A stretch of 41,480 nt of DNA from a virus: the IMG/VR virus record IMGVR_UViG_3300044556_000129; one strand, given 5' to 3'. Below the pieces are notes generated by a model. The model worked only from the letters and a program-made list of their open reading frames with translations. It was not told the origin of the DNA and made no database searches. How positions within the stretch are numbered: the first letter of the stretch is position 1; each line of letters opens with the position of its first letter. Shown here one piece after another: positions 1-41,480 of this stretch. Made by a program: the position numbers and the translations under genes.

Positions 1-127
1 GCACTCTGTAAAATGTTGTCTTCATTGTCAAGTACCCACTTGATACGTTCTTCAAATGGGATTTTGTCAAGCCCTGCAAAGCCCGCACCTGCGATGTAGA
101 ACCATTTTAATGATTCTTCATTTGTCA
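1..127. repeat. Terminal overlap: identical to 41354-41480 (circular assembly artefact)
   Basis: Read directly: gcactctgtaaaatgttgtcttcattgtcaag...tcatttgtca occurs at both window ends. The junction lies inside the RNAP ORF. Confidence 0.95.
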
Positions 128-1418
128 AGGGGCTTGGTTCTGCAAAAAGAAGTAGTGCTTTCTGTGTGTCGTCCCCTTGAGGATTCAAGGCAGGACTCAT
201 TGGATAAATGCGTCCCCTATAATCGAGGTTCCATGGGAAATACACACGTTCGTAAACACTATACTTTTTAGCGCACCCTAACGTGGTATTTGTTCTAAGA
301 ACTTTGGATATTCTTGCTCTTTCATGCTTGTAGTACGCTGACAGGCGTTTTTTATGCGCCTCTAATTCTTTGGGCGTCGGGTCAATCAGACGGGGAATTT
401 TTGGTGTTTCGTCCGTTCTAGGAAGACCACCTAACCCACCATGATTTTCCATGATAGACACCATTGTTTCTAGTACTCGCTCATTGATAATAAATGGTGT
501 AGACTGTAAGGCATTTACACACTTGAAAACCCATGTCAAATCTAATTGCTCACATTTTTTTAAATAATGTTCCATGAACGTATTCTTTTGATTAAAATTA
601 GCACGGATGAAATGTGCAAAGGGGGCATTAGCTCCGTAATAAGCACCTTCCCACACTGTTGTCCACGGTTTAGGAGGGATGACACAAGGACTAAACTTAT
701 AACTATTCAACGCCATAATATCAATACTTTTCGCCCATGTCTGTACAAGCCAGTCATTCGCTTTGAGTAGCTTTCGATTCCCTTCTGCTTTATAGTCAAA
801 GTAGCCACTCCCTTGTATTACCGCTTCAAGGATAACAGTCATTAACTTATACAGCCCTTCTTTATCCATAGTTTGCGGCGTGAATTTCATAGTTTTATAT
901 GCTTTTCGTGCATATTGCACTTTAAATGTCATTTGCATACGGTGTTTTAGCCCATCTTCAAAAAATGCCCCATCTTGTCGTGTTGCTTGCTTTAAGTATT
1001 CGTAGCTAATAACTTCTTCCGTGAACGTAGACACAAGTTCATGTAAGTTACTGTTAAAGTCTACATATGTATCCTCCGAGTTATGCATGACAAACCCTAT
1101 CAAAGTGTTTAGAGTGGAGGTTATGCACGTCTTAATAAGTGTGTCTTCGCCCCCTTCATATAAGCTTTTAAGCTGATTTACAACACCTTGATATTTAGGC
1201 ACTACGCCACACTTTTTTTGGGGAAATAAAACGCTTTTAACGTTCATATAACAATCTGAAAAGACATGCTCCATCAGCTTACTACCTAATTTCGTTTCCC
1301 CTGCTGTGCCTTTTAAAGTCGCTTGTTCATATGTAGCACGTAGCACTTTTTCTGCAAAATCTTTTGATTCCTGCTCCAGCTTTAACTGCTCTTGCATAGT
1401 TCCTTTGATTTTTTCCAT
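1..1418 (-). CDS. T7-like single-subunit DNA-directed RNA polymerase, N-terminal part (continues at 41353 across the circular junction; about 869 aa in total)
   Basis: ATG at 1418-1416 is preceded by GGAAGG. The minus frame is in phase with ORF 40162..41319 after removing the 127-bp overlap. Hand translation of 126-300 gives VYFPWNLDYRGRIYPMSPALNPQGDD, matching T7 RNAP WFPYNMDWRGRVYAVSMFNPQGND. Confidence 0.95.
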   Translation of the reverse strand, partial: MEKIKGTMQEQLKLEQESKDFAEKVLRATYEQATLKGTAGETKLGSKLMEHVFSDCYMNVKSVLFPQKKCGVVPKYQGVVNQLKSLYEGGEDTLIKTCITSTLNTLIGFVMHNSEDTYVDFNSNLHELVSTFTEEVISYEYLKQATRQDGAFFEDGLKHRMQMTFKVQYARKAYKTMKFTPQTMDKEGLYKLMTVILEAVIQGSGYFDYKAEGNRKLLKANDWLVQTWAKSIDIMALNSYKFSPCVIPPKPWTTVWEGAYYGANAPFAHFIRANFNQKNTFMEHYLKKCEQLDLTWVFKCVNALQSTPFIINERVLETMVSIMENHGGLGGLPRTDETPKIPRLIDPTPKELEAHKKRLSAYYKHERARISKVLRTNTTLGCAKKYSVYERVYFPWNLDYRGRIYPMSPALNPQGDDTQKALLLFAEPSPLTNEESLKWFYIAGAGFAGLDKIPFEERIKWVLDNEDNILQS

Positions 1419-1456
1419 GGTATTACCTTCCTTTCTAGTAGGTGGAACAATTAACA

Positions 1457-1479
1457 TTTCTTCAATACGTGGCACAATT
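1457..1479 (-). promoter_or_regulatory. Phage RNAP promoter-like element P1, upstream of the RNAP gene
   Basis: The minus strand reads AATTGTGCCACGTATTGAAGAAA. It belongs to a six-copy family with T7-like architecture (AT-rich 5' part, then GAAGAAA). Confidence 0.6.
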
Positions 1480-1545
1480 GATTTCATGAAAGCAAACTAA
1501 TGTTCGATGCTTGATTAAAAAATAATAAAGATAGACAACAATCAT

Positions 1546-1929
1546 CTATCCCCGAACTTTTGTTTGGTGCTTAGGGTATAAATGTGGCGTGTCCTTGTTG
1601 TGATAACAGCGACGAGGTGCGGAGCCATCATATTCCTGCCACAAATGGCACATTTCATGCACCAATGTGGAATAGACTTCTTTGTCGGTTCTTTCGCCAT
1701 CCTTGAGGATGTAATCGGGATTGAGGGCAATTTCACCCCACTGTTCAACACCTTTGGCGTCCGTCCAAATCGAGGGTACGTAATAACCAAATGTATTGCG
1801 TTCGCGGTTTAAAGACAACATAACTTGTGGCAGGCTGTCTTTAAATAATGCTTCGTTGTAATAATCGAATGCCCCCTGTAAAGATTCATACTGTTTTTCT
1901 GTTGGTTTAACTAAAATTTTAGGTTCCAT
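1546..1929 (-). CDS. SprT-like zinc metalloprotease domain protein (early gene)
   Basis: 127-aa ORF with an HExxH motif (LVHEMCHLWQ) in an SprT-like context. RBS GGAAGGAAGG lies upstream. Confidence 0.6.
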   Translation of the reverse strand: MEPKILVKPTEKQYESLQGAFDYYNEALFKDSLPQVMLSLNRERNTFGYYVPSIWTDAKGVEQWGEIALNPDYILKDGERTDKEVYSTLVHEMCHLWQEYDGSAPRRCYHNKDTPHLYPKHQTKVRG

Positions 1930-1953
1930 AATGTACCTTCCTTCCTTGTAAAA

Positions 1954-2025
1954 TGGCTTGTCTCATCAGTATGGCGATTGCCAATCTACCATAGACAAGG
2001 GATTTTAGTCCCCTGTTTCGACACT
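1954..2025 (-). ncRNA. Hammerhead ribozyme, type II topology (HH-A)
   Basis: Minus strand: AGUGUC-GAAA-CAGGGGA-CUAAAA-UCCCUUG-UC^UAUGG-UA-GAUU-GGC-AAUC-G-CCAUA-CUGAUGAG-ACAAGCCA. The full catalytic core is present (CUGAUGA, GAAA, GUC cleavage triplet). Predicted cleavage is after C at 1994. Confidence 0.85.
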
Positions 2026-2278
2026 ATGCAAGAAAGATAAACATATAGAACTTTCCATCTCGATTAATACATATGTATTTACCTACGTCCTCTATATAGT
2101 CAGCTTTTCGTAAAAAATAGGTAGTACAAGAGGGTTCCATACGATTGAGGGGTTTAAAATGAGTGATTGAAAACGACATTCTTCCCTTATGAAAAATTCC
2201 CACGTCAGCAGTGTAACAATCAGTCCTACATACAACTTTTTTTCCTTCTAAAGCTTTATACATTTCTGTTCTTGTCAT
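2024..2278 (-). CDS. Hypothetical 84-aa protein flanked by the two hammerheads
   Basis: ATG ORF with RBS AGAGAGG upstream. Its stop codon UAG overlaps the first nucleotides of HH-A. Confidence 0.55.
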   Translation of the reverse strand: MTRTEMYKALEGKKVVCRTDCYTADVGIFHKGRMSFSITHFKPLNRMEPSCTTYFLRKADYIEDVGKYICINRDGKFYMFIFLA

Positions 2279-2304
2279 GATATATTACCTCTCTTTCAAT
2301 TCAT

Positions 2305-2376
2305 TGGCTTGTCTCATCAGTAGGCAGGTTGCCAGCCTTTCCTAGACACGAGGTTTTAACCCCGTGTTTCGACACT
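2305..2376 (-). ncRNA. Hammerhead ribozyme, type II topology (HH-B)
   Basis: Minus strand: AGUGUC-GAAA-CACGGGG-UUAAAA-CCUCGUG-UC^UAGG-AA-AGG-CUGGCAA-CCU-G-CCUA-CUGAUGAG-ACAAGCCA. The core is identical to HH-A, with compensatory changes in stems I and III. Predicted cleavage is after C at 2345. Confidence 0.85.
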
Positions 2377-2738
2377 TATTTCATATAAACTTTTAACAAT
2401 GTTTTAAGTGCCTTGTTTTCTGCGCGTAGTGCTTGTAATTCCTGTTGAATATGCTGTGCTTCTACTTTTCTGTCTATTTCTTTCTGGTGCTTTTCTATAA
2501 TTTGTGCCTTGTAGTTTTCCGTTTCTTCGTTTATACTTTGTGTTACTTTTTGTACTCGTTGTTTCCAGCGATTAATATAGTTCGGCAAGATGTCGTATTT
2601 TTTAGCTAATTCTTTTCTAGTACTTCCTGCTTCATATTCTTTAACTACCATTGCTTTAAACTCAGGTGTAAATCCCCTCCGTGTGCAGGTAAAGATTTTG
2701 TTAGCATTGATTTTTTGTGTAGTTTCTAAGTTTGTCAT
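2376..2738 (-). CDS. HTH DNA-binding protein, IS3 OrfA-like (HTH_Tnp_1 type) with a leucine zipper; first gene of the early operon
   Basis: RRGFTPEFKAMVVKEYEAGSTRKELAKKYDILPNYINRWKQ resembles the IS3/IS911 OrfA HTH, and the C-terminus is a heptad Leu coiled coil. No DDE transposase ORF follows. Confidence 0.6.
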   Translation of the reverse strand: MTNLETTQKINANKIFTCTRRGFTPEFKAMVVKEYEAGSTRKELAKKYDILPNYINRWKQRVQKVTQSINEETENYKAQIIEKHQKEIDRKVEAQHIQQELQALRAENKALKTLLKVYMK

Positions 2739-2757
2739 AATAAATTACCTCCCATTA

Positions 2758-2881
2758 TTTGTAGTGTTGTTTGAGATTAAAAAAAAATATTTTGTAGTGT
2801 TTTGTAGTGCCTTTCGACTTGACCAAAGTATATCAAACAACACTACATTTGTCAATATAATTTTTGTAGTTTTTTGTAGTG
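2758..2881. promoter_or_regulatory. Operator-like repeat array: TTTGTAGTG x5 direct (2758, 2791, 2801, 2863, 2873) plus one inverted TGTAGTG (2841-2847)
   Basis: Read directly in the divergent intergenic region. The copies overlap both promoters. Confidence 0.6.
2827..2855 (-). promoter_or_regulatory. Sigma70-type early promoter (leftward) for the operon leading to RNAP
   Basis: Minus strand reads TTGACA, a 17-nt spacer (AATGTAGTGTTGTTTGA), then TATACT. The spacer contains a TGTAGTG operator copy. Confidence 0.6.
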
Positions 2882-2907
2882 ACTTTTAAAATTATTTTTG
2901 CTATAAT
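2879..2907 (+). promoter_or_regulatory. Sigma70-type promoter (rightward) for the RHH gene, with an extended -10
   Basis: GTGACT, 17-nt spacer, TGcTATAAT. The -35 overlaps operator copy 2873-2881. Confidence 0.55.
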
Positions 2908-2934
2908 AGAATATATAATAAAAGAGGTGATAAA

Positions 2935-3108
2935 ATGAGCAATCAAAAAATGGAAAATTCAGTCTTTATGCAAATTCGTATTGAGAAAGACACACGTGAC
3001 AAATTTAGGAAACTTTGTAAAGAGAAAGCAATTAATAGTAGTGAATTATTACGTATGCTTATACTCAAGTGGATAAAAAATAATGAGAAAGAATCAAGAC
3101 ACAAGTAA
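2935..3108 (+). CDS. Ribbon-helix-helix (Arc/CopG-like) DNA-binding protein, 57 aa (below the ORF-track cutoff)
   Basis: Hand translation: MSNQKMENSVFMQIRIEKDTRDKFRKLCKEKAINSSELLRMLILKWIKNNEKESRHK. RBS AGAGGTGA lies 5 nt upstream. The pattern is beta-strand then two helices. Confidence 0.6.
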   Translation: MSNQKMENSVFMQIRIEKDTRDKFRKLCKEKAINSSELLRMLILKWIKNNEKESRHK

Positions 3109-3121
3109 TATAGACACAAAA

Positions 3122-3157
3122 AGGCCCCACATAAGCGTAAATGCTCATGTAGGGCCT
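3122..3157. terminator. Bidirectional intrinsic terminator between convergent genes
   Basis: AGGCCC.ACAT.AGC...GCT.ATGT.GGGCCT hairpin flanked by an A-run on the left and a T-rich run on the right. Confidence 0.6.
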
Positions 3158-3166
3158 ATTCTTTAT

Positions 3167-3490
3167 CTATCTATCATGTTTTTGATCAAAGACAACATTA
3201 TTCATATTTTCTATCATTCTTAACTGTGATATATCTTTATCAAGCAGATCTAAATATATACATATCTCTTCTAAATAGTGATTTTCTAATGATATTTTGA
3301 ATAAATTAAGTATTGTCATTATCAAAGCTACATCCAGTTTGTTGTCTTTATTATTGATTGTGTATAAAGCATAAACACAAGCAACCTCTAATAAATAAAA
3401 ATGTTGTTTCATCTTTACATATTTAAAGTAAGTCACAAAAAGAATAAATAAAGTTAATAGAAGACACGCAATAATTATTTTGTTCACCAT
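3167..3490 (-). CDS. Small membrane protein, AT-rich moron-like gene
   Basis: N-terminal TM segment (IIIACLLLTLFILFVTYF). ATG at 3490 with RBS AAGGAAG; the ORF track starts at GTG 3499. It is visibly more AT-rich than its neighbours. Confidence 0.45.
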   Translation of the reverse strand: MVNKIIIACLLLTLFILFVTYFKYVKMKQHFYLLEVACVYALYTINNKDNKLDVALIMTILNLFKISLENHYLEEICIYLDLLDKDISQLRMIENMNNVVFDQKHDR

Positions 3491-3594
3491 TTCCGACACT
3501 TCCTTTATGATATTTTATACCCCTATCATATCACAAATATCTCCGTGTGTCTTTGTGTCTTCTCATTGTGTCTATTAGATACTATACAGTGTTA

Positions 3595-3612
3595 TTGTAT
3601 TGGCTACTACAA
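3595..3612 (-). repeat. 18-nt element copy 1 (minus-strand sense TTGTAGTAGCCAATACAA)
   Basis: Matches 3962-3979 in inverted orientation (17/18) and 25721-25738. Confidence 0.8.
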
Positions 3613-3615
3613 AGG

Positions 3616-3675
3616 TACTAAGAGAGTCTAAGAGGTACTAAGCGATACTAAGAGAGTCTAAGAGGTACTAAGCGC
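3616..3675. repeat. 2 x 30-bp tandem repeat containing six CTAAG motifs at exact 10-bp spacing
   Basis: tactaagagagtctaagaggtactaagcg(a/c) occurs twice. CTAAG starts at 3618, 3628, 3638, 3648, 3658 and 3668. Confidence 0.9.
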
Positions 3676-3891
3676 ATACCAACAGATGACAGAACACATG
3701 TAAAACCACGATTGAACAAAATTTCAAAAAACAACAGATAACCTCATGCCACTCATGAACATATGAACAACTATTCATATATAAAAAGAAACAGATAGTC
3801 AACTAGTAGATTCAGTCAACTATCTAAAAATAAACATACAAATTCTACACGCTTCCGTGCGTATCATATAAAAATCATCTGCGCTCCCACC

Positions 3892-3920
3892 TTGACAAGC
3901 ACGTAATAAGCACTTATAAT
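3892..3920 (+). promoter_or_regulatory. Perfect consensus sigma70 promoter facing the integrase gene
   Basis: TTGACA (3892-3897), 17-nt spacer, TATAAT (3915-3920). The spacer contains ATAAGCACT, the inverted copy of the AGTGCTTAT repeat. Confidence 0.7.
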
Positions 3921-3961
3921 ACTTGTAGAGCTTGATAGTAAGCGATACAGTATTTTACAGG

Positions 3962-3979
3962 TTGTAATAGCCAATACAA
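3962..3979 (+). repeat. 18-nt element copy 2 (TTGTAATAGCCAATACAA) in the integrase leader
   Basis: Read directly. Confidence 0.8.
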
Positions 3980-4071
3980 TTAAGGTTGACTAGGTGCCAT
4001 GGTGTACAATAAGAGAGGAAAAGACTGAAAAGATACTATAGGTACTGTAAAAGTACGGAGCGGCCAAAACG

Positions 4072-4131
4072 AAGGCCATACGGGGGAAAACGGAATCGGA
4101 AGCCCGACACGTAAGGCCTTACAGATTTTTT
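4072..4131 (+). terminator. Terminator/attenuator-like hairpin plus U-run in the integrase leader
   Basis: AAGGCC-TACG-GGG...CCC-CGTA-GGCCTT followed by ACAGATTTTTT. Paired by hand only. Confidence 0.3.
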
Positions 4132-4196
4132 AGAATTTTTAAAGTCCGAAGCGTATCCAAGCGCTTCCAAGCGTACTCGAAAGGAGAAGACACACA

Positions 4197-5306
4197 ATGC
4201 CAAGAACACGACAAAGAAGAAATAAGGGTGAGGGTTCGATAACCAAGACACCCAATGGAAAGTACAAAGCAACCATTACGATTGGAGTTGGAATTGATGG
4301 TAAGCAAAAGAGAAAGTCTGTAACTAGAGACACCAAGCGAGAAGTAATAGACGCCATCACGGAGCTAAGACACAAATATAACATAGGTGATGTATCAAAA
4401 GTGGTGTCTAAGAGCGTCGAGGACGTTTGTGATGAATTTTTAGACATCAAGGAGCAAGCTGTGTCTTTAGCTACCTTTAAATCGTATAGGACACACATTA
4501 ATGCCTTCAAAGAAGTATTTGGGGGTATGATGATAGATAATGTAACAAAGACCATGATTGAGGATTATTATAAATCATTGATAAATAGTCCACATCATTA
4601 TAAATCATCATCCCTGCGGACGAAAAAGACAGTGTTGTCTTCCCTCTTCAACGAAGCGAAGCGTGCAGGATATATAAAGGACAACGTATGGGATACTGCG
4701 AATATACAACTAAAGCGTGTCTTACCCAAAGCGGCCACTATGGTTCTTCCGACACCTGAGCAGTTCCAAAAGCTCTTAGAGGAAGCGGAAAAGTATGCTC
4801 ATTGGTATTATGTACTCCTCTATCTGGCTTCTGTTACTGGAATGAGACGAGGAGAGCTATTAGGTCTTAAATGGGAATGTGTGGATAAAGACACCAAGAC
4901 TATCACCATCAATAATCAATTAAATATAGAAGGTGTCGACAGTCCGTTAAAGACACCTGCATCCTATAGGACAATTTATGTAACCCCAAAGGCATTTGAG
5001 GCTTTAGACACCCTACCTAATAAAAGTCCCTATGTCTTTTCAAGGGACAATGGGATGTTTCGGCCTGTATCGGTGTCATGGCTACAGGAGATTAATGCTG
5101 TTGTCTTTAAGGCCGCTCATATGCCAAAAGGATTTACATTTCATGACATAAGACACTATCATGCCACCCAGCTTTTAAAACATGGTATAAATCCAAAGGT
5201 GGTGAGCAGGAGATTAGGACACACATCTGTGGTTACGACGCTCAATCTGTACTTTAATTATCTTCCCAGTATGGACGAGGAAGCAAGCACAATCTTAGAT
5301 GAATGA
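4197..5306 (+). CDS. int: Tyrosine recombinase / phage integrase
   Basis: 369 aa with catalytic signature R (TGMRRGELLGLKW), HxxR (HDIRHYHATQL) and H...Y (LGHTSVVTTLNLYFNY). RBS AAAGGAGAAG. Confidence 0.93.
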   Translation: MPRTRQRRNKGEGSITKTPNGKYKATITIGVGIDGKQKRKSVTRDTKREVIDAITELRHKYNIGDVSKVVSKSVEDVCDEFLDIKEQAVSLATFKSYRTHINAFKEVFGGMMIDNVTKTMIEDYYKSLINSPHHYKSSSLRTKKTVLSSLFNEAKRAGYIKDNVWDTANIQLKRVLPKAATMVLPTPEQFQKLLEEAEKYAHWYYVLLYLASVTGMRRGELLGLKWECVDKDTKTITINNQLNIEGVDSPLKTPASYRTIYVTPKAFEALDTLPNKSPYVFSRDNGMFRPVSVSWLQEINAVVFKAAHMPKGFTFHDIRHYHATQLLKHGINPKVVSRRLGHTSVVTTLNLYFNYLPSMDEEASTILDE

Positions 5307-5350
5307 GTGCTTATTAAGTGCTTATATGAGAAACAGGCACGAGTGCATGA

Positions 5351-5404
5351 AATTATAAATGGCTAAAAATAGCGGTTGTTCGCTGTTCTTAGCTATTTAT
5401 AATT
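5351..5404. terminator. Long AT-rich hairpin between convergent int and the HTH gene (bidirectional terminator-like)
   Basis: 24-nt arms aattataaatggctaaaaatagcg / cgctgttcttagctatttataatt pair at 21 of 24 positions, with a 6-nt loop. Confidence 0.55.
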
Positions 5405-5472
5405 TTATAAATAACAATGGATAGAATGTGATAAAATAGCCATTTAACAAGTGTTTAAGTGCTTATAGGTGC

Positions 5473-5715
5473 TTATAAGGTAATACTGGTGTCTATTGCA
5501 TGACGCAAGAACTCGTATAGTCCTTTGCGGTGTATTCTCCAATGAGTACCTATTTTGAAGGCTTTCAATGCTTCATTATAACATAGAGCATACACGGTTG
5601 ATAAGGGGACACCAAGCATCTCTGAAACTTCTTTTGGGGAGAAGGTTAGTCTGTTGTCCCATTTATGAGAGGGGGTATAGGTGAAATCATCAACATCAAT
5701 ATTTAAATAGGCCAT
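5473..5715 (-). CDS. Excisionase-family/MerR-like HTH protein (about 80 aa from the internal ATG)
   Basis: EVSEMLGVPLSTVYALCYNEALKAFKIGTHWRIHRKGLYEFL matches the HTH_17/excisionase pattern. ATG at 5715 has RBS AAAGGAG. The longer ORF-track start at 5829 lacks an RBS. Confidence 0.6.
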   Translation of the reverse strand: MAYLNIDVDDFTYTPSHKWDNRLTFSPKEVSEMLGVPLSTVYALCYNEALKAFKIGTHWRIHRKGLYEFLRHAIDTSITL

Positions 5716-5868
5716 AAGGCTCCTTTCGTAGACTAAAGGAAATCTTAGTAGACTTGAGATATGAAAGAATAGTAAAGAATCTTTAAGAATCTCTTTCTTT
5801 GATTTATCATCATCATCAACAATCATCATTAAAGAATCTCTAGTCCCATATATGTCCGAATAATAAAT

Positions 5869-5902
5869 ATGAGGTTCTAGCCATCATCGGCTAGAACCTC
5901 AT
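5869..5902. other. Perfect 14-bp stem hairpin (6-nt loop) in the terminase-distal non-coding region
   Basis: atgaggttctagcc-atcatc-ggctagaacctcat. Confidence 0.8.
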
Positions 5903-5938
5903 AGATTCTATTAGATACTATATATACTTTTCGTCCCC

Positions 5939-5961
5939 TTTCTTCAGTACGTGGCACAATT
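5939..5961 (-). promoter_or_regulatory. Phage RNAP promoter-like element P2
   Basis: Minus strand reads AATTGTGCCACGTACTGAAGAAA. Confidence 0.55.
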
Positions 5962-5971
5962 CTTTTTTTTG

Positions 5972-5990
5972 TTAATATGTGGCACAATTA
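5972..5990 (-). promoter_or_regulatory. Degenerate phage promoter-like element P3
   Basis: Minus strand reads TAATTGTGCCACATATTAA. It lacks the GAAGAAA initiation region. Confidence 0.35.
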
Positions 5991-5998
5991 ATTTTGCA

Positions 5999-7696
5999 TT
6001 AATCATATCTAAGCTCCCTTAGAGCCTTTACGCACTTATGATTATGCGAACTATTTGTATAATTAGGCAATACAGATTCATTCAGCCAATCTTCAAGCTG
6101 TTCTGCTGTCAGCTCTGTAAGTTGACTGTCTTCATCTACATCCATTCGTTCCATGAAGTAAGACACACCAATTGTCAAGGCATCAAGTCTATCATCATGA
6201 CTCAAGGCATTTTTATCACGGCATAGGCGCGTCATCTGATAAATCAATGAGTAATGATAGTCTTGTTGAAAGACTTTAAAGTCCTGTTCGACAACAGGGC
6301 GATTAACAATTAATTTATGCCGCATCATAACAGGTTCTAGTGTGTCTATCATGCGTAGTTCCTTTTGCCCTCTATTGGTGACAGGCTCAATACCACAAGG
6401 ATGTATTCTGTTGAATATAGGGGTCATAAGTTTTGTGAACATCCCATCCCCAAAGTTATCTTCTGGAACTACAATATCAACATCCCAGAATTTCGCCCTA
6501 TTCGCCATCTGAGTGAGTGTTAAGTCTGAGTAACCTTCTTTAAAGCCCCCTACATCCATAAGGAACAAATAGCCATTCAGGTATTTTAAAATAGCATAGA
6601 CTGTTTCATCCTTCCCGCGCCCTGAGGGGTCTATAGCCATTACTGTTGTCTGATAAGGCATTGTTTCGGGACTACGAGATAATTCACTATAATAATAGTC
6701 ACCTGCCATAGCAGTACAAGGAATATCAGACAAAAGCTGTTCACGCCCTTTAGCCCACGCCCATTTAAGGCTACTCTCTTTCATGTCAAGATTTGTAATA
6801 ATCAAGTCAGAGACTTTCAACGGATATTTTTCCGCATCAGACAAGCGAGTATTGAGCATGTATTGAAGTGCAAACCCAGCTTTCCCATAAGACAAGGAAC
6901 GCTTCGCTATTTCTTCTTCATTGAAACGTAAAGGGTCTGTAGGTTTCCCTTCAAGACTAGGATCTGCTTTCAGCTTATTCCAAATAGAGGGAGCGAGGGA
7001 GTCACCATAATTATCTTCTACCCTTGATAATTGAGGATATAATACAGGCCAAATACGGGCAATATATCCACGGTCTTGTAAGGTGTTGTACAGACTAGAT
7101 TCTGTCTGTGGTGTCCCTAGATATATGATTTGACCATTTGGCTTTAGGATTGCGTCAAATTCTTTGACGGCTTCTGAAAGCTTATCACGCTGTTGTTGTG
7201 TTGCGGAGTTCTTAGGGACTTCTACGTCATCTGCGATAAGAATATCCGCACGTGTCCCTGTAATCTGCCCTGTGATACCAATAGACTTTACAGACGGAGA
7301 AATATCAGGGACAACACCTCCCACATCAAAAATGTTCTGTGTGTCTAACTGCCCCTTGTCCGCTATCATGTCAGACAGGAAAGGGAGTGTCTGAATGATA
7401 CGCTTAATAAAGCGAGCATTCGCATCTGCTCTGTCCCCCGAAGCAGACACAATCAAAATCTTTAGCTGCCTTTCCTTCCACAATCTCCACACCACATAAG
7501 CGCACGTTAAGAATGACTTTGCCACCCCACGGAACCCCTCAAGAATGATACGGTCTTTAGGGGGGTTCTGTAGATAGTTTGCAATGTCAATCTGAATGGG
7601 TGTCGGCTGTGGAAGGTCAATAGACCGCCATACAATATAGACAAATGCCCAAAAATGCTCACGTGCCTTCTGTACATCCGCTTCACTCCACTTCAA
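5999..7696 (-). CDS. Terminase large subunit (T7 gp19-like)
   Basis: [19 protein letters not shown]...[24 protein letters not shown]...[29 protein letters not shown] aligns with T7 gp19 FRGIGKSFITCAFVVWSLW...[24 protein letters not shown]. The track start is TTG. Confidence 0.93.
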   Translation of the reverse strand: [565 protein letters not shown]

Positions 7697-7700
7697 ACTA

Positions 7701-7940
7701 TCAACCTTCTTTCAAAAGTTCCATGAAGTCAGGAATCTTAGAAGCTTCCTGTTTGACTTCTTTTACGCCTTCAATCGCAACAGTGGTGTTGAAATCATTG
7801 TCTTTTAAGAACTGGCGTACCTTCGCGAGAAAGGCAGGATTTTTACGCTGTTCCTCATTCTCAAGTCCTTCTAAGAGGGCCTGTACTTCTTCAGTTGCCA
7901 AGCGGTCAATCAGTTCCTGTGGAATGTTAAAATTAGCCAT
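7701..7940 (-). CDS. Small terminase subunit (T7 gp18-like)
   Basis: 79 aa, located directly upstream of TerL. The helical acidic pattern resembles T7 gp18 (LLEGLENEEQRKNPAFLAKVRQFLKDNDF versus LADLSDHERRSPQLYNAISKLLDRHKF). Confidence 0.6.
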   Translation of the reverse strand: MANFNIPQELIDRLATEEVQALLEGLENEEQRKNPAFLAKVRQFLKDNDFNTTVAIEGVKEVKQEASKIPDFMELLKEG

Positions 7941-7946
7941 ATATCA

Positions 7947-8399
7947 TCATCCTCTCTCCATACTACATACTTTTAAATCTTTGTGTGTCTTCCCGAATAT
8001 AATAATAGCACTAGGGAAAGGCGCACTATTCTTACTGTTTCCAAACTTCAAACGCCCTTTGATGAAGCGAATTTCATCCGCTTTCATTGCATAGTCATGC
8101 CACCATTTTGTGTCTGTGCGTGAAGGTACAAGACAGACAACTGTTGTCTTTGCTTCCATAGCTTTCTTCATCCATGCCCCTATTTTTTTTCCGTATGGTG
8201 GGTTCATCCAACAGACACCCTGCCAATCATGGGATAAACCATCGTCAAGGGGTGAAAAGAACTTAGAGCATTTCGCATTTTCAGGTGTGGCACATACATC
8301 TATATCAAAATGAAACTCATCATTCAATCGATTAAATAAATCCTGTGGTGTCTCCCATACTTCACTCTCACTACTATACAAAACACTATTAATAGTCAT
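7947..8399 (-). CDS. Phage Dam-type DNA N6-adenine methyltransferase
   Basis: EVWETPQDLFNRLNDEFHFDIDVCATPENAKC...CWMNPPYG (NPPY catalytic motif). Confidence 0.88.
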   Translation of the reverse strand: MTINSVLYSSESEVWETPQDLFNRLNDEFHFDIDVCATPENAKCSKFFSPLDDGLSHDWQGVCWMNPPYGKKIGAWMKKAMEAKTTVVCLVPSRTDTKWWHDYAMKADEIRFIKGRLKFGNSKNSAPFPSAIIIFGKTHKDLKVCSMERG

Positions 8400-8434
8400 A
8401 TATCCTAACCCCTTTGCGAATTTAAAAATAATAA

Positions 8435-8471
8435 AAGGCTCCCATAGGTAATCACACCTAACAGGAGCCTT
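8435..8471 (-). terminator. Intrinsic terminator
   Basis: Minus strand: AAGGCTCC-21 nt-GGAGCCTT followed by TTTTATTATTTTT. Confidence 0.6.
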
Positions 8472-8498
8472 TGTTCTTGAATCATCACCACAGTCGTC

Positions 8499-8699
8499 CT
8501 AGGGAATAATTTTCACGTTATCCTTGTTTCTCTTTATATATCTTTTGGGATTGCACCCGAATCGATACGGAAACAGCGAACATTTATCCATTATACATTT
8601 ACGTACTTCTGCTGTGTCTCCACAACAACAATCTATACATTTCTCACGGATTGCCTTAGCCATTGATGGTTTCTCTACATTTTTCATACGTACTTTCAT
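8499..8699 (-). CDS. Small Cys-rich (zinc-binding?) protein
   Basis: 66 aa containing CIDCCCGDTAEVRKCIMDKC. RBS GAGGAG. Confidence 0.5.
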   Translation of the reverse strand: MKVRMKNVEKPSMAKAIREKCIDCCCGDTAEVRKCIMDKCSLFPYRFGCNPKRYIKRNKDNVKIIP

Positions 8700-8789
8700 G
8701 TTTTTTCTCCTCTATCACGTTCCAATGGCGTTTTTAGACACATATCATTGTCCTTAGGATAAATTACCCATGGGCAAAAATAACTTTTC

Positions 8790-9236
8790 TTATTTCACAA
8801 CTATACCAATTAGGAGACCCCCTGCAACAGACCACGCCAATTTATTTTGTCGTTCCTTCACTGCCAGTTTGTGCTTCAGGGAGTCCATTTGCTCTGTCAA
8901 CGTCTTTAAAGATGTCTCTACTTCTTTTAATAAGTTCTCTGCTTTCTCTGAGCTTTTCTGTGCTAACAGCATTTGACTCTTGCAGGTCTCCAATTCGTTC
9001 TTCAGCTCTAGTAACTGCTTTTTGTCCGTACTGGAGTTCTGTTCTAATATCTGCAAGTTCATCTCCAAGCTGTCTATGTTCATCTTCAATTCGTTGTATT
9101 GTGATAATGTCATTGTGATTGTCTGCTGATTTGTATGTGGATAGGTAGCTGTAGATGCAAAAGAGACAGAATACAGCGAGGAAACCAATAATGCAGACAG
9201 CAACAATCTTTTCAGCATATTTGATTTTGTCATCAT
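8790..9236 (-). CDS. Lysis-cassette membrane/coiled-coil protein (N-terminal signal or anchor, heptad coiled coil, C-terminal TM); spanin-like
   Basis: 148 aa: MLKRLLLSALLVSSLYSVSFA..., long Leu heptads, C-terminal LAWSVAGGLLIGIVV. Its Arg codon usage fits the genome better than that of the overlapping frame. Confidence 0.5.
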   Translation of the reverse strand: MMTKSNMLKRLLLSALLVSSLYSVSFASTATYPHTNQQTITMTLSQYNELKMNIDSLEMNLQILEQNSSTDKKQLLELKNELETCKSQMLLAQKSSEKAENLLKEVETSLKTLTEQMDSLKHKLAVKERQNKLAWSVAGGLLIGIVVK

Positions 9237-9240
9237 TCAT
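8842..9240 (-). CDS. Alternative overlapping ORF (132 aa; N-terminal TM plus charged coiled coil, Rz/i-spanin-like)
   Basis: ATG abuts the endolysin stop (TAAATG), with GAGGAG 6 nt upstream. Ten of its Arg codons are AGA or CGA and none is CGT, whereas CGT dominates in TerL. Confidence 0.35.
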   Translation of the reverse strand: MNDDKIKYAEKIVAVCIIGFLAVFCLFCIYSYLSTYKSADNHNDIITIQRIEDEHRQLGDELADIRTELQYGQKAVTRAEERIGDLQESNAVSTEKLRESRELIKRSRDIFKDVDRANGLPEAQTGSEGTTK

Positions 9241-9834
9241 TTACAGCTCCTCGTACCATTCATTCATATCAACATTTGTGTCCCCGATATATTCCTTATC
9301 ACTCCACTGCCAACCTGCTACATGCTTATCAGGATACGTCTGAGCAAAACCATTGTATCCACGGTAATCTGCAATCCAATAGGGGACGTAATCAGCAAGC
9401 AAGTGAGGCCGAATAGAGTTTGTCATGTAATCTGTACATTTCAGCGTGGAAGTGTAAATACCGGCACTGTAGCCTGCTTCATTACAAGTGACAATAAAAG
9501 CGGAGCAGACAGCCGTTGTGTCTACGCCATCTTCAAAACATTCATCCGCTTCACAGTCAAACCAAATTCCCATAGGGGGTACATCAGCACCGAGCAAGTC
9601 CAAAACTGTCTGTGCTTCTTCCTTTGCTCTTTCTGGTGTCTTAGCGTGGGAGAAGCAGTAGACACCCCAAGGGATACCCCGTGTCTTACATTCCTCTACG
9701 TGGCGGATCCATGTGTCTTCTTCTGTACAACCTTCCGAGATTTTAACAATGACACCTTGTACGCCAGCGGCTTCCACGGCGTCATAATCAATATCTTTCT
9801 GATAATAGGAAACATCAATTACTTTACTAGTCAT
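9241..9834 (-). CDS. GH25 muramidase endolysin
   Basis: The N-terminus KVIDVSYYQKDIDYDAVEAAGVQGVIVKISEG is the GH25 (Glyco_hydro_25) signature. Confidence 0.88.
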   Translation of the reverse strand: MTSKVIDVSYYQKDIDYDAVEAAGVQGVIVKISEGCTEEDTWIRHVEECKTRGIPWGVYCFSHAKTPERAKEEAQTVLDLLGADVPPMGIWFDCEADECFEDGVDTTAVCSAFIVTCNEAGYSAGIYTSTLKCTDYMTNSIRPHLLADYVPYWIADYRGYNGFAQTYPDKHVAGWQWSDKEYIGDTNVDMNEWYEEL

Positions 9835-10294
9835 CTAACTTATCCACCTTCTTCTCATGTGCAATCTGTGCTAATGCACCTCGAATAAAACTAGGGATAT
9901 ACTGACCATAACCCATACGATCAATATTTTCCACAATACTTAAAGCTTCCACAATTGCGAAGGCCCCAATAAAAAGCGTCCGTACCATATGAGTGTGCAT
10001 AGCAGTATCTAATAAGACACCCAGCCCAATGATAAGGAACATTGTGGCTTTTTTGTATAGGCCGTGTGTAGCAATCGAACTTGCGAAAGCATGGAGTTTA
10101 AAGGAAGCCCAAAGGCCCGTGAGAATATCACAGGCCACAAGGACAACCAAGGCATTAATCTGCTCATCCACGCCACCCACAAGCTGATTGAAACACAACC
10201 AAGCAATAGAAAAAAGACAGCCAATCTTTACCTCTGTGGCTGTCCATAAATTCCATAATGTGTTAACCATTTTGTGTAATGTACCTCGTTTCAT
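9827..10294 (-). CDS. Holin (Firmicute toxin-secretion/phage-lysis holin family, Phage_holin_4_1-like)
   Basis: Three TM segments, with ...ACDILTGLWASF...GLYKKATMFLIIGLGVLLD...AFAIVEALSIVENIDRMG. Confidence 0.75.
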   Translation of the reverse strand: MKRGTLHKMVNTLWNLWTATEVKIGCLFSIAWLCFNQLVGGVDEQINALVVLVACDILTGLWASFKLHAFASSIATHGLYKKATMFLIIGLGVLLDTAMHTHMVRTLFIGAFAIVEALSIVENIDRMGYGQYIPSFIRGALAQIAHEKKVDKLDD

Positions 10295-10512
10295 TTTTCA
10301 TCTTCCTTTATCTGTTCCTTTAAGGTAGCATGAGAAATACGGGCATCAAGAACATCAATGTACTTTTCTGTGAGGTCAATCTGTGCTTTCATTAAATATA
10401 CCTCTGTGTCTTCTAAACCACCAAATTCATGTTTCAAAGTGTCTGTCAGCTCATCCCATACTTTATCAAGGGAGTTTCTCAAGTCTATCATGTCATAAAT
10501 ATAATCTTTCAT
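10291..10512 (-). CDS. Hypothetical acidic helical protein
   Basis: 73-aa ATG ORF with RBS GGAG, translationally coupled to its neighbours. Confidence 0.5.
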   Translation of the reverse strand: MKDYIYDMIDLRNSLDKVWDELTDTLKHEFGGLEDTEVYLMKAQIDLTEKYIDVLDARISHATLKEQIKEDEK

Positions 10513-10516
10513 CCTT

Positions 10517-10678
10517 TTAATCTCCTTTCTTCCCTACGCAATTACCTTCGGTGTCAATCATCCACCCCATATCATCAAGTACCTTATCAATATCTTCTTT
10601 GTACTTAGGGAACCTTGAAATAATGTTGTTATACATAAGTTTATGTAAGATAATCTGATATGATAAGTATTTAGCCAT
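10517..10678 (-). CDS. Hypothetical 53-aa protein (below the ORF-track cutoff)
   Basis: Hand translation: MAKYLSYQIILHKLMYNNIISRFPKYKEDIDKVLDDMGWMIDTEGNCVGKKGD. The ATG overlaps the upstream stop (ATGGCTAA). Confidence 0.45.
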   Translation of the reverse strand: MAKYLSYQIILHKLMYNNIISRFPKYKEDIDKVLDDMGWMIDTEGNCVGKKGD

Positions 10679-11012
10679 CCGTAGCCACTCCTTCCATTAA
10701 GGTATTGACAGCATCCTCAAGAACTGCAATCCGTTCAGACAAAGAGGGTATCTGTGTTGTGCTTTCTGGAACCTGCGAAATTTCAGGTTCTTTCGGTTTT
10801 TCAACTTCTTTAAGAATCCACTGCATACCATCCCAGATACATTTGTGGTCTTCTGGAATTTCAGGGGGTGTTATTTCTACCATGTTGCAAGGAATCTGCC
10901 AAGCACCACTGATAGGACTACGGTCTGTGTGGTCGAGTGTCTTATGCCCTTCATACTCCCCTGTTAAGAGATTAAAGGCATATACTAATTTTGTGTCTTC
11001 CATTATATTCAT
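10671..11012 (-). CDS. Tail fibre assembly protein-like
   Basis: Directly downstream of the tail fibre gene. The N-terminus LVYAFNLLTGEYEGHKTLDHTDRSPISGAWQIPCNMVEITPPEIPEDHKCIWDGMQW fits the Caudo_TAP pattern. Confidence 0.5.
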   Translation of the reverse strand: MNIMEDTKLVYAFNLLTGEYEGHKTLDHTDRSPISGAWQIPCNMVEITPPEIPEDHKCIWDGMQWILKEVEKPKEPEISQVPESTTQIPSLSERIAVLEDAVNTLMEGVATDG

Positions 11013-11018
11013 CTCTCC

Positions 11019-12734
11019 TTAATATCTAATAATGGGTATAATGTTAATCGCAGGTGGCTGTACTGTGGTGGAACCCCCATATATACTGTTCCAACGAGAA
11101 GCCATAAAACCAATTTTATCCGGGACGGTAACGACATTAACAGTAAAAGTACCCCCGTTTAAAGAAACTACGTTGTGAGTAATACTACTTTTATACATGC
11201 TACCGGATGCATCACCTGCCGCCTGACTGTTGTCATTTCTACCTACATTATCTGCAAATGAAAAGTCACCAAGAATGTCTGGCAATCCAGCATTTCTTTT
11301 AGCACCTATACTGCCATCAGCGTACTGTATCATGCGCTCCCGATAATCAGGAAGTACAAAGGTACTGTTCCCATCCCCTTTACCGAACAACCCTGCATTA
11401 TTCGCTGTGTCATCCGTCCATAAATTATTACTGTCTATAAACTGTACGAGTCTTGGATAATCTGCCCTCTGTACCGTAGCCCCATTGGCTTTAATGTACC
11501 CTTTTGGTAAAAACAGACTCCCTCGGACACACCCTACAGGTGTCATATCCCGTATATCATCGACAATCCAAGTTACTGTGCCATCACTAATTAGCACCCC
11601 ACCATTAGACACTGTAGTAATAGAGGAGGGTACTGTGTCTGCCGTTGTACCTGCTGTGACACATTCCAGCCTTGCCCATGAAGGAAGGTAAGAAGAATAT
11701 GCAATGTCACCAATAGCGTATTCCTTATTGCGTTTCAACATATTGAAGTCCATTGCGTTCTCTGTAGCTACCCTTGCACTCTCAGCGGCGTTCTGTTCAG
11801 ACACACGAGCGGCATTTTCAGAAGCCTTAGATTTAGTTTCCGAGGACTTAGCATTAATTTCAGAAGTCTTTGCATTAGCTTCCGACGTAGCCGCTTTCGT
11901 TTCCGAGGTTTTCGCATTGGTTTCAGAAGACCTTGCGTTTGTCTCCGAGGTCTTAGCGTTCGTTGCAGACGTTGTCGCTTCCTGTGCCTTTGCCTTACTA
12001 TACAATGCCCAACTACGACTACTCTGTGTCCTTCCTGTCGTGCTGTCCATATCCGCTTCCCCATCAGGAGACTCCGTAGCCTCTGCCCACTCCTTCGCCT
12101 TTTGATGAGAGATTTCGGAGTTGATTTCAGAAGTATGTGCATTTGTCTCCGAGGTCTTAGCGTCTTCCTGAGAAGCCTTTGCGGCGGACGCTTGCTTCGT
12201 TGCTTCCTGTACCAAGATTGTATTGGCCGCTACAAATCCACCTTGCACATTTTCCATATAGTGCTTCGTTACAGCATCTTGTGGGTCTTTAGGGTCATTT
12301 ACATTAACGACACGATGATTCAAAGCATCCCATAAAACTTCTTTTGTATCACTATCAGTCTTTGTATTAATAGAGTGTGCTTGAATGTAATCTTGCTGTT
12401 CTTCCTGTAAGTGTAACATCTGTACATCTTCGGTGTTCATATCTCTTGCAAGCAAAATAGAACCATCATTCCATGTAATAATTTTATCAGTAGTTGTTTG
12501 TCGATAAATAATAAGATGTTCTCCCACTTTTGCAGGATTTGTAAGCGTTAAGGATAAATCATTTACTACATAATCTACCCCATAGTTTAATGAGGTGATA
12601 GAGCTATCATCATGAAGAACATCCACTTTTATAAACTTCTTACGGAGATAAGAGAACGGAAAAGTATAGAGAAGTTGTGTACCATCTGTTACTTCATATT
12701 CTACACGGGCTTTAAACCCCTGCATTTCTGCCAC
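11019..12734 (-). CDS. Tail fibre (T7 gp17-like N-terminal adaptor domain, repeat shaft, divergent C-terminal receptor domain)
   Basis: FPFSYLRKKFIKVDVL...YRQTTTDKIITWNDGSILLARDMNTEDVQMLHLQEE aligns with T7 gp17 IPFEYLARKFVVVTL...[36 protein letters not shown]. Confidence 0.88.
   Translation of the reverse strand: MAEMQGFKARVEYEVTDGTQLLYTFPFSYLRKKFIKVDVLHDDSSITSLNYGVDYVVNDLSLTLTNPAKVGEHLIIYRQTTTDKIITWNDGSILLARDMNTEDVQMLHLQEEQQDYIQAHSINTKTDSDTKEVLWDALNHRVVNVNDPKDPQDAVTKHYMENVQGGFVAANTILVQEATKQASAAKASQEDAKTSETNAHTSEINSEISHQKAKEWAEATESPDGEADMDSTTGRTQSSRSWALYSKAKAQEATTSATNAKTSETNARSSETNAKTSETKAATSEANAKTSEINAKSSETKSKASENAARVSEQNAAESARVATENAMDFNMLKRNKEYAIGDIAYSSYLPSWARLECVTAGTTADTVPSSITTVSNGGVLISDGTVTWIVDDIRDMTPVGCVRGSLFLPKGYIKANGATVQRADYPRLVQFIDSNNLWTDDTANNAGLFGKGDGNSTFVLPDYRERMIQYADGSIGAKRNAGLPDILGDFSFADNVGRNDNSQAAGDASGSMYKSSITHNVVSLNGGTFTVNVVTVPDKIGFMASRWNSIYGGSTTVQPPAINIIPIIRY
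11780..11985. repeat. About nine imperfect 21-bp tandem repeats encoding heptapeptides (S/T)SE(T/I)NA(K/R)
   Basis: Protein stretch TSATNAKTSETNARSSETNAKTSETKAATSEANAKTSEINAKSSETKSKASENAARVSEQNAAESARVATENA. Boundaries are approximate. Confidence 0.75.
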
Positions 12735-12748
12735 TAGTAATCACTCCT

Positions 12749-15700
12749 TTATTTAGCTTTCAAACTATTTAATTTAGATAATGTGTCTATTGCTTGCGTA
12801 TATGGGATAAAATCAGGAATTGGGGCTAAATTCAACAAAGTACGCAAATCTTTTTGTGTACCTTTACTCTTTGCAAGGCGATATGCACTTCGTATAGGCT
12901 TCCATGTCAAATCAGATAAAGTGTCAACGGCAGGTAACTGCTGGACACTATTCCCTACAAAATCCCCAAAGTCTCTAGGGGGATTGTTACGATATTGTGA
13001 TACTGTAGTTCTGATTGTAGGCGCGCCCGTACCTGCTTCCCAAAAATCATTGACAACCCCCATCGGAGAGAGAAACCCAGTTCTAAGGAAAGCGGCTTTT
13101 GCAAGAGCTTTATCATTCAAATAGTTTTCCTTGATATAATTTGCCGCGTCTGTCTGTCCCATAGCATACAAGGCGGCTATTTTAGCTCCATTACGAGCGG
13201 CAAAAGCGGCTGTGTTTGTCATAAGAGAAAGAGCAAAGGCCATAGCATCCTGTGCTTCATGCTGTTGCAACATACGCATAAACTGTGCATTATTTGAACG
13301 CATGTTAAAGTCTTTAAACATCATAACAAGACGCATCAAAGAATTAGTGTCTTTCAACATATTACGGTTCCCTTCCGAGGAACTTAATAAGACACTCTTT
13401 TCTACCTGATTCTGAATCAGATCATACCAAGCCCAAAAGGTATCAGGACTTTCTTTTCTCCATTTATCTACATCAAAACCATCTGCAACAGTACCTTTCT
13501 TACCATCCCATTTCACATAAGTACATAAGTCATCTTTCAGCTGTTCAATGTCTATATGTCTGCCAAGAGCCTTAATATTCGCCTTACTGAATGGATTTCG
13601 TAAGGCATTGAAAGTTTCTCCGTGCGCCCAACGAATTGAGTCTGTAATGGCCGCACTACGAGCAGAGCGCACCATTGTGTCTGTCATATGTCCAAGCATA
13701 TTAATCTGTGAAGTGAACTTTCCTAGATTGTGCGTCATATCAGCCGCACTAATCAATAGGTTGTCCACCCCAAATCCTCGTTTAGACAAGGCATTGCGTG
13801 TCTGTGTGTCTCCCCAGTTACCACGGAAAATGTAACGTTCAACAGGTTCACCAAAGACATGCCATGAAAGATCTTCAACCATATCAGAGTTAGCTTTCCC
13901 AAGACGAACATCCTGCACGAATTTTCGCAAGGGATTGAAGACACCAAATACCTGTTTCAGACCCCCATAGGCAATAGCACCCCCTAAGTCGCCTAACTGG
14001 TTCCATCCCATAGAACCACCGCGTTTGAAGTATGCAAAGTTATTTAGAATCTTCGATACAGCCGCCCCTTCATCATACACATTGCGTTCGTAATGATCAC
14101 GCATCCCACGGAGTCTAGCAATATTATCAAGGAACCACCGCTTATTCTTTTCAGCTGTGGAACTATTGATGCGTCCATCATTCCCCATGGAAGCAAGACG
14201 CAATTCATGGAGTACCTTCTTCATGAAAGCCCCATATTCATTGGCAGAACCAAGGACGTTGCGTACTGCTACTTCCCCTGCAAAACGTCTATTCGTTCTG
14301 TTCAGTGTGTGTTCAAGGTCATAGTATCTAAGGTCATTATCAAAAGAGAAAGCTTTAACAACATTTCCCTCTGCATCTTTAATATCCATGACGACACCTG
14401 TGTCCATCGGAAGACGCCCACGGAAGAAGTTCAAGTCCCCAAGTTTAGAGGAAGCACCATTGGTGTCTAAACCATCCAATTTATCCTCAAGAGGTTGCAT
14501 GATGTTGTCTGCCCATTCCTTACACTTTTCATCCCTGAAAGCATCAATTTCTTTATCTGTGGTTTCTTTGATAGTGGTAGCACGTTTTTGTTCAAGTTCT
14601 TCTTTGACACGTTTAACTTTGGCATGGTTAATCTTTTCTGATTCTTTAAATGCTTCTTTATTTAAAAATGTCTCTGCGCTCTTAATTTCACGCTGGAGTC
14701 TAAGTTCTTTTTCACGTTTAATCATCTCTCCAATCAGCTTACGAGACGTAGGCATATTGGAAGCGACTAATGCATACTTTTCCATAAAATCTCTCGCTCC
14801 CTTATCACCTGTGGTGGTGAAGTTAGACACAAACTCTCTATAAGCGTCAGGGTCAATCAAACGATGAAATTCATCATCAACCGAGTACCATCCATCCTCA
14901 ATCAAGTTACGTTCTATAGAACCACCAAAAATAGAGGACGAATTTTTACCGAGGTCAATACGAGTATCATAAAGGCCCTGCAAGGACTTAACAGCTTTCA
15001 TGACATTCTGGTCAACCAAGTTATCATCAATGTTAATGTGTGTCTGCTGTTTAGACAGGCTGTTGAATTTATCAATTACAAGCTTATCAAATTCCTGTCT
15101 ATGTGCATCCCCTTTGCGAAAAGGATTAATGACACCCATTGTGCCATAGTGGTCACGAATCCACTCTTTACGAGCATCAAGAATCTCGCCTTTGTACTTA
15201 TCAAGCTGTCCCATGAGATAGTCCTTCATACGTTCCGCAGAGGGCATATTGGAATAATTACGAGATGTACCACGTCGCTGTGCATCTTCCCATAATTCAG
15301 AGGCTTTCTTAGCAAGCGTCACGGACGGAGAATGATAAGCGGCCCCATACGGAGTACGGGTAAGTGCTGTATTATCCATCCATCCCGATAAGGTATTGAC
15401 GGTCTTTTCAAAGGCTGTCTTTCCCTTTCGTTCCTGTGCTAATTCATCTGCACTCTTTTCATAGTCAAGAAGACTTTCAGGTGCAAGCATGTTGTCTTTT
15501 GAGAAATGGACACCATTCTGGATAATGCTCCCATCAGGATTGACAATAATACCCTGCTTCTTCAAACTCTGATAGCGTACAGCCGTGTTTACCATGTCGA
15601 GTATCTCATTGTTGGTGAATCTTACTTTATCACCAAACCCCATTGCCTTTAAACCCTCTCTAAAGCTAGACACCAAGGAATGACTAGACTTACGACTCAA

Positions 15701-17854
15701 CATATCATGCTGAACTGCGTAACCAAGAATTTCTTCGGGGTCTGTGCTGTTGGCGAGTCTTGCGGCCTGTGCAAACTTTGATGTCGTGTCTTTTGCTTGT
15801 GTAGACACAAAATCCATCAAGGACTGATAGCGTTCAGTACCTATGGTGTCTTTCAAGGATTGATGCACCCCAATTTCATGAGCTAATACACCATCTAATT
15901 CTTTAGCTCCACTGATATTATCTTTTACCACTACGGTATAATCACCATGAGGAACAAAGAAGCCTTTCGTGTTATCAGACACCTTAATGCCCATGGAAGC
16001 CCCTAGTTTCTTTGCGTCTTTCAGAGATAATGCAAAGACATCATCACGATCTGCTACGGAACTTGCAATCTTCCCTTCCTGCTTCGTGAAGTATGATACA
16101 TCATGAAGTTTGGAAGCGGCTTCCTTTGTATCCATGATAGTATAGGGTGTCTTGAGTCCCACTGCTTCACGAGCGGCACTCGTTTCAATCCTATCGGCTG
16201 TGCGAGCCAGATTAGATACAGCAGGGTCTTTGTGAAACAGATTCTTTCCTGCCATCCCAAGGGTACGTAAGACACCCCCAGAAATACCTGCAATCATAGC
16301 GGCTCCTGCAATGCTATCATCTGTACCATTACCAAGGTTGGCGGCATGTTGCTGAATAGCACCCATAGCGGCCATGTTCAATGCTGTGTCCCCAATCCTT
16401 TTAGCTCCACCTGCACTGAGAATCTTTTCAGCAGAGGCTTTAGCGGCACTATCAATGATACGTGTATCTTTCACCACGCCACCTAGTGTCTTCATAATCT
16501 TCCCTGCCTGTAAGACCTTCAATTCAGGTAGTGCGTTCAGGGGGTCTAAGACAGCCCCTAAGACAGTACCAAGAGTATGTGCGCCTACGGAGTTATAGTA
16601 AGCGGCATACTTTGCATCTTCTGCCATCTCATCGGACTTCTTTTGTAATAGGTAATACAATTGTGTGGGGTCTTTTGCATTATCAATTATCCATTGTGCC
16701 TCTGCTTCATTACCACTACCCATAGCGGCCTTGATATAATTACGATCTGCGTCTGTAATTTTATCACGCCCGAAAGCATCAAGGTCACTATGGAAAAGGT
16801 CAGTATATAAAGCATCAACAAATTCATATGCAAAGTTACCACTACGCTTGAAGTCATGCCAAATGCCCTCAAGGATAGAAGGTTTTTCCTTTAGGGCATC
16901 TTCATAGGCTTTTTGCATCTGTAATTTCGTATCAGCTAAAGCTTGCAGTTCTGGACTAACCATGTTCTGCATTTTAGGGGTAAAGACACCCTCACCAAAG
17001 GTGGTAGTGGCTTGCTTAGGGCCTAAGAGGGCATTAACTTCTTTTGACAAATCAGGGTTAGCTACATGCAGATGAGGGCCAGTGCCATGAGGGTCACTAA
17101 TGACTTCTTGAAATCCTAAAGACCGTGCATAGTCCGCAAGAGCAGATAAAGTATCATCTCCCCATTGCAAGCCATCCCATGCAATATCAGCGCCAAGACC
17201 TTTATAGTGCCAGCTTGTCTCTGTATGCGAATCATCATTTGCCCCAGCTGTCAGAATAGGAGAAACACCCAATTCCTGTGCTTTCTTGAACAACATCCCC
17301 AAGCGTTGATACATACTACCATCAATGCCTTTCATGTCATCGGGCAGATAAGAAGTGTAATCTTCCGTGTCTGTTCCCCCACTTGCATTACCTGTAGCGT
17401 TTGTATCTGTGTCTTCACCACCATAAAGATTTGAATAAATCTCACCTGCTACCTGTTGTCTAAGGGACATTTTCTGTCCTTGACAACGTTCGTAATAATC
17501 AGCAATAGCGGCGGCGGCACTTTCAGCACTAGACAAGTCAGAATTAGAAATAGCTTCAAGGGCCTGAGATTCTGTATTGTGAAGTTCCCAATCAACGAAC
17601 TCTAGCTGAGCATAAATGTCATTAGAATCATAGCCGTGTTTAGACATAAAATTATTGAACTCTGCTTGTCTACTTTCATCCAACCACTGTGCAATTCCAT
17701 AAGCACCGTTGGGAGCTATACTGTCAGGATTAATTTCTTCACCGCCACCCGTTTCAACAGCAAAGTTAGCGGCGAACCCTGCGGCCAATGTCGGCGAATA
17801 CCCATGCTGAATAAACCAATTATAGACAAGGGTCATATTATCTGAAACTGCCAT
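12749..17854 (-). CDS. Giant internal virion/ejection protein (T7 gp16 position) with N-terminal cell-wall hydrolase domains
   Basis: 1701 aa. The N-terminus is lysozyme-like (GFAANFAVETGGGEEINPDSIAPNGAYGIAQW). A LAS-type metallopeptidase signature follows (SWHYKGLGADIA...GPHLHV), and there is an internal HExxH (LAHEIGVHQ). Confidence 0.7.
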   Translation of the reverse strand: MAVSDNMTLVYNWFIQHGYSPTLAAGFAANFAVETGGGEEINPDSIAPNGAYGIAQWLDESRQAEFNNFMSKHGYDSNDIYAQLEFVDWELHNTESQALEAISNSDLSSAESAAAAIADYYERCQGQKMSLRQQVAGEIYSNLYGGEDTDTNATGNASGGTDTEDYTSYLPDDMKGIDGSMYQRLGMLFKKAQELGVSPILTAGANDDSHTETSWHYKGLGADIAWDGLQWGDDTLSALADYARSLGFQEVISDPHGTGPHLHVANPDLSKEVNALLGPKQATTTFGEGVFTPKMQNMVSPELQALADTKLQMQKAYEDALKEKPSILEGIWHDFKRSGNFAYEFVDALYTDLFHSDLDAFGRDKITDADRNYIKAAMGSGNEAEAQWIIDNAKDPTQLYYLLQKKSDEMAEDAKYAAYYNSVGAHTLGTVLGAVLDPLNALPELKVLQAGKIMKTLGGVVKDTRIIDSAAKASAEKILSAGGAKRIGDTALNMAAMGAIQQHAANLGNGTDDSIAGAAMIAGISGGVLRTLGMAGKNLFHKDPAVSNLARTADRIETSAAREAVGLKTPYTIMDTKEAASKLHDVSYFTKQEGKIASSVADRDDVFALSLKDAKKLGASMGIKVSDNTKGFFVPHGDYTVVVKDNISGAKELDGVLAHEIGVHQSLKDTIGTERYQSLMDFVSTQAKDTTSKFAQAARLANSTDPEEILGYAVQHDMLSRKSSHSLVSSFREGLKAMGFGDKVRFTNNEILDMVNTAVRYQSLKKQGIIVNPDGSIIQNGVHFSKDNMLAPESLLDYEKSADELAQERKGKTAFEKTVNTLSGWMDNTALTRTPYGAAYHSPSVTLAKKASELWEDAQRRGTSRNYSNMPSAERMKDYLMGQLDKYKGEILDARKEWIRDHYGTMGVINPFRKGDAHRQEFDKLVIDKFNSLSKQQTHINIDDNLVDQNVMKAVKSLQGLYDTRIDLGKNSSSIFGGSIERNLIEDGWYSVDDEFHRLIDPDAYREFVSNFTTTGDKGARDFMEKYALVASNMPTSRKLIGEMIKREKELRLQREIKSAETFLNKEAFKESEKINHAKVKRVKEELEQKRATTIKETTDKEIDAFRDEKCKEWADNIMQPLEDKLDGLDTNGASSKLGDLNFFRGRLPMDTGVVMDIKDAEGNVVKAFSFDNDLRYYDLEHTLNRTNRRFAGEVAVRNVLGSANEYGAFMKKVLHELRLASMGNDGRINSSTAEKNKRWFLDNIARLRGMRDHYERNVYDEGAAVSKILNNFAYFKRGGSMGWNQLGDLGGAIAYGGLKQVFGVFNPLRKFVQDVRLGKANSDMVEDLSWHVFGEPVERYIFRGNWGDTQTRNALSKRGFGVDNLLISAADMTHNLGKFTSQINMLGHMTDTMVRSARSAAITDSIRWAHGETFNALRNPFSKANIKALGRHIDIEQLKDDLCTYVKWDGKKGTVADGFDVDKWRKESPDTFWAWYDLIQNQVEKSVLLSSSEGNRNMLKDTNSLMRLVMMFKDFNMRSNNAQFMRMLQQHEAQDAMAFALSLMTNTAAFAARNGAKIAALYAMGQTDAANYIKENYLNDKALAKAAFLRTGFLSPMGVVNDFWEAGTGAPTIRTTVSQYRNNPPRDFGDFVGNSVQQLPAVDTLSDLTWKPIRSAYRLAKSKGTQKDLRTLLNLAPIPDFIPYTQAIDTLSKLNSLKAK

Positions 17855-17871
17855 TGTGTCTTATCTCCTTT

Positions 17872-20229
17872 CTATTCACCTTTTACCCATGATTTAAATT
17901 CATCCCACTTTTCACTAATAGCTTCCCCTACTTCTTCCGCTTTGTCTTTTACTGCTTCTGCTGTAGTAGACACAAAGTCAGAAACGGTATGTTCTGAGGT
18001 GTACGAAGTAGTGTAAGAATCATCCGAAGATTCATCGCTACTAGAAGTGGAAGTTGGAACATAAGAAGCAACATATTGAATTTCATTTGCCATGTCAGAA
18101 CCAGTAAGCTGAATATAGTTTCCATTGGAACTTTCAGAAAAAGACCAAGAATTTGAAGCTTCATCATAGGCAACGTTTACATCCTCAGCAGAAACACCCC
18201 ATGTGTCCGCATAAGAATAACATAAGGTATCTAAAGCTTGTATTGCAAATGCTCTCTCTGTGTCAGGAGACAGCCCACTATTAAAACAGTTTTTAGGAAA
18301 GATAGCGCCATGATAATATGCATAAGAATCCCGTATGTCATTACACGCGGCATTCAAGGCGGCTTGTGGGTCATGATAGGCGAGATTAAACATCAAGGCT
18401 CTGTCTTTAACCGTTTCTGCAATCTGTGGGTTGTCCCATGAAATATCAGGAGCAGTACTCCCTTCACTATTCCAACTATCCATCCCACCAATAGACCAGC
18501 CACCAGCGGCGATGCCTTTAATCTGTGCCATGTAATTCTGTTTGTCCTGTTCGCTGGTGTCTTTAATACGACAATAGTTAGCATATCCTCGAACGAGTGC
18601 ATTGTCTGCATCTTCTTCGCCCGACGCATGAGAAAAGTTTATAATCGCACCTATAGCGGCATCTACCTTACTACCAAAAGCACCCGCAAACTGACCATGG
18701 TTAATGTTACGTGCTTTTACAAGATAAATGATGGAGTTAGGGACACCATTCGCTTCGACACTATCTGCTGTGGCACTGTTAATAGTCTGTAAGACACTAT
18801 TCACTAACTGGTTTTTTACGTTGCTCACACCCGAATAGGTGTAGAGCTTCATAAGCTTCTGTGCTTTTGTGTCTTCGTCGTCATCACTATTGATAATCTG
18901 ATTTTCGTACTCCTGAAAAGCACTAAGAATCGTACCCGAATCAACAGCCTTACCACCAACTAAAGGTTTCCCAATGGAACTACCATAACCATCTTTTACG
19001 GGGTTATCATCTTCCATGAAGGCCCGAATGTTTTCCCTAGCCGAAGCAGTGCTTGCCTGTGATTTGGCGGCTGTAGTGACACCTTTAGCCCCTACCTTAG
19101 CCATACGAGCCTGTGCGGCCTTATGTTGATTTTGAAGACTTTCAATAGGCCCAAACATACCTGTCAGCAATTCCCCTTGGTCACGCTCATCTCGATTATC
19201 TGAATTAGTCATTTTGATAGCATCGGTATAGACACGATTCATGTCTTTGTCTTTTCCATACTTTTTGAGGAAATCCATCTTTGATTTTTCCATGTGGGCT
19301 TTACGATAGGCAAGATTCAGGGTGTCTAATTCCATGGTGTCTACTAAGTCACCCATGGTCTGCGTAGTCCCATCCAAGCGTGTCTGTACAGGAATCTGGT
19401 CAAGTATAGTAGCTTTAAAGTTCTTAAAGTCTTTAATAGTACCTGTAGTAATAATTTCTTTGCAGAAGTTATCTACAAGTGTCTGTCGTTGTGAAGGATT
19501 TAATCCCATTAAACGACTCTGATTAAAAATCTCCGTCAACTTCTGTACTTGGTCTTCCCTAGACATGGTAGGGGCCGTATAAATCAAGTCACCTAGTTCA
19601 GATTTGATGTTATTAAACGTTTCTGCAATTCTATCTTCAATGTCCCTCTGAACATGATTGCTCATTAAGGTTTGCTGATTTTCGATGTTCTTATCATTGA
19701 AACCCTGTTCAAAAGACACATTATTGTCAATCAATCCTTTATCAATAAAACGCTGGCGATACTTCTGTACAAAAGAGTCATAACGCTTCACTTCCTCATC
19801 GGGAGTACGTGCAGGACTATCACCAAATTCTTCCGTATAGGCAAGCTTCGCTGAGTCACCTAATGCCTGTCCACGTAATTTATCGCTGTAAGCAATGAAA
19901 TATGGGTTATCTAAGTTATTCCCATATCCATATGTTAAAGCCATGTCAAGTGTGTTTAATTTCTGTCTGTCTTCCTCTGTCGTGGATGCAATGAGTCTGT
20001 TTGCTTCTGTAAGCCCTTCTTCATTCATGCGCTTTTCACGATCTGTGATGAAAGACAACCAACTACTATTGAGATTATTTGCCGCACTTGCAAACATAGA
20101 AGCGGACGAGGAAGAAGGGTTAGTACCTCTAACCCCCTGTACCTCTGTCAAACGCTCTTGATATGTTGCGTCTGGTTGCGGCATAAATTGCATTTCTGTT
20201 CCTACAGCACTAGCAATCCGTTTCGCCAT
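17872..20229 (-). CDS. Internal virion core protein (T7 gp15 position)
   Basis: 785 aa versus 747 aa for T7 gp15. Assigned by synteny and a strong RBS AAGGAGAGG. No motif recognised. Confidence 0.5.
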   Translation of the reverse strand: MAKRIASAVGTEMQFMPQPDATYQERLTEVQGVRGTNPSSSSASMFASAANNLNSSWLSFITDREKRMNEEGLTEANRLIASTTEEDRQKLNTLDMALTYGYGNNLDNPYFIAYSDKLRGQALGDSAKLAYTEEFGDSPARTPDEEVKRYDSFVQKYRQRFIDKGLIDNNVSFEQGFNDKNIENQQTLMSNHVQRDIEDRIAETFNNIKSELGDLIYTAPTMSREDQVQKLTEIFNQSRLMGLNPSQRQTLVDNFCKEIITTGTIKDFKNFKATILDQIPVQTRLDGTTQTMGDLVDTMELDTLNLAYRKAHMEKSKMDFLKKYGKDKDMNRVYTDAIKMTNSDNRDERDQGELLTGMFGPIESLQNQHKAAQARMAKVGAKGVTTAAKSQASTASARENIRAFMEDDNPVKDGYGSSIGKPLVGGKAVDSGTILSAFQEYENQIINSDDDEDTKAQKLMKLYTYSGVSNVKNQLVNSVLQTINSATADSVEANGVPNSIIYLVKARNINHGQFAGAFGSKVDAAIGAIINFSHASGEEDADNALVRGYANYCRIKDTSEQDKQNYMAQIKGIAAGGWSIGGMDSWNSEGSTAPDISWDNPQIAETVKDRALMFNLAYHDPQAALNAACNDIRDSYAYYHGAIFPKNCFNSGLSPDTERAFAIQALDTLCYSYADTWGVSAEDVNVAYDEASNSWSFSESSNGNYIQLTGSDMANEIQYVASYVPTSTSSSDESSDDSYTTSYTSEHTVSDFVSTTAEAVKDKAEEVGEAISEKWDEFKSWVKGE

Positions 20230-21044
20230 GTCGCACCTCTCCTTGAAATACCCCCATTAGACCAATCATAAGACAAGCCACTACTCATGTCACCACTAAA
20301 GTAATCATTGATAGCATTGCTTGCAAAAAGGCCCTGAGGATTGAATAAATTCATACTGTCATACTTTGCAGACGCTTCGTCGAGGTCTACAATTCGTGTT
20401 CCAATTCCTGTATCATGAATATCTTCCCTATGAATATAAGGGTCAAGATTTACAGGTCTAATGTCACCTGTATTTCTATTAAGTACTTTACCATGTCCCC
20501 CTTCGACACCTGCTTTCTTTCTCATGCTCTTAATGCCCTGTAAGGTATTATAGGTCTGCATGAAATCTGAAAACATTTCCATACCCTGTGTAAGATAAGA
20601 GGGTGTCTCAACCGACGGAATACTATTGATAGCATTACGTGTAGAGATAAGTGCCGCTTCCTTATTAAGGTCAATCTCATTCATTTTATTTTGATAATTA
20701 GCCTGAGACTGAGAAGCAACACGTGATTCATCTGCGCGAACACTACGATTAATCAAGTTAGCTGTTCTGCCACCCCCTGCCAATTCTTCATTGACAGCGG
20801 CTTTAACGGACGCTTCCTGTCTATGAGCGTTCATCCTATCTTTCGTCATTGCATCAATCTGAGCGGCGAAAGCGGCCCTACGCTGTGTTTCATAGTTTTG
20901 AAAGGTATAGTTCATAGACTGGAGCAATCCCCTTGCGGTCTGATTGTTGGCATCAATCTGATTTTGAATTTCAGCTCTCCGTGCTTTCTGCTTAGACAAG
21001 GAGCTAAGAGCTGAAATACCATAACTAAGTGCTACGGTACACAT
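20202..21044 (-). CDS. Internal virion protein (T7 gp13/gp14 position)
   Basis: 280 aa, assigned by synteny only. Confidence 0.4.
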   Translation of the reverse strand: MCTVALSYGISALSSLSKQKARRAEIQNQIDANNQTARGLLQSMNYTFQNYETQRRAAFAAQIDAMTKDRMNAHRQEASVKAAVNEELAGGGRTANLINRSVRADESRVASQSQANYQNKMNEIDLNKEAALISTRNAINSIPSVETPSYLTQGMEMFSDFMQTYNTLQGIKSMRKKAGVEGGHGKVLNRNTGDIRPVNLDPYIHREDIHDTGIGTRIVDLDEASAKYDSMNLFNPQGLFASNAINDYFSGDMSSGLSYDWSNGGISRRGATWRNGLLVL

Positions 21045-21047
21045 TCG

Positions 21048-23390
21048 CTATACCCCCTTTGTTCGTGTTGTATAAAGACAATCCCAATTCAGCCCTACAA
21101 TAGAGATGGGAACTGGCATGTCTGATTCTACTGCAATCGTAACGGATTCATTCTTAGCATGAATAGGAACATCAAACTTTCCTGTTTCATTCTGCTTCTT
21201 CCCCAAGCGAGCGGAAGATGTACCAAGAATCTTACTAGTCATCCGATACATATACTCTTTGCCCCCAAGGTAAGACACCCTGCAAGCCAAGAAACCTGTA
21301 TGATCGTAATTGATATGGATGTTCTTGATTTGTGTCCTGCCTTCTGCATAGGAACTAATGTTTCCATTGTCATTCTTTTTAAGATAGAATGTGGTGAAGA
21401 CAGCCTTAAACAAATAAGGTTCCCCTACTACCAATTTCTTTCCTGCAAAGTTACCCTCAAGATAGATACAGCCTTCGTCATCTGCTTTCAGATTTTCGTG
21501 CAAGACACCATCATGAGTAACGACACAAAGGTGCTGTAATGGTGTAGTGTCTGTATAGGCATAAAGTGCCTTGAGGTCAAACTTTGTTCTTTCATATACA
21601 TCATCATAAACACCATTATCCATCACTTTCTTCTGGTCGAGATAGACACGGTAAACTTCGGTATCATCAAACTCTTTGATATTTACAGAGAAGTCCATTT
21701 GCTCCATGGTAATCTGTGTCCCTCTGCGTATAAGCAAGTACAAGTAACTACCAATGAATCCTGCACCATAAATCTCACCATCAAACACCCATTTAGACCA
21801 TGAGGACTGAATACGTTCTTCATTAGCAAATAGATACTTATAGAGGTAAACGGTGTCTGTCGCCTTGTTTGTCAGACAGAACAGCACATTTTCAGCCGTA
21901 GAGGTAATAATATCATATACACCTGCTTCAATATAGTTTGGGATGTGAGATGTAATGTCCTGTGCATTTTTCATCTGTGAAATATCCTGAACCGTATAGT
22001 ATTCCCGTATCGTAGAGAAATCGCCATGTTCAGAAGGGAAATATAAGTTCTTCCCTGCTACCTTTGGTTGACAGTCAGGAGAACTATTGAATTGCGTAAT
22101 TTCTGTTGGGGACGCTGTTTTCGGTGTCAAGGTGGAATCAGCACGGATAATAAATTGTGTGTCATTCGAGAAAGCGTAAAGGTCTTCGGAAAAGACAACA
22201 CAATAATTAATCAGGTTTGCTTTTGTGGATGTAATCGGGACATCAATCCCATCTGTGTCTAACAGGTCATTGGCTGTTGTCATCCACCAATTAAAGTATT
22301 CCCCTGATTCAGACATGATGATATTTTCACGAGAAGAAACACCTAAGCGATTGCGATAAAAGAAGATACTGGACAAGGTATGATTTACAAAAGATGGAGC
22401 AGGGTTACTATCATCATCACCAACTTTTCGTTCATCCCAATCAAGAGCCTTAAAGGTGAAAGTGTCATCTGCATTATGGATGATGGCATGAGGCATGGTT
22501 GCCTTATCAAACTCAATATTGATATTTGGACAAGCACATTCTTCCCATACATTACTGTCTTTGGAATACTTTACGTAATAACTACCTTCACTTGCCCCAT
22601 TCGGATCGCCTTTTACTTTGACACAATAGTTATCAGGAGCCGTAGCAGGAAGCAAGCTGAAACGCTGAATCGACTTTTTGAAGTTAATAAGAGACTGATG
22701 ATTGAACCCGTCAGCTGTCTGTACAAGACCACCACCCCAAATACGAATCCAATTATCATGATGTTCTGTAGACACCCCACTATTATTTAGTTGTTCATTG
22801 ATGCGGTCTGCAATATAGTTGGTGTCTATCTGCTTCGTCTGCTCAGCGGCATCCCCATTCGGACTTGTCCATGTGCATTTAGACACACCATCAATCCAAA
22901 CCTGATAGGTACGGCCATACTGCCCTTGACGAACATAAAGCATACTACCTTGATTATTAAAATAATCAGGAGACTTCTTGCTGGACAACTTCACTGTTTT
23001 TGTATTGTTCAATACAAAAGTATAATCAGCTACCGTCATAACTCGTAAGTTATCACGAGGAGTGTTGGTAGCTAAATAAGCACCATCTTCAATCTTTACA
23101 GTCTTTTCGTTGCCCTTCATGTCATAAATCTTGACAGTGTTATTTGCAAAGACAACCATGTATTTCTGTTGCCTATCCCTGTCAATGAAATGAACAAGAG
23201 GTTTACTTCCTTTAGTAAGGTTCAATCCTGTGAGTGTCTTTAGATGGACTGTAGGGATACGTTTCTGTAACCCTGAAACCTCTGTCGAGAAACCGTTAAT
23301 CTGCTCCTCAAGCTGTTCAGGGAACCGTAATAGTGGTGGTTGCTGAGACACACCCTGTACAAAGTTTTTGATACTCTGTGAGTAAAGCAT
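21048..23390 (-). CDS. Tail tubular protein B / nozzle (T7 gp12-like)
   Basis: MLYSQSIKNFVQGVSQQPPLLRFPEQ...GLQKR...LRVMTVADYTFVLN aligns with T7 gp12 MALISQSIKNLKGGISQQPDILRYPDQ...GLQKR...LRMVTVADYTFIVN. Confidence 0.88.
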   Translation of the reverse strand: MLYSQSIKNFVQGVSQQPPLLRFPEQLEEQINGFSTEVSGLQKRIPTVHLKTLTGLNLTKGSKPLVHFIDRDRQQKYMVVFANNTVKIYDMKGNEKTVKIEDGAYLATNTPRDNLRVMTVADYTFVLNNTKTVKLSSKKSPDYFNNQGSMLYVRQGQYGRTYQVWIDGVSKCTWTSPNGDAAEQTKQIDTNYIADRINEQLNNSGVSTEHHDNWIRIWGGGLVQTADGFNHQSLINFKKSIQRFSLLPATAPDNYCVKVKGDPNGASEGSYYVKYSKDSNVWEECACPNINIEFDKATMPHAIIHNADDTFTFKALDWDERKVGDDDSNPAPSFVNHTLSSIFFYRNRLGVSSRENIIMSESGEYFNWWMTTANDLLDTDGIDVPITSTKANLINYCVVFSEDLYAFSNDTQFIIRADSTLTPKTASPTEITQFNSSPDCQPKVAGKNLYFPSEHGDFSTIREYYTVQDISQMKNAQDITSHIPNYIEAGVYDIITSTAENVLFCLTNKATDTVYLYKYLFANEERIQSSWSKWVFDGEIYGAGFIGSYLYLLIRRGTQITMEQMDFSVNIKEFDDTEVYRVYLDQKKVMDNGVYDDVYERTKFDLKALYAYTDTTPLQHLCVVTHDGVLHENLKADDEGCIYLEGNFAGKKLVVGEPYLFKAVFTTFYLKKNDNGNISSYAEGRTQIKNIHINYDHTGFLACRVSYLGGKEYMYRMTSKILGTSSARLGKKQNETGKFDVPIHAKNESVTIAVESDMPVPISIVGLNWDCLYTTRTKGV

Positions 23391-23396
23391 GGTGTC

Positions 23397-23963
23397 TTAT
23401 CTCCTTTCCAATGCACTCTGCATCCCTGTGGTCTGAAACATGTTGGAACCTGTGTCTATACAATACTGTACAATATCCGCATAAGCTCTTGATTCTTCAA
23501 TACGTAATTCCTGTGATACATTTTCGTCACCAAGATAACGTTCCTGAAAGAAAATAGCCGCTTCTGCTGTGATGAATGTTTTGAACTCATCAGGCAAGTC
23601 CTCAAAGTCAACAGCTTCAATGATAGTAAGTTGTACAGCTTCATTGAAGGTGTCTGTTTTTTCTGTAAGGTTATATAGAAAACCCCCACGTTTTACATAA
23701 ACTGCACCATTCGTCGCTGTAATCTTTATCCATGAGGGATTATATCTAATCTTTTTGCTGTTGGTGTCTGGCATAACAGTTACATTGGTCAAGGTGTTGA
23801 ACTGCCAACCTTGACGCTGAATATTTCGAGATACCGTATCAAGTAGACTTCGTGCATTATCAACATCAATAGATTCACTCTCTGTCAGACTATTAACAGG
23901 AGCTTCCCCAATGCTTGAAAGAATCAGATTGATTGCGTCTAACTCTGTAGATACAAATAGCAT
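23397..23963 (-). CDS. Tail tubular protein A / adaptor (T7 gp11-like)
   Basis: LDAINLILSSIGEAPVNSL...ARSLLDTVSRNIQRQGWQFN aligns with T7 gp11 LSAVNDILASIGEPPVSTL...[20 protein letters not shown]. Confidence 0.85.
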   Translation of the reverse strand: MLFVSTELDAINLILSSIGEAPVNSLTESESIDVDNARSLLDTVSRNIQRQGWQFNTLTNVTVMPDTNSKKIRYNPSWIKITATNGAVYVKRGGFLYNLTEKTDTFNEAVQLTIIEAVDFEDLPDEFKTFITAEAAIFFQERYLGDENVSQELRIEESRAYADIVQYCIDTGSNMFQTTGMQSALERR

Positions 23964-23991
23964 CTTTTCACTCCCTTTAAAAAGAATAAAA

Positions 23992-24010
23992 GGGGAGCGT
24001 TACACTCCCC
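23992..24010 (-). terminator. Intrinsic terminator just after the capsid gene (same position as T7 Tphi)
   Basis: Minus strand: GGGGAG-TGTAACG-CTCCCC followed by TTTTATTCTTTTT. Confidence 0.65.
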
Positions 24011-24023
24011 TAAACATTACCTA

Positions 24024-24857
24024 CTAAGCAGGATTGCTAATAACACCCATAAAGGTGGATTCCGGACGCAAACCACCAATACCAATAGCGTATTTAGCGA
24101 TTAACTGGTCTGCCTGATATTCAGCACGACGAGCTGTTTCAAAGCTGATGTCTTTCAAGGACAAGACACCAACAGAAGATTTGTGACAAATCAAAAGTGG
24201 GGACTTGCTGGCATATGCCGACGGGAAGGCATGACCATCCCCTTGGATAGTATTAGTCGGGTCATCACCACCCTGTGTCAGATGAGGACACTCAATAATT
24301 TGGAAACCATCCATGCTGATGATATTGGAATTAGTCAGCGTAGCGGCGGCGCCATAATTGCTGTTCAAGAAATCAAGGTTCGTTGCTAGTGCGGCGTGGA
24401 TTTCAGGAGTGACAAAGCAATAACGATCACCCTGCGGTACATAATTCTGCGCCATTTTCGCCTTTACTTCAAGCAGAATATCACGGACAGCAATACCTGT
24501 TTCTTTGTTAATTCCAAGTGTGGAACCAGTTGCGAGTTTCTTTTCAACGACTCCGCCTTTACCAAGACCAGCAACGTTTTCCGTAGTGTTCAGGGCTTCC
24601 TTAGCAACCTCTGCGAGAATAGAAGCATCCATTGAGATTGCCAGTGCTTCGCCGAGCTGTGTAGCATAAGGAGAACGGAAATCATAATGTGCGATAAATT
24701 CGTCAAGGTCAAATACCAAGCAGTCAGTCGTCAACAGACCATCAATAACAATGGTACGTTCACCCTGCTGAATGTTTTCGCGAAGGTCGTCAAGACTCTT
24801 ACCACTTTTAAGGTAATGTGCTTTAGTGCGACCAAATACAGGGAACTGAGCGGATTT
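24024..24857 (-). CDS. Major capsid protein (T7 gp10-like), exon 2
   Basis: The frame is open from 24860 (an in-frame TAA lies just upstream). Hand translation KSAQFPVFGRTKAHYLKSGKSLDDLRENIQQGERTIVIDGLLTTDCLVFD aligns with T7 gp10 KSAQFPVLGRTQAAYLAPGENLDDKRKDIKHTEKVITIDGLLTADVLIYD. There is no ATG or RBS at its 5' end. Confidence 0.9.
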   Translation of the reverse strand, partial: KSAQFPVFGRTKAHYLKSGKSLDDLRENIQQGERTIVIDGLLTTDCLVFDLDEFIAHYDFRSPYATQLGEALAISMDASILAEVAKEALNTTENVAGLGKGGVVEKKLATGSTLGINKETGIAVRDILLEVKAKMAQNYVPQGDRYCFVTPEIHAALATNLDFLNSNYGAAATLTNSNIISMDGFQIIECPHLTQGGDDPTNTIQGDGHAFPSAYASKSPLLICHKSSVGVLSLKDISFETARRAEYQADQLIAKYAIGIGGLRPESTFMGVISNPA

Positions 24858-25473
24858 CAGTTATCTTTACACAAGGACGCTACCCCTTGTGTGTGCATTT
24901 GCACCTCATAGTCACCTATGAGCTGAGACTATATCTTCAAGAATACTACTGGTACTTTTTGATATATGCAATCATATTCTCTATAGTGTCTATATTTTCT
25001 TCCATCAGACCAAGAGCTGTGTTGCATTTCGTACAAAGTAGACCTCTAAGTTTTCCAGTCTTATGGTCATGATCTCCTGTTAGCCGAGTGTATCTCGTAC
25101 TTCTAAGGGACTTTCCACATATGGCACATCTGCCATGCTGTTCTTTAAAGGCTCTATCATATGCTTCTTGTGTCCATCCTGTGTCTCGTACCGTTGATAA
25201 GCGGCTGAGACATACCTTACATTCAGAACGGTATTTGCCACTATCTTTTCTGAAATAAAATTCTGATAGTGGTTTTTCTTTACCACACAAGCGACATATC
25301 TTTGTATTCTCACTCCCCATTTCGGACGGCTTCGTCCTACTCCCTTTCGGGATAGTCGTTGAACGTTCCTTACTTGTCAGCAAGGCTTCGTTGCTAGTTG
25401 TCTCTGTCTGTTCGCGAGATATTCCAGCAGTTAAAGGAGTGTTTAAAGAGAGGCAAGTCCGCATTTACATTTC
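24858..25473 (-). mobile_element. Group I-like intron (616 nt) with an embedded homing-endonuclease gene, interrupting the capsid gene
   Basis: The exon junction is fixed by the T7 alignment (..SSG|KSAQFPV..). The 5' exon ends in U and the intron ends in G. The 3' end carries three consecutive perfect hairpins (24905-24922 with a GUGA loop, 24893-24904, 24869-24892), and the 5' part has a CCC-GAAA-GGG hairpin. Confidence 0.7.
24946..25320 (-). CDS. Endonuclease VII-family HNH (homing) endonuclease
   Basis: GRCAICGKSLRSTRYTRLTGDHDHKTGKLRGLLCTKCNTALG aligns with T4 endo VII GKCLICQREL...HLDHDHEL...GKVRGLLCNLCNAAEG. The likely start is ATG 25320. The ORF-track start at 25464 would read through the structured 5' intron RNA. 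Confidence 0.8.
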   Translation of the reverse strand: MGSENTKICRLCGKEKPLSEFYFRKDSGKYRSECKVCLSRLSTVRDTGWTQEAYDRAFKEQHGRCAICGKSLRSTRYTRLTGDHDHKTGKLRGLLCTKCNTALGLMEENIDTIENMIAYIKKYQ

Positions 25474-25653
25474 ACCACTCTGAATTGTACGTTTGATAAA
25501 TTTACCATTCGTTACGGAAGCACGTGCAAATGCCGTGAGAGTTTCACCACTAAATACTTTAAGGGCAAGAGCAAGTTTGTCGGCATCTGTGTTTGCCTTT
25601 GTACCAATCGCCATAGGAGTTGCAATTTTAATATCTGCCATAATTAATATCAT
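25474..25653 (-). CDS. Major capsid protein (T7 gp10-like), exon 1
   Basis: DKLALALKVFSGETLTAFARASVTNGKFIKRTIQSG aligns with T7 gp10 DKLALFLKVFGGEVLTAFARTSVTTSRHMVRSISSG. The ORF then runs 2 codons into the intron and stops. Confidence 0.9.
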
Positions 25654-25683
25654 CCACCTTTCAAAATAGAAATTATATAGAAA

Positions 25684-25708
25684 AAGACACCCAACTATGG
25701 AGTGTCTT
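25684..25708 (-). other. Stable hairpin plus U-run in the capsid leader (terminator-like or RNA processing/stability element)
   Basis: Minus strand: AAGACAC(U)CCA-UAGU-UGG-GUGUCUU followed by UUUUC. The stem is built from an inverted AGACAC/GTGTCT pair. Confidence 0.5.
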
Positions 25709-25720
25709 AATCATCAAGAA

Positions 25721-25738
25721 TTGTATTGGCTATTACAA
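25721..25738 (-). repeat. 18-nt element copy 3 (minus-strand sense TTGTAATAGCCAATACAA) upstream of the capsid gene
   Basis: Identical to 3962-3979 when read in the sense of the downstream gene. Confidence 0.8.
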
Positions 25739-25742
25739 TTTA

Positions 25743-26537
25743 CTAGAACAATTTAGAATATTTAACTTTTCGATACACTTCACGTGTAAACTTTGCATCT
25801 TTCTGATACCGAGGGTCAGACATATCTTTAATCATTTCATCCGTCGATTCATAGCCACTGCGGTCTACAGACGGAGCGGCACTGCCGACGATGGAAGGAC
25901 GCTGAGTACCATACTGTCTCACCATCTGACCTTTAATACCTTCAAGGGTCATGCGAATCTGCATGAGATTTTCACTGTCCAATGTAGCATTAAAGGCATT
26001 AATGACATCCTGATTTTGGGAAGACACAAACTGCTGAATACGTGCAAATTCTTCCTGCCCACCTGCCAATGCATATACATCATTGACAAAGCGAGTGGAA
26101 GCGGCTTCCCAACCTGCGAGAATACCATCAACAACGGCTTTAGGATACCCTGCTTTTTCAAGGGTTTCATAAGACTGCTGACTAATACTACCATTGTTCA
26201 TGTATTCTGTTTCGAGTCCTGCAAAATCAACACCCTTAGTTACTAAGTCTTTTTCGACACCATCAAGGGCTTCATGTGCATTGGTCAACTGCTGTTCAGA
26301 CGTCTGTTCACCTTTCGTAGCTTCTTCCTGTTCAGGCTGTGTGTCTGTCTGAGAATCGTCCGTACCCTGTGTGTCTTCTCCTGCTACATCATTCAGTACA
26401 TTATCTACACTTTCAGCAGTATCTTTTACAGACAACTGAGTATAAGCAGATGTAGACACGGTGATATTATTCTGCGTCTGTTCCGCCTGTGCTTCTACCT
26501 GCTGTGTGTCTACCACTTTATTTTCATTTTCATCCAT
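25743..26537 (-). CDS. Scaffolding protein (T7 gp9 position)
   Basis: 264 aa, acidic, with a low-complexity N-terminus. Lies between the portal and capsid genes. Confidence 0.6.
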   Translation of the reverse strand: MDENENKVVDTQQVEAQAEQTQNNITVSTSAYTQLSVKDTAESVDNVLNDVAGEDTQGTDDSQTDTQPEQEEATKGEQTSEQQLTNAHEALDGVEKDLVTKGVDFAGLETEYMNNGSISQQSYETLEKAGYPKAVVDGILAGWEAASTRFVNDVYALAGGQEEFARIQQFVSSQNQDVINAFNATLDSENLMQIRMTLEGIKGQMVRQYGTQRPSIVGSAAPSVDRSGYESTDEMIKDMSDPRYQKDAKFTREVYRKVKYSKLF

Positions 26538-26552
26538 TATTTATCATTCTCC

Positions 26553-28106
26553 TTATTGTGAATTATCTTTCATCATTCCCTGTGCGATAGGCGACGCCAT
26601 CTGCTGTGCCATCTGAGCTTGCATCATTTGAACTTGCATTGCTTGATATTCTTCATCACTCATAACAAGTGAATCTGCATCAAGGCCGAGGGCCGTACCA
26701 ATCTGAGACAGGACATTACCTGTCTTCAAACGCTGTTGAAAATCAGGAAGTACGGAACATGTCTGCAAGAACTGTTCAATTTTTGTTAAATCATGTCCTC
26801 GTCCCAAAGCTTCCATACCCGTGACAATATGTGTCTGCACACCATCACTCCCCTGTGGAATATCAGGAAGTGCGCCCTGCGCCATGAGTTGAGCCATAAG
26901 GCATTGTACAAGGGGTAACTGTAATTCTAAAGACAACAGGGAATAAATATTGCCTACGCTGTCTTCTAACTCATTTGCTACATAACGTATTTCTTCGGCT
27001 GTAACTCGTTCTGCATTACGCTGTACCGAACTGTTTAGCAGGAAAGCAAATGACAAATTGCTTTGAAGTTCCTGCTTGTGCTGATAAGCTACTTGTAAGT
27101 CACTAACTTTATTCAGCTGAAAAGCTGTAATGTCTCCCTCTTTACCCTTAAAGAAGTCGCCACTTTGTGCGTCTTTCAGTTTGTCGACACGGAGCTGGGA
27201 AGAAGGATTCACAAGGAATAAAGCAAAAGCAGATAATGTAGCCATTTCTGCAATAGATTTACTGATAGAGTTAAGGGACTTCAAATCCCCATAGTATTCA
27301 TCTACATAAGAACGCCCATAAGACTCCCCATCCATCTTACGGAGTCGCAAGGGAATCCAAGGAACCTTATCCCTAGGAAATTCCTGTTCGCTACCTTTGA
27401 TAATCTGTCCTTCAATCTCTTGATACATTTCAAATGTTTCACCATCTGCAAGATATACATGAGTGTAAAGCTCAACATTCTTGTCAGGCGAAACGTCTGT
27501 ACCTTCTACGCAAGCCTGTGCTTCGGGGGGCAAGGCGGCATAACTAATACTATCTTTCGCAATCAGTTCAATCCAATTCCCTGTGCCATCACGCACCACA
27601 ACATAGTTATTCAGACGATATAATTTGATACCACCTGTCTGAGGTGGAAGATACAGCAAGCAGTTACCTGCTACGATGAGCTGTAAGACACCCTCACTAA
27701 TGGTGATACGGCATCGATTAGTTTCCATATAATCCATCAGCTGGCGTTCAATCGCCCCCATAATCTTATCAATCTTTGTCATAGCGGACGTATCCCCTTG
27801 CTGTGCTACCTGCTGTTTTGCCACGTCCCCCAACTCCAATTTAAAAAATGGTTCATTAGGGGGAAAGAGAGCCAGCATAATTTTAGCCGCTAAGTTATTA
27901 ACGCCCCTAGCACCAATGCTCTGATATGGTGTCTCATACTCTGTTGTCGAGGTAGCATTTTCATCAGGGAACAACATAGGAATCGTAATCTTTGCGTTCT
28001 TTACCGCTCTGTCTACATACACCTTTCTATCGGACACCAATTTATCATAACGGGATTTAGCGGTATCTGTCCGATAAAATGTATTGGTGTCTACGCCATT
28101 ACTCAT
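26553..28106 (-). CDS. Portal protein (T7 gp8-like)
   Basis: GARGVNNLAAKIMLALFP, LRKMDGESYGRSYVDEYYGDLKSL and RVTAEEIRYVANELEDSVGNIYSLLSLELQLPLV align with T7 gp8 GARGLNNLASKLMLALFP, VRLDGESYGRSYIEEYLGDLRSL and RVTAEEIRYVASELEDTLGGVYSILSQELQLPLV. Confidence 0.92.
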   Translation of the reverse strand: MSNGVDTNTFYRTDTAKSRYDKLVSDRKVYVDRAVKNAKITIPMLFPDENATSTTEYETPYQSIGARGVNNLAAKIMLALFPPNEPFFKLELGDVAKQQVAQQGDTSAMTKIDKIMGAIERQLMDYMETNRCRITISEGVLQLIVAGNCLLYLPPQTGGIKLYRLNNYVVVRDGTGNWIELIAKDSISYAALPPEAQACVEGTDVSPDKNVELYTHVYLADGETFEMYQEIEGQIIKGSEQEFPRDKVPWIPLRLRKMDGESYGRSYVDEYYGDLKSLNSISKSIAEMATLSAFALFLVNPSSQLRVDKLKDAQSGDFFKGKEGDITAFQLNKVSDLQVAYQHKQELQSNLSFAFLLNSSVQRNAERVTAEEIRYVANELEDSVGNIYSLLSLELQLPLVQCLMAQLMAQGALPDIPQGSDGVQTHIVTGMEALGRGHDLTKIEQFLQTCSVLPDFQQRLKTGNVLSQIGTALGLDADSLVMSDEEYQAMQVQMMQAQMAQQMASPIAQGMMKDNSQ

Positions 28107-28405
28107 AAGTTAATACCGGAACCGCCACCACTAGAGCCAGCAGAGGAAGACACAAACAACGAATTTTTGCCCCGTTTCTTCTTCTGATTCTGAATAGCGG
28201 CATCATATTCAGCCTGTTCAGCCATTGTGGGCGCAGGGGCCGCACTCGGAGTAACAACAATCGGCTGTTCACTGCTTGCTACATTATTACGATAAGAACC
28301 CCCAAAAATACCACCTGTAACGGCACCTACTGTTTTCTTCACGGCACCTGTGACACCATGCCATGCCTTAGATACAGTGTGTCCTAACCAACCACCACTA
28401 GACAT
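28103..28405 (-). CDS. gp7.3-like small virion/tail protein
   Basis: The C-terminus QKKKRGKNSLFVSSSAGSSGGGSGINL matches the T7 gp7.3 C-terminus GRKKARAGGKKSLSVARSSGGGINI. Confidence 0.6.
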   Translation of the reverse strand: MSSGGWLGHTVSKAWHGVTGAVKKTVGAVTGGIFGGSYRNNVASSEQPIVVTPSAAPAPTMAEQAEYDAAIQNQKKKRGKNSLFVSSSAGSSGGGSGINL

Positions 28406-28710
28406 TAAAGACCACTCCTTCCTGTATAATCACTTGTAGAGCCTACCCCACCTGTAGAATCACCTTTTACATACAAGCTAGACAGCCCACGTTTATTTCT
28501 TTTCTTTTGCTGGTAGGTTGTATCACTTCCCATTACGGGTGCATCTGGTGTCTGGGCTGGTGTACTCGGCACCAAATCAGAAGCCTTTACAGTAGGACTA
28601 TATGTATCAGCCGCACTATATGTATGGCTCCCTGCACCTGTAATACTTGAAATAATTTTCATGGGGAGTGACAACAAACTACCTAGCCAACCACCACTAG
28701 ACATATTCAA
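28405..28710 (-). CDS. gp7.3-like paralogue
   Basis: Shares the N-terminus MSSGGWLG and the basic motif QQKKRNKRGLSSLYV with the adjacent gene. Confidence 0.5.
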   Translation of the reverse strand: MNMSSGGWLGSLLSLPMKIISSITGAGSHTYSAADTYSPTVKASDLVPSTPAQTPDAPVMGSDTTYQQKKRNKRGLSSLYVKGDSTGGVGSTSDYTGRSGL

Positions 28711-28889
28711 TCCTTCCTTTCTGCCAGATTATGCAAGACAGAAATTACCTCTGTACAGCCCTGCATATATCCCATGCGAATGTCATTGTTTTCAGCGTCC
28801 GCATTAATAAAAAAATCTGGCGTATAAATAGCTGTAAGATAATCAACAACATCTCTAGGGACAAAAGGAAGCTCATCATGCATAATCAT
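28707..28889 (-). CDS. Hypothetical 60-aa protein
   Basis: ATG ORF overlapping its neighbours by 4 nt (coupled). Confidence 0.45.
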   Translation of the reverse strand: MIMHDELPFVPRDVVDYLTAIYTPDFFINADAENNDIRMGYMQGCTEVISVLHNLAERKD

Positions 28890-28892
28890 TTA

Positions 28893-29363
28893 TTATTTCA
28901 TCTCCTTCAAATAGGATTCACCAAAGACAACAAAACCATTCTTCTTATACATGTTCCGAACAATCGGTGTGTCTTTAACCATACTACTACCAGAGCAAAC
29001 CATGACACATTCATTATCACGCGCAATGTCTTCCAAGAGCTGGACTGCAAATCGCCCAAAGCCATTAGGTTTTGTACCTATGGAAACCACCAAATCTTCC
29101 ACCAATACAGGGCCGTCAATCCACCAAAGCTCAACCACATTACAAGCTAAGATACCTGCATATTTTCCCTGTTCATCTGCAAAGACAGCCAGTGTACCAA
29201 GCTTCTGCATTTCCCACATCTGCTGTACTAAATCTTGAATGGACTTTCTGTGTCTGAACAAAGGTGTTGGATTCTTGTCGGCTTTATGTGTAATGGCCGT
29301 TACAATAATTTCCATATCGTCAAGTGTTACATCATTTACGAGTGTAAATTTTGGGGTGTCCAT
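28893..29363 (-). CDS. GNAT-family N-acetyltransferase-like protein
   Basis: 156 aa. ...VEDLVVSIGTKPNGFGRFAVQLLEDIAR... resembles the acetyl-CoA binding motif A, with ...YKKNGF near the C-terminus. Confidence 0.45.
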   Translation of the reverse strand: MDTPKFTLVNDVTLDDMEIIVTAITHKADKNPTPLFRHRKSIQDLVQQMWEMQKLGTLAVFADEQGKYAGILACNVVELWWIDGPVLVEDLVVSIGTKPNGFGRFAVQLLEDIARDNECVMVCSGSSMVKDTPIVRNMYKKNGFVVFGESYLKEMK

Positions 29364-30115
29364 AATTTTACCTTTCCTTTCTCATAATCACCATCTTGTA
29401 AGATATGTGCCACACGAGCCTGTAATAGTGCATCATCTTCTGTAAGATTAGCTTTCTTGAAACAATCAACTACAACTTCCCATGTGGGACTATCATCTAA
29501 AATACGTTCTGCTCTTACCTTGCCTATCTTCGGGCATCCTGTGTAGTTATCAGCAGTATCCCCTACAAGAGTCTGATAGAGCAGTTTATAGTTTGCTTCT
29601 TCCTGTGTCACCTCTACCAAGGTGTCTGTCAGGAAGTTATAAATCTTTGTCGGTATCGTCTGCATATCTTTATCGGCAGAAATAATAATGTTGTTTCCTT
29701 TGTACTTCCCTGTCGCCAAAAGACCAATAACATCATCGGCTTCTAGGGTGTCTAATTGTTCAGACACCCAATTTTCTCGAACCCATTGTTTGAGTGCGTG
29801 GTAGGCAACAGGTTTTCTTTTTCCGACACGATTCAACTTATATGTGGGCAACAACTTCTTTCTAAAGTTGTGTTCGTCATCTGAAAAAGCATAGACAACA
29901 CGGACTGAACCTGAATAGTGGTCAAGCTCTAAGGCTCTTTGTATCCAGTCATCCATGTGGTCTTGCAAGTATGCCAGTGCTTCATTAAAATCAACATGGA
30001 GTGTCCATATATCATTACCCCAATCAATCTCACATTCACAAGATGAACAAGCACGGTAGACAGCCATGTCAGCATCCACAAGGATTGTGATAGGTTTCTT
30101 CATAGGCTTATACAT
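29336..30115 (-). CDS. 5'-3' exonuclease (T7 gp6-like, FEN/PIN fold)
   Basis: ILVDADMAVYRA..., ISADKDMQTIPT..., LYQTLVGDTADNYTGCPKIG and ...LLQARVAHIL...LWTP align with T7 gp6 ILVMDGDWLVFQA, ISCDKDFKTIPN, LFQTIKGDITDGYSGIAGWG and ...QGQMARIL...LWRP. The start is taken at ATG 30115, which overlaps the upstream stop. Confidence 0.88.
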   Translation of the reverse strand: MYKPMKKPITILVDADMAVYRACSSCECEIDWGNDIWTLHVDFNEALAYLQDHMDDWIQRALELDHYSGSVRVVYAFSDDEHNFRKKLLPTYKLNRVGKRKPVAYHALKQWVRENWVSEQLDTLEADDVIGLLATGKYKGNNIIISADKDMQTIPTKIYNFLTDTLVEVTQEEANYKLLYQTLVGDTADNYTGCPKIGKVRAERILDDSPTWEVVVDCFKKANLTEDDALLQARVAHILQDGDYEKGKVKLWTPQNLHS

Positions 30116-30350
30116 CACTCTTATCCCCCACGGGAACATATAGACCACAACGACACGTGTTATACTTTCTCATATATTTGCAAGGGCAAATAGTGTCTTT
30201 TGTCTTAGAAGGTTGACATGGACAATAACCATCATTCAGTGCTAAACGTCCTCTAATGGTGTCATAGACAGTATGGTTACGTGTCACTTGCATGTGGCGT
30301 TCTTTGAGAAACTTGCTGTTATCCCCATAGATAGTATACGCGGCTATCAT
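30108..30350 (-). CDS. Ferredoxin:thioredoxin reductase catalytic-subunit-like Fe-S protein
   Basis: CPC-x9-CPC-x8-CRC (YCPCQPSKTKDTICPCKYMRKYNTCRCGLY) resembles the FTR catalytic chain CPC...CPCVPMRERKECHCMLF. Confidence 0.55.
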   Translation of the reverse strand: MIAAYTIYGDNSKFLKERHMQVTRNHTVYDTIRGRLALNDGYCPCQPSKTKDTICPCKYMRKYNTCRCGLYVPVGDKSDV

Positions 30351-30940
30351 TAGATCACCCCCAATTCTTTTGCTTTTGGAAGTGATTCAATCCAATCACA
30401 AATAACTTTCCATTCGGGTAATCTGTGTGTCTTTCGCTGTGCATAGATATTTTTCAGCTGTAAGTAATTTGTAGTCATGCGAGCTGTTAATAAAAGACCA
30501 CTAGGATAACTATAAATCATGCGACGCCAATTTTCTTCCGTGGGTTTCTGATTATAATCTCGCACAATATCAAGGAACATATCAGCTATATGACGGTCTG
30601 TGTAGGGGATGAAGCGAACATCCATTTTTGCCAGCATGTGCATCGCGGACATAGAAGACACAAAATCTAAGAAATGATACCGCTGTGCTTCGGGCCATGC
30701 CTGTTTTGTGAGTGTCAAGTCAAACTGAACAATGATACCCTTCAAATAACAATCATGACCACTACCAGCAGGCGCGTTGCCAAGACGCATGGCACGTTTC
30801 ATATCACCATTAGTAGGACGCCGTGTCTCCAAATTACAAGGATTCAATTTATCAGACATCGGGTATCCCGACGCAACAATAGATTCATCAAGGCCATAAA
30901 CAAAGGTGTTATCAATGATATGGTAATCATGCTTTTTCAT
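30350..30940 (-). CDS. ThyX-like (flavin-dependent thymidylate synthase fold) protein with a divergent active-site motif
   Basis: GHDCYLKGIIVQFDL..., ...QRYHFLDFVSSMS and ...TTNYLQLKNIYAQRKTHRLPEWKVI parallel ThyX GHETPFEHIVFTFHV, RHRIASYNELSGRY and [22 protein letters not shown]. The RHR..S motif is not conserved. Confidence 0.4.
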   Translation of the reverse strand: MKKHDYHIIDNTFVYGLDESIVASGYPMSDKLNPCNLETRRPTNGDMKRAMRLGNAPAGSGHDCYLKGIIVQFDLTLTKQAWPEAQRYHFLDFVSSMSAMHMLAKMDVRFIPYTDRHIADMFLDIVRDYNQKPTEENWRRMIYSYPSGLLLTARMTTNYLQLKNIYAQRKTHRLPEWKVICDWIESLPKAKELGVI

Positions 30941-31142
30941 ACTTATTGTGTCTCCTTTCGCTTTTCGACATTTCCTTTTTCATTTCATTAGACTGTGGGT
31001 ATGTAACATAACCACACGAACATATAATTTCCTCTACATTTTTAGCACACCCTGTAACTAAAGTGCGCCCACATTTTTTACAACGGATTCTTTTAGCGTA
31101 CATATAACTCCCCCTAATGACAATCAAACCAATTGTGTCCAA
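30927..31142 (-). CDS. Small zinc-ribbon protein
   Basis: CKKCGRT...CSCGY. The track start is TTG, and an internal ATG (MYAKRIRCKKCG) is also possible. Confidence 0.45.
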   Translation of the reverse strand: MDTIGLIVIRGSYMYAKRIRCKKCGRTLVTGCAKNVEEIICSCGYVTYPQSNEMKKEMSKSERRHNKYEKA

Positions 31143-33033
31143 TAATACCCTCTGTATCTAATTGAACATGAAAATGAAAATATTCTTGTGTGTCTCTCAT
31201 TGCCTGTTGTGCTTCTTCACACACAATCTTTGCTATCTCTTCGGTACGACATGCAATCTGCTGTTCATCATGTATCCACGCCATCAAAGCAAAATCACCA
31301 TCCCATCCATGTCTCAATCCTCTCGCCAATAGCCTTTCCTCTGTCGTTACAATCCACTTCTTGCATATTAAAGCACCTGCTGATTGCAATAGCAGATTTA
31401 AGGCACTGTGAGGACTTCTTACATGTAGTTTGCGTCTGTCGAGACCATAGAGGAAATGACGTTTCCATGTGACTTTAGGTTTTCCATGTGTACTTTTAAA
31501 ATCAATAGGATAGACAAGCGCATTTTCTACCGCCTGTCTGAGCTTCGCAATAGCAGGAATAGCTTTATTGAATTTCTTCTTAATCTGCTTTCCTTGCCCT
31601 GCTGTACCACCAATGATTTTTCCAATCTTTGCATCTCCTGCGCCATACAAATACGCATAAATAAATGTCTTCGCTTGATTACGTGTCGGAAGACCGGCGG
31701 CCTTTTGATTCATAGTATGAATATCACCATTAAGGATTGTATGTGCATATTGACCACCATCATGCTTATACATGAAGTGAGCAAGACAACGGAGTTCAAG
31801 ACCACAAGCGTCTATCCCTGCTTGCCACCATCCGTCAGGTACTCTAAAGAGTTCCCGACATTCTTTGCCATATGGACTGCCCACATGAGGTACTTGTGCG
31901 ACGTTCGGTCTGGAATGAGTAGCACGGCCACTAATAGCCCCATTAGGGATAACAGAACCATGGATATTACCATCCTTTCCAATCATAGACAACCAAGCAT
32001 TATTACCGTCTGCCAGCTGTCCTAAACGCTTTTTAAGCATCAAAGACTCCTCAAGTACAGACACAACAGACTTCACTTCATCGGGAGCCTGTGGGTCTTC
32101 CTTCATAAAAGACATACTTTCATCATCAATCTTCAATCTACATTGTGAAAAATCAATATCATCTGCATCCGTGTCTTCAATAGCATAACAGTCAATGTTC
32201 GCTGGAGAATAGCCATAATGTGTACGTAACAACCATTCAATCTGTTGTCTACTATTCGGATTAAAGTCTTTATACTTCTGTACAGGAACCCCTGCTTTAT
32301 AGCCGAGACGCTTGTTATCTCTTTTCGGTACGAAAATCTTATCAGGTACACGAGGTACAAGCTGGATCAACTCCGCTGTCAAGACACCTGCTCTAGCACG
32401 TAAGGTAGCTTCCAATTCCTTAGCCTTATTAATGTCAAAGGGAAACCCATTTTTTTCTTGCTTAGACATCAACCATGCCACATCATGTTCAAGCTTTATG
32501 GCCTTTGGTGCATAATCATATGAAGCAAGCTTTTCATAGAGCTTCACCGTTACAACTACGTCCTGCTTATTGTAAGCAAGCATTTCAGGATTGTAACAAG
32601 CCCACGCATCTTCTTCCTCTCCATATGTACCTTTGAGTTCACCTAAACGATACCCCCAAGCCTTTAAGCTATGGGATTTATAAAGCTTCGATGGTAGCTG
32701 TTTCTTTCGGATAAGTCCTGCGTCCATGTCTTCGATATGAGAATAGATGAGTCGTGACAAAACAAGGGTGTCTACTACATCCTTATGCATGTCGTGTGTA
32801 ATCTCAAACCACGGAAAAAGTTTTGCCAATGCGGGAAGGTCATAATTAATAACATTGTGTCCACAAAGACGCACCCCATTTTTCCATGCATCATATAACT
32901 CATGGACACCTTGCTCTGCATGTACATCATCATACTGCTTCATTTCCTGTGTGTCTGTATCATAGACACTCAAGCAAAAAAGCTTTGTAACGTCGGCGTA
33001 TAAGCCGTTCGTTTCAATATCAAAGACTAACAT
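31114..33033 (-). CDS. Family A DNA polymerase with 3'-5' exonuclease (T7 gp5-like)
   Basis: Exo I MLVFDIETNGL, motif B RNQAKTFIYAYLYGAGDAKIG, motif C AWIHDEQQI. Confidence 0.95.
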   Translation of the reverse strand: MLVFDIETNGLYADVTKLFCLSVYDTDTQEMKQYDDVHAEQGVHELYDAWKNGVRLCGHNVINYDLPALAKLFPWFEITHDMHKDVVDTLVLSRLIYSHIEDMDAGLIRKKQLPSKLYKSHSLKAWGYRLGELKGTYGEEEDAWACYNPEMLAYNKQDVVVTVKLYEKLASYDYAPKAIKLEHDVAWLMSKQEKNGFPFDINKAKELEATLRARAGVLTAELIQLVPRVPDKIFVPKRDNKRLGYKAGVPVQKYKDFNPNSRQQIEWLLRTHYGYSPANIDCYAIEDTDADDIDFSQCRLKIDDESMSFMKEDPQAPDEVKSVVSVLEESLMLKKRLGQLADGNNAWLSMIGKDGNIHGSVIPNGAISGRATHSRPNVAQVPHVGSPYGKECRELFRVPDGWWQAGIDACGLELRCLAHFMYKHDGGQYAHTILNGDIHTMNQKAAGLPTRNQAKTFIYAYLYGAGDAKIGKIIGGTAGQGKQIKKKFNKAIPAIAKLRQAVENALVYPIDFKSTHGKPKVTWKRHFLYGLDRRKLHVRSPHSALNLLLQSAGALICKKWIVTTEERLLARGLRHGWDGDFALMAWIHDEQQIACRTEEIAKIVCEEAQQAMRDTQEYFHFHVQLDTEGIIGHNWFDCH

Positions 33034-33048
33034 AGAACCATCCTTTCC

Positions 33049-33234
33049 TTACAATAATTTTTCTAAATCTTCTGCTTCCGTGTCAAGTTTAAAGGCTTTG
33101 ATGCGGAGTTCATCGGCAAGCCTCTTTTTTGTAGTCGCCACTACAGCAATTCTATGGTCACGATGCGCCTTAACTTTTAGCTCCCACCGATGTAATATAT
33201 CCAATACTTCATCATAAAATATAATCCATCTCAT
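33049..33234 (-). CDS. Hypothetical 61-aa protein
   Basis: ATG ORF in a tightly packed operon. Confidence 0.4.
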   Translation of the reverse strand: MRWIIFYDEVLDILHRWELKVKAHRDHRIAVVATTKKRLADELRIKAFKLDTEAEDLEKLL

Positions 33235-33248
33235 TACAGCACCCCCCC

Positions 33249-35033
33249 CTACTTCTTCAAATGATGATAGAAACGCTTACCTGCTTCCTTCTGTCTTGCT
33301 TCGGAGAAGTTACTAATGCGTTTCAGATACCCAATAACACGAGTACCATAATCTACATCAGTGCTACCACATTTCACACAATGGTTTTCTGTGTCTGTGT
33401 TGATGTAGCCGCAATTATTGCAAATCGTACACAAGACATTTGTTGTCCAATACTGCACACCATATTCAGAGCAAAGTTTATACAAATGCATAAACTGTTC
33501 CCAACTGAGTATCTGTTCAAGATTAAGGTGTAAAGCTGAACCACCATCAAGGTACTGAACAATATCCTTTGAATACAGTTTGAGCTTATCAAGCACGTTC
33601 ACCTTCGTGTCTTCTACAGGGTAGAAATAACTGTTGTAACAATCACGAGGTACATAAAGACCTGCTTCCTTGTCCCATTTAGCATTTTTAACACCGAGAT
33701 TTTCGGCAGGGACAAACTCAGTATTAAATCGGACGCCGTACTCAGACAAAGCGGCCTTATTAGACATCGTAAGGAAAGACAACAAGGACTGTAAATACTT
33801 CGGATATTCCTTATCTTTCACTTCACCTTTCTTGTCTCTCAAGTACTCAAAGTATTCCAAGACACCATTCACACCAATGGTCAAGAACTGCTTATCAATG
33901 TCCATAAACCCCTGTGTGTAAGCAGGGAGTAAACCTGCATCAATGTAACCTTTCAGCACTTCTCGATGCGCCAGCAGATACTTATGTACTCTATCCACTA
34001 CTTCATCCAGCTTGACATCACACTGACCAATACGATTAATGTTCAAGCTAATAACACGTGCGGAACCCGTGACAACACCACCTGCACCCAAGGTGTAACT
34101 GAAGGTGTTATCAGCTAATTCATTGCGTAAACGACAACAAGAAGCAAGACTATCTACTCTGTCAGACATATAGACAAAGAAAGACAAGCCTTTCTCCTGT
34201 TCTTCTGCCAGCCCCTGCACAAACTTAGTGTCTTTAAAACCACCTGCACCATCCGTAAGCAATGCGGCTGTTACAACAGGGAACGTCAGTAATTCTTTTT
34301 CACGCTCCTTTCTAAACCAACTCAAGAAGAATTTCTGCAAGTGATAGGTGCTTTCAATGTCTACCTGAGTACCATCAGGATAGAAAAAGCCCCCGAACAT
34401 CTCTTTTAAGTAGTCGTGGTCAAATACGCTGATGTTCCAAAATACAGACTGGTCGCCACGCGCGCTCGCTGGCTGATTCAGTGCATAGACAACACCCTGA
34501 AATTCCTGCTCTACTTCTTTATGGTGCGCCACAAGATATTCTTTACCCCACTGCTTACGAGCAAAGTAATCAAACATGTGAAGGAACTCAACAGTAGCGA
34601 TTGCACCACTGAAATTACTTGCAATCTGATAAACAAGATTGACAAAGGAACCGCAAAAACTCTGCAAGTTCTTCGGTGCTTTAGACACACCGCCTAAACA
34701 CTTCGTACCTTCCAACAAGAATGGGTACAAAGTAATACTGGCACAATAAGGCTTTAAAGATGTTTCATCGTGCGTATAGATATAATGATTTGCAAGGTCA
34801 TCTTCATAAGCCTTTGCCATATCTTCCCCGAACATCTGCGTCAACTTATCTTTAACTAACTTACGGTTAATCTGAATGGTGTCAGGCTTGAATAATTCAG
34901 CTTCCAACCCTGCGATTGTCTTCTGCGTAACATTGCTATTCGCATCTACTTTAGAAGCCGTTGCGGCATTAGAAGACACCATATAATCATGAATGTATTT
35001 AATCTTTTCTTTTAAATCAACGTTAGGTAACAT
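33249..35033 (-). CDS. nrdD: Anaerobic (class III) ribonucleoside-triphosphate reductase
   Basis: The C-terminus has a Zn ribbon (CTICNNCGY...CVKCGS) followed by the glycyl-radical motif GTRVIGYLKR. It is 594 aa and adjacent to the activase gene. Confidence 0.9.
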   Translation of the reverse strand: MLPNVDLKEKIKYIHDYMVSSNAATASKVDANSNVTQKTIAGLEAELFKPDTIQINRKLVKDKLTQMFGEDMAKAYEDDLANHYIYTHDETSLKPYCASITLYPFLLEGTKCLGGVSKAPKNLQSFCGSFVNLVYQIASNFSGAIATVEFLHMFDYFARKQWGKEYLVAHHKEVEQEFQGVVYALNQPASARGDQSVFWNISVFDHDYLKEMFGGFFYPDGTQVDIESTYHLQKFFLSWFRKEREKELLTFPVVTAALLTDGAGGFKDTKFVQGLAEEQEKGLSFFVYMSDRVDSLASCCRLRNELADNTFSYTLGAGGVVTGSARVISLNINRIGQCDVKLDEVVDRVHKYLLAHREVLKGYIDAGLLPAYTQGFMDIDKQFLTIGVNGVLEYFEYLRDKKGEVKDKEYPKYLQSLLSFLTMSNKAALSEYGVRFNTEFVPAENLGVKNAKWDKEAGLYVPRDCYNSYFYPVEDTKVNVLDKLKLYSKDIVQYLDGGSALHLNLEQILSWEQFMHLYKLCSEYGVQYWTTNVLCTICNNCGYINTDTENHCVKCGSTDVDYGTRVIGYLKRISNFSEARQKEAGKRFYHHLKK

Positions 35034-35577
35034 TTTTCACCCTCTTTTTCCAAAATTTGTGTGTCTCATCCAAGAAGAAAGGACGAACATCAACTAAATT
35101 ATCTTGTGCGTCAAGACGATGAATTGTCGAGATTCGATAGAACCTCTGATTTGTCCGTGTACTTTCAAGACCACCTAATGTATTAACATAAGGGCCTGTC
35201 TTTAACCATGTACAATGACCTTCCAAAGCAATCATCTTGTCGCGTTCTTCATCATCACTACCACTGTAAATTCCTACGGGAGCAATATCAGACAAAGCAG
35301 ATAATAGAGAAATCAAGGATTCTGCTGTGATATGTTTGTTATTTGTACCGCCCATTACAACAATGGCGTTTGCCCCTGCATCAATGGCATCCTGCGCTCC
35401 TTCTAAAATATCAAGAAAGGATGTTAAGGGAACATCTTCTTCCTGTAATTCGGGACTATGACATCCAACGCAATGTTGTTTGCACGCTCCTAATTCAATA
35501 GCATATGCCATCTTATCGGGCAGTTCGTTAAATGTAATGTCTGTGTTCACAACAGGGTACTTTAAAACTCTTGACAT
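35023..35577 (-). CDS. nrdG: Anaerobic RNR activating protein (radical SAM)
   Basis: Cluster motif CKQHCVGC (CxxxCxxC), located directly upstream of nrdD. Confidence 0.8.
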   Translation of the reverse strand: MSRVLKYPVVNTDITFNELPDKMAYAIELGACKQHCVGCHSPELQEEDVPLTSFLDILEGAQDAIDAGANAIVVMGGTNNKHITAESLISLLSALSDIAPVGIYSGSDDEERDKMIALEGHCTWLKTGPYVNTLGGLESTRTNQRFYRISTIHRLDAQDNLVDVRPFFLDETHKFWKKRVKNVT

Positions 35578-37154
35578 GTTTCATCTTCCTCTCCTAGTAA
35601 TCTGTGTCTGTCCTTATCCCAATGGAGATACCCTGCAAGCCCTGTTGAACCTGCAAAGCGATTCTTTAAGACACGAATTTTAATTAAGTTTCTTTCGGAC
35701 TCATCTTCTGCCTGTTGATTGCGTTCGAGTGCTATTACCTCATCGGGTAACTGCTTCAATGTGCCACTCCCTCGCAAGTCATCAAGTGAGATAATGCCCC
35801 CTTCTTCAAAGGATTTTTCACCACTTGTCTTTTTCAAGTGTGAAATGACAATCATCCCAACTCCCGTTTCTTCTACAAGGGAGCGGAGCTGTGTCATCAA
35901 TTTATCAATGGTCTTCCTCTCATCCCCACCTTCATCCATGCCTGATACGGCAATAGATATGTGGTCAAAGATGATAAAATCACACTGTTCTGCAACTGCT
36001 AAATAGCGTATACGAGACAACAAGTTACCACTCTCGATAGAGCCAAAATGGTCATATAAGACAAAGCGTTTATCGCTGAATAGCTCTTCATATGCTGTCT
36101 TTAACTTTTCTTTGTCTACACTCCCCCATATAATAGACAGGGGCTTTTCAACATGGATAGACAGCAATTCACGGAGTGTCTTCTTTGGGTTTTCTTCGAG
36201 AAAGACAAGCCCTATTTTCAGACCATCTTTCACCTTGAGTTTATAAGCAATCTCTCGCGCCGCTGTAGACTTACCAATGCCTGTGCCGGCTGTCAACATC
36301 ACAAGCTCCCCTTTACGGAGTCCCTTCGTGATATTTTTCAACCCCTTGCACCATGGGTAGTCATAACACTTAGCTTCTGTGTCATCACTGAAAAATTCAT
36401 CTTCAATGTCAGCGGCATTGATAATCCCATCGGGCCTATATTCCTTAGCGGTAAAGATAGCCTGTATGATTGCATCTCCTTTACCTGCCACAAGACACGC
36501 ATTAGCATCTTTTTCGGGTAAGTCTGCAATCTTTAGTTTGTGTGGAGACAACATCCCCTGCACATCCTCGACTGCCTTTCGTCCCTGAGCGTCCATATCA
36601 AACATGACAATGACCTCATCAAAGGACTCCAACCATTCGAGGTTTTCTTTAAAGGTACGTTTAGCCGACGTACAACCATGAGGCAAAGACACAACAGGCC
36701 ACTTGTTGCCCCCCATCTGTGATACGGTCAGACAATCAATCTCTCCCTCTGTAATGACAAGCTTCTTTCCATTATGGAAAAGGTTCTGTCCAAAGAAGCG
36801 GTAAGCAGAGGTTCCATTCAAATAAAACTTCTTGTCCTTTGTCCGTAACTTCTGAAAAAGTACAGAACCGTCCTCATCACAATACTCTGCGACTTGAACG
36901 GTTCCTAACTGCGTATGTGTTACATAGTAGTTGTACCTTTTGCACGTTTCAGCAGTAATCCCCCGTGCACGGAGTGTCTTAAAATCCATGTCCTCATGAG
37001 GAATAATGGCGTGTTTAGCCACCTCTTCACCTTCTTTCGGAAACTCTGTATGATGACAACTGAAACAGTATGTGTGTCCATCATCATACAATGTAGCGGC
37101 ATCATGGCTTCCGCAATACGGACACGGAATATGCGCCTGTACAATTTCCGACAT
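35562..37154 (-). CDS. Bifunctional primase-helicase (T7 gp4-like)
   Basis: N-terminal Cys4 zinc finger CPYCGSHD...CFSCHH, a TOPRIM region (VITEGEIDCLT...MFDMDAQG), Walker A LTAGTGIGKST and Walker B DFIIFDHIS. Confidence 0.93.
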   Translation of the reverse strand: MSEIVQAHIPCPYCGSHDAATLYDDGHTYCFSCHHTEFPKEGEEVAKHAIIPHEDMDFKTLRARGITAETCKRYNYYVTHTQLGTVQVAEYCDEDGSVLFQKLRTKDKKFYLNGTSAYRFFGQNLFHNGKKLVITEGEIDCLTVSQMGGNKWPVVSLPHGCTSAKRTFKENLEWLESFDEVIVMFDMDAQGRKAVEDVQGMLSPHKLKIADLPEKDANACLVAGKGDAIIQAIFTAKEYRPDGIINAADIEDEFFSDDTEAKCYDYPWCKGLKNITKGLRKGELVMLTAGTGIGKSTAAREIAYKLKVKDGLKIGLVFLEENPKKTLRELLSIHVEKPLSIIWGSVDKEKLKTAYEELFSDKRFVLYDHFGSIESGNLLSRIRYLAVAEQCDFIIFDHISIAVSGMDEGGDERKTIDKLMTQLRSLVEETGVGMIVISHLKKTSGEKSFEEGGIISLDDLRGSGTLKQLPDEVIALERNQQAEDESERNLIKIRVLKNRFAGSTGLAGYLHWDKDRHRLLGEEDETCQEF

Positions 37155-37156
37155 GG

Positions 37157-37489
37157 CTAGTCGTCCCCATAATGTACATCAAGAGTATATTTGTTCTTAA
37201 TGTCCCTCATGGTCTTTCGCTGTGCATCGGACATGTCCTTTTCATTAGCACATCCGACCAACAACACATAGATGGAATCTTTCACATGAGCGAGTCTATA
37301 GTCACCGTAAGCGAGGAAGGGAATCCCTTCTTTCACTTCACCATTCGGCATCACAATCAAATGATATCCGATATTGAACAGTCCTTCTCGCCGCTGTTCT
37401 ACATAAATTTCCCGAACGGTCTTTACCTTCGGTTCAAATAAGACACGCACCATATTAGTTTCCTCTCTTTCTTTGTACTTCAAATTCAT
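37157..37489 (-). CDS. T7 lysozyme (gp3.5)-like protein lacking the zinc ligands; probably not an amidase
   Basis: VREIYVEQRREGLFNIGYHLIVMPNGEVKEG...SIYVLLVG...SDAQRKTMRDI aligns with T7 gp3.5 VREIRQWHKEQGWLDVGYHFIIKRDGTVEAG...SIGVCLVG...TPAQMQSLRSL. The segments carrying His17, His122 and Cys130 are absent. The start could be 37489 or 37453. Confidence 0.6.
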   Translation of the reverse strand: MNLKYKEREETNMVRVLFEPKVKTVREIYVEQRREGLFNIGYHLIVMPNGEVKEGIPFLAYGDYRLAHVKDSIYVLLVGCANEKDMSDAQRKTMRDIKNKYTLDVHYGDD

Positions 37490-37504
37490 TTTCTCACCCC
37501 AATA

Positions 37505-37935
37505 TTATTTTTTCTTTTTGGGGATAAGACCTTTCATATGTTTCTTAGGCTCTCTAAACCATGCATCAGGGATTTGTCGGGTTGAGTATTTAAACCCATT
37601 TTTTTCCGCCCAATCTGCATATGTTGTTTTGCTACCTTTATATAACTTCAACTTCGGATTTTGGAAGACAAAGCGTATATCCAAATCAGGGTACTGCATT
37701 TTGATAAGTAAGTGCTTTTGTCTGTCTTCCCTTTCAAAAACCCCTTTAGCTTCTATAATGATACCGTTAGGAAGCACAAAATCAGGAGTATACTTATGCT
37801 TCGTAGTAGGCTTTTCATACTGAATATAGTACATCTCATACTTTTCCTGCTTCTTTAACTCCCGAATTTGAGCGCTAATGGTGTCTTCAAAATGACTTCT
37901 TTTTTTAGGTGGTCTGTATGTGTACGCACCCCCAT
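37505..37935 (-). CDS. Endonuclease I / Holliday junction resolvase (T7 gp3-like); the N-terminal part needs a -1 shift at A7 (37900-37906) or a non-ATG start
   Basis: YTPDFVLPNGIIIEAKGVFEREDRQKHLLIKMQYPDLDIRFVF aligns with T7 gp3 YTPDFLLPNGIFVETKGLWESDDRKKHLLIREQHPELDIRIVF. The homology (RSHFEDTISAQI versus RSGLEDKVSKQL) continues upstream of the first in-frame ATG at 37834. Confidence 0.85.
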
Positions 37936-37970
37936 TACAAAAACTTCGTCTCAGGTCTTATCACCACACT

Positions 37971-38600
37971 TTAAAAATCTTCATCATCCGAACCATCCGT
38001 GAACGGTACATCTACGTCAGAACGTGTGTCTTCTTCATCATCATCAATAACAGACGTAGAATCAAACGCCCCTTCGTGCTTCTTGAAACCGAAAGAGCTT
38101 GCATCCTGTCCATTACCATACGGAATGTATTTCAACAACTGAACCGCCTGTAAGCGGAAAGACACACCAAAATTTTTCGATGTATTGTAATACGGAAAGA
38201 GCTGATAGGCTACTGCAACAACACTACCATTCCCAATAGAACTCTTGATTTTTCTAGTGACAGGGCGCTCGGCACCATCAAAGACAGGGACAACTTTATC
38301 AATTTCTTTGCCAGCCTTTGTCACAATATGAGCGTTGGTAACAAATTTGACACTTGCATCCCCATTATCATCTTCACGATACGAACCCGTATTAGGCTCT
38401 GCGGCAAACTTCTTATTCTTGAGGGTTTCTTTAAATTCTTCCCAAATCGTCTGTGCTTCCTGCATCAAGTTATTCATATCTTCAACAGACGGAACAAGCG
38501 TAATGCTAAATTTGTTTGTGTCTGTGCCATTAAAAGTTTCTGTGTCTGCTAAATGGCACCACATAGCTTTCCCTGTAATTACACCATCATTCATATTCAT
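37971..38600 (-). CDS. ssDNA-binding protein (T7 gp2.5-like)
   Basis: 209 aa, at the gp2.5 position. It has an acidic C-terminal tail ending in an aromatic residue (...DVPFTDGSDDEDF), like gp2.5. Confidence 0.7.
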   Translation of the reverse strand: MNMNDGVITGKAMWCHLADTETFNGTDTNKFSITLVPSVEDMNNLMQEAQTIWEEFKETLKNKKFAAEPNTGSYREDDNGDASVKFVTNAHIVTKAGKEIDKVVPVFDGAERPVTRKIKSSIGNGSVVAVAYQLFPYYNTSKNFGVSFRLQAVQLLKYIPYGNGQDASSFGFKKHEGAFDSTSVIDDDEEDTRSDVDVPFTDGSDDEDF

Positions 38601-38614
38601 GTTTCATTTCTCCT

Positions 38615-38848
38615 TTACAATAATTTTGTACGAGTAATTAAAATCATGCCATCGGCATTTTCAAGTAATAAATCCGTGATGGCTGTCTTAATGCCATCAT
38701 CAAGCTTCATGTGCTTTCTACGAGCTTTTGCGGCGATTACGCCTAAAAGACACAATGTATCGTTGTCGTATGCACCATTATTTAAAAAGTGCATGAGCTT
38801 ATTTGCGTATGCAACATAAGGTTTATTCGAGGTTCCCTTCATGTTCAT
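38615..38848 (-). CDS. Hypothetical 77-aa protein
   Basis: The internal ATG 38848 has RBS AAGGAGAA. The longer track ORF would overlap the upstream gene. Confidence 0.45.
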   Translation of the reverse strand: MNMKGTSNKPYVAYANKLMHFLNNGAYDNDTLCLLGVIAAKARRKHMKLDDGIKTAITDLLLENADGMILITRTKLL

Positions 38849-38873
38849 TTCTCCTTTTTTTTTGTAGTGGTCA

Positions 38874-39344
38874 TTACAATTCGATACGTTCCCCGTTCTT
38901 GACTGCATCTAACCACTTTTCATAGACACGAATTTTATCCCAATCAGCGCGCATTTCTTCATCAGTACCTTTATGTCCTGCACGAATACGATATTTAAGA
39001 ATATTCCCTTTTAGGAAGCCAATAAGTTCCTCATGACTAAAGAAGTTCTGCATAACAAGGATAGGTTCAACAATAGCATTTCGATAATGTTTATCATGCA
39101 TGGTGTCCTTTGGAGTGTCTTCTTTTGTGTCTTTAGGCATATCCACTTTTTCACCCGTCAATGTAAGTTGATTAACATCAACAAGAATAGGTTTATCCAT
39201 GTCTAAAAAATCTACATAACATAAATTAGGTGCGTTTTCAACAATTTCAACAACTACTGCGTATCCACTTTCATGTGGTGCTACACTCACAGGCCGATCA
39301 GACATATCTACCCATACCTTTTTTCCTGCATTTATTTTCCCCAT
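38874..39344 (-). CDS. DUF3310-like phage protein
   Basis: The C-terminal KHYRNAIVEPILVMQNFFSHEELIGFLKGNILKYRIRAGHKG pattern recalls DUF3310. Recalled from memory only. Confidence 0.4.
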   Translation of the reverse strand: MGKINAGKKVWVDMSDRPVSVAPHESGYAVVVEIVENAPNLCYVDFLDMDKPILVDVNQLTLTGEKVDMPKDTKEDTPKDTMHDKHYRNAIVEPILVMQNFFSHEELIGFLKGNILKYRIRAGHKGTDEEMRADWDKIRVYEKWLDAVKNGERIEL

Positions 39345-39349
39345 TTCCT

Positions 39350-39841
39350 CTAGTCCTTTCCTGTGCTTCCGAAACCTTCATGTGTCCCTACTTTTGTAAG
39401 GAAATCCACTTCCACTAATTCGTTCGGAACGTTCTCAACTAACATAATTTGTGCAATGCGTTCACCCTTATTAATACGGGTAACACTGCTACCGATATTT
39501 TCAACAAGCAAAAACAATTCATCAACATAGTCACTATCAACAATCCCTGTGCCGTTGGCTAGTCTCAGTTTTGTTTTTAAACCTGTAGAAGAACGAACAA
39601 AAACTTCTAAATGGTATCCTTCGGGAATCTCAAAAGCTACCCCCGTTGGCACCTTATATGCTTCATCTTGCCCTCTTTGGGGGTATAACGTCACTGTGTC
39701 ATTTGCGAATACATCATAGCAAGCGGCGGACGCTGTAGCCTTGTAAGGTGCTTTCGCATCAGGTGTGATACGTGTAAATTTTAAAGACACACTAGATTTA
39801 GAAGTTGTCTTTCGTCGCTTGCGTACTGTTGCTTCTGTCAT
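39350..39841 (-). CDS. dut: dUTP diphosphatase (trimeric dUTPase)
   Basis: Motifs VRSSTGLK and GTGIVDSDYVDE, plus a C-terminal GFGSTG. Confidence 0.85.
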   Translation of the reverse strand: MTEATVRKRRKTTSKSSVSLKFTRITPDAKAPYKATASAACYDVFANDTVTLYPQRGQDEAYKVPTGVAFEIPEGYHLEVFVRSSTGLKTKLRLANGTGIVDSDYVDELFLLVENIGSSVTRINKGERIAQIMLVENVPNELVEVDFLTKVGTHEGFGSTGKD

Positions 39842-39874
39842 GTTTTATGCTCCTTTCAAAAGCTGAATACTTTC

Positions 39875-39897
39875 TTTCTTCACTACGTGGCACAATT
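39875..39897 (-). promoter_or_regulatory. Phage RNAP promoter-like element P4
   Basis: Minus strand reads AATTGTGCCACGTAGTGAAGAAA. It is part of a direct repeat of about 36 bp shared with P5. Confidence 0.65.
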
Positions 39898-39921
39898 AAA
39901 AAGACACCACGGAATACTTTC

Positions 39922-39944
39922 TTTCTTCACTACGTGGCACAATT
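39922..39944 (-). promoter_or_regulatory. Phage RNAP promoter-like element P5
   Basis: Identical to P4. Confidence 0.65.
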
Positions 39945-40050
39945 AAATGTTTGTGTCTTATCGTCCGATAAAGAGAAAAAGACACACAAAAAGAGAAATA
40001 TTTAAAATTATTTATATTAATTATTAATTATCATCAATAATAAATAATAA

Positions 40051-40117
40051 AAGAACTATAAGTATCTTAAAGTACTTTTAAGTATATATAGTTACTTTAA
40101 GTATCTTATAGTTCTTT
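40051..40117. repeat. AT-rich imperfect inverted repeat (about 25-nt arms) between phage promoters; origin-like
   Basis: aagaactataagtatcttaaagtac ... gttactttaagtatcttatagttctt. The surrounding region 39985-40120 is almost pure A/T. Confidence 0.6.
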
Positions 40118-40123
40118 TCTCTT

Positions 40124-40146
40124 TTCTTCACTACGTGGCACAATTA
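40124..40146 (-). promoter_or_regulatory. Phage RNAP promoter-like element P6, immediately downstream of the RNAP gene
   Basis: Minus strand reads AATTGTGCCACGTAGTGAAGAAA. Confidence 0.65.
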
Positions 40147-40161
40147 CAAATCATGTTATAT

Positions 40162-41480
40162 TTATGCAAAGCAATACTTACTATTTACTACATCATCAAG
40201 ATTTAAGTTCCCTTTCGATGGTATTTTAGGTATTTCTTTTCCTTCGGGGAGCAAGTACTCAACATCCTTTAACCATTCCTCTAAGTAATTGTGGTCTTTG
40301 TACATATTGACTAATTCAGTACGAATAGACTTAAATAAGTCCCCTGCATGTTCTATATCTGTACCAAAACTATCATGAATCATGAAGAAGTTGATATTTC
40401 CTTTTTCAGCTTGATTCATGATTACTCTTTGCATGTGACACGCATCCATACTGTGGATAAAGTTAGGGGCGATTGCTTGGGCTTGTCCCCTTGTGTCTAT
40501 GTTGGTGCTATCTTGGGGAACATAGATACGAATGAAACCACCATTAAAGCGCATACGGCATGTTTCCATGTTAGGTACAAATTTATTCTGTTGGATTGGT
40601 AAGCCATTGGGGCTTGTCCATGCTACGACTTCTCCGTTCTTTCCAATAAGAGAAGCGACCTTTTTCAGCCATTCCATGCCCTCTACGGCCTTTACAACCG
40701 TGGTGGTTACAGCGTCCCAAATCAATTTTGCCATGTAGTTTGCGGCCTGTGAGCGACTCAAGAAGATAGGGCTGTCTTTATGTTCATCAATCCATGGCTT
40801 GATAATGTCGGACTTGAGGTTTTCGGAGAAACCATACGTCCTTGAACCATACGCAAGAGTCATGACAGAACGCTTGCAAACTTTACGCTTGATACCGTCC
40901 GAACCGAATTTCTCGCGGCCATACATCAGCCATTCAGACGCAAGTTCTTTTGTGCCATATGCAATGCACTTTTTGCCCTTGTTGTCAAGTACATATTCGC
41001 CTGTTTTCTTATCTTTTTTGAAGTCATCTGCTGTCCCCTCTAATGCGTCTTTATGTAAGACAACGTTTACTTTATCAGCCACGACTTGATAAATATCATG
41101 AACTTTTTCATCGGGTATAAGATTTACATTTTTTCCACCCACTTCATCAGCAAGAAGCATGGAGAAGTGTTGCAAACCTGAACACGTTCCATCAAAGCTA
41201 ATTGGAAGTCCCGACTTGTAGCCAATTGCGGAACCGTTGTGTTCTGCTTGATAGACACGGAGTCTTTCAAATTCAAAACAGAAAGACAAGAAGCACATAG
41301 GACTTTCGTCACCTGCCACTTCGTTCCACCACGTGTACGTAAGAGGGGAAGCGGCACTCTGTAAAATGTTGTCTTCATTGTCAAGTACCCACTTGATACG
41401 TTCTTCAAATGGGATTTTGTCAAGCCCTGCAAAGCCCGCACCTGCGATGTAGAACCATTTTAATGATTCTTCATTTGTCA
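40162..41480 (-). CDS. T7-like single-subunit RNA polymerase, C-terminal part (ORF open to the window edge; continues into 1-1418)
   Basis: DESPMCFLSFCFEF...PISFDGTCSGLQHFSMLLADEVGGKNVNL...RSVMTLAYGS...IAPNFIHSMDACHM...FFMIHDSFGT...KGNLNLDDVVNSKYCFA aligns with T7 RNAP DSPFCFLAFCFEY...[29 protein letters not shown]...IAPNFVHSQDGSHL...FALIHDSFGT...KGNLNLRDILESDFAFA. Confidence 0.97.
   Translation of the reverse strand, partial: TNEESLKWFYIAGAGFAGLDKIPFEERIKWVLDNEDNILQSAASPLTYTWWNEVAGDESPMCFLSFCFEFERLRVYQAEHNGSAIGYKSGLPISFDGTCSGLQHFSMLLADEVGGKNVNLIPDEKVHDIYQVVADKVNVVLHKDALEGTADDFKKDKKTGEYVLDNKGKKCIAYGTKELASEWLMYGREKFGSDGIKRKVCKRSVMTLAYGSRTYGFSENLKSDIIKPWIDEHKDSPIFLSRSQAANYMAKLIWDAVTTTVVKAVEGMEWLKKVASLIGKNGEVVAWTSPNGLPIQQNKFVPNMETCRMRFNGGFIRIYVPQDSTNIDTRGQAQAIAPNFIHSMDACHMQRVIMNQAEKGNINFFMIHDSFGTDIEHAGDLFKSIRTELVNMYKDHNYLEEWLKDVEYLLPEGKEIPKIPSKGNLNLDDVVNSKYCFA
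41354..41480. repeat. Second copy of the 127-bp terminal overlap
   Basis: Exact repeat of 1-127. Confidence 0.95.

Follow-up and report, generated by a model that had tools for sequence, protein, structure and literature searches.

A hexamer enriched throughout a gut phage genome, AGACAC/GTGTCT, and the case for reading it as a priming site of the phage's T7 gp4-type primase

The motif and its copies

The window (the whole stretch of DNA that was analysed, 41,480 nt) is the circular assembly of a gut phage, with positions 1-127 identical to 41354-41480. One short word is dispersed through its genes and non-coding elements.

1..41480 (no strand assigned): dispersed motif, 157 copies of AGACAC/GTGTCT in the hexamer census
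3547..3573 (+): three tandem same-strand GTGTCT (3547, 3555, 3568)
4188-4193: motif between the SD and the ATG of int
4197..5306 (+): int (integrase), the gene with the highest density (9.0 per kb, 10 copies)
17856..17861 (+): motif in the SD-ATG spacer of the gene for the 1701-aa virion protein; repeat D18 (CAT[T/G]GTGTCTTATCTCCTTTC)
23392-23397: twin of the 17856 copy, upstream of gp12; repeat D18
25685..25707 (-): hairpin formed by two inverted motif copies, AAGACAC...GUGUCUU, with a U-run after it
AGACAC on the + strand: 456, 1029, 2344, 2988, 3097, 3112, 3462, 4188, 4246, 4328, 4368, 4889, 4951, 5006, 5151, 6161, 7445, 8213, 8736, 9660, 10015, 11607, 11799, 13390, 13939, 14825, 15668, 15803, 15977, 16270, 16984, 17968, 18792, 19230, 19714, 21273, 21503, 21644, 22770, 22881, 23346, 24164, 25685, 26022, 26454, 27686, 28148, 29762, 30656, 32059, 32382, 32964, 33860, 34683, 34974, 35669, 36493, 36687, 37441, 38160, 38748, 38924, 39785, 39902, 39980, 41253

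The exact hexamer census of the whole window finds 66 AGACAC and 91 GTGTCT on the + strand, 157 together; since the terminal duplication carries no copy, the 41,353-bp genome also has 157. Base composition predicts 17.9, an 8.8-fold excess (8.6-fold in the lineage comparison below) that places the word first among 2,080 strand-collapsed hexamers, the next unrelated one, AGCGGC, standing at 4.9-fold. The "about tenfold" of an earlier, sequence-only reading of this DNA was therefore a fair estimate. Its hand counts were nearly right as well: int has 10 copies, gp12 11 and nrdD 6, as stated, while the primase-helicase has 6 (not 7) and terL 5 (not 4), leaving the sum of 38 unchanged. Every gene longer than 500 nt carries the motif (1.2-9.0 per kb), and density in non-coding DNA (4.25 per kb) is comparable with that in coding DNA (3.74 per kb). 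The copies are evenly spread along the genome; no clustering is seen, and there is no dyad or paired-site arrangement (15 close motif pairs versus 16.5 expected).

The word extends to one side. On the A/C-rich strand the consensus is (A)-A-G-A-C-A-C-[A/C]-[A/C], which makes the template strand 5'-KKGTGTCT(T)-3'. A or C is found at positions +1 and +2 in 63/86 and 63/86 of sense copies, 41/55 and 47/55 of antisense copies, and 14/16 and 14/16 of non-coding copies.

Several non-coding elements had been said to be built from the motif. The hairpin is confirmed at 25685-25707 (-15.2 kcal/mol, z -4.0; none of 200 shuffles folds as well), and the SD-ATG spacers contain it at 4188, 17856 and 23392. 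The run placed near 3548-3572 consists of the three copies at 3547-3573; it lies ahead of the early genes, in the non-coding region furthest to the left, and adjoins 10-bp iterons at 3606-3674 (repeat family D5). A hammerhead with the motif in one stem finds no support in Rfam, which gives no match even at E <= 1, though two 72-nt repeats (1954-2025 and 2305-2376) do carry CUGAUGA...GAAAC core words.

Selection at the nucleotide level

Synonymous codons were shuffled in a corrected set of 47 CDS, keeping each protein and each gene's codon usage. Sense AGACAC occurs 86 times against 22.7 in the shuffles (3.8-fold, z 14.9, rank 2 of 4,096) and sense GTGTCT 56 times against 8.5 (6.6-fold, z 18.1, rank 1 of 4,096). 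Taken together, the two words number 142 in coding DNA against 31.2 ± 5.1 (z 21.9), the highest of 400 shuffles reaching 46; whole-codon shuffles give z 21-24. The enrichment exceeds that of other hexamers, and dipeptide and codon usage do not explain it. All six frame and orientation classes are enriched (z 3.3-12.9), which, with the non-coding density, upholds the view that the word is favoured in all frames and on both strands and is not a codon-pair effect. The strand asymmetry that does exist, more sense AGACAC than GTGTCT, follows coding direction, int included; no strand switch or lagging-strand polarity is seen along the genome.

Proteins have been shaped in the process. Asp-Thr, suspected of being inflated, is indeed the most over-represented dipeptide (100 versus 56.5), and 62 of the 100 are encoded as GAC-AC[A/C] although GAT is the commoner Asp codon. 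Selection thus works at the nucleotide level, on both strands, in all frames and in non-coding DNA, and reaches into amino acid sequence. Base composition, codon usage, codon pairs, dipeptides and a dispersed repeat are all rejected as the source of the excess. Most sense sites, 57 of 86, do fall in frame 2 (xxA GAC ACx, Asp-Thr), the commonest class, but the shuffles and the enrichment of all six classes and of non-coding DNA stand against such an origin; sequence around the motif is not conserved past about 10 nt, and GCC-GCT, which is a genuine codon-pair effect in this genome, keeps to one frame in 30 of 31 cases.

Phage and host, near and distant relatives

The enrichment is specific to phage DNA. 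In two integrated relatives it ends at the prophage/host junction: L196 has 38 copies in the prophage (4.8 expected) and 2 in the host flank (3.9 expected), and L035 has 19 CGACAC in the prophage (3.4 expected) and 4 in the flank (5.7 expected). The host-type DNA compared is Negativicutes-like and Veillonella. GACAC is depleted in both host flanks (12 versus 20.8 and 11 versus 16.6 expected) and threefold depleted in Veillonella DNA (8-9 versus 27.5 expected).

Relatives share the enrichment, each lineage with its own words. Across 11 primase lineages (52-100% identity) the top words differ and all fit [A/C]GAC[A/C][A/C]; words in which G or T comes after GAC show no enrichment.

L016, L019: AGACAA and AGACAC, 4.3-5.4-fold
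L020, L035: CGACAA and CGACAC, 4.4-5.5-fold
L120, L125: AGACCC, 5.7-6.8-fold; AGACAC, 5.3-5.7-fold; AGACCA, 3.8-3.9-fold
L133, L137: CGACAA, 6.5-7.8-fold

These lineage-specific enrichments persist after codon shuffling. Some lineages lack the A/C extension past the hexamer. The int gene of L196, like that of the window, falls in the densest 1-kb motif bin.

In 19 close relatives 76-91% of the motif copies are preserved, where phase-matched hexamers reach 41-65%, and about as many copies are gained as lost: purifying selection acts on them, with turnover. When nucleotide identity is down to 72%, individual sites are conserved at close to the background rate; in distant relatives the positions turn over and the density stays.

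The primase and the T7-like origin region

35562..37154 (-): gp4-type primase-helicase, the proposed motif reader (Pfam Helic-prim_T7_N, Toprim_2, DnaB_C)
39842..40161 (-): region resembling the T7 primary origin, directly downstream of the RNA polymerase gene

T7 primase reads 5'-GTC-3' and makes pppAC, which a G/T template extends to pppACCC, pppACCA or pppACAC; the cryptic C must have at least one further base on its 3' side (PMC2910064). G/T-rich flanks give up to 10-fold tighter binding and longer primers (PMC6136900). The grammar shared by the 11 lineages is this same rule, a G (opposite the cryptic C of 5'-GTC-3') and then pppAC(C/A)(C/A). When the window's enzyme is aligned with that of T7, its zinc-binding C11/C14/C30/C33 fall opposite C17/C20/C36/C39, and D25-G26-H27 opposite D31-G32-H33. 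The template contacts of T7 primase are D31, H33, K41 and W42 (PMC10557236). The segment opposite T7 E40-W42 is HHT in the window and in L003, L016, L019 and L029 (window-proximal, A-type lineages) and QRT in the C-type lineage L020/L035; comparison with L029 confines the difference between the types to this segment. In AtTwinkle, a gp4-family primase with two cryptic bases, residues near the third and fourth Cys set the preference (PMC10557236). No simple residue-to-base code emerges from the lineage comparison: two lineages whose zinc-finger tails are unrelated both arrived at CGACAA, and the apparent co-variation of zinc finger and base rests, in these alignments, essentially on one evolutionary contrast.

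The origin-like region presents, in order, a phage promoter, a palindrome, an AT-rich stretch and a sense-strand GTGTC within a T-run (39985-39981), next an inverted copy of the motif (39958-39953 region), and then two further promoters with GTGTC between them (promoter repeat family D3/D4). Motif copies had been placed around these promoters, and so they lie, at 39902-39985. L196, L029 and L035 have the same architecture, with [G/T]TGTC directly after the AT-rich stretch; GTGTC on the sense (displaced) strand after this stretch, downstream of the promoter behind the RNA polymerase gene, is thus found in four lineages. In T7, lagging-strand priming at the primary origin starts at the corresponding place.

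Likeness to known systems

The likeness to T7 gene 4 sites (GGGTC, TGGTC, GTGTC) comprises the GTC core with its cryptic C, the AC[A/C][A/C] primer grammar, the G/T template flank preference, an enzyme of the same family with Cys4, Asp and His conserved, and a site beside an AT-rich promoter-linked origin or origin-like region. The differences are that the site here is effectively 6-8 nt, the base on the 3' side of the cryptic C being specified, that the preferred word varies between lineages, and that T7's own sites are barely enriched (z <4, against 15-18 per strand word here). In T7, which served as the control, no hexamer exceeds 3.2-fold and the highest shuffle z is 6.5; TGGTCA stands at z 2.8 and AGACCA at z 3.8. 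Desulfovibrio phage ProddE and most of the marine and soil gp4-bearing loci examined show no enrichment, so that owning a gp4-type primase is not sufficient. Arabidopsis Twinkle, whose gp4-family zinc finger reads a second cryptic nucleotide (template 5'-(G/C)GGA-3'), is a precedent for the extra 3' T or G, albeit with another sequence and in an organellar enzyme; no genome-wide enrichment of its site is reported in the literature that we found.

Uptake sequences (Neisseria DUS, Pasteurellaceae USS) are likewise strand-symmetric, genome-wide and maintained by turnover, and sometimes pair as terminator hairpins, the counterpart here being the hairpin at 25685-25707. They differ in length (9-12 nt) and in that the host chromosome is where they are enriched, whereas this motif is 6-8 nt and confined to phage; depletion in host-type DNA disfavours an uptake signal, as it does a host Chi-like one. 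KOPS, the FtsK-orienting words, and other architecture-imparting words are also short and co-evolve with a reader protein, but they are strongly strand-skewed with respect to replication and this motif is not.

Other readings of the motif

A phage-encoded protein that binds duplex DNA and coats or organises the phage genome (silencing the prophage, compacting DNA, marking it as self, or acting in partition) is an unlikely candidate. It would accommodate a signal that is strand-symmetric, evenly spread, free of replication polarity, phage-specific and under purifying selection, and its site preference would drift between lineages. This temperate phage encodes several small DNA-binding proteins, including an HTH protein (2376-2738), an HTH_17 protein (5473-5829) and a 57-aa ORF (2936-3109) that looks ribbon-helix-helix-like by eye. 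None is tied to the motif, however; the lack of paired sites is against it, and neither the one-sided A/C extension nor the recurrence of G + AC[A/C][A/C] in every lineage would be predicted.

Less probable still is a Chi-like signal attenuating a nuclease on phage DNA, be it host AddAB/RecBCD or the phage's own exonuclease. Known Chi sequences are G/T-rich, as is KKGTGTCT, and are likewise short, dense and active at the nucleotide level irrespective of coding; a dense two-strand word would protect from either end or from breaks, and no T7 gp5.9-like RecBCD inhibitor was identified among the part of the ORFs scanned. Chi is nevertheless a host property, normally over-represented and strand-skewed in host DNA, whereas the host flanks and Veillonella are depleted. 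The word also differs between phages whose replication proteins are 77-83% identical, and between L035 (CGACA type) and L196 (AGACAC type) even though both lie in Firmicute-type DNA of about 55% GC; no end-directed orientation gradient is seen. The earlier suggestion of a host Chi-like signal is accordingly disfavoured.

We think it improbable, to about the same degree or slightly more so, that a non-adaptive molecular drive keeps creating the word, through some bias of replication or repair (in primer-proximal mismatch resolution, for example) that serves no selected function. The balance of gains and losses and the shift of the word in step with the replication module would suit it; retention far above the phase-matched background, against codon preference and at the price of altered dipeptide content, would not. 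Since T7-type replication removes its RNA primers and resynthesises the stretches they covered, we know of no route for writing primer sequence into DNA.

Very doubtful is a DNA modification target, for instance of the Dam-family methyltransferase encoded at 7947-8399 (PF05869, 2e-31): the word does have adenines on one strand, but modification gives no reason to enrich one's own target, and the family is typically GATC-specific, GATC being strongly avoided here (18 versus 149 expected).

Proposed reading: priming sites selected for density

The reading that we favour, with a probability of roughly 0.55, takes the motif to be the site at which the phage's own T7 gp4-type primase prefers to initiate. 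The A/C extension, the lineage grammar, the enzyme and the origin copy make this, the leading idea of the sequence-only reading, the best-supported explanation; the absence of lagging-strand polarity and the near lack of enrichment in T7 itself count against it. We found no published report of such enrichment. T7 uses a small fraction of its GTC sites, so it is not evident why a phage would need a site every 0.5 kb.

What the data establish is the enrichment, at the nucleotide level and specific to phage, the purifying selection, the lineage variants that share one grammar, and that the phage has the primase; we infer that the primase is the reader and that selection acts on priming density. 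The template site would be 5'-(K)(K)GTGTC-T-3', the primase reading GTC (its C cryptic) with the next 3' base as a second cryptic-like position, and laying a pppACAC primer extendable with A or C; the opposite strand would then show A-G-ACAC-M-M. Chance alone would put a site of this length on each strand only every 4-5 kb or so, and selection would therefore have made it denser, about one per 530 nt of each strand across the genome, in genes and between them and in both orientations, at a cost in codon and even amino acid choice. Any one site is retained over short spans of evolution and exchanged for others over long ones. The primases of related phages may differ slightly in preference, and their genomes would have tracked them, to AGACAA, to CGACAA/CGACAC and to AGACCC/AGACCA.

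An excess at the level of the nucleotide sequence

The hexamer AGACAC and its complement GTGTCT occur 157 times in the window against 17.9 expected from composition, more than any other hexamer stands out; the sequence-only reading, which had spoken of an about tenfold excess, was right about the excess and somewhat high on its size (8.8-fold). In coding DNA, 142 copies compare with 31.2 ± 5.1 when synonymous codons are shuffled within genes, a procedure that keeps the proteins and codon usage intact (z 21.9), and no more than 46 copies are found in any of 400 such shuffles. In this shuffle test the two words rank first and second of all 4,096 hexamers, as the earlier reading had anticipated. 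Its hand counts for single genes need small corrections: there are 6 copies in the primase gene (not 7) and 5 in terL (not 4).

Codon-pair or dipeptide bias would restrict the motif to a single frame and would be lost upon codon-preserving shuffling. Instead, all six frame/orientation classes are enriched (z 3.3-12.9) and the density in non-coding DNA is on a par with that in coding DNA, bearing out the suspicion that this is not a codon-pair effect. Base composition, codon usage, codon pairs and dipeptides are thus ruled out as the cause by the shuffles and the frame analysis. The suggested inflation of Asp-Thr at the protein level is also seen: among dipeptides it ranks first in over-representation, with GAC-AC[A/C] as its spelling despite the genome's preference for GAT. 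As a control, the maximum shuffle z in T7 is 6.5. Another comes from the same genome, in which sense-strand GCCGCT is present 33 times against 5.4 after synonymous shuffling, with 30 of 31 copies in frame 0. Its complement AGCGGC, the second enriched word of the window (34 copies on the plus strand, for example in 13091-17768), resembles the B. subtilis Chi sequence AGCGG, but this frame-locking rejects it as a strand-biased Chi; its excess reflects a strong preference for the codon pair GCC-GCT (Ala-Ala).

The site and its distribution

The information is concentrated in GACAC (235 copies against 61.9 expected) and AGACA (316 against 90). A is favoured at both positions preceding the motif, where G or C is avoided, and A or C occupies each of the two following positions in 75-79% of the copies in the window, whether these are sense, antisense or non-coding; flank composition is at background by -3 and +3. 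The site is therefore asymmetric and approximately 8-10 nt long, (A)AGACAC[M][M] or, on the opposite strand, 5'-KKGTGTCT(T)-3' (M, A or C; K, G or T); a template-strand sequence that carries it is 5'-TTGTGTCTT-3'. A longer hidden repeat or dispersed element of the REP or MITE kind is rejected, since conservation ends by ~10 nt, and repeat-family analysis of the window yielded no family that accounts for the copies.

Copies are spread evenly along the window, with no clusters beyond chance. Regular spacing was considered and rejected: there is mild under-dispersion on one strand only (CV 0.72, P 0.0035) and the distribution is otherwise Poisson-like. Both strands are strongly enriched (relative to shuffles, 6.6-fold for sense GTGTCT and 3.8-fold for sense AGACAC). 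A modest excess of sense-strand AGACAC tracks coding direction, also in the oppositely oriented integrase gene, int, and the ratio of orientations shows no switch along the genome that would mark an origin or terminus.

The phage genome

The phage is a temperate T7-like podovirus whose genome of 41,353 bp is present in the window as a circularly permuted assembly; positions 1-127 recur at 41354-41480 as a 127-bp terminal duplication. No cultured close relative was found, the best primase identity in INPHARED being ~49%. The RNA polymerase gene occupies the assembly junction, and small plus-strand ORFs within 56-1500 are spurious.

Principal features of the window phage
40162-41353 joined to 1-1418, minus strand: T7-like RNA polymerase gene, 870 codons, spanning the assembly junction
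Five copies of AATTGTGCCACGTAGTGAAGAAAG: phage promoter
35562-37154, minus strand: gp4-type primase-helicase
Other replication genes: gp2.5-like SSB, endonuclease I, family-A DNA polymerase, 5'-3' exonuclease, NrdD with its radical-SAM activase, dUTPase
T7-type structural genes: portal, scaffold, capsid, tail tube, internal virion proteins
Packaging genes: terS and terL
7947-8399, minus strand: Dam-family N6-adenine methyltransferase (PF05869, 2e-31)
Other genes: GH25 lysin with a Firmicute-type holin, tyrosine integrase
24905-25491, minus strand: group I intron (Rfam RF00028, 64.4 bits, E 3e-14)
3606-3674: about seven 10-bp iterons (GGTACTAAGAG / AGTCTAAGAG)
1954-2025 and 2305-2376, minus strand: two 72-nt repeats, 79% identical
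11800-12184, minus strand: 21-nt (7-aa) periodic repeat, nine copies

The intron splits the T7-type major capsid gene into ORFs 24024-24734 and 25465-25653 (minus strand), the ORF downstream of it matching only positions 40-274 of a Gp10A-like profile, and it contains a 172-aa ORF (24946-25464) that is possibly a homing endonuclease. A weak Rfam match to sroE (23977-24020, minus strand, 25.5 bits, E 0.08), below threshold and located between the tail-tube and capsid genes, probably reflects just the terminator-like hairpin at that place. The iterons, which lie between the end of the early genes and int and adjoin three tandem copies of the motif, may serve as operators, as arm-type Int sites or in replication. 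In the 72-nt repeats, located between early genes, a stable hairpin occurs together with CUGAUGA and GAAAC, two core words of the hammerhead; the hammerhead that had been proposed is not reported by Rfam even at E <= 1. The periodic repeat lies inside a 571-aa tail-fibre-like gene whose motif density, 1.7 per kb, is among the lowest of the window genes, as would fit a recent acquisition. GATC is strongly avoided in the window (18 observed, 149 expected) despite the encoded Dam-family enzyme, and many 6-bp palindromes are missing, GAATTC and CTTAAG each being absent against 13 expected.

Related phages: different words, one grammar

Related loci were retrieved with the primase as bait and 11 primase lineages were compared. 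As the earlier reading had proposed might be checked, relatives do share the bias, with enriched words that differ between lineages.

Enriched words by lineage (fold over expectation)
Window clade: AGACAC 8.6
L016, L019: AGACAA and AGACAC 4.3-5.4
L020, L035: CGACAA and CGACAC 4.4-5.5
L120, L125: AGACCC 5.7-6.8, AGACAC 5.3-5.7, AGACCA 3.8-3.9
L133, L137: CGACAA 6.5-7.8

Enrichment persists after codon shuffling in the two lineage members L125 and L137. The strongly enriched words of all 11 lineages fit [A/C]-G-A-C-[A/C]-[A/C], with a GAC core throughout; words above 3.8-fold are confined to AGAC or CGAC followed by [AC][AC], except for AGACAG in two lineages, and GAC shows no enrichment when G or T follows. 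Lineages differ in the base preceding the G, which is either A or C. Among the nearer relatives of the window this base varies with the primase residues that follow the fourth Cys and align with T7 E40-K41-W42 (HHT in the window, L003, L016, L019 and L029; QRT in L020 and L035), a covariation that is suggestive only and is effectively one contrast. Zinc-finger residues could not be matched to the -1 base by a simple code, since the second CGACAA lineage has a different, unrelated tail. Other gp4-bearing phages favour other words: the MT835557 clade (MT835557.1 and L139-L142) enriches a palindromic family, CTNAG/CCTGAG (85 against 14, shuffle z 8.9), and more weakly GTGTCT/TTGTCT, and the 33% GC locus L162 enriches AGATCT/GATCTA (104 against 12).

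Among 19 genomes with nucleotide identities of 85-92%, which are not independent samples, 76-91% of motif hexamers are intact, compared with 41-65% of hexamers in the same codon phase, and gains balance losses. At ~72% identity, positional conservation is near background (17-25% versus 15-17%) and density is maintained. This is the pattern of selection on density with turnover of sites.

Phage DNA and host DNA

Querying GTDB genomes with the integrase gave no match; long metagenome contigs that carry homologues of the integrase led instead to two integrated relatives. These, L035 (11287-21113) and L196 (11482-21107), are temperate T7-like prophages in Firmicute-type chromosomes of ~55% GC, with radC-maf-glnS and with an ECF transporter and hslUV-trmFO-topA as their respective neighbours. 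The search of related literature met no T7-like prophages of Negativicutes. In L196 (integrase 77% identical) the prophage has 38 copies of AGACAC against 4.8 expected, and the adjoining host DNA (hslUV-trmFO-topA, 55% GC) has 2 against 3.9. In L035 (integrase 56% identical) the prophage has 19 copies of CGACAC against 3.4 and 22 of CGACAA against 4.9; the corresponding values for the host flank (radC-maf-glnS, 54.6% GC) are 4 against 5.7 and 10 against 4.7. The host GlnS is nearest to those of Veillonella, Veillonellaceae and Selenomonadales (70-74% identity; Veillonella best, 72-74%), and in these genomes GACAC is ~threefold under-represented.

A host Chi-like signal, one of the alternatives offered at the outset, would be over-represented in the host chromosome, and a DNA uptake sequence would be enriched throughout the host genome. 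Neither is seen in the ~17 kb of true host flank (L035 and L196 together) or in six Veillonellaceae or Selenomonadales loci, where the word is at or below expectation; the host data speak against a host word of either type.

What reads the word?

T7 primase recognizes the template sequence 5'-GTC-3', in which the C is cryptic; where the template has G or T, pppAC is lengthened to pppACCC, pppACCA or pppACAC, and the enzyme needs one or more additional bases on the 3' side (PMC2910064). G/T-rich flanks improve binding and lengthen primers (PMC6136900). Template-contact roles of the T7 zinc-finger residues have been described, and the gp4-family zinc finger of Arabidopsis Twinkle is able to read two cryptic bases (PMC10557236). 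This published T7 primer rule is the same grammar as that of the enriched words in the window and the other lineages: the template core is GTC (G-A-C on the primer-sense strand), primer positions 3-4 are A or C, and the template flanks are G/T-rich. Read on the template, the base that differs between lineages is T or G and directly follows the cryptic C on its 3' side. The phage encodes a Cys4 zinc-binding primase (Pfam Helic-prim_T7_N, Toprim_2) in which the four Cys of T7 and the equivalents of its template-contacting D31-G32-H33 are invariant.

The region directly behind the RNA polymerase gene is origin-like in its order: a phage promoter comes first, then a palindrome, then an AT-rich stretch and finally sense-strand tttttgtGTGTCttttt. 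The same order is found in the integrated relative L196 and in L029, and in L035 with TTGTC/GTGTCG variants. The T7 primary origin has this position and layout, and in T7 this is where the gene 4 primase makes its first primers for the lagging strand, with the displaced strand as template.

We consider it somewhat better than an even bet (a probability of roughly 0.55), judging from sequence comparison, that the motif is the initiation site of the phage's own gp4-type primase, as first proposed in the sequence-only reading. The enzyme would read GTC, a second cryptic base and a defined primer, which would make an unusually long site. This reading accounts for the motif's core and asymmetry, the A/C grammar across lineages, the phage specificity, the turnover and the copy at the origin-like region. 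It does not account for the enrichment of both strands with no polarity, unless replication forks travel both ways, as they would in recombination-dependent or circular replication. No bias towards the lagging-strand template relative to an origin is seen; with forks moving in both directions, such a bias would not be strictly required of a primase site. Neither the high density of sites nor the absence of the effect in T7, ProddE and most environmental gp4-bearing phages is accounted for. T7 itself was rejected as a precedent: TGACCA is 2.9-fold over-represented by composition, but its z is 2.5-2.8 after codon shuffling.

A phage protein that binds the motif in duplex DNA is a possible alternative and fits the strand symmetry better than a primase site does, but it does not predict the [A/C]-G-A-C-[A/C]-[A/C] grammar. 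The remaining explanations are less and less likely, in the order given: a host Chi-like signal, which the host flanks and the Veillonellaceae/Selenomonadales loci oppose; a modification target, for which the encoded Dam-family methyltransferase might speak; mutational drive; and a compositional artefact, in the face of a shuffle z of 21.9 and enrichment in every frame/orientation class.

A priming code?

To our knowledge, primase recognition sites are known from the biochemistry of a handful of enzymes and not as something that shapes whole genomes. In a full-text literature search, which is not proof of absence, no paper reported the word or a genome-wide excess of primase sites. The type of site is already known; its genome-shaping density and its lineage-specific co-variation are not. 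Even if the primase reading is wrong, an approximately nine-fold, selected, phage-specific word that differs between sister lineages needs explaining.

Our broader suggestion is tentative, and we hold it at a little under even odds: that in this clade of temperate T7-like gut phages genomes have been rewritten to a dense, lineage-specific 'priming code' that co-evolves with a long-site gp4-type primase. If so, codon and amino-acid choice would have been reshaped to carry sites, a replication signal being strong enough to bias protein composition, and these phages, unlike T7, would need one such site per 0.5 kb of each strand. The clade would then offer a natural experiment in primase/site co-evolution, with at least five site variants, and the specificity of primases would be readable from the k-mer statistics of uncultured phage genomes. 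Because the word is under-represented in host DNA, such a code would at the same time direct the replisome of the phage to phage DNA and so tell self from non-self at the level of replication.

Follow-up and report, generated by a model that had tools for sequence, protein, structure and literature searches.

Paired type II hammerhead elements between cistrons of the early operon of a temperate T7-like podovirus, candidates for self-processing of early mRNA

Two type II hammerheads upstream of a T7-like RNA polymerase gene

Here, we describe two complete type II hammerhead cores on the minus strand of the IMG/VR record IMGVR_UViG_3300044556_000129 (hereafter the window, meaning the whole stretch of 41,480 nt that was analyzed), a circular T7-like genome with a 127-nt terminal repeat that belongs to a temperate, integrase-bearing T7-like podovirus. 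A preliminary description made from the sequence had pointed out both cores, and sequence inspection and a descriptor search confirm them. Taking elements and setting together, we consider it probable that both are active type II hammerheads within a sigma70-driven early operon of this phage; their most likely task there is to cut the early mRNA into pieces of one gene each.

Hammerhead A (2301..2376, minus strand; descriptor match 2311-2373) reads UAA-G-UGUC-GAA-(ACACGGGG UUAAAA CCUCGUGU)-C(2345)-(UAGGAAAGGCUGGCAACCUGCCUA)-CUGAUGA-GACA-A-GCCA, and hammerhead B (1950..2025, minus strand; descriptor match 1960-2022) reads UAG-UGUC-GAA-(ACAGGGGA CUAAAA UCCCUUGU)-C(1994)-(UAUGGUAGAUUGGCAAUCGCCAUA)-CUGAUGA-GACA-A-GCCA. 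In copy A, the 3' strand of stem II (UGUC, 2374-2371) is followed by G12A13A14 (2370-2368), the stem III hairpin (2367-2346), C17 at 2345 with predicted cleavage at 2345/2344, the stem I element (2344-2321) with its loop UGGC at 2334-2331, CUGAUGA (2320-2314), the 5' strand of stem II (GACA, 2313-2310) and the pseudoknot tail GCCA (2308-2305). The corresponding parts of copy B are UGUC at 2023-2020, GAA at 2019-2017, stem III at 2016-1995, C17 at 1994 with predicted cleavage at 1994/1993, the stem I element at 1993-1970 with loop UGGC at 1983-1980, CUGAUGA at 1969-1963, GACA at 1962-1959 and the tail GCCA at 1957-1954. The invariant positions are canonical in both copies (C3 U4 G5 A6 U7 G8 A9, the pair G10.1-C11.1, G12 A13 A14, the pair A15.1-U16.1 and C17), the cleavage triplet is GUC, and the permutation is that of type II, with stems I and III closed by loops and a 4-bp stem II left open.

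The cleavage positions first predicted, C2345 and C1994, and the juxtaposition with stop codons had been read correctly from the sequence, but the helices call for some redrawing. Stem II is present, though the proposed pairing of GUGUC is too long: 4 bp form between UGUC and GACA and the first G is unpaired. Stem III is the closed helix that was described, with a length of 8 bp once A15.1-U16.1 is counted, and stem I, likewise closed, is not the simple short helix first drawn but a bulged element of 24 nt in both copies, in which a bulge or mismatch separates the outer helix (4-6 bp) from an inner one (2-3 bp) that is capped by the 7-nt loop N-UGGC-AA. A 4-bp pseudoknot, UGGC/GCCA, joins this loop to the 3' tail in copies A and B. 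The hairpins have energies of -12.1 and -10.2 kcal/mol for stem III and of -6.8 and -5.9 kcal/mol for the stem I elements. The minimum free energy fold of copy A is the three-way junction, at -21.5 kcal/mol; for copy B the hammerhead fold has -19.3 kcal/mol against -21.2 kcal/mol for an alternative minimum, the pseudoknot being left out of these energies, and the competing 7-bp helix CUUGUCU/AGACAAG is thus 1.9 kcal/mol better than the hammerhead secondary structure. We rejected this helix as a conserved switch or a designed feature because it is missing from the beta-type copies.

The compensatory helix changes proposed between the two copies proved real. In stem III, pair 4 is G.U in copy A and C-G in copy B, pair 6 is G-C versus G.U and pair 8 is A-U versus G-C, and stem I differs in the same manner at pairs 3 and 9. 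The G.U pairs of stems I and III occur only when the minus strand is read.

Descriptor and covariance-model searches

A generic descriptor built from the textbook consensus only (CUGAUGA, GAAA, UH, 3 bp in stem II and a minimum of 4 bp in each of stems I and III) found exactly two sites in the window, copies A and B, both on the minus strand, and no site on either strand of 300 dinucleotide shuffles; a more specific pattern had no match in 100 shuffles. A chance origin of both sites is excluded. A custom covariance model trained on 65 unrelated viral (IMG/VR) type II hammerheads, whose class alignment has compensatory changes in 11 of 16 pairs, scored copy B at 49.8 bits (E 4e-12) and copy A at 47.2 bits (E 2e-11), that is, E values around 1e-11, with the next best hit at 10.9 bits.

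The prediction that the Rfam hammerhead models would match both loci failed. We ran Rfam release 15 on the whole window at the gathering threshold (37 bits for RF02276, Hammerhead_II), on slices of it (1 kb and 111 nt, E<=10) and also on 16 related loci, and no hammerhead match was reported in the window or the related loci at the gathering threshold or at E<=10, the sole signal being a weak, partial match of copy A to RAGATH-1-hammerhead (15-18 bits) that spans stem III. When 22 pattern-defined type II elements from 13 other viral loci were searched with RF02276, 15 scored 39-47 bits and 7 were missed, suggesting that its silence here stems from limited sensitivity of the curated model or of its filters. 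Because the descriptor and custom-model tests are strong and RF02276 misses other clear examples, we do not take its null result as a refutation.

With RF02276 and the type II hammerheads described by Perreault et al. (PMC3088659), the elements share an identical core and circular permutation, closed stems I and III, an open and short stem II and the place of the pseudoknot; the RF02276 consensus tail AGCCA and loop UGG are matched as well. The elements differ from RF02276 in being AU-richer, in their 8-bp stem III and bulged 24-nt stem I, and in scoring below its reporting level; at 24 nt, stem I falls within the 21-24 nt spanned by 89 IMG/VR type II examples, whereas stem II has 4 bp in most members of this lineage rather than the usual 3.

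A host-transcribed early operon

Both elements had been placed in a host-transcribed early operon leading to the RNA polymerase (RNAP) gene, a setting borne out by the circular contig, a sigma70-type promoter and the lack of an intervening phage-promoter motif. The promoter (2827..2855, minus strand) is TTGACA-17-TATACT with an extended -10 TG, matches 11 of 12 positions, is flanked by repeated (C)ACTACAAAA boxes and is likely the start of the transcript that holds both ribozymes; between it and the ribozymes we found neither a phage-promoter-like motif nor a terminator-like site. In 8 of 11 related phages, as in the window, an equivalent sigma70-like promoter precedes the first hammerhead by 210-510 nt.

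Along the minus strand, the predicted order would run from the promoter through a helix-turn-helix (HTH) gene, hammerhead A, a gene for 84 amino acids, hammerhead B and a SprT-like gene to the RNAP gene. The three small cistrons are called in public assemblies, and in those gene calls the ribozymes occupy intergenic gaps of 97 and 94 nt. The first cistron (2376..2738, minus strand; 120 aa) encodes an HTH_Tnp_1-like DNA-binding protein (PF01527, E 1.6e-9), and its stop codon UAA (2378-2376) abuts hammerhead A. The second (2024..2278, minus strand; 84 aa), which is between the two hammerheads and has no family match, has a Shine-Dalgarno (SD) sequence GAGAGG and an ATG 26 nt past the tail of hammerhead A, and its stop codon UAG overlaps the start of hammerhead B. 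The third (1546..1929, minus strand; 127 aa) has a SprT-like metallopeptidase domain (PF10263, E 9e-9), with SD AAGGAAGG and an ATG 24 nt past the tail of hammerhead B. The gene for the 869-aa T7-like single-subunit RNAP (Pfam RNA_pol, phrog_414) starts at 1418 on the minus strand, 536 nt downstream of copy B; its N-terminal part occupies 1..1418, and the gene continues over the circular junction into 41353..40162. Immediately before its start is a copy (1458..1479, minus strand) of AATTGTGCCACGTAtTGAAGAA, a 22-nt motif resembling a phage-RNAP promoter that was recovered from repeat families D2/D3 and a motif scan; further copies cluster just past the RNAP gene, and among relatives the motif covaries with the RNAP lineage.

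Megablast of window positions 1-8000 against 50,697 phage records gave no match, and the RNAPs of the nearest cultured phages are only ~34% identical. The window has no tRNA, and a host search of 185,579 representative genomes with the RNAP as query and with a lineage-specific 21-mer gave no match with either.

Hammerheads in related phages

Eleven related phages, with RNAPs 65-94% identical to that of the window, carry 16 further hammerhead copies, all on the same strand as the RNAP gene and upstream of it; this placement in the RNAP-upstream early operon also recurs in two distant T7-like contigs (L023 and L083). In all 18 copies of the lineage an SD and ATG follow 20-28 nt downstream, and in most an upstream stop codon abuts the element. 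The invariant core is complete in the 18 copies apart from U4C, which occurs in 9 of the relatives' 16, a variant that is tolerated but has been reported as considerably less active in vitro, and its frequency means that a high cleavage rate may not be the selected trait. Two relatives (L124 and L135) have intact upstream regions with the hammerhead absent, so the elements are dispensable; an Rfam search of these two for other ribozyme classes found none.

Across the 18 copies, 96.5% of alignment cells are paired, compared to 34-43% when partners are slid by 1-3 columns, and five pairs have changed on both sides. The proposed contact between loop UGGC and tail GCCA is likewise supported, with UGGCU/AGCCA in 9 relatives and CGGC/GCCG in L127; at the class level the longest loop-tail helix has a mean of 4.8 bp, compared to 3.1 +/- 0.09 with permuted tails. 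Descriptor, custom model, lineage covariation and pseudoknot together support the canonical type II identity first proposed. Most relatives carry a single hammerhead, and where copies are paired the spacing varies (339, 344, 377, 599 and 1166 nt, against 351 nt in the window); it follows no multiple-of-three rule and is not conserved in any other way.

Proposed processing of the early transcript

We propose that host RNA polymerase makes a polycistronic transcript in which local hairpins would fold first, stem III and then stem I, before stem II and the pseudoknot of loop I with the tail, 4 bp each, close the three-way junction. The RNA would then cleave itself after C2345 and C1994 with Mg2+ alone, with no need of a host nuclease, leaving the upstream cistron with a 3' end made of the stable 8-bp stem III hairpin and C>p, and the downstream cistron with a 5'-OH directly on the stem I hairpin and its SD and AUG ~45 nt further on. 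Given the type II permutation, each cut leaves two defined ends, and as the products would be joined by the short stem II and pseudoknot only, they could separate. Each cistron would end up on its own mRNA, with defined ends capped by hairpins, and its stability and translation would no longer be coupled to its neighbors. In function the elements would be the equivalent of the RNase III sites in T7 early mRNA and of ribozyme insulators of synthetic design. We infer that cleavage takes place in vivo, that the ends are protected and that the phage benefits, presumably through discrete mRNAs made more stable by hairpins at both new ends, though stabilization via a 5'-OH and terminal hairpins depends on the host RNases.

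The analogy to RNase III processing in T7, drawn already in the preliminary description, appears reasonable. The RNase III processing sites of the T7 early transcript were reportedly described by Dunn and Studier in 1983, and their effects on mRNA stability are textbook knowledge. Like the elements here, they are intercistronic in a host-transcribed early operon that includes the RNAP gene (gene 1), and in both systems the upstream mRNA has a hairpin at its 3' end after cleavage, which in our case is predicted. In contrast, the self-cleavage predicted here would yield a 2',3'-cyclic phosphate and a 5'-OH, whereas the host endonuclease in T7 yields a 3'-OH and a 5'-phosphate, and as there is no sequence or structural relationship between the two kinds of site, this is an analogy and not membership. 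A second parallel is RiboJ, the synthetic insulator said to come from Lou et al. in 2012, in which a hammerhead is placed before the ribosome-binding site: here, too, the hammerhead is at a fixed short distance upstream of the SD, which would define the 5' end of the mature mRNA independently of the upstream sequence. The elements here differ in being natural, type II and not type III, and positioned between cistrons and not after a promoter.

Natural systems of this kind are known. The type II class with its pseudoknot between loop I and 3' tail was described in 2011 by Perreault et al. (PMC3088659), who found, in the majority of type II hammerheads, loop I and the tail after stem II joined in a pseudoknot of 4 bp or more, noted clusters flanking prophage genes and proposed processing into single-gene mRNAs. 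In 2021, three type II hammerheads beside phage-like genes were found to cleave in vivo and in vitro, and those near phage-like genes of D. vulgaris were active by cyPhyRNA-seq (PMC8782182). The clusters of prophages and phages (PMC3088659, PMC6155905) resemble ours in being multiple, a few hundred nucleotides apart and intergenic and in flanking small non-conserved ORFs, and the same hypothesis of polycistronic-RNA processing has been advanced for them; what differs here is a readable setting, a sigma70-type early operon directly upstream of a T7-like single-subunit RNAP. Our literature search for hammerheads in T7-like early operons found nothing beyond a general association with phages. The architecture, pseudoknot and clustering between small phage ORFs are already published and, with the class described and in vivo cleavage demonstrated, the phenomenon is already known; the elements add a clean new example to it.

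Alternative explanations

A possible but rather doubtful alternative is that the hammerhead with its SD leader of ~30 nt is mainly a conserved linker or passenger at module boundaries that serves the exchange of early-gene cassettes, cleavage being incidental or mildly useful. When the early region was compared with relatives by blastn, the hammerhead and ~30 nt downstream were often the sole matching segment, with differing ORFs on either side; no relative has a nucleotide homologue of the HTH gene, gene family F22 is followed by F2, F19 or F3 depending on the phage, and the genes flanking such hammerheads have been called "not constant" (PMC3088659). In addition, an alpha-type stem III is identical in 10 of the relatives' 16 copies, in phages whose RNAPs are only 65-80% identical to that of the window, suggesting recent spread rather than free covariation. 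Yet a patch of DNA homology needs neither cores intact save for the tolerated U4C, nor compensated stems, nor a maintained pseudoknot, and the orientation and fixed distance to SD and ATG point to a role at the RNA level. Exchange at these boundaries is in any case compatible with processing, the two explanations not being exclusive.

Less probable still is that cleavage is deliberately partial or conditional and regulates, like a valve, the read-through of transcription into the RNAP gene, setting, for example, RNAP dosage or the choice between lysis and lysogeny, instead of only maturing the mRNA. The ribozymes do have an operator-rich promoter region on one side and the RNAP gene on the other, attenuated U4C variants are frequent in relatives, copy B has its competing fold, and stop codons abut or enter the ribozymes, so that translating ribosomes could disturb their folding. 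But we see no sign of a ligand-binding or switch element, beta-type copies do not conserve the alternative helix of copy B, and the RNAP gene has a separate phage-type promoter right in front of it, so that its expression could soon become independent of the early transcript.

We regard it as very unlikely that the 351-nt segment between C2345 and C1994, which holds the 84-aa ORF, is excised and its ends rejoined by a reverse hammerhead reaction or an RtcB-type ligase to give circular or spliced RNA, and as improbable to the same degree that it would be religated into a circular mRNA for the 84-aa protein, which, if true, would mean that a DNA phage encodes a circular RNA formed via the route of viroids and retrozymes. 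The 3' half of hammerhead A and the 5' half of hammerhead B are identical in core, stem II and tail, so the ends of an excised RNA can rebuild a complete hammerhead across the junction, and Perreault et al. considered such an outcome for hammerheads clustered in phages; they sought spliced or circular products at other loci, however, and found none (PMC3088659), and neither the single hammerhead of most relatives nor the variable spacing of pairs favors it. That the elements are no ribozymes at all but a DNA site in duplicate, hairpins of the terminator or RNase III type, or matches to the hammerhead consensus that arose by chance is scarcely credible, because the silence of the curated Hammerhead_II model at both sites, which likewise failed to detect 7 of the 22 pattern-defined elements from other viral contigs, is set against two descriptor sites versus none in 300 shuffles, custom-model scores of 47-50 bits, a core invariant in 18 copies (except U4C), strand-specific G.U pairs, compensatory helix changes and hairpins followed by no U-tract.

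Implications for phage-encoded hammerheads

Hammerheads are abundant in phage genomes, with at least 120 IMG/VR contigs matching one narrow pattern, and their role there has been in question since 2011. For processing of the early transcript, the explanation we favor, this lineage offers an unusually readable setting of one sigma70-type promoter, two or three small cistrons and a T7-type RNAP gene, which, with the fixed distance to SD and ATG and the RNase III sites at equivalent positions in T7, makes the processing and insulation hypothesis directly testable by reporters, and the natural U4C variants of the relatives are a ready-made series of differing expected activities. Since the Rfam Hammerhead_II model is blind to the whole lineage, surveys that rely on it will undercount phage hammerheads.

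Two type II hammerheads upstream of the phage RNA polymerase gene

The minus strand carries two elements that read as type II hammerhead consensus sequences, copy A (HH-A, 2376-2301) and copy B (HH-B, 2025-1950). From 5' to 3', each runs from a stop codon through UGUC and GAA to a 22-nt hairpin (first base A, last base U), then continues with C, a second hairpin of 24 nt, CUGAUGA, GACA, A and GCCA. This is the type II order of stem II 3' strand, G12-A14, closed stem III, C17, closed stem I, C3-A9 and stem II 5' strand, and all invariant hammerhead nucleotides are canonical in both copies. Stem II has 4 bp (UGUC/GACA) and stem III 8 bp in both. The 24-nt element forms stem I, in which a bulge or mismatch separates an outer helix from a short inner one, capped by a 7-nt loop, N-UGGC-AA. 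The UGGC of this loop is complementary to the GCCA 3' of stem II, itself preceded by two A's, so that a pseudoknot is possible.

A descriptor holding only the textbook consensus (CUGAUGA, GAAA, U-H, stems I and III closed by at least 4 bp, stem II of 3 bp) matched the window exactly twice, at copies A and B, and found no match in 300 dinucleotide-preserving shuffles searched on both strands. A pattern derived from the copies likewise had no match in 100 shuffles, and CUGAUGA occurs only 8 times on both strands of the window.

A sensitivity gap in the Rfam model

The preliminary description had expected Rfam hammerhead matches at both loci, but none was found. A whole-window Rfam scan at the gathering threshold returned a group I intron as its sole match and no hammerhead, and permissive searches (E<=10) of a 1-kb stretch and two slices of 111 nt gave no Hammerhead_II match, only a partial RAGATH-1-hammerhead match of 15-18 bits on stem III of copy A. 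To separate a fault of the RNA from a fault of the model, we scanned IMG/VR for GTCGAAAC...GTC...CTGATGAGAC, which occurred on at least 120 contigs, several with 2-7 copies, and took 144 elements from the matches listed. On 13 of these loci the Rfam Hammerhead_II model RF02276 scored 15 of 22 elements at 39-47 bits and missed the other 7, and therefore works but is not fully sensitive. In the present phage lineage (window 1950-2376 and the related loci L121-L136) it detected none of 18 hammerheads, even at E<=10. RF02276 thus has a sensitivity gap that affects surveys.

We trained a custom covariance model on 65 IMG/VR elements with a GACA tail; from these, RNAalifold reproduced the three hammerhead helices, and 11 of 16 pairs showed compensatory changes. 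With filters off, the model gives 49.8 and 47.2 bits for the two loci (E roughly 1e-11 to 1e-12; next best in the window 10.9 bits), scores whose core share is partly by construction, as the training set was chosen by a core pattern also present in the window copies; the helices and spacing in the score are evidence independent of that selection. The complete type II core proposed for two copies in the preliminary description, with C17 at 2345 and 1994, is borne out by the canonical invariant nucleotides, the descriptor and this model, and on sequence grounds both elements fit the known class in every testable feature except the RF02276 score.

Genome context

A 127-nt direct repeat at the window ends indicates a circularly assembled contig. 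The large genes, encoding a T7-type terminase, tail fibre, nozzle, portal, DNA polymerase, primase-helicase and anaerobic ribonucleotide reductase, all lie on the minus strand, and an integrase gene lies on the plus strand (4197-5306). The gene for the 869-aa T7-like RNA polymerase (RNAP) starts at 1418 on the minus strand and runs across the circular junction. Upstream, in order of transcription, lie a sigma70-type promoter (2855..2827, minus strand; TTGACA-17-TATACT with TG), a gene for a 120-aa HTH_Tnp_1-like protein, HH-A, an 84-aa gene, HH-B, a 127-aa SprT-like gene (1546-1929, minus strand), one copy of a 22-nt motif and the RNAP gene. Neither a copy of the 22-nt motif nor a terminator-like hairpin was found between this promoter and the ribozymes, and independent gene calls in public assemblies leave gaps of 97 and 94 nt exactly at the ribozyme positions. 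The SprT-like gene appears truncated or frameshifted (127 aa versus 223-252 aa in relatives, including L122:4399-5085), and overlapping it, an ORF of 82 aa (1542-1790) has its match in F1, an alternative-frame ORF family of the relatives.

The 22-nt motif, AATTGTGCCACGTAGTGAAGAA, occurs in six minus-strand copies (1458-1479, 5923-5992, 39859-39947 and 40107-40148), directly before the RNAP gene, just downstream of it, near 5923-5992 and near the terminase end. In relatives its sequence varies along with RNAP divergence, for example GTGGCACCTAAC, and the motif behaves as the phage's own promoter would, although promoter assignments remain consensus matches. The copy directly 5' of the RNAP gene suggests autoregulation.

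Around the sigma70-type promoter, the (C)ACTACAAAA box occurs five or more times in a divergent control region (2760-2935), and the promoter spacer contains an inverted copy. A divergent plus-strand ORF (2935-3108, 57 aa) has a ribbon-helix-helix match below threshold. Taken with the integrase, the region resembles the early switch, under repressor control, of a temperate T7-like phage. A non-coding stretch upstream of the early genes contains a tandem array of six 10-nt units (3616-3674), TACTAAGAGAG/TCTAAGAGG-like on the plus strand.

Conservation among related phages

Relatives were sampled with the RNAP N-terminal region as query, yielding 18 IMG/VR loci of 41-94% identity. The custom model found 16 further hammerheads in 11 of these, 1-3 per phage at 42.6-51.4 bits, all on the same strand as RNAP and 1-3 kb 5' of it; it found none in L124 and L135, whose upstream regions are intact. 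Across the four helices of the 18-copy alignment, 96.5% of cells are standard pairs, compared with 34-43% after shifting the partners 1-3 columns, and both sides change at 5 pairs. The structure is specific to the minus-strand reading because of G.U pairs. Stem III comes in two sequence types, AAGGGA/UCCCUU and ACGGGG/CCUCGU, and the window carries one of each. The pseudoknot pairing UGGC(U)/(A)GCCA is retained throughout the lineage, with a double change to CGGC/GCCG in L127. In a set of 89 unrelated elements from IMG/VR, loop I and the element's own tail can form a longest Watson-Crick helix of 4.8 bp on average, against 3.1 +/- 0.09 bp when tails are permuted among sequences. Two distant T7-like contigs of the IMG/VR sample (L023 and L083), with RNAP 27-28% identical, likewise carry type II hammerheads on the RNAP strand, 3-5 kb upstream of that gene.

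L131 and L134 are two different RNAP loci, 78% and 92% identical to the query, on one contig, IMGVR_UViG_3300044857_000313 (87,139 nt). About 44 kb lie between them, which suggests that the assembly is chimeric or that two phage genomes stand in tandem. An extreme case of clustering is an unrelated viral contig (L036, IMGVR_UViG_3300008255_000242) with seven type II hammerheads in 3 kb (8400-11320).

Proposed function

In all 18 copies the GCCA tail is followed by a strong SD and an ATG 20-28 nt downstream, and in most the upstream stop codon adjoins the first nucleotide of the element. One small ORF family, F19 (L121:2514-2780, L122:3194-3463, L131:3708-3974, L132:545-685), runs about 20 nt into the hammerhead and stops at a UAA in the stem III loop; its final codons come from the stem II strand, from GAAA and from stem III's 5' strand. 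The window and 8 of 11 relatives each have a sigma70-type promoter (11/12 matches or better) placed 210-510 nt ahead of their first hammerhead.

After cleavage, the upstream RNA would end in the stem III hairpin (computed at -12.1 and -10.2 kcal/mol in the two copies) plus C with a 2',3'-cyclic phosphate, and the downstream RNA would open at the stem I hairpin with a free 5'-OH; type II is the permutation that would leave hairpins at both new ends, the products tethered only by the short stem II and the pseudoknot. Terminal hairpins hinder 3' exonucleases and 5'-end-dependent decay, and host RNase III matures T7 early mRNAs at equivalent positions. Given both, self-catalysed intercistronic processing and insulation would be the most economical reading. 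The preliminary description holds in substance as to the type II hammerheads and their setting, for which an early operon transcribed by the host and leading to the RNAP gene is a fair account given the predicted promoter, the gene order and the uninterrupted path between; the processing role is what we infer.

At mosaic junctions the hammerheads stand out as islands of similar nucleotide sequence: in many relatives the ribozyme and about 30 nt of leader are the sole match to window 1950-2376, and the flanking ORFs differ. They may thus serve as boundaries between modules too, or move along with them, a reading compatible with processing rather than an alternative to it. A regulatory role may be favoured if partial cleavage is selected: 9 of the relatives' 16 hammerheads (in L122, L125, L130, L131, L132 and L136; alignment A5) carry U4C, CCGAUGAG instead of CUGAUGAG, with the rest of the core and the helices intact, an apparently tolerated, recurrent core variant. 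U4C considerably lowers activity in vitro, yet supported viroid infectivity (Perreault et al. 2011, PMC3088659), and partial cleavage may therefore be selected. Excision and rejoining of the 351-nt inter-ribozyme RNA is possible on paper, the junction sequences being identical in both copies, but most relatives have a single copy and a published search for spliced or circular products found none (PMC3088659). That the elements are not ribozymes, for which the absent Rfam match is the sole basis, is very unlikely.

Natural type II hammerheads are common in bacteria, with stem II as short as 1-2 bp and a defined loop I/3'-tail pseudoknot necessary for fast cleavage; in prophages, individual, non-constant genes are flanked by multiple hammerheads, and processing of long phage transcripts into single-gene mRNAs has been proposed (PMC3088659). 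Three type II hammerheads beside phage-like genes of Desulfovibrio vulgaris cleave in vivo and in vitro (PMC8782182), and a 2017 review stressed the phage link while treating the prokaryotic role as an open question (PMC6155905). We found no description in the literature of hammerheads in T7-like phage early operons. The elements belong to a known, well-populated class in a known kind of context and are of little surprise to a specialist; their residual value lies in an easily read T7-type setting whose natural core variants offer a chance to test the purpose of phage hammerheads, and in the documented blind spot of the Rfam model.

A group I intron apparently inside the capsid gene

The group I intron (24905-25491, minus strand; RF00028, 64.4 bits) contains a 172-aa Endonuclease_7-family ORF (24946-25464). 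Of the T7 Gp10A-like major capsid profile, the ORF directly downstream of the intron (24024-24734) covers positions 40-274 only, so the major capsid gene appears to be interrupted by the intron.

Follow-up and report, generated by a model that had tools for sequence, protein, structure and literature searches.

The window analysed here, that is the whole 41,480-nucleotide stretch of DNA of IMG/VR virus record IMGVR_UViG_3300044556_000129, is the circularly permuted genome of a T7-like temperate phage. Nearly all of its genes lie on the minus strand, the exceptions being the integrase (plus strand, 4197-5306) and a small RHH repressor gene. Pfam searches identified genes for replication (endonuclease I, primase-helicase, family A DNA polymerase and exonuclease) and structure (connector, capsid assembly protein and a Gp10A-like capsid protein), together with NrdD, a GH25 lysin and a holin. 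The same genome, its truncated SprT-like gene included, was found in several independent assemblies. The phage occurs in the JGI samples 3300043822 and 3300043933 and in SRR35197851 and SRR35197852, and a DNA similarity search with positions 1500-2800 gave no match among 50,697 GenBank phages. The features of the early operon are given below in the direction of transcription.

2855..2827, minus strand: predicted strong sigma-70-like early promoter, TTGACA-17-TATACT with an extended -10 (consensus match only)
2738..2376, minus strand: HTH_Tnp_1-like DNA-binding protein of 120 aa, the upstream cistron (Pfam, E = 1.6e-9)
2375..2304, minus strand: HH-B, type II hammerhead with pseudoknot tail (pattern, fold, covariance models, Rfam full-length alignment)
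2344..1994, minus strand: predicted excised monocistronic RNA of 351 nt (from the predicted cleavage sites)
2278..2024, minus strand: ORF84, a conserved small early protein of 84 aa (22 homologues)
2024..1953, minus strand: HH-A, type II hammerhead with pseudoknot tail (pattern, fold, covariance models, Rfam full-length alignment)
1929..1546, minus strand: SprT-like metallopeptidase truncated to 127 aa, the downstream cistron (Pfam, context)
1418..3, minus strand: T7-type single-subunit RNA polymerase gene, 5' part; the gene continues at 41478..40165 (annotation, synteny)

The RNA polymerase gene is split across the two ends of the window because the latter is circularly permuted. Read from the predicted promoter, which is set among CACTACAAAA operator-like repeats, the order of the operon is HTH gene, HH-B, ORF84, HH-A, SprT-like gene and T7-type RNA polymerase, and the two ribozymes consequently sit between cistrons of a host-transcribed early operon.

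Both hammerheads have the same layout on the minus strand. In HH-B this comprises UGUC-GAAA, stem III (ACACGGGG/CCUCGUGU), the C that precedes the scissile bond, stem I (UAGG..CCUA with the loop CUGGCAA), CUGAUGAG, ACA and finally AGCCA. What the two copies share is (N)UGUC-GAAA, an 8-bp hairpin of the form A...U, a C that completes the GUC cleavage triplet, a hairpin with UGGC in its loop, CUGAUGAG, ACA and AGCCA. Cleavage is predicted between C2345 and U2344 in HH-B, and between C1994 and U1993 in HH-A. A first-pass annotation of this DNA had proposed two hammerheads cutting after C2345 and C1994 and releasing a 351-nt fragment, and sequence, pattern and covariance models all agree with it. 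It had also described the fragment correctly as starting with stem I and CUGAUGAG-ACA and ending in UGUC-GAAA-stem III-GUC, and it missed a further 5-6 nt on the 3' side of each ribozyme that hold GCCA (2308..2305 and 1957..1954). These tails form a 4-bp pseudoknot just 3' of stem II with the UGGC of loop I (2334..2331 in HH-B, 1983..1980 in HH-A); most type II hammerheads have such a pseudoknot, 4 bp or longer, linking loop I to the sequence 3' of stem II (Perreault et al. 2011, PMC3088659).

The conserved hammerhead core, consisting of CUGAUGA, GAAA, the A-U closing pair and the GUC triplet, is complete in both copies, and the G10.1-C11.1 and A15.1-U16.1 pairs are present in each. Elements follow the type II order II(3')-GAAA-III hairpin-H-I hairpin-CUGAUGA-II(5'), in which loops cap stems I and III, and stem II is open. 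The stem II strands (UGUC/GACA) are the same in HH-A and HH-B, while the two sequences differ at many stem positions; the UGUC strand of HH-A begins directly after the UAG stop codon of ORF84. Minimum free energy folding of HH-B recovers stems II and III and draws some of the CUGAUGA core into stem I, and the model alignments are consistent with type II topology for both copies. The pattern TGTCGAAAC-N30-60-CTGATGAGACA matches the window twice (2310-2374 and 1959-2023) against 0.00 matches expected from 100 shuffles. No third hammerhead or U4C copy was found in the window by pattern or covariance model searches.

A covariance model (R2) was trained only on 89 hammerheads that share less than 66% identity with each of the window copies. 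It gave 60.4 bits for HH-B, 56.8 bits for HH-A (E about 1e-13) and no other match over the 41 kb window; the corresponding scores with another covariance model were 72.8 and 63.9 bits. Rfam at its gathering score reported neither hammerhead in the window, the sole report being a group I intron elsewhere, and a search of 1 kb at E <= 10 returned solely a partial RAGATH-1 match. When 91-nt slices were aligned over the full length of the Rfam Hammerhead_II model (RF02276), HH-A reached 22.1 bits and HH-B 19.0 bits against a gathering score of 37. This sub-threshold score is a sensitivity limit of the seed, as no structural feature is missing. When the exact pattern was used for scanning, like elements turned up on more than 120 viral contigs and on 16 bacterial genome contigs, so that a large, well-supported phage subfamily escapes the Rfam type II model.

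Because the copies in the training set were collected with a pattern derived from the conserved core of the window copies, the stems alone constitute independent evidence. In an alignment of 148 distinct hammerhead copies (A2), 88.4% of cells fall in standard pairs compared with 69% in column shuffles, and none of 500 shuffles reached the observed value; sliding the pairing partners gave at most 42%. The covariation score is 0.443 versus 0.125 in shuffles (again reached by 0 of 500), and at most 0.134 in the slid controls. Compensatory changes were seen at six of the eight pairs of stem III and at all eight of stem I, and the A15.1-U16.1 column is AU in 148/148 copies. Within the pseudoknot the outer pair is U-A, U-G or C-G, and GGC/GCC is invariant, an invariance partly imposed by the search pattern. 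From these sequence data it is almost certain that both ribozymes are real. The cores of HH-A and HH-B are of the canonical, fast type. About 18% of distinct family copies, by comparison, carry a U4C core (CCGAUGAG), which is dominant in the closest relatives of the window. This substitution has been reported to lower activity in vitro, yet it is viable in a viroid, and its presence in close relatives implies that fast cleavage is not universally selected.

The gene between the two ribozymes is a real early gene. Its complete reading frame (2278..2024, stop codon UAG) and its ribosome binding site, GAGAGG at 2293..2288 and 9 nt ahead of the ATG at 2278, both lie within the predicted fragment, as the first-pass annotation had noted. 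The 22 homologues share 61-88% identity and a protein-like pattern of conservation. That annotation had seen no recognisable function in the ORF, and neither did we: searches of Pfam and PHROGs gave no family match, and an AF2 model (pLDDT 81.5; an N-terminal helix followed by seven strands) found no significant fold match with Foldseek in PDB or BFVD. Given the established chemistry of hammerheads, a 5'-OH would be expected where the excised RNA starts, in the stem I hairpin, and a 2',3'-cyclic phosphate where it finishes, in the stem III hairpin. With a minimum free energy of -70.5 kcal/mol against a shuffled mean of -73.3 kcal/mol (z = +0.63), the 351-nt fragment folds no better than its shuffles, and it does not have a compact rod-like or highly branched self-complementary fold.

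To see how the ribozymes are distributed we mapped hammerheads in 21 loci encoding ORF84 homologues and inspected three more short contigs. The first-pass annotation had suggested looking in related phages for homologues flanked by hammerheads on both sides, and for the 3' side this is the rule, with a hammerhead starting 0-3 nt from the ORF84 stop codon in 21/21 loci. A hammerhead adjoining the 5' side of ORF84 was found only in the window, L001, L002/L150 and L168, all of which have an HTH-type or another cistron ahead of ORF84. Two further loci (L152 and L156) have their upstream ribozyme at a distance of about 630 nt; an extra ORF lies between it and ORF84, which makes the unit bicistronic. 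In most lineages (L003-6, L143-149, L151, L154 and L155) ORF84 is the first cistron after the operator/promoter region and has no 5' ribozyme, so its mRNA would begin with a 5'-triphosphate that is not circularisable by the hammerhead route. L145 and L147 possess a separate ribozyme after each extra small ORF, and in L153, L160 and L166 a plain conserved hairpin takes the place of a hammerhead between the cistrons. The loci fetched amount to 1.4 Mb; of their 131 distinct locus-strands, 34 have 2-6 hammerheads, which delimit 51 inter-ribozyme units of 236-2190 nt (median 493) that mostly contain one ORF. Placement is strictly between cistrons of one operon, and copy number follows cistron number; both flanking ribozymes are not conserved wherever the ORF84 unit occurs, as they would be in a viroid or retrozyme. 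On comparative sequence grounds, such tracking of cistron boundaries by hammerhead number is the signature of an intercistronic processing element.

In a rival reading, the roughly 72-nt hammerheads would travel together with small early ORFs as [RBS-ORF-HH] modules and act chiefly as patches of homology for the gain and loss of early genes between phages, RNA cleavage being secondary. Gene content between hammerheads does vary among relatives while the ribozymes persist, every extra small ORF comes with a hammerhead of its own, and in L145 the two copies hardly differ. We nevertheless consider this quite improbable, because the strong compensatory covariation of the stems indicates selection on RNA structure and not only on DNA identity, and the many stem differences between HH-A and HH-B would make them poor recombination substrates.

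With a probability of roughly 60%, then, HH-B and HH-A would be active type II pseudoknot hammerheads that serve as intercistronic self-processing sites in the early operon. Cistron separation with differential mRNA fate had been offered by the first-pass annotation as the simpler alternative to a circular RNA, and it is the reading favoured by the comparative data, since the 3' hammerhead is constant and the 5' one occurs only together with an upstream cistron. Cleavage in vivo, and its effects on stability or translation, are what we infer from this arrangement. The early operon would be transcribed by the host polymerase, and each motif of about 72 nt would fold on leaving the polymerase and cleave co-transcriptionally after C17, dividing the early transcript into three mRNAs (HTH, ORF84 and SprT'/RNA polymerase). 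As only the 3-4 bp of the open stem II hold the products together, these would fall apart and render cleavage effectively irreversible, a behaviour well suited to processing and ill suited to ligation. Downstream mRNAs would each start within the stem I hairpin and pseudoknot, which would bury the 5'-OH about 15-25 nt before the RBS, and upstream mRNAs would each finish with the stem III hairpin, bearing a 2',3'-cyclic phosphate. In this way every cistron could gain defined, structured ends and a stability and translation rate of its own, independent of host RNases, and the U4C polymorphism may tune the cleaved fraction.

Some observations run against processing. The equilibrium fold of a 920-nt precursor gives stem II probabilities of only 3e-5 and 5e-3, in a model that ignores co-transcriptional folding and tertiary contacts, and some relatives have a plain hairpin at the spot where a hammerhead would be expected. 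A 5'-OH can moreover be destabilising in Firmicutes, so that the effect on stability might be of either sign. RNase J1 is said to degrade the downstream cleavage product of the glmS ribozyme, in work attributed to Collins et al. from 2007; a fully paired 5' end of the kind predicted here should hinder this enzyme.

Decay of this kind would be put to use if cleavage were tunable or conditional and served to lower or time the expression of the downstream genes, with the U4/C4 polymorphism setting the cleaved fraction. Under such a scheme the SprT'/RNA polymerase mRNA, for example, might be limited by decay triggered by its 5'-OH, or its translation might be uncoupled. The frequency of U4C (about 18% of distinct family members, and dominant in the closest relatives) and the arrays that mix U4 and C4 copies (L147 and L156) speak for it, as does the position of a hammerhead directly ahead of the block with the RNA polymerase gene, which acts as master switch in a T7-like phage; Perreault et al. 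also suggest that slow variants may be regulated. Such regulation is still unlikely in our view, given that the motifs are minimal with no ligand-binding or sensor domain visible and that the window copies have canonical fast-type cores. A stem I hairpin at the very 5' end would likewise argue for protection over decay.

The idea put forward most prominently in the first-pass annotation was a different one, namely that the excised RNA might be a circular mRNA. The ends of the 351-nt fragment would dock through a hybrid stem II and be joined, either by the reverse hammerhead reaction or by a host RtcB-type ligase, into an exonuclease-resistant ORF84 circle. RtcB uses 5'-OH and 2',3'-cyclic phosphate ends, and the predicted ends of the fragment fit it. 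The geometry is valid in the sequence: the two fragment ends could rebuild a hybrid hammerhead via stem II with its ends at the scissile site, as had been claimed. Folding of the excised fragment with ViennaRNA gives this hybrid stem II a probability of about 0.45, and enforcing it costs +0.55 kcal/mol. The same possibility had been raised earlier by Perreault et al. (PMC3088659).

The comparative data do not support what the geometry permits, and we regard an ORF84 circle as very unlikely. In most lineages ORF84 lacks a 5' hammerhead and would have the 5'-triphosphate described above. The first-pass annotation had pointed to the identity of the stem II strands in the two copies, which is correct and carries no weight for circles, as GUC/GAC, the 3-bp stem II, hardly varies within the family. 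This constancy was partly imposed by the search pattern, and a fourth pair, U-A, is present in only 50 of the 148 copies. We also looked for co-adaptation of stem II between neighbouring ribozymes and set this approach aside, 43 of 50 neighbouring pairs being uninformative because both members have the invariant GUC/GAC. Two of the 50, from distinct arrays, do discriminate, and both favour pairing within the ribozyme: L095 and L061 keep the pairing inside each ribozyme (3/3) and would leave the hybrid mismatched (2/3). Thin as these numbers are, the compensation in the two arrays points to selection on the contiguous ribozyme.

The folding result can be traced to a duplex between the SD and the tail of the ORF (-13.7 kcal/mol, rank 1 of 75 in the window), which is why the hybrid stem II reaches about 0.45. 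We rejected this duplex as incidental, since it is not conserved in L001 and L002, where it ranks 67 and 56 of 75. Among relatives the hybrid stem II has probabilities between 0.00 and 0.54, and we discarded this measure as evidence in either direction, the same model giving the native stem II in the precursor only about 1e-3 to 1e-5. The likeness to viroid and retrozyme RNAs proposed in the first-pass annotation holds for the bracketing and for the rebuildable halves; it does not extend to the fold, which is not rod-like (z = +0.63), or to the 5' ribozyme, which is not conserved. The fragment length of 351 is a multiple of three. As a sign of circles this property was dismissed, being found in 17 of 51 units, the frequency expected by chance, and the ORF is closed by a stop codon. 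A Pfam scan of 28 phage proteins revealed no RNA ligase. The short contigs that carry ORF84 are collinear genomic fragments, and none among these public assemblies is permuted or terminated at a cleavage site; the start of Logan contig L163 lies 10 nt to the 3' side of the cleavage site of HH-B. Circular products were likewise not detected by Perreault et al. (PMC3088659).

As a general proposition, that host RtcB or the reverse reaction makes circles in the cell out of hammerhead-bracketed single-gene units of phage early operons, the idea has if anything slightly slimmer prospects. If true it would mean natural circular, translatable mRNAs in a DNA phage, and the near-invariant stem II would let any two neighbouring ribozymes close a circle. 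Circles, if found, would be the first for phage mRNAs; current evidence points to ordinary cistron separation.

A related form of ligation would act in trans. Here the 3' half-ribozyme of the HTH mRNA and the 5' half on the SprT'/RNA polymerase mRNA would rejoin, removing ORF84 from some transcripts in a manner akin to splicing. The hybrid geometry is the same as for the circle, and such products were proposed by Perreault et al. (PMC3088659), who did not detect them. A bimolecular reaction held by only 3-4 bp, with no comparative signal in its support, makes this exceedingly improbable.

Several known systems resemble this locus. Perreault et al. (2011, PLoS Comput Biol, PMC3088659) found type II hammerheads flanking prophage genes, often single ones; three of their prophage arrays cleave in vitro, and one of them also in vivo in E. 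coli. They proposed either mRNA processing or circular and spliced RNA, and sought circular or spliced products with none detected. The mRNA-processing idea for phage and prophage hammerheads was restated as still open in a 2019 NAR review (PMC6765202). With the role of hundreds of these elements formally open according to that review, the present locus offers a clean and compact test case: it combines two canonical-core ribozymes, one 84-aa gene, a predicted early promoter and an adjoining RNA polymerase gene, and its natural relatives differ in having a U4C core, in the presence or absence of the upstream ribozyme, or in possessing a plain hairpin instead.

The window copies share with the type II hammerheads of Perreault et al. 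(RF02276) the same core, the same permutation and the UGGC/GCCA pseudoknot, and with the prophage arrays a prophage setting near an integrase and ribozymes that flank one small gene. They differ from the Rfam RF02276 consensus in having a stem II of 3-4 bp instead of 2 and a stem I with a bulge, and they fall below the gathering threshold (19-22 versus 37 bits). In contrast to the arrays of Perreault et al., they belong to a T7-like temperate phage, stand in an early operon just upstream of the RNA polymerase gene and have close relatives with U4C. The circular RNAs of viroids, satellites and retrozymes are made by tandem hammerheads (PMC7761336, PMC5680766, PMC7229834), and there too two same-strand hammerheads bracket a unit of a few hundred nucleotides whose ends rebuild one ribozyme. 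Those ribozymes are of type III or I with long closing helices, whereas the window ones are type II with an open stem II of 3-4 bp. Viroid and retrozyme RNAs are rod-like, mostly non-coding and replicated or retrotransposed, whereas the window fragment is mRNA-like with one ORF and a stop codon; nor is two-sided flanking conserved around ORF84. The circular-mRNA idea is not new, and this analysis does not support it.

A functional parallel may lie in phage T7, in which, according to work associated with Dunn and Studier, RNase III processing sites reportedly lie between the early genes. As there, the window ribozymes stand between cistrons of an early operon that is transcribed by the host and has the phage RNA polymerase gene among its members, and the predicted outcome is monocistronic mRNAs with a 3' hairpin. 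By position the two might be functionally equivalent. Unlike the T7 sites, the window RNA would cut itself with no host enzyme, and its ends would be 5'-OH and 2',3'-cyclic phosphate as opposed to the 5'-phosphate and 3'-OH of T7. Synthetic ribozyme insulators such as RiboJ place a self-cleaving hammerhead before the RBS and so standardise the 5' end of the downstream mRNA; the window ribozymes differ in being natural, in being type II and not type III, and in also providing the cistron before them with its 3' end. Tandem type II pseudoknot hammerheads that flank a prophage gene are an arrangement known since 2011, to which this locus adds the modest new points of a T7-like early-operon setting, an invariable fusion to the ORF84 stop codon, an abundance of U4C, and a place below the Rfam threshold.

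The two type II hammerhead ribozymes of the window, HH-A (1953-2024, minus strand) and HH-B (2304-2375, minus strand), belong to a large phage subfamily (with loci L007-L142) that will escape standard annotation, since the Rfam Hammerhead_II model scores it well under its gathering threshold (19-22 bits for the two window copies against 37). A single exact hammerhead pattern by itself matched more than 120 IMG/VR contigs. In some phage or prophage loci type II hammerheads form arrays of up to six copies (six in L086, four each in L095 and L133), spaced 236-1400 nt apart.

Some related loci possess a cistron preceding ORF84, the conserved 84-aa early gene, yet lack a hammerhead between the two. 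A conserved hairpin (GGCCATAAGCC..TGGCC) occupies this intercistronic site instead and may be a substitute element for processing or stability:
L153, 2420-2520, conserved hairpin
L160, 1-80, conserved hairpin
L166, 480-590, conserved hairpin

In the window itself, the Shine-Dalgarno region of ORF84 (2283-2300) could pair with the final codons of the same gene (2027-2045, minus strand) in a duplex of -13.7 kcal/mol, ranking first among 75 windows. This complementarity is probably incidental, given that it is not kept in the relatives L001 or L002. Relative to the predicted HH-B cleavage site, position 1 of a Logan contig of the same phage (L163, SRR35197851) lies 10 nt to the 3' side; the contig then continues through HH-A. 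As the library type is not specified, this start cannot serve as evidence of cleavage.

The SprT-like metallopeptidase gene of the early operon (1546-1929, minus strand) is shortened to 127 aa, its product covering residues 1-113 of a 223-aa homologue. An identical truncation in five independent assemblies excludes sequencing error and identifies a real variant. Several copies of a CACTACAAAA motif (2760-2885, minus strand; 3840-3990 in relative L003), probably operator sites, are found around the divergent promoters that separate the early operon from an RHH repressor-like gene (2935-3108, plus strand).

The T7-type RNA polymerase gene is divided between the window ends (3-1418 and 40165-41478, minus strand), with approximately 40 residues matched at both, making the window a complete phage genome that is circularly permuted (or terminally redundant). 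Three genes suggest that the host of this T7-like temperate phage is an anaerobic Gram-positive (gut) bacterium:
33249-35033, minus strand, anaerobic ribonucleotide reductase NrdD
9241-9834, minus strand, GH25 lysin
9827-10294, minus strand, holin_4_1

A group I intron (24905-25491, minus strand; Rfam 64.4 bits), which encodes an Endonuclease_7-type protein (24946-25464, minus strand), adjoins the T7-type major capsid gene on its upstream side and is flanked by ORFs at 24024-24734 and 25743-26537. The intron probably interrupts the capsid gene, whose Gp10A-like match begins only at profile position 40.

The window hammerheads have the canonical catalytic core CUGAUGAG; their closest relatives carry a U4-to-C change (CCGAUGAG):
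L001, 2106-2178 and 2454-2525, U4C hammerheads
L002, 3906-3977 and 4255-4327, U4C hammerheads
L003, 4273-4344, U4C hammerhead
L147, 3601-3678, U4C hammerhead

C4 occurs in approximately 18% of distinct family members and can coexist with U4 copies within one array; the change reportedly lowers activity in vitro (Perreault 2011, PMC3088659).

Follow-up and report, generated by a model that had tools for sequence, protein, structure and literature searches.

Group I introns interrupt the td, nrdB and sunY/nrdD genes of phage T4, all of them belonging to subgroup IA2; in the classification of Michel and Westhof, subgroup IA is characterized by two extra helices, P7.1 and P7.2, which follow P7 and precede the P3 3' strand. 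In T7-like phages, group I introns have been described in DNA polymerase genes, as in the Yersinia phages Berlin and YpP-G (PMC6083498) and in K1F (gp5.3; PMC4925675); Xanthomonas phage phiL7 is cited as a further example in PMC10580990, and cyanophage Pf-WMP3 harbors a group IA2 intron with I-PfoP3I (PMC3428280). Capsid genes can be interrupted as well: splicing of the capsid intron of the Cluster J mycobacteriophage LittleE was demonstrated by RT-PCR and N-terminal protein sequencing in a paper that also cites the capsid intron of the lactococcal phage Tuc2009 (PMC3706429). Among the associated enzymes, the DHHRN (Endo VII motif) family of homing endonucleases was founded on F-CphI of cyanophage S-PM2; it is defined by the motif CX2-4C ... 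DHDH ... R ... CX2C-N and set apart from the HNH enzymes by the missing central Asn (PMC6083498).

In this work a window of 41,480 nt of viral DNA (IMG/VR virus record IMGVR_UViG_3300044556_000129, taken at its full length) was analyzed. Its minus strand contains a T7 gp10-type capsid gene of a T7-like phage, interrupted by a segment that, judging from its sequence, is very probably a mobile self-splicing group I intron of the subgroup IA type (Table 1). A group I-like intron of 616 nt in this gene had been proposed in a previous reading of the letters without database searches (the sequence-only reading), and the proposal was borne out by a covariance-model search of the whole window: Rfam RF00028 aligned over its full length (model positions 1-253) with 64.4 bits and an E-value of 3.1e-14, above the curated gathering threshold of 50. 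The boundaries also follow the group I rules as that reading expected, with the 5' exon ending in U (GGU, followed by GAAAUG) and the intron in G (AACUG, omega-G being 24858). The splice sites, initially given with a margin of a few nucleotides, can be placed exactly: in 11 intron-less alleles from related phage contigs, with 96-99% capsid protein identity, exon-1 base 168 is joined to exon-2 base 1 (GGT/AAATC) at precisely the predicted phosphodiester. The P1 drawn in the Rfam alignment (CAAUUCA/UGAAAUG) would set the 5' splice site 8 nt upstream and was discarded, as splicing there would leave the frame unrestored and the junction is set at GGT/AAA by the alleles without intron.

The capsid gene is indeed in two pieces, one ending at 25474 with ...FIKRTIQSG and the other running from KSAQFPVFGRT at 24857 to the stop codon at 24024. 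The 3' end previously assigned to exon 1 (25653-25474) was retained and its start was revised, the ATG at 25641 being more likely than that at 25653 because a Shine-Dalgarno sequence (AAGGTGG) abuts the latter and relatives match from MADIK onwards. Exon 2 does not appear to be independently translatable, as already noticed: a TAA precedes it in frame by two codons, and both a ribosome-binding site and a usable start codon are lacking ahead of the TTG at 24734. The predicted ligated-exon sequence (...CAGAGUGGU/AAAUCCGCU...) encodes a capsid protein of 333 aa that matches the Pfam family Gp10A-like (E 4.8e-47) and aligns unbroken to the T7-family capsid structures 7y23 (E 1.5e-81) and T7 gp10A 2xvr (E 5.6e-74). 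An intein was rejected on account of the in-frame UAA at the beginning of the intron and of more stops ahead of exon 2.

Table 1. Coordinates of the capsid exons, the intron, its predicted helices and the endonuclease gene (window positions, or intron nucleotides where so marked).
Feature	Position	Strand	Basis
Capsid exon 1, 168 nt, 56 aa, MADIK...RTIQSG	25641..25474	minus	intron-less alleles end exon 1 here
Group I intron, 616 nt, subgroup IA-like	25473..24858	minus	Rfam RF00028, covariation, intron-less alleles
In-frame UAA, intron nt 7-9	25467..25465	minus	GAAAUN UAA AUG in 11/11 copies
Internal guide sequence GCGGACUU/GCCUCUCU, intron nt 12-27	25462..25447	minus	sequence; P10 core in MFE fold
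5' half of ribozyme core (P3 to P7.2)	25440..25312	minus	Rfam alignment, compensatory changes, MFE fold
P3	intron nt 34-40/156-162	minus	Rfam alignment, pair counts
P4	intron nt 45-50/77-82	minus	Rfam alignment, pair counts
P5	intron nt 55-58/70-73	minus	Rfam alignment, pair counts
P6	intron nt 83-84/110-111	minus	Rfam alignment, pair counts
P6a	intron nt 89-92/103-106	minus	Rfam alignment, pair counts
P7 5' strand, GACUA	intron nt 117-121 (25357..25353)	minus	Rfam alignment, pair counts
P7.1, UCCC-GAAA-GGGA	intron nt 122-125/130-133	minus	covaries
P7.2, GGAC-GAAGCC-GUCC	intron nt 137-140/147-150	minus	covaries
Homing endonuclease gene, 124 aa, in P8 loop	25320..24946	minus	Pfam, phrog, PDB, motif
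P8 stem around endonuclease ORF	25310..24940 (AGAAUAC 25310..25304 / GUAUUCU 24946..24940)	minus	Rfam alignment, covariation
P7 3' strand, UAGUC	24931..24927	minus	pairs GACUA 25357..25353
P9 (GUGA loop), P9.1 and P9.2 hairpins, then tail AAAGAUAACUG	24922..24869	minus	sequence, fold
Capsid exon 2, 277 aa + stop, KSAQFPVFGRT...ISNPA	24857..24024	minus	sequence, Pfam, structures

The ribozyme fold was established computationally with covariation support. In an alignment of 11 related introns 85.1% of the cells are paired, compared to 33-45% when the partners are slid, and double (compensatory) changes occur at 37 of the 63 pairs; none of 500 shuffles attained the observed score. Covariation was detected in P3, P4, P5, P6a, P7.1, P7.2, P8 and P9 among the 11 family members; the GACUA and UAGUC strands of P7 can pair in all 11 and are invariant, giving no covariation signal in either direction. 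The capsid-intron copies themselves differ in P9 by a compensatory change of U-A to C-G (nt 553/568), and only 4 of 153 sites of the 5' core are variable among the 8 full-length copies. Once the ORF was trimmed, the minimum-free-energy (MFE) fold of the intron (z -5.1) reproduced the mapped helices and the P10 pairing; no P2 helix was detected in the intron fold. P7 constitutes the guanosine-binding site of group I introns, and by analogy it would hold this site here, pseudoknotted with P3. The hairpins CCC-GAAA-GGG and GGAC-GAAGCC-GUCC, singled out by eye before, are present and correspond to P7.1 and P7.2, and the three hairpins noticed 3' of the endonuclease stop, one with a GUGA loop, to P9, P9.1 and P9.2. 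The presence of P7.1 and P7.2 (nt 122-150), both covarying, indicates a probable assignment to subgroup IA. By blastn, recognizable relatives of the ribozyme were traced to large myoviruses, to jumbo phages and to metagenomic contigs, and not to T7-like polymerase genes; over 28 nt the core matches, without a single difference, ORF-less introns that interrupt the capsid, terminase and sheath genes of unrelated phages.

No convincing P1 or guide pairing had been recognized by eye; such a pairing does exist. Intron nt 20-27 (GCCUCUCU) would form P1 with the last 8 bases of exon 1 (AGAGUGGU, 25481..25474), with 7 of the 8 positions paired and a U.G pair at the splice site, and nt 12-19 would form P10 with exon-2 bases +1 to +8 (AAAUCCGC), again with 7 of 8 paired. 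The mismatches are one U-U in P1 and one A-C in P10. The P10 core, GCGGA/UCCGC, appears in the MFE fold; P10 nt 16 varies among copies and this change is uncompensated.

The ORF looped out of P8 matches Pfam PF02945 (Endonuclease_7, E 1.8e-21) and phrog_2633 (E 3.6e-30), the nearest solved chains in the PDB being Hpy99I (E 4.9e-10) and T4 endonuclease VII (E 8e-7). The Endo VII/DHHRN motif is complete (C65xxC68, D83 H84 D85 H86, R92, C96xxC99, N100) and is preceded by an N-terminal zinc ribbon (C9xxC12, C34xxC37). The gene had been described as "endonuclease VII/HNH"; the first half of this label was confirmed by profile and motif, and the classical HNH assignment was dropped, since a Pfam scan at E <= 0.001 gave Endonuclease_7 and a treble-clef zinc-finger family only and no HNH match. 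Both kinds of enzyme still share the beta-beta-alpha-metal fold superfamily. The start codon of the ORF adjoins the 3' strand of P3, and its UAG stop overlaps the 3' strand of P8. The ORF is intact in the 8 full copies, with 38 of 375 sites variable and a pN/pS of 0.11. Purifying selection acts on both the ribozyme and the enzyme. For a putative site-specific cleavage of the intron-less allele, this constraint on the enzyme and the presence/absence polymorphism at one site provide indirect support.

Three states of the insertion site were found by computation: 8 full alleles (that of the window and those of 7 contigs bearing the 616-nt intron at 94.6-98.4% identity), 3 ORF-less and 11 empty. 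As all the intron-bearing contigs found come from a single metagenome data set (3300045988), the independence of this sample is limited. The 3 ORF-less contigs, apparently complete genomes of 36-43 kb, bear a 292-nt intron from which 324 nt of the ORF have been deleted in frame, leaving the ribozyme intact (97-100% identity) and the P8 stem in place. With a nucleotide identity of about 90%, the exons are 96-99% identical in amino acids. Synonymous divergence (pS) is lower in the intron ORF than in exon 2 in 28 of 28 pairs of copies (mean 0.145 vs 0.263; in one example 0.000 vs 0.167), evidencing that the intron ORF moved between capsid backgrounds. Flanking SNPs are associated with the presence of the intron most strongly at -13, +6 (Fisher p 2e-4) and +9 and only weakly at other positions, the association being confined to within about 13 nt of the site; this could reflect a very short conversion tract or, equally, cleavage-resistant target variants or selection on P10. 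The pattern of presence and absence, together with a history of the intron ORF decoupled from that of the exons, fits homing. In nucleotide conservation along the capsid gene, the insertion site does not come first: it ranks 272 among 1089 windows of 24 nt (0.886 vs a gene mean of 0.78).

How splicing is catalyzed, where and by what chemistry the enzyme cleaves, and how the intron homes are inferred from these data, in the following model. The capsid pre-mRNA would be transcribed with the intron inside, and ribosomes leaving exon 1 would halt at the in-frame UAA, the third codon of the intron, before reaching the ribozyme core. The RNA would then fold into a P3-P9 core without P2, the guide sequence pairing through P1 with the end of exon 1, where the U.G pair marks the cleavage site, and through P10 with the first bases of exon 2. 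Free guanosine would attack after U 25474 and the freed 3' OH of exon 1 after the terminal G 24858, and translation of the ligated message would yield the uninterrupted capsid protein. The Endo VII-motif enzyme would cut or nick capsid alleles that lack the intron, whether these belong to co-infecting phages or to resident prophages, and recombinational repair would copy the intron and a few flanking bases into the break.

Other explanations were weighed against this model. It is barely credible that no splicing occurs, the capsid gene being broken in a defective phage or pseudogene or the capsid being built from two separate polypeptides. GenBank annotators do list two capsid ORFs in a similar arrangement in Ralstonia phages; however, exon 2 lacks a start codon and a ribosome-binding site and has stops just upstream, both exons are conserved at the protein level, the helices covary, the ribozyme core is far more conserved than the synonymous sites of the adjoining ORF, and the ORF-less derivatives keep the ribozyme almost unchanged. 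It is also quite improbable that the ribozyme splices in an element that no longer homes, with an enzyme that is inactive or serves another role and a presence/absence pattern produced by vertical descent, ordinary recombination and occasional precise loss. Three contigs are already devoid of the ORF, and among the empty alleles L006 and L031 (AAATCCGCT type) bear the flanking bases typical of intron-bearing alleles, which could mean precise loss (L001-L004 are of the AAATCTGCA type). The low pN/pS of an ORF that is intact in every full copy and contains all catalytic motif residues argues against a loss of homing, as do the lower synonymous divergence of the intron ORF in every pair and the narrow range of the flanking-SNP association.

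The form in which the enzyme is expressed was considered along with these alternatives. There is a slight chance that it is a protein of 172 aa starting at the ATG at 25464, produced by ribosomes that stop at the UAA at 25467..25465 and re-initiate on the overlapping UAAAUG; in that event, which has the same slight chance, the output of enzyme would be tied to translation of the unspliced capsid mRNA, in competition with ribozyme folding. The frame is open from intron nt 10 into the endonuclease domain in 11 of 11 copies, which also conserve UAAAUG; the Ralstonia intron described below is likewise open from near its 5' end into the enzyme, and the ATG at 25320 has no strong Shine-Dalgarno sequence upstream. 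Against this, all 4 variable sites of the 48-codon extension are non-synonymous, compared with the strong constraint on the enzyme proper, so that there is no hint of coding constraint in the extension; in addition, matches to the family profiles begin at residue 4 when the 124-aa form is numbered, and an open frame of 48 codons has a probability of about 0.1 of arising by chance. The extended ORF is thus unlikely to be the expressed form, and the 124-aa enzyme is preferred.

The phage carrying the capsid intron is probably temperate, and its anaerobic host may be Megasphaera-like. A megablast search of the capsid region against GenBank phages gave no close match and nothing beyond short matches to intron cores, and the nearest capsid proteins in these phages are about 50% identical. 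Some further candidates were examined and rejected. The apparent break of the RNA polymerase gene at about 41320 is due to the window being a circular assembly with a 127-nt terminal overlap, the gene running across the cut, and the possible methylase fragment at 7947..8399 proved to be an entire small ORF, bearing an NPPY motif, and not a split gene. Two further endonuclease hits in T7-like phages were examined as candidate capsid introns: that in Synechococcus phage S-RIP1 is a free-standing gene between those for RNA polymerase and SSB, and that in Klebsiella phage Keithsmous is due to a mis-annotated strand.

An unannotated insertion in the capsid gene was found in 7 GenBank Ralstonia phages (DU_RP_I, RsoP1EGY, vRsoP-WF2, vRsoP-WM2, vRsoP-WR2, PY04L1 and PY065YO380), T7-like phages that are cultured and viable in spite of their split capsid gene. 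A genome paper on these phages gives capsid/scaffold, endonuclease VII and major capsid protein an ORF each, with no mention of an intron (PMC8703784), and a literature search combining the names of the Ralstonia phages with "intron" yielded no description. The Ralstonia intron lies in the same SGKSAQFPV-coding motif, 9 nt further downstream (after ...KSA, compared to ...SG here), and its removal restores a full-length capsid protein of 314 aa; a perfect 8-bp P1 (AGUCGGCU/GGCCGACU) was drawn by eye. Its "endonuclease VII" ORF also occupies the P8 position and is the best phage-database match to the enzyme described here (40.8% identity, E 2e-20), and P2 is not evident in either intron. The ribozymes differ: the Ralstonia intron has 515 nt, lacks P7.1 and P7.2 and reaches 40 bits against the Rfam group I model (threshold 50), whereas that of the window has 616 nt and 64.4 bits. 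The hosts of the Ralstonia phages are Betaproteobacteria. It may be proposed, tentatively and with the odds rather against it, that a single lineage of Endo VII-motif endonucleases specialized on the SGKSAQFPV-coding stretch and was combined with different group I ribozyme scaffolds. If so, this would represent a natural case of endonuclease-ribozyme reassortment, a route proposed for the origin of mobile introns, spanning phages of Negativicutes-type anaerobes and of Betaproteobacteria.

The sequence-only reading had left open whether a capsid-gene location had been described for a T7-like phage. Capsid introns are known in other phages (PMC3706429) and a T7-like one lies unrecognized in the Ralstonia entries of GenBank; in the literature searched, no report of an intron in the capsid gene of a T7-like phage was found. 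Group I introns of capsid genes and of T7-like phages were each already known, and current understanding is not overturned. In practical terms, capsid genes of the T7 type that appear as two ORFs around an "endonuclease VII" ought to be merged into a single spliced gene, both in the window and in no fewer than 7 GenBank Ralstonia phages. Capsid genes are common phylogenetic and metagenomic markers that an unrecognized intron truncates. Few messages of a T7-like infection are expressed and translated as heavily as that of the capsid, so splicing must be fast and efficient, and this intron constitutes a demanding test case for ribozyme folding alongside translation. The full, ORF-less and empty alleles of related contigs provide a compact view of the cycle of invasion, degeneration and loss of a homing intron, and the empty sites with and without the +6/+9 variants are ready substrates for studying the specificity of the endonuclease.

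Compared with the introns of T7-like polymerase genes, the phage type and the combination of a group I ribozyme with a beta-beta-alpha-metal endonuclease ORF are alike, and in the case of Berlin and YpP-G so is the endonuclease family (DHHRN/Endo VII motif); the host gene here is a late and very highly expressed capsid gene instead of a DNA polymerase gene. With LittleE it shares a group I intron and an endonuclease gene in the major capsid gene and close relatives that are empty at the site. LittleE belongs to an unrelated lineage, a siphovirus of Actinobacteria, and its endonuclease is encoded on the strand opposite to the capsid gene, whereas in the present intron the two genes share a strand and the endonuclease lies inside P8; splicing was demonstrated experimentally in LittleE and is predicted by computation here. 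The enzyme resembles F-CphI in having the motif CX2C ... DHDH ... R ... CX2C-N at the C-terminal end of a small protein, in falling into the "endonuclease clade" and not the resolvase clade, and in having Hpy99I as the nearest solved structure; F-CphI is free-standing beside an ORF-less psbA intron ("collaborative homing"), while the present enzyme is intron-encoded. Like the T4 introns, the capsid intron combines an IA core containing P7.1/P7.2 and P9.1/P9.2 with an in-frame stop soon past the 5' splice site and with an endonuclease ORF that loops out from the core and starts close to core pairings. The T4 introns differ in carrying the ORF in P6 or P9.1 and not in P8, in encoding GIY-YIG enzymes in the case of I-TevI and I-TevII, and in residing in genes of nucleotide metabolism.

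The 616-nt insert in the major capsid gene of this virus is almost certainly a group I intron, and the complete statement, splicing in vivo included, is judged highly probable. That the capsid gene lies in two pieces around the insert, as proposed in the sequence-only reading, is confirmed by the coordinates, the reading frames and the gapless alignment of the product to T7-family capsids. Exon 2 has in-frame stops directly upstream and lacks a usable start codon. The joined protein has 333 aa, matches the Pfam Gp10A-like family (E 4.8e-47) and aligns without gaps across the junction both with solved T7-family capsids (7y23, E 1.5e-81; T7 gp10A 2xvr, E 5.6e-74) and with its counterparts in a tblastn search of ~1,400 phage genomes, the top identity being ~50% over most of the protein length. 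The proposed 3' end of exon 1 holds as well, but its start is more likely the ATG at 25641 than the one at 25653.

Features of the capsid-gene intron, of its genome and of related introns (window coordinates unless a locus or intron numbering is given)
Feature	Location	Strand	Remarks
Capsid exon 1	25641..25474	-	ends ...RTIQSG
Intron	616 nt between exons	-	starts GAAAUG after exon U, ends ...AACUG
Capsid exon 2	24857..24024	-	begins KSAQFPVFGRT
Endonuclease ORF	25320..24946	-	124 aa, fills P8 loop
P3	intron nt 34-40 / 156-162		
P4	intron nt 45-50 / 77-82		
P5	intron nt 55-58 / 70-73		
P6	intron nt 83-84 / 110-111		
P6a	intron nt 89-92 / 103-106		
P7	intron nt 117-121 / 543-547		
P7.1	intron nt 122-125 / 130-133		
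P7.2	intron nt 137-140 / 147-150		
P8	intron nt 164-170 / 528-534		
P9, P9.1, P9.2	intron nt 552-605		
Tyrosine integrase	4197..5306	+	Pfam Phage_integrase E 2.3e-22; less usual feature
Anaerobic ribonucleotide reductase NrdD	33249..35033	-	594 aa; Pfam E 8.6e-101
Major head protein (phrog_1357), one intron	L042 9355-9573		
Large terminase, one intron	L054 2954-3214		
SU10-type capsid protein and adaptor, three introns	L057 3171-3382, 3564-3767, 4551-4781		
Tail sheath, three introns	L058 2687-2898, 3951-4166, 4951-5164		
Ralstonia insertion, 515 nt	L065 2881-3395		99.6-100% identical in seven phages

With the spliced capsid protein as query, IMG/VR yielded 39 loci, which were compared by BLAST of both exons and the intron and by junction alignment. 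This comparison with intron-less alleles, proposed together with the intron itself, defined the insertion site: in 11 alleles of 96-99% protein identity exon-1 base 168 directly joins exon-2 base 1 (GGT/AAATC...), so that splice sites previously placed within plus or minus a few nucleotides are now fixed to the nucleotide. The full 616-nt intron occupies the same place in seven contigs (94.6-98.4% identity), and at that same site three others (L021, L023 and L030, locus positions 3169-3460) carry a 292-nt ORF-less version, in which intron nt 1-185 run straight into nt 510-616. The deletion, 324 nt long and in frame, takes out the endonuclease, keeps P8 and the whole ribozyme, and leaves a 16-codon remnant ORF. 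The three stripped copies have identical deletion end points and differ in flanking exon SNPs. More distant capsid alleles (66-88% identity), one of them in the Megasphaera hexanoica chromosome, are all uninterrupted. Homing introns undergo a cycle of invasion, degeneration and loss, which the pattern of full, ORF-less and empty alleles matches.

The group I assignment was confirmed by a covariance-model search, in which the Rfam group I model matched 25491..24905 (-) with 64.4 bits, above the threshold of 50 (E 3.1e-14); no other RNA family was found in the window by the Rfam search. Helices were assigned from the Rfam alignment and the fold of the ORF-trimmed intron (z -5.1), neither of which revealed a P2. 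Two hairpins noticed upstream of the endonuclease gene correspond to P7.1 and P7.2, which we take to mark the intron as subgroup IA, and the three described at the 3' end are P9, P9.1 and P9.2. When the pairs of the assigned structure were counted in an alignment of 11 related introns (3 capsid-intron copies and 8 others), 85.1% of the cells were paired vs 33-45% with the 3' partners slid by 1-3 columns, both-sided changes occurred in 37 of the 63 pairs, and none of 500 shuffles matched the observed covariation score. Covariation was found in P3, P4, P5, P6a, P7.1, P7.2, P8 and P9, with P7 invariant; P9.1 and P9.2 align poorly among distant members and draw their support only from within the capsid copies.

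A P1/IGS pairing, for which no convincing candidate had been identified by eye, was located at intron nt 12-27 (GCGGACUU GCCUCUCU). The second half, GCCUCUCU, pairs at 7 of 8 positions with the final eight bases of exon 1 (AGAGUGGU), forming P1, in which the splice-site U makes a U.G pair with G20 of the intron; the first half, GCGGACUU, pairs with bases 1-8 of exon 2 (AAAUCCGC), also at 7 of 8 positions, forming P10. The segment is a textbook internal guide sequence aligning both exons. An alternative P1 drawn by Rfam, with the splice site 8 nt upstream, is ruled out by the exact junction in the intron-less alleles.

The endonuclease is closely fitted into the ribozyme, its ATG adjoining the P3 3' strand and its UAG stop overlapping the P8 3' strand. 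It matches Pfam Endonuclease_7 (E 1.8e-21), PHROG 2633 'endonuclease VII' (E 3.6e-30) and, among solved structures, Hpy99I, a restriction enzyme (E 4.9e-10), and T4 endonuclease VII (E 8e-7). Of the original label 'endonuclease VII/HNH' the first part is retained; the Pfam scan gave no match to the classical HNH model, so 'HNH' holds for the enzyme only as far as the fold superfamily goes. The complete 'DHHRN' motif is present (C65xxC68, D83 H84 D85 H86, R92, C96xxC99, N100), which defines the F-CphI homing endonuclease family (PMC6083498). In the phage database its closest matches (40.8% identity, E 2e-20) come from T7-like phages of Ralstonia, in which the genes are named 'endonuclease VII': DU_RP_I, RsoP1EGY, vRsoP-WF2/WM2/WR2, PY04L1 and PY065YO380. 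In the eight full copies of the intron the ORF is intact throughout (pN/pS 0.11), and variable sites number 4/153 in the 5' ribozyme half, 38/375 in the ORF and 6/88 in the 3' part, two of the latter making up a compensatory change in P9 from U-A to C-G.

A longer frame of 172 aa (25464-24946, -) runs through all of the 5' half of the ribozyme and on into the endonuclease domain, and its ATG overlaps the in-frame UAA located three codons into the intron (UAAAUG, window 25467-25462). Re-initiation at this point could yield a longer form of the endonuclease, and the Ralstonia intron has a similar open frame, but this explanation is improbable: among the eight full copies all differences in the 48 extra codons are non-synonymous, for which reason 25320 is taken as the endonuclease start and the extension is probably non-coding. 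As for mobility, flanking SNPs were compared between 11 intron-bearing and 11 empty alleles over 330 nt on each side. Position +6 of exon 2 (window 24852, C vs T) showed an allele-frequency difference of 0.82 (Fisher p 2e-4), the intron-type base being present in 11/11 intron-bearing vs 2/11 empty alleles; the difference was 0.64 at -13 in exon 1 (25486), 0.45 at +9 (24849) and at most 0.36 at all other sites. The three variants are synonymous and set the intron-bearing alleles apart from most empty ones, two of which (L006 and L031) have the bases of the intron-bearing type at +6 and +9, on the 3' side. This pattern fits equally well co-conversion over a very short tract, empty sites that resist cleavage or selection for a P10 C-G pair. 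Synonymous divergence was lower in the intron ORF than in exon 2 in 28/28 pairs of copies (means 0.145 vs 0.263), as between the window and L020 (0.077 vs 0.283) and between L016 and L018 (0.000 vs 0.167), indicating that the intron has been common to these capsid backgrounds more recently than the backgrounds diverged. Such lower divergence would be expected from homing and also from recombination within exon 2.

The same ribozyme family extends to other phages. A 28-nt stretch over P7, P7.1 and P7.2 was found in 23 IMG/VR contigs, 10 of which are capsid-intron contigs; the other 13 are mostly phage contigs of 36-120 kb, with three short fragments, and nine of them carry ORF-less group I introns (50-92 bits). 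Introns of this kind lie in or adjoin late genes of unrelated phages; the four tabulated loci each have one copy of the exact core, and L057 and L058 hold their three introns within 1.6-2.5 kb. Core stretches of 32-115 nt also match, with 73-100% identity, unannotated or intron-like regions of large GenBank phages (matches H1-H7 and H48-H87), including Escherichia phage nepoznato, Vibrio phages PS17B-2 and 5P1c, Pseudomonas 201phi2-1, Escherichia Av-05, and Campylobacter and Enterococcus phages, some of these regions falling under annotations of terminase or RNA polymerase beta subunit. The matches point to many introns of this family that are as yet unannotated.

Window nt 1-127 and 41354-41480 are identical, so the window is a circular assembly of ~41.35 kb with a 127-nt terminal overlap; an apparent break in the T7-type RNA polymerase gene near 41320 arises because the gene crosses the assembly cut (~40162-41480 plus 1-1430, - strand). 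The gene set is T7-like (RNA polymerase, primase-helicase, family A DNA polymerase, exonuclease, T7-type terminase, gp10-type capsid) and is encoded on the minus strand with the exception of the integrase; no tRNA genes were found in the window. NrdD, encoded between the primase-helicase and DNA polymerase genes, is an auxiliary gene that is unusual among T7-like phages and consistent with an anaerobic host. The capsid gene is 87% identical in the Megasphaera hexanoica chromosome (L064) and 88% in a MAG labelled Pseudobutyrivibrio. The integrase and the chromosomal Megasphaera copy point to a temperate life style of this T7-like phage and to a strictly anaerobic host; the phage is thus probably temperate and its host probably a strict anaerobe of the Megasphaera/Pseudobutyrivibrio kind.

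The DU_RP_I record (L065, NC_047888.1) shows the major head protein as two pieces, one on either side of the 'endonuclease VII' gene, and a genome paper on these Ralstonia phages lists three separate ORFs with no intron mentioned (PMC8703784). The Ralstonia insertion lies after ...SGKSA and before QFPV..., 9 nt downstream of the site in the window; by eye, a P1 of 8 perfect base pairs (AGUCGGCU/GGCCGACU) can be drawn in it, and its removal restores a full 314-aa capsid protein. Unlike the intron described here, it lacks P7.1/P7.2, and it scores 40 bits against the Rfam group I model, below threshold. That a single capsid-specific endonuclease lineage has been combined with more than one ribozyme scaffold, at nearby sites of T7-like phages that are only distantly related, is a tentative and rather doubtful reading of this likeness. 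Searches of literature other than subscription journals yielded no account of an intron interrupting the capsid gene of a T7-like phage, and the location seems to be undescribed. Capsid-gene introns are known from other phages: in mycobacteriophage LittleE a group I intron with an endonuclease gene was shown experimentally, and one has been reported in Tuc2009 (PMC3706429). In T7-like phages, group I introns interrupt the DNA polymerase genes of Pf-WMP3 (PMC3428280), Berlin and YpP-G (PMC6083498), K1F (PMC4925675) and phiL7 (cited in PMC10580990). The Rfam core, the covariation, the exact junction and the intron-less alleles bear out a group I intron with an endonuclease in the capsid gene, whose components and overall logic are all familiar and which to a specialist is tidy rather than surprising.
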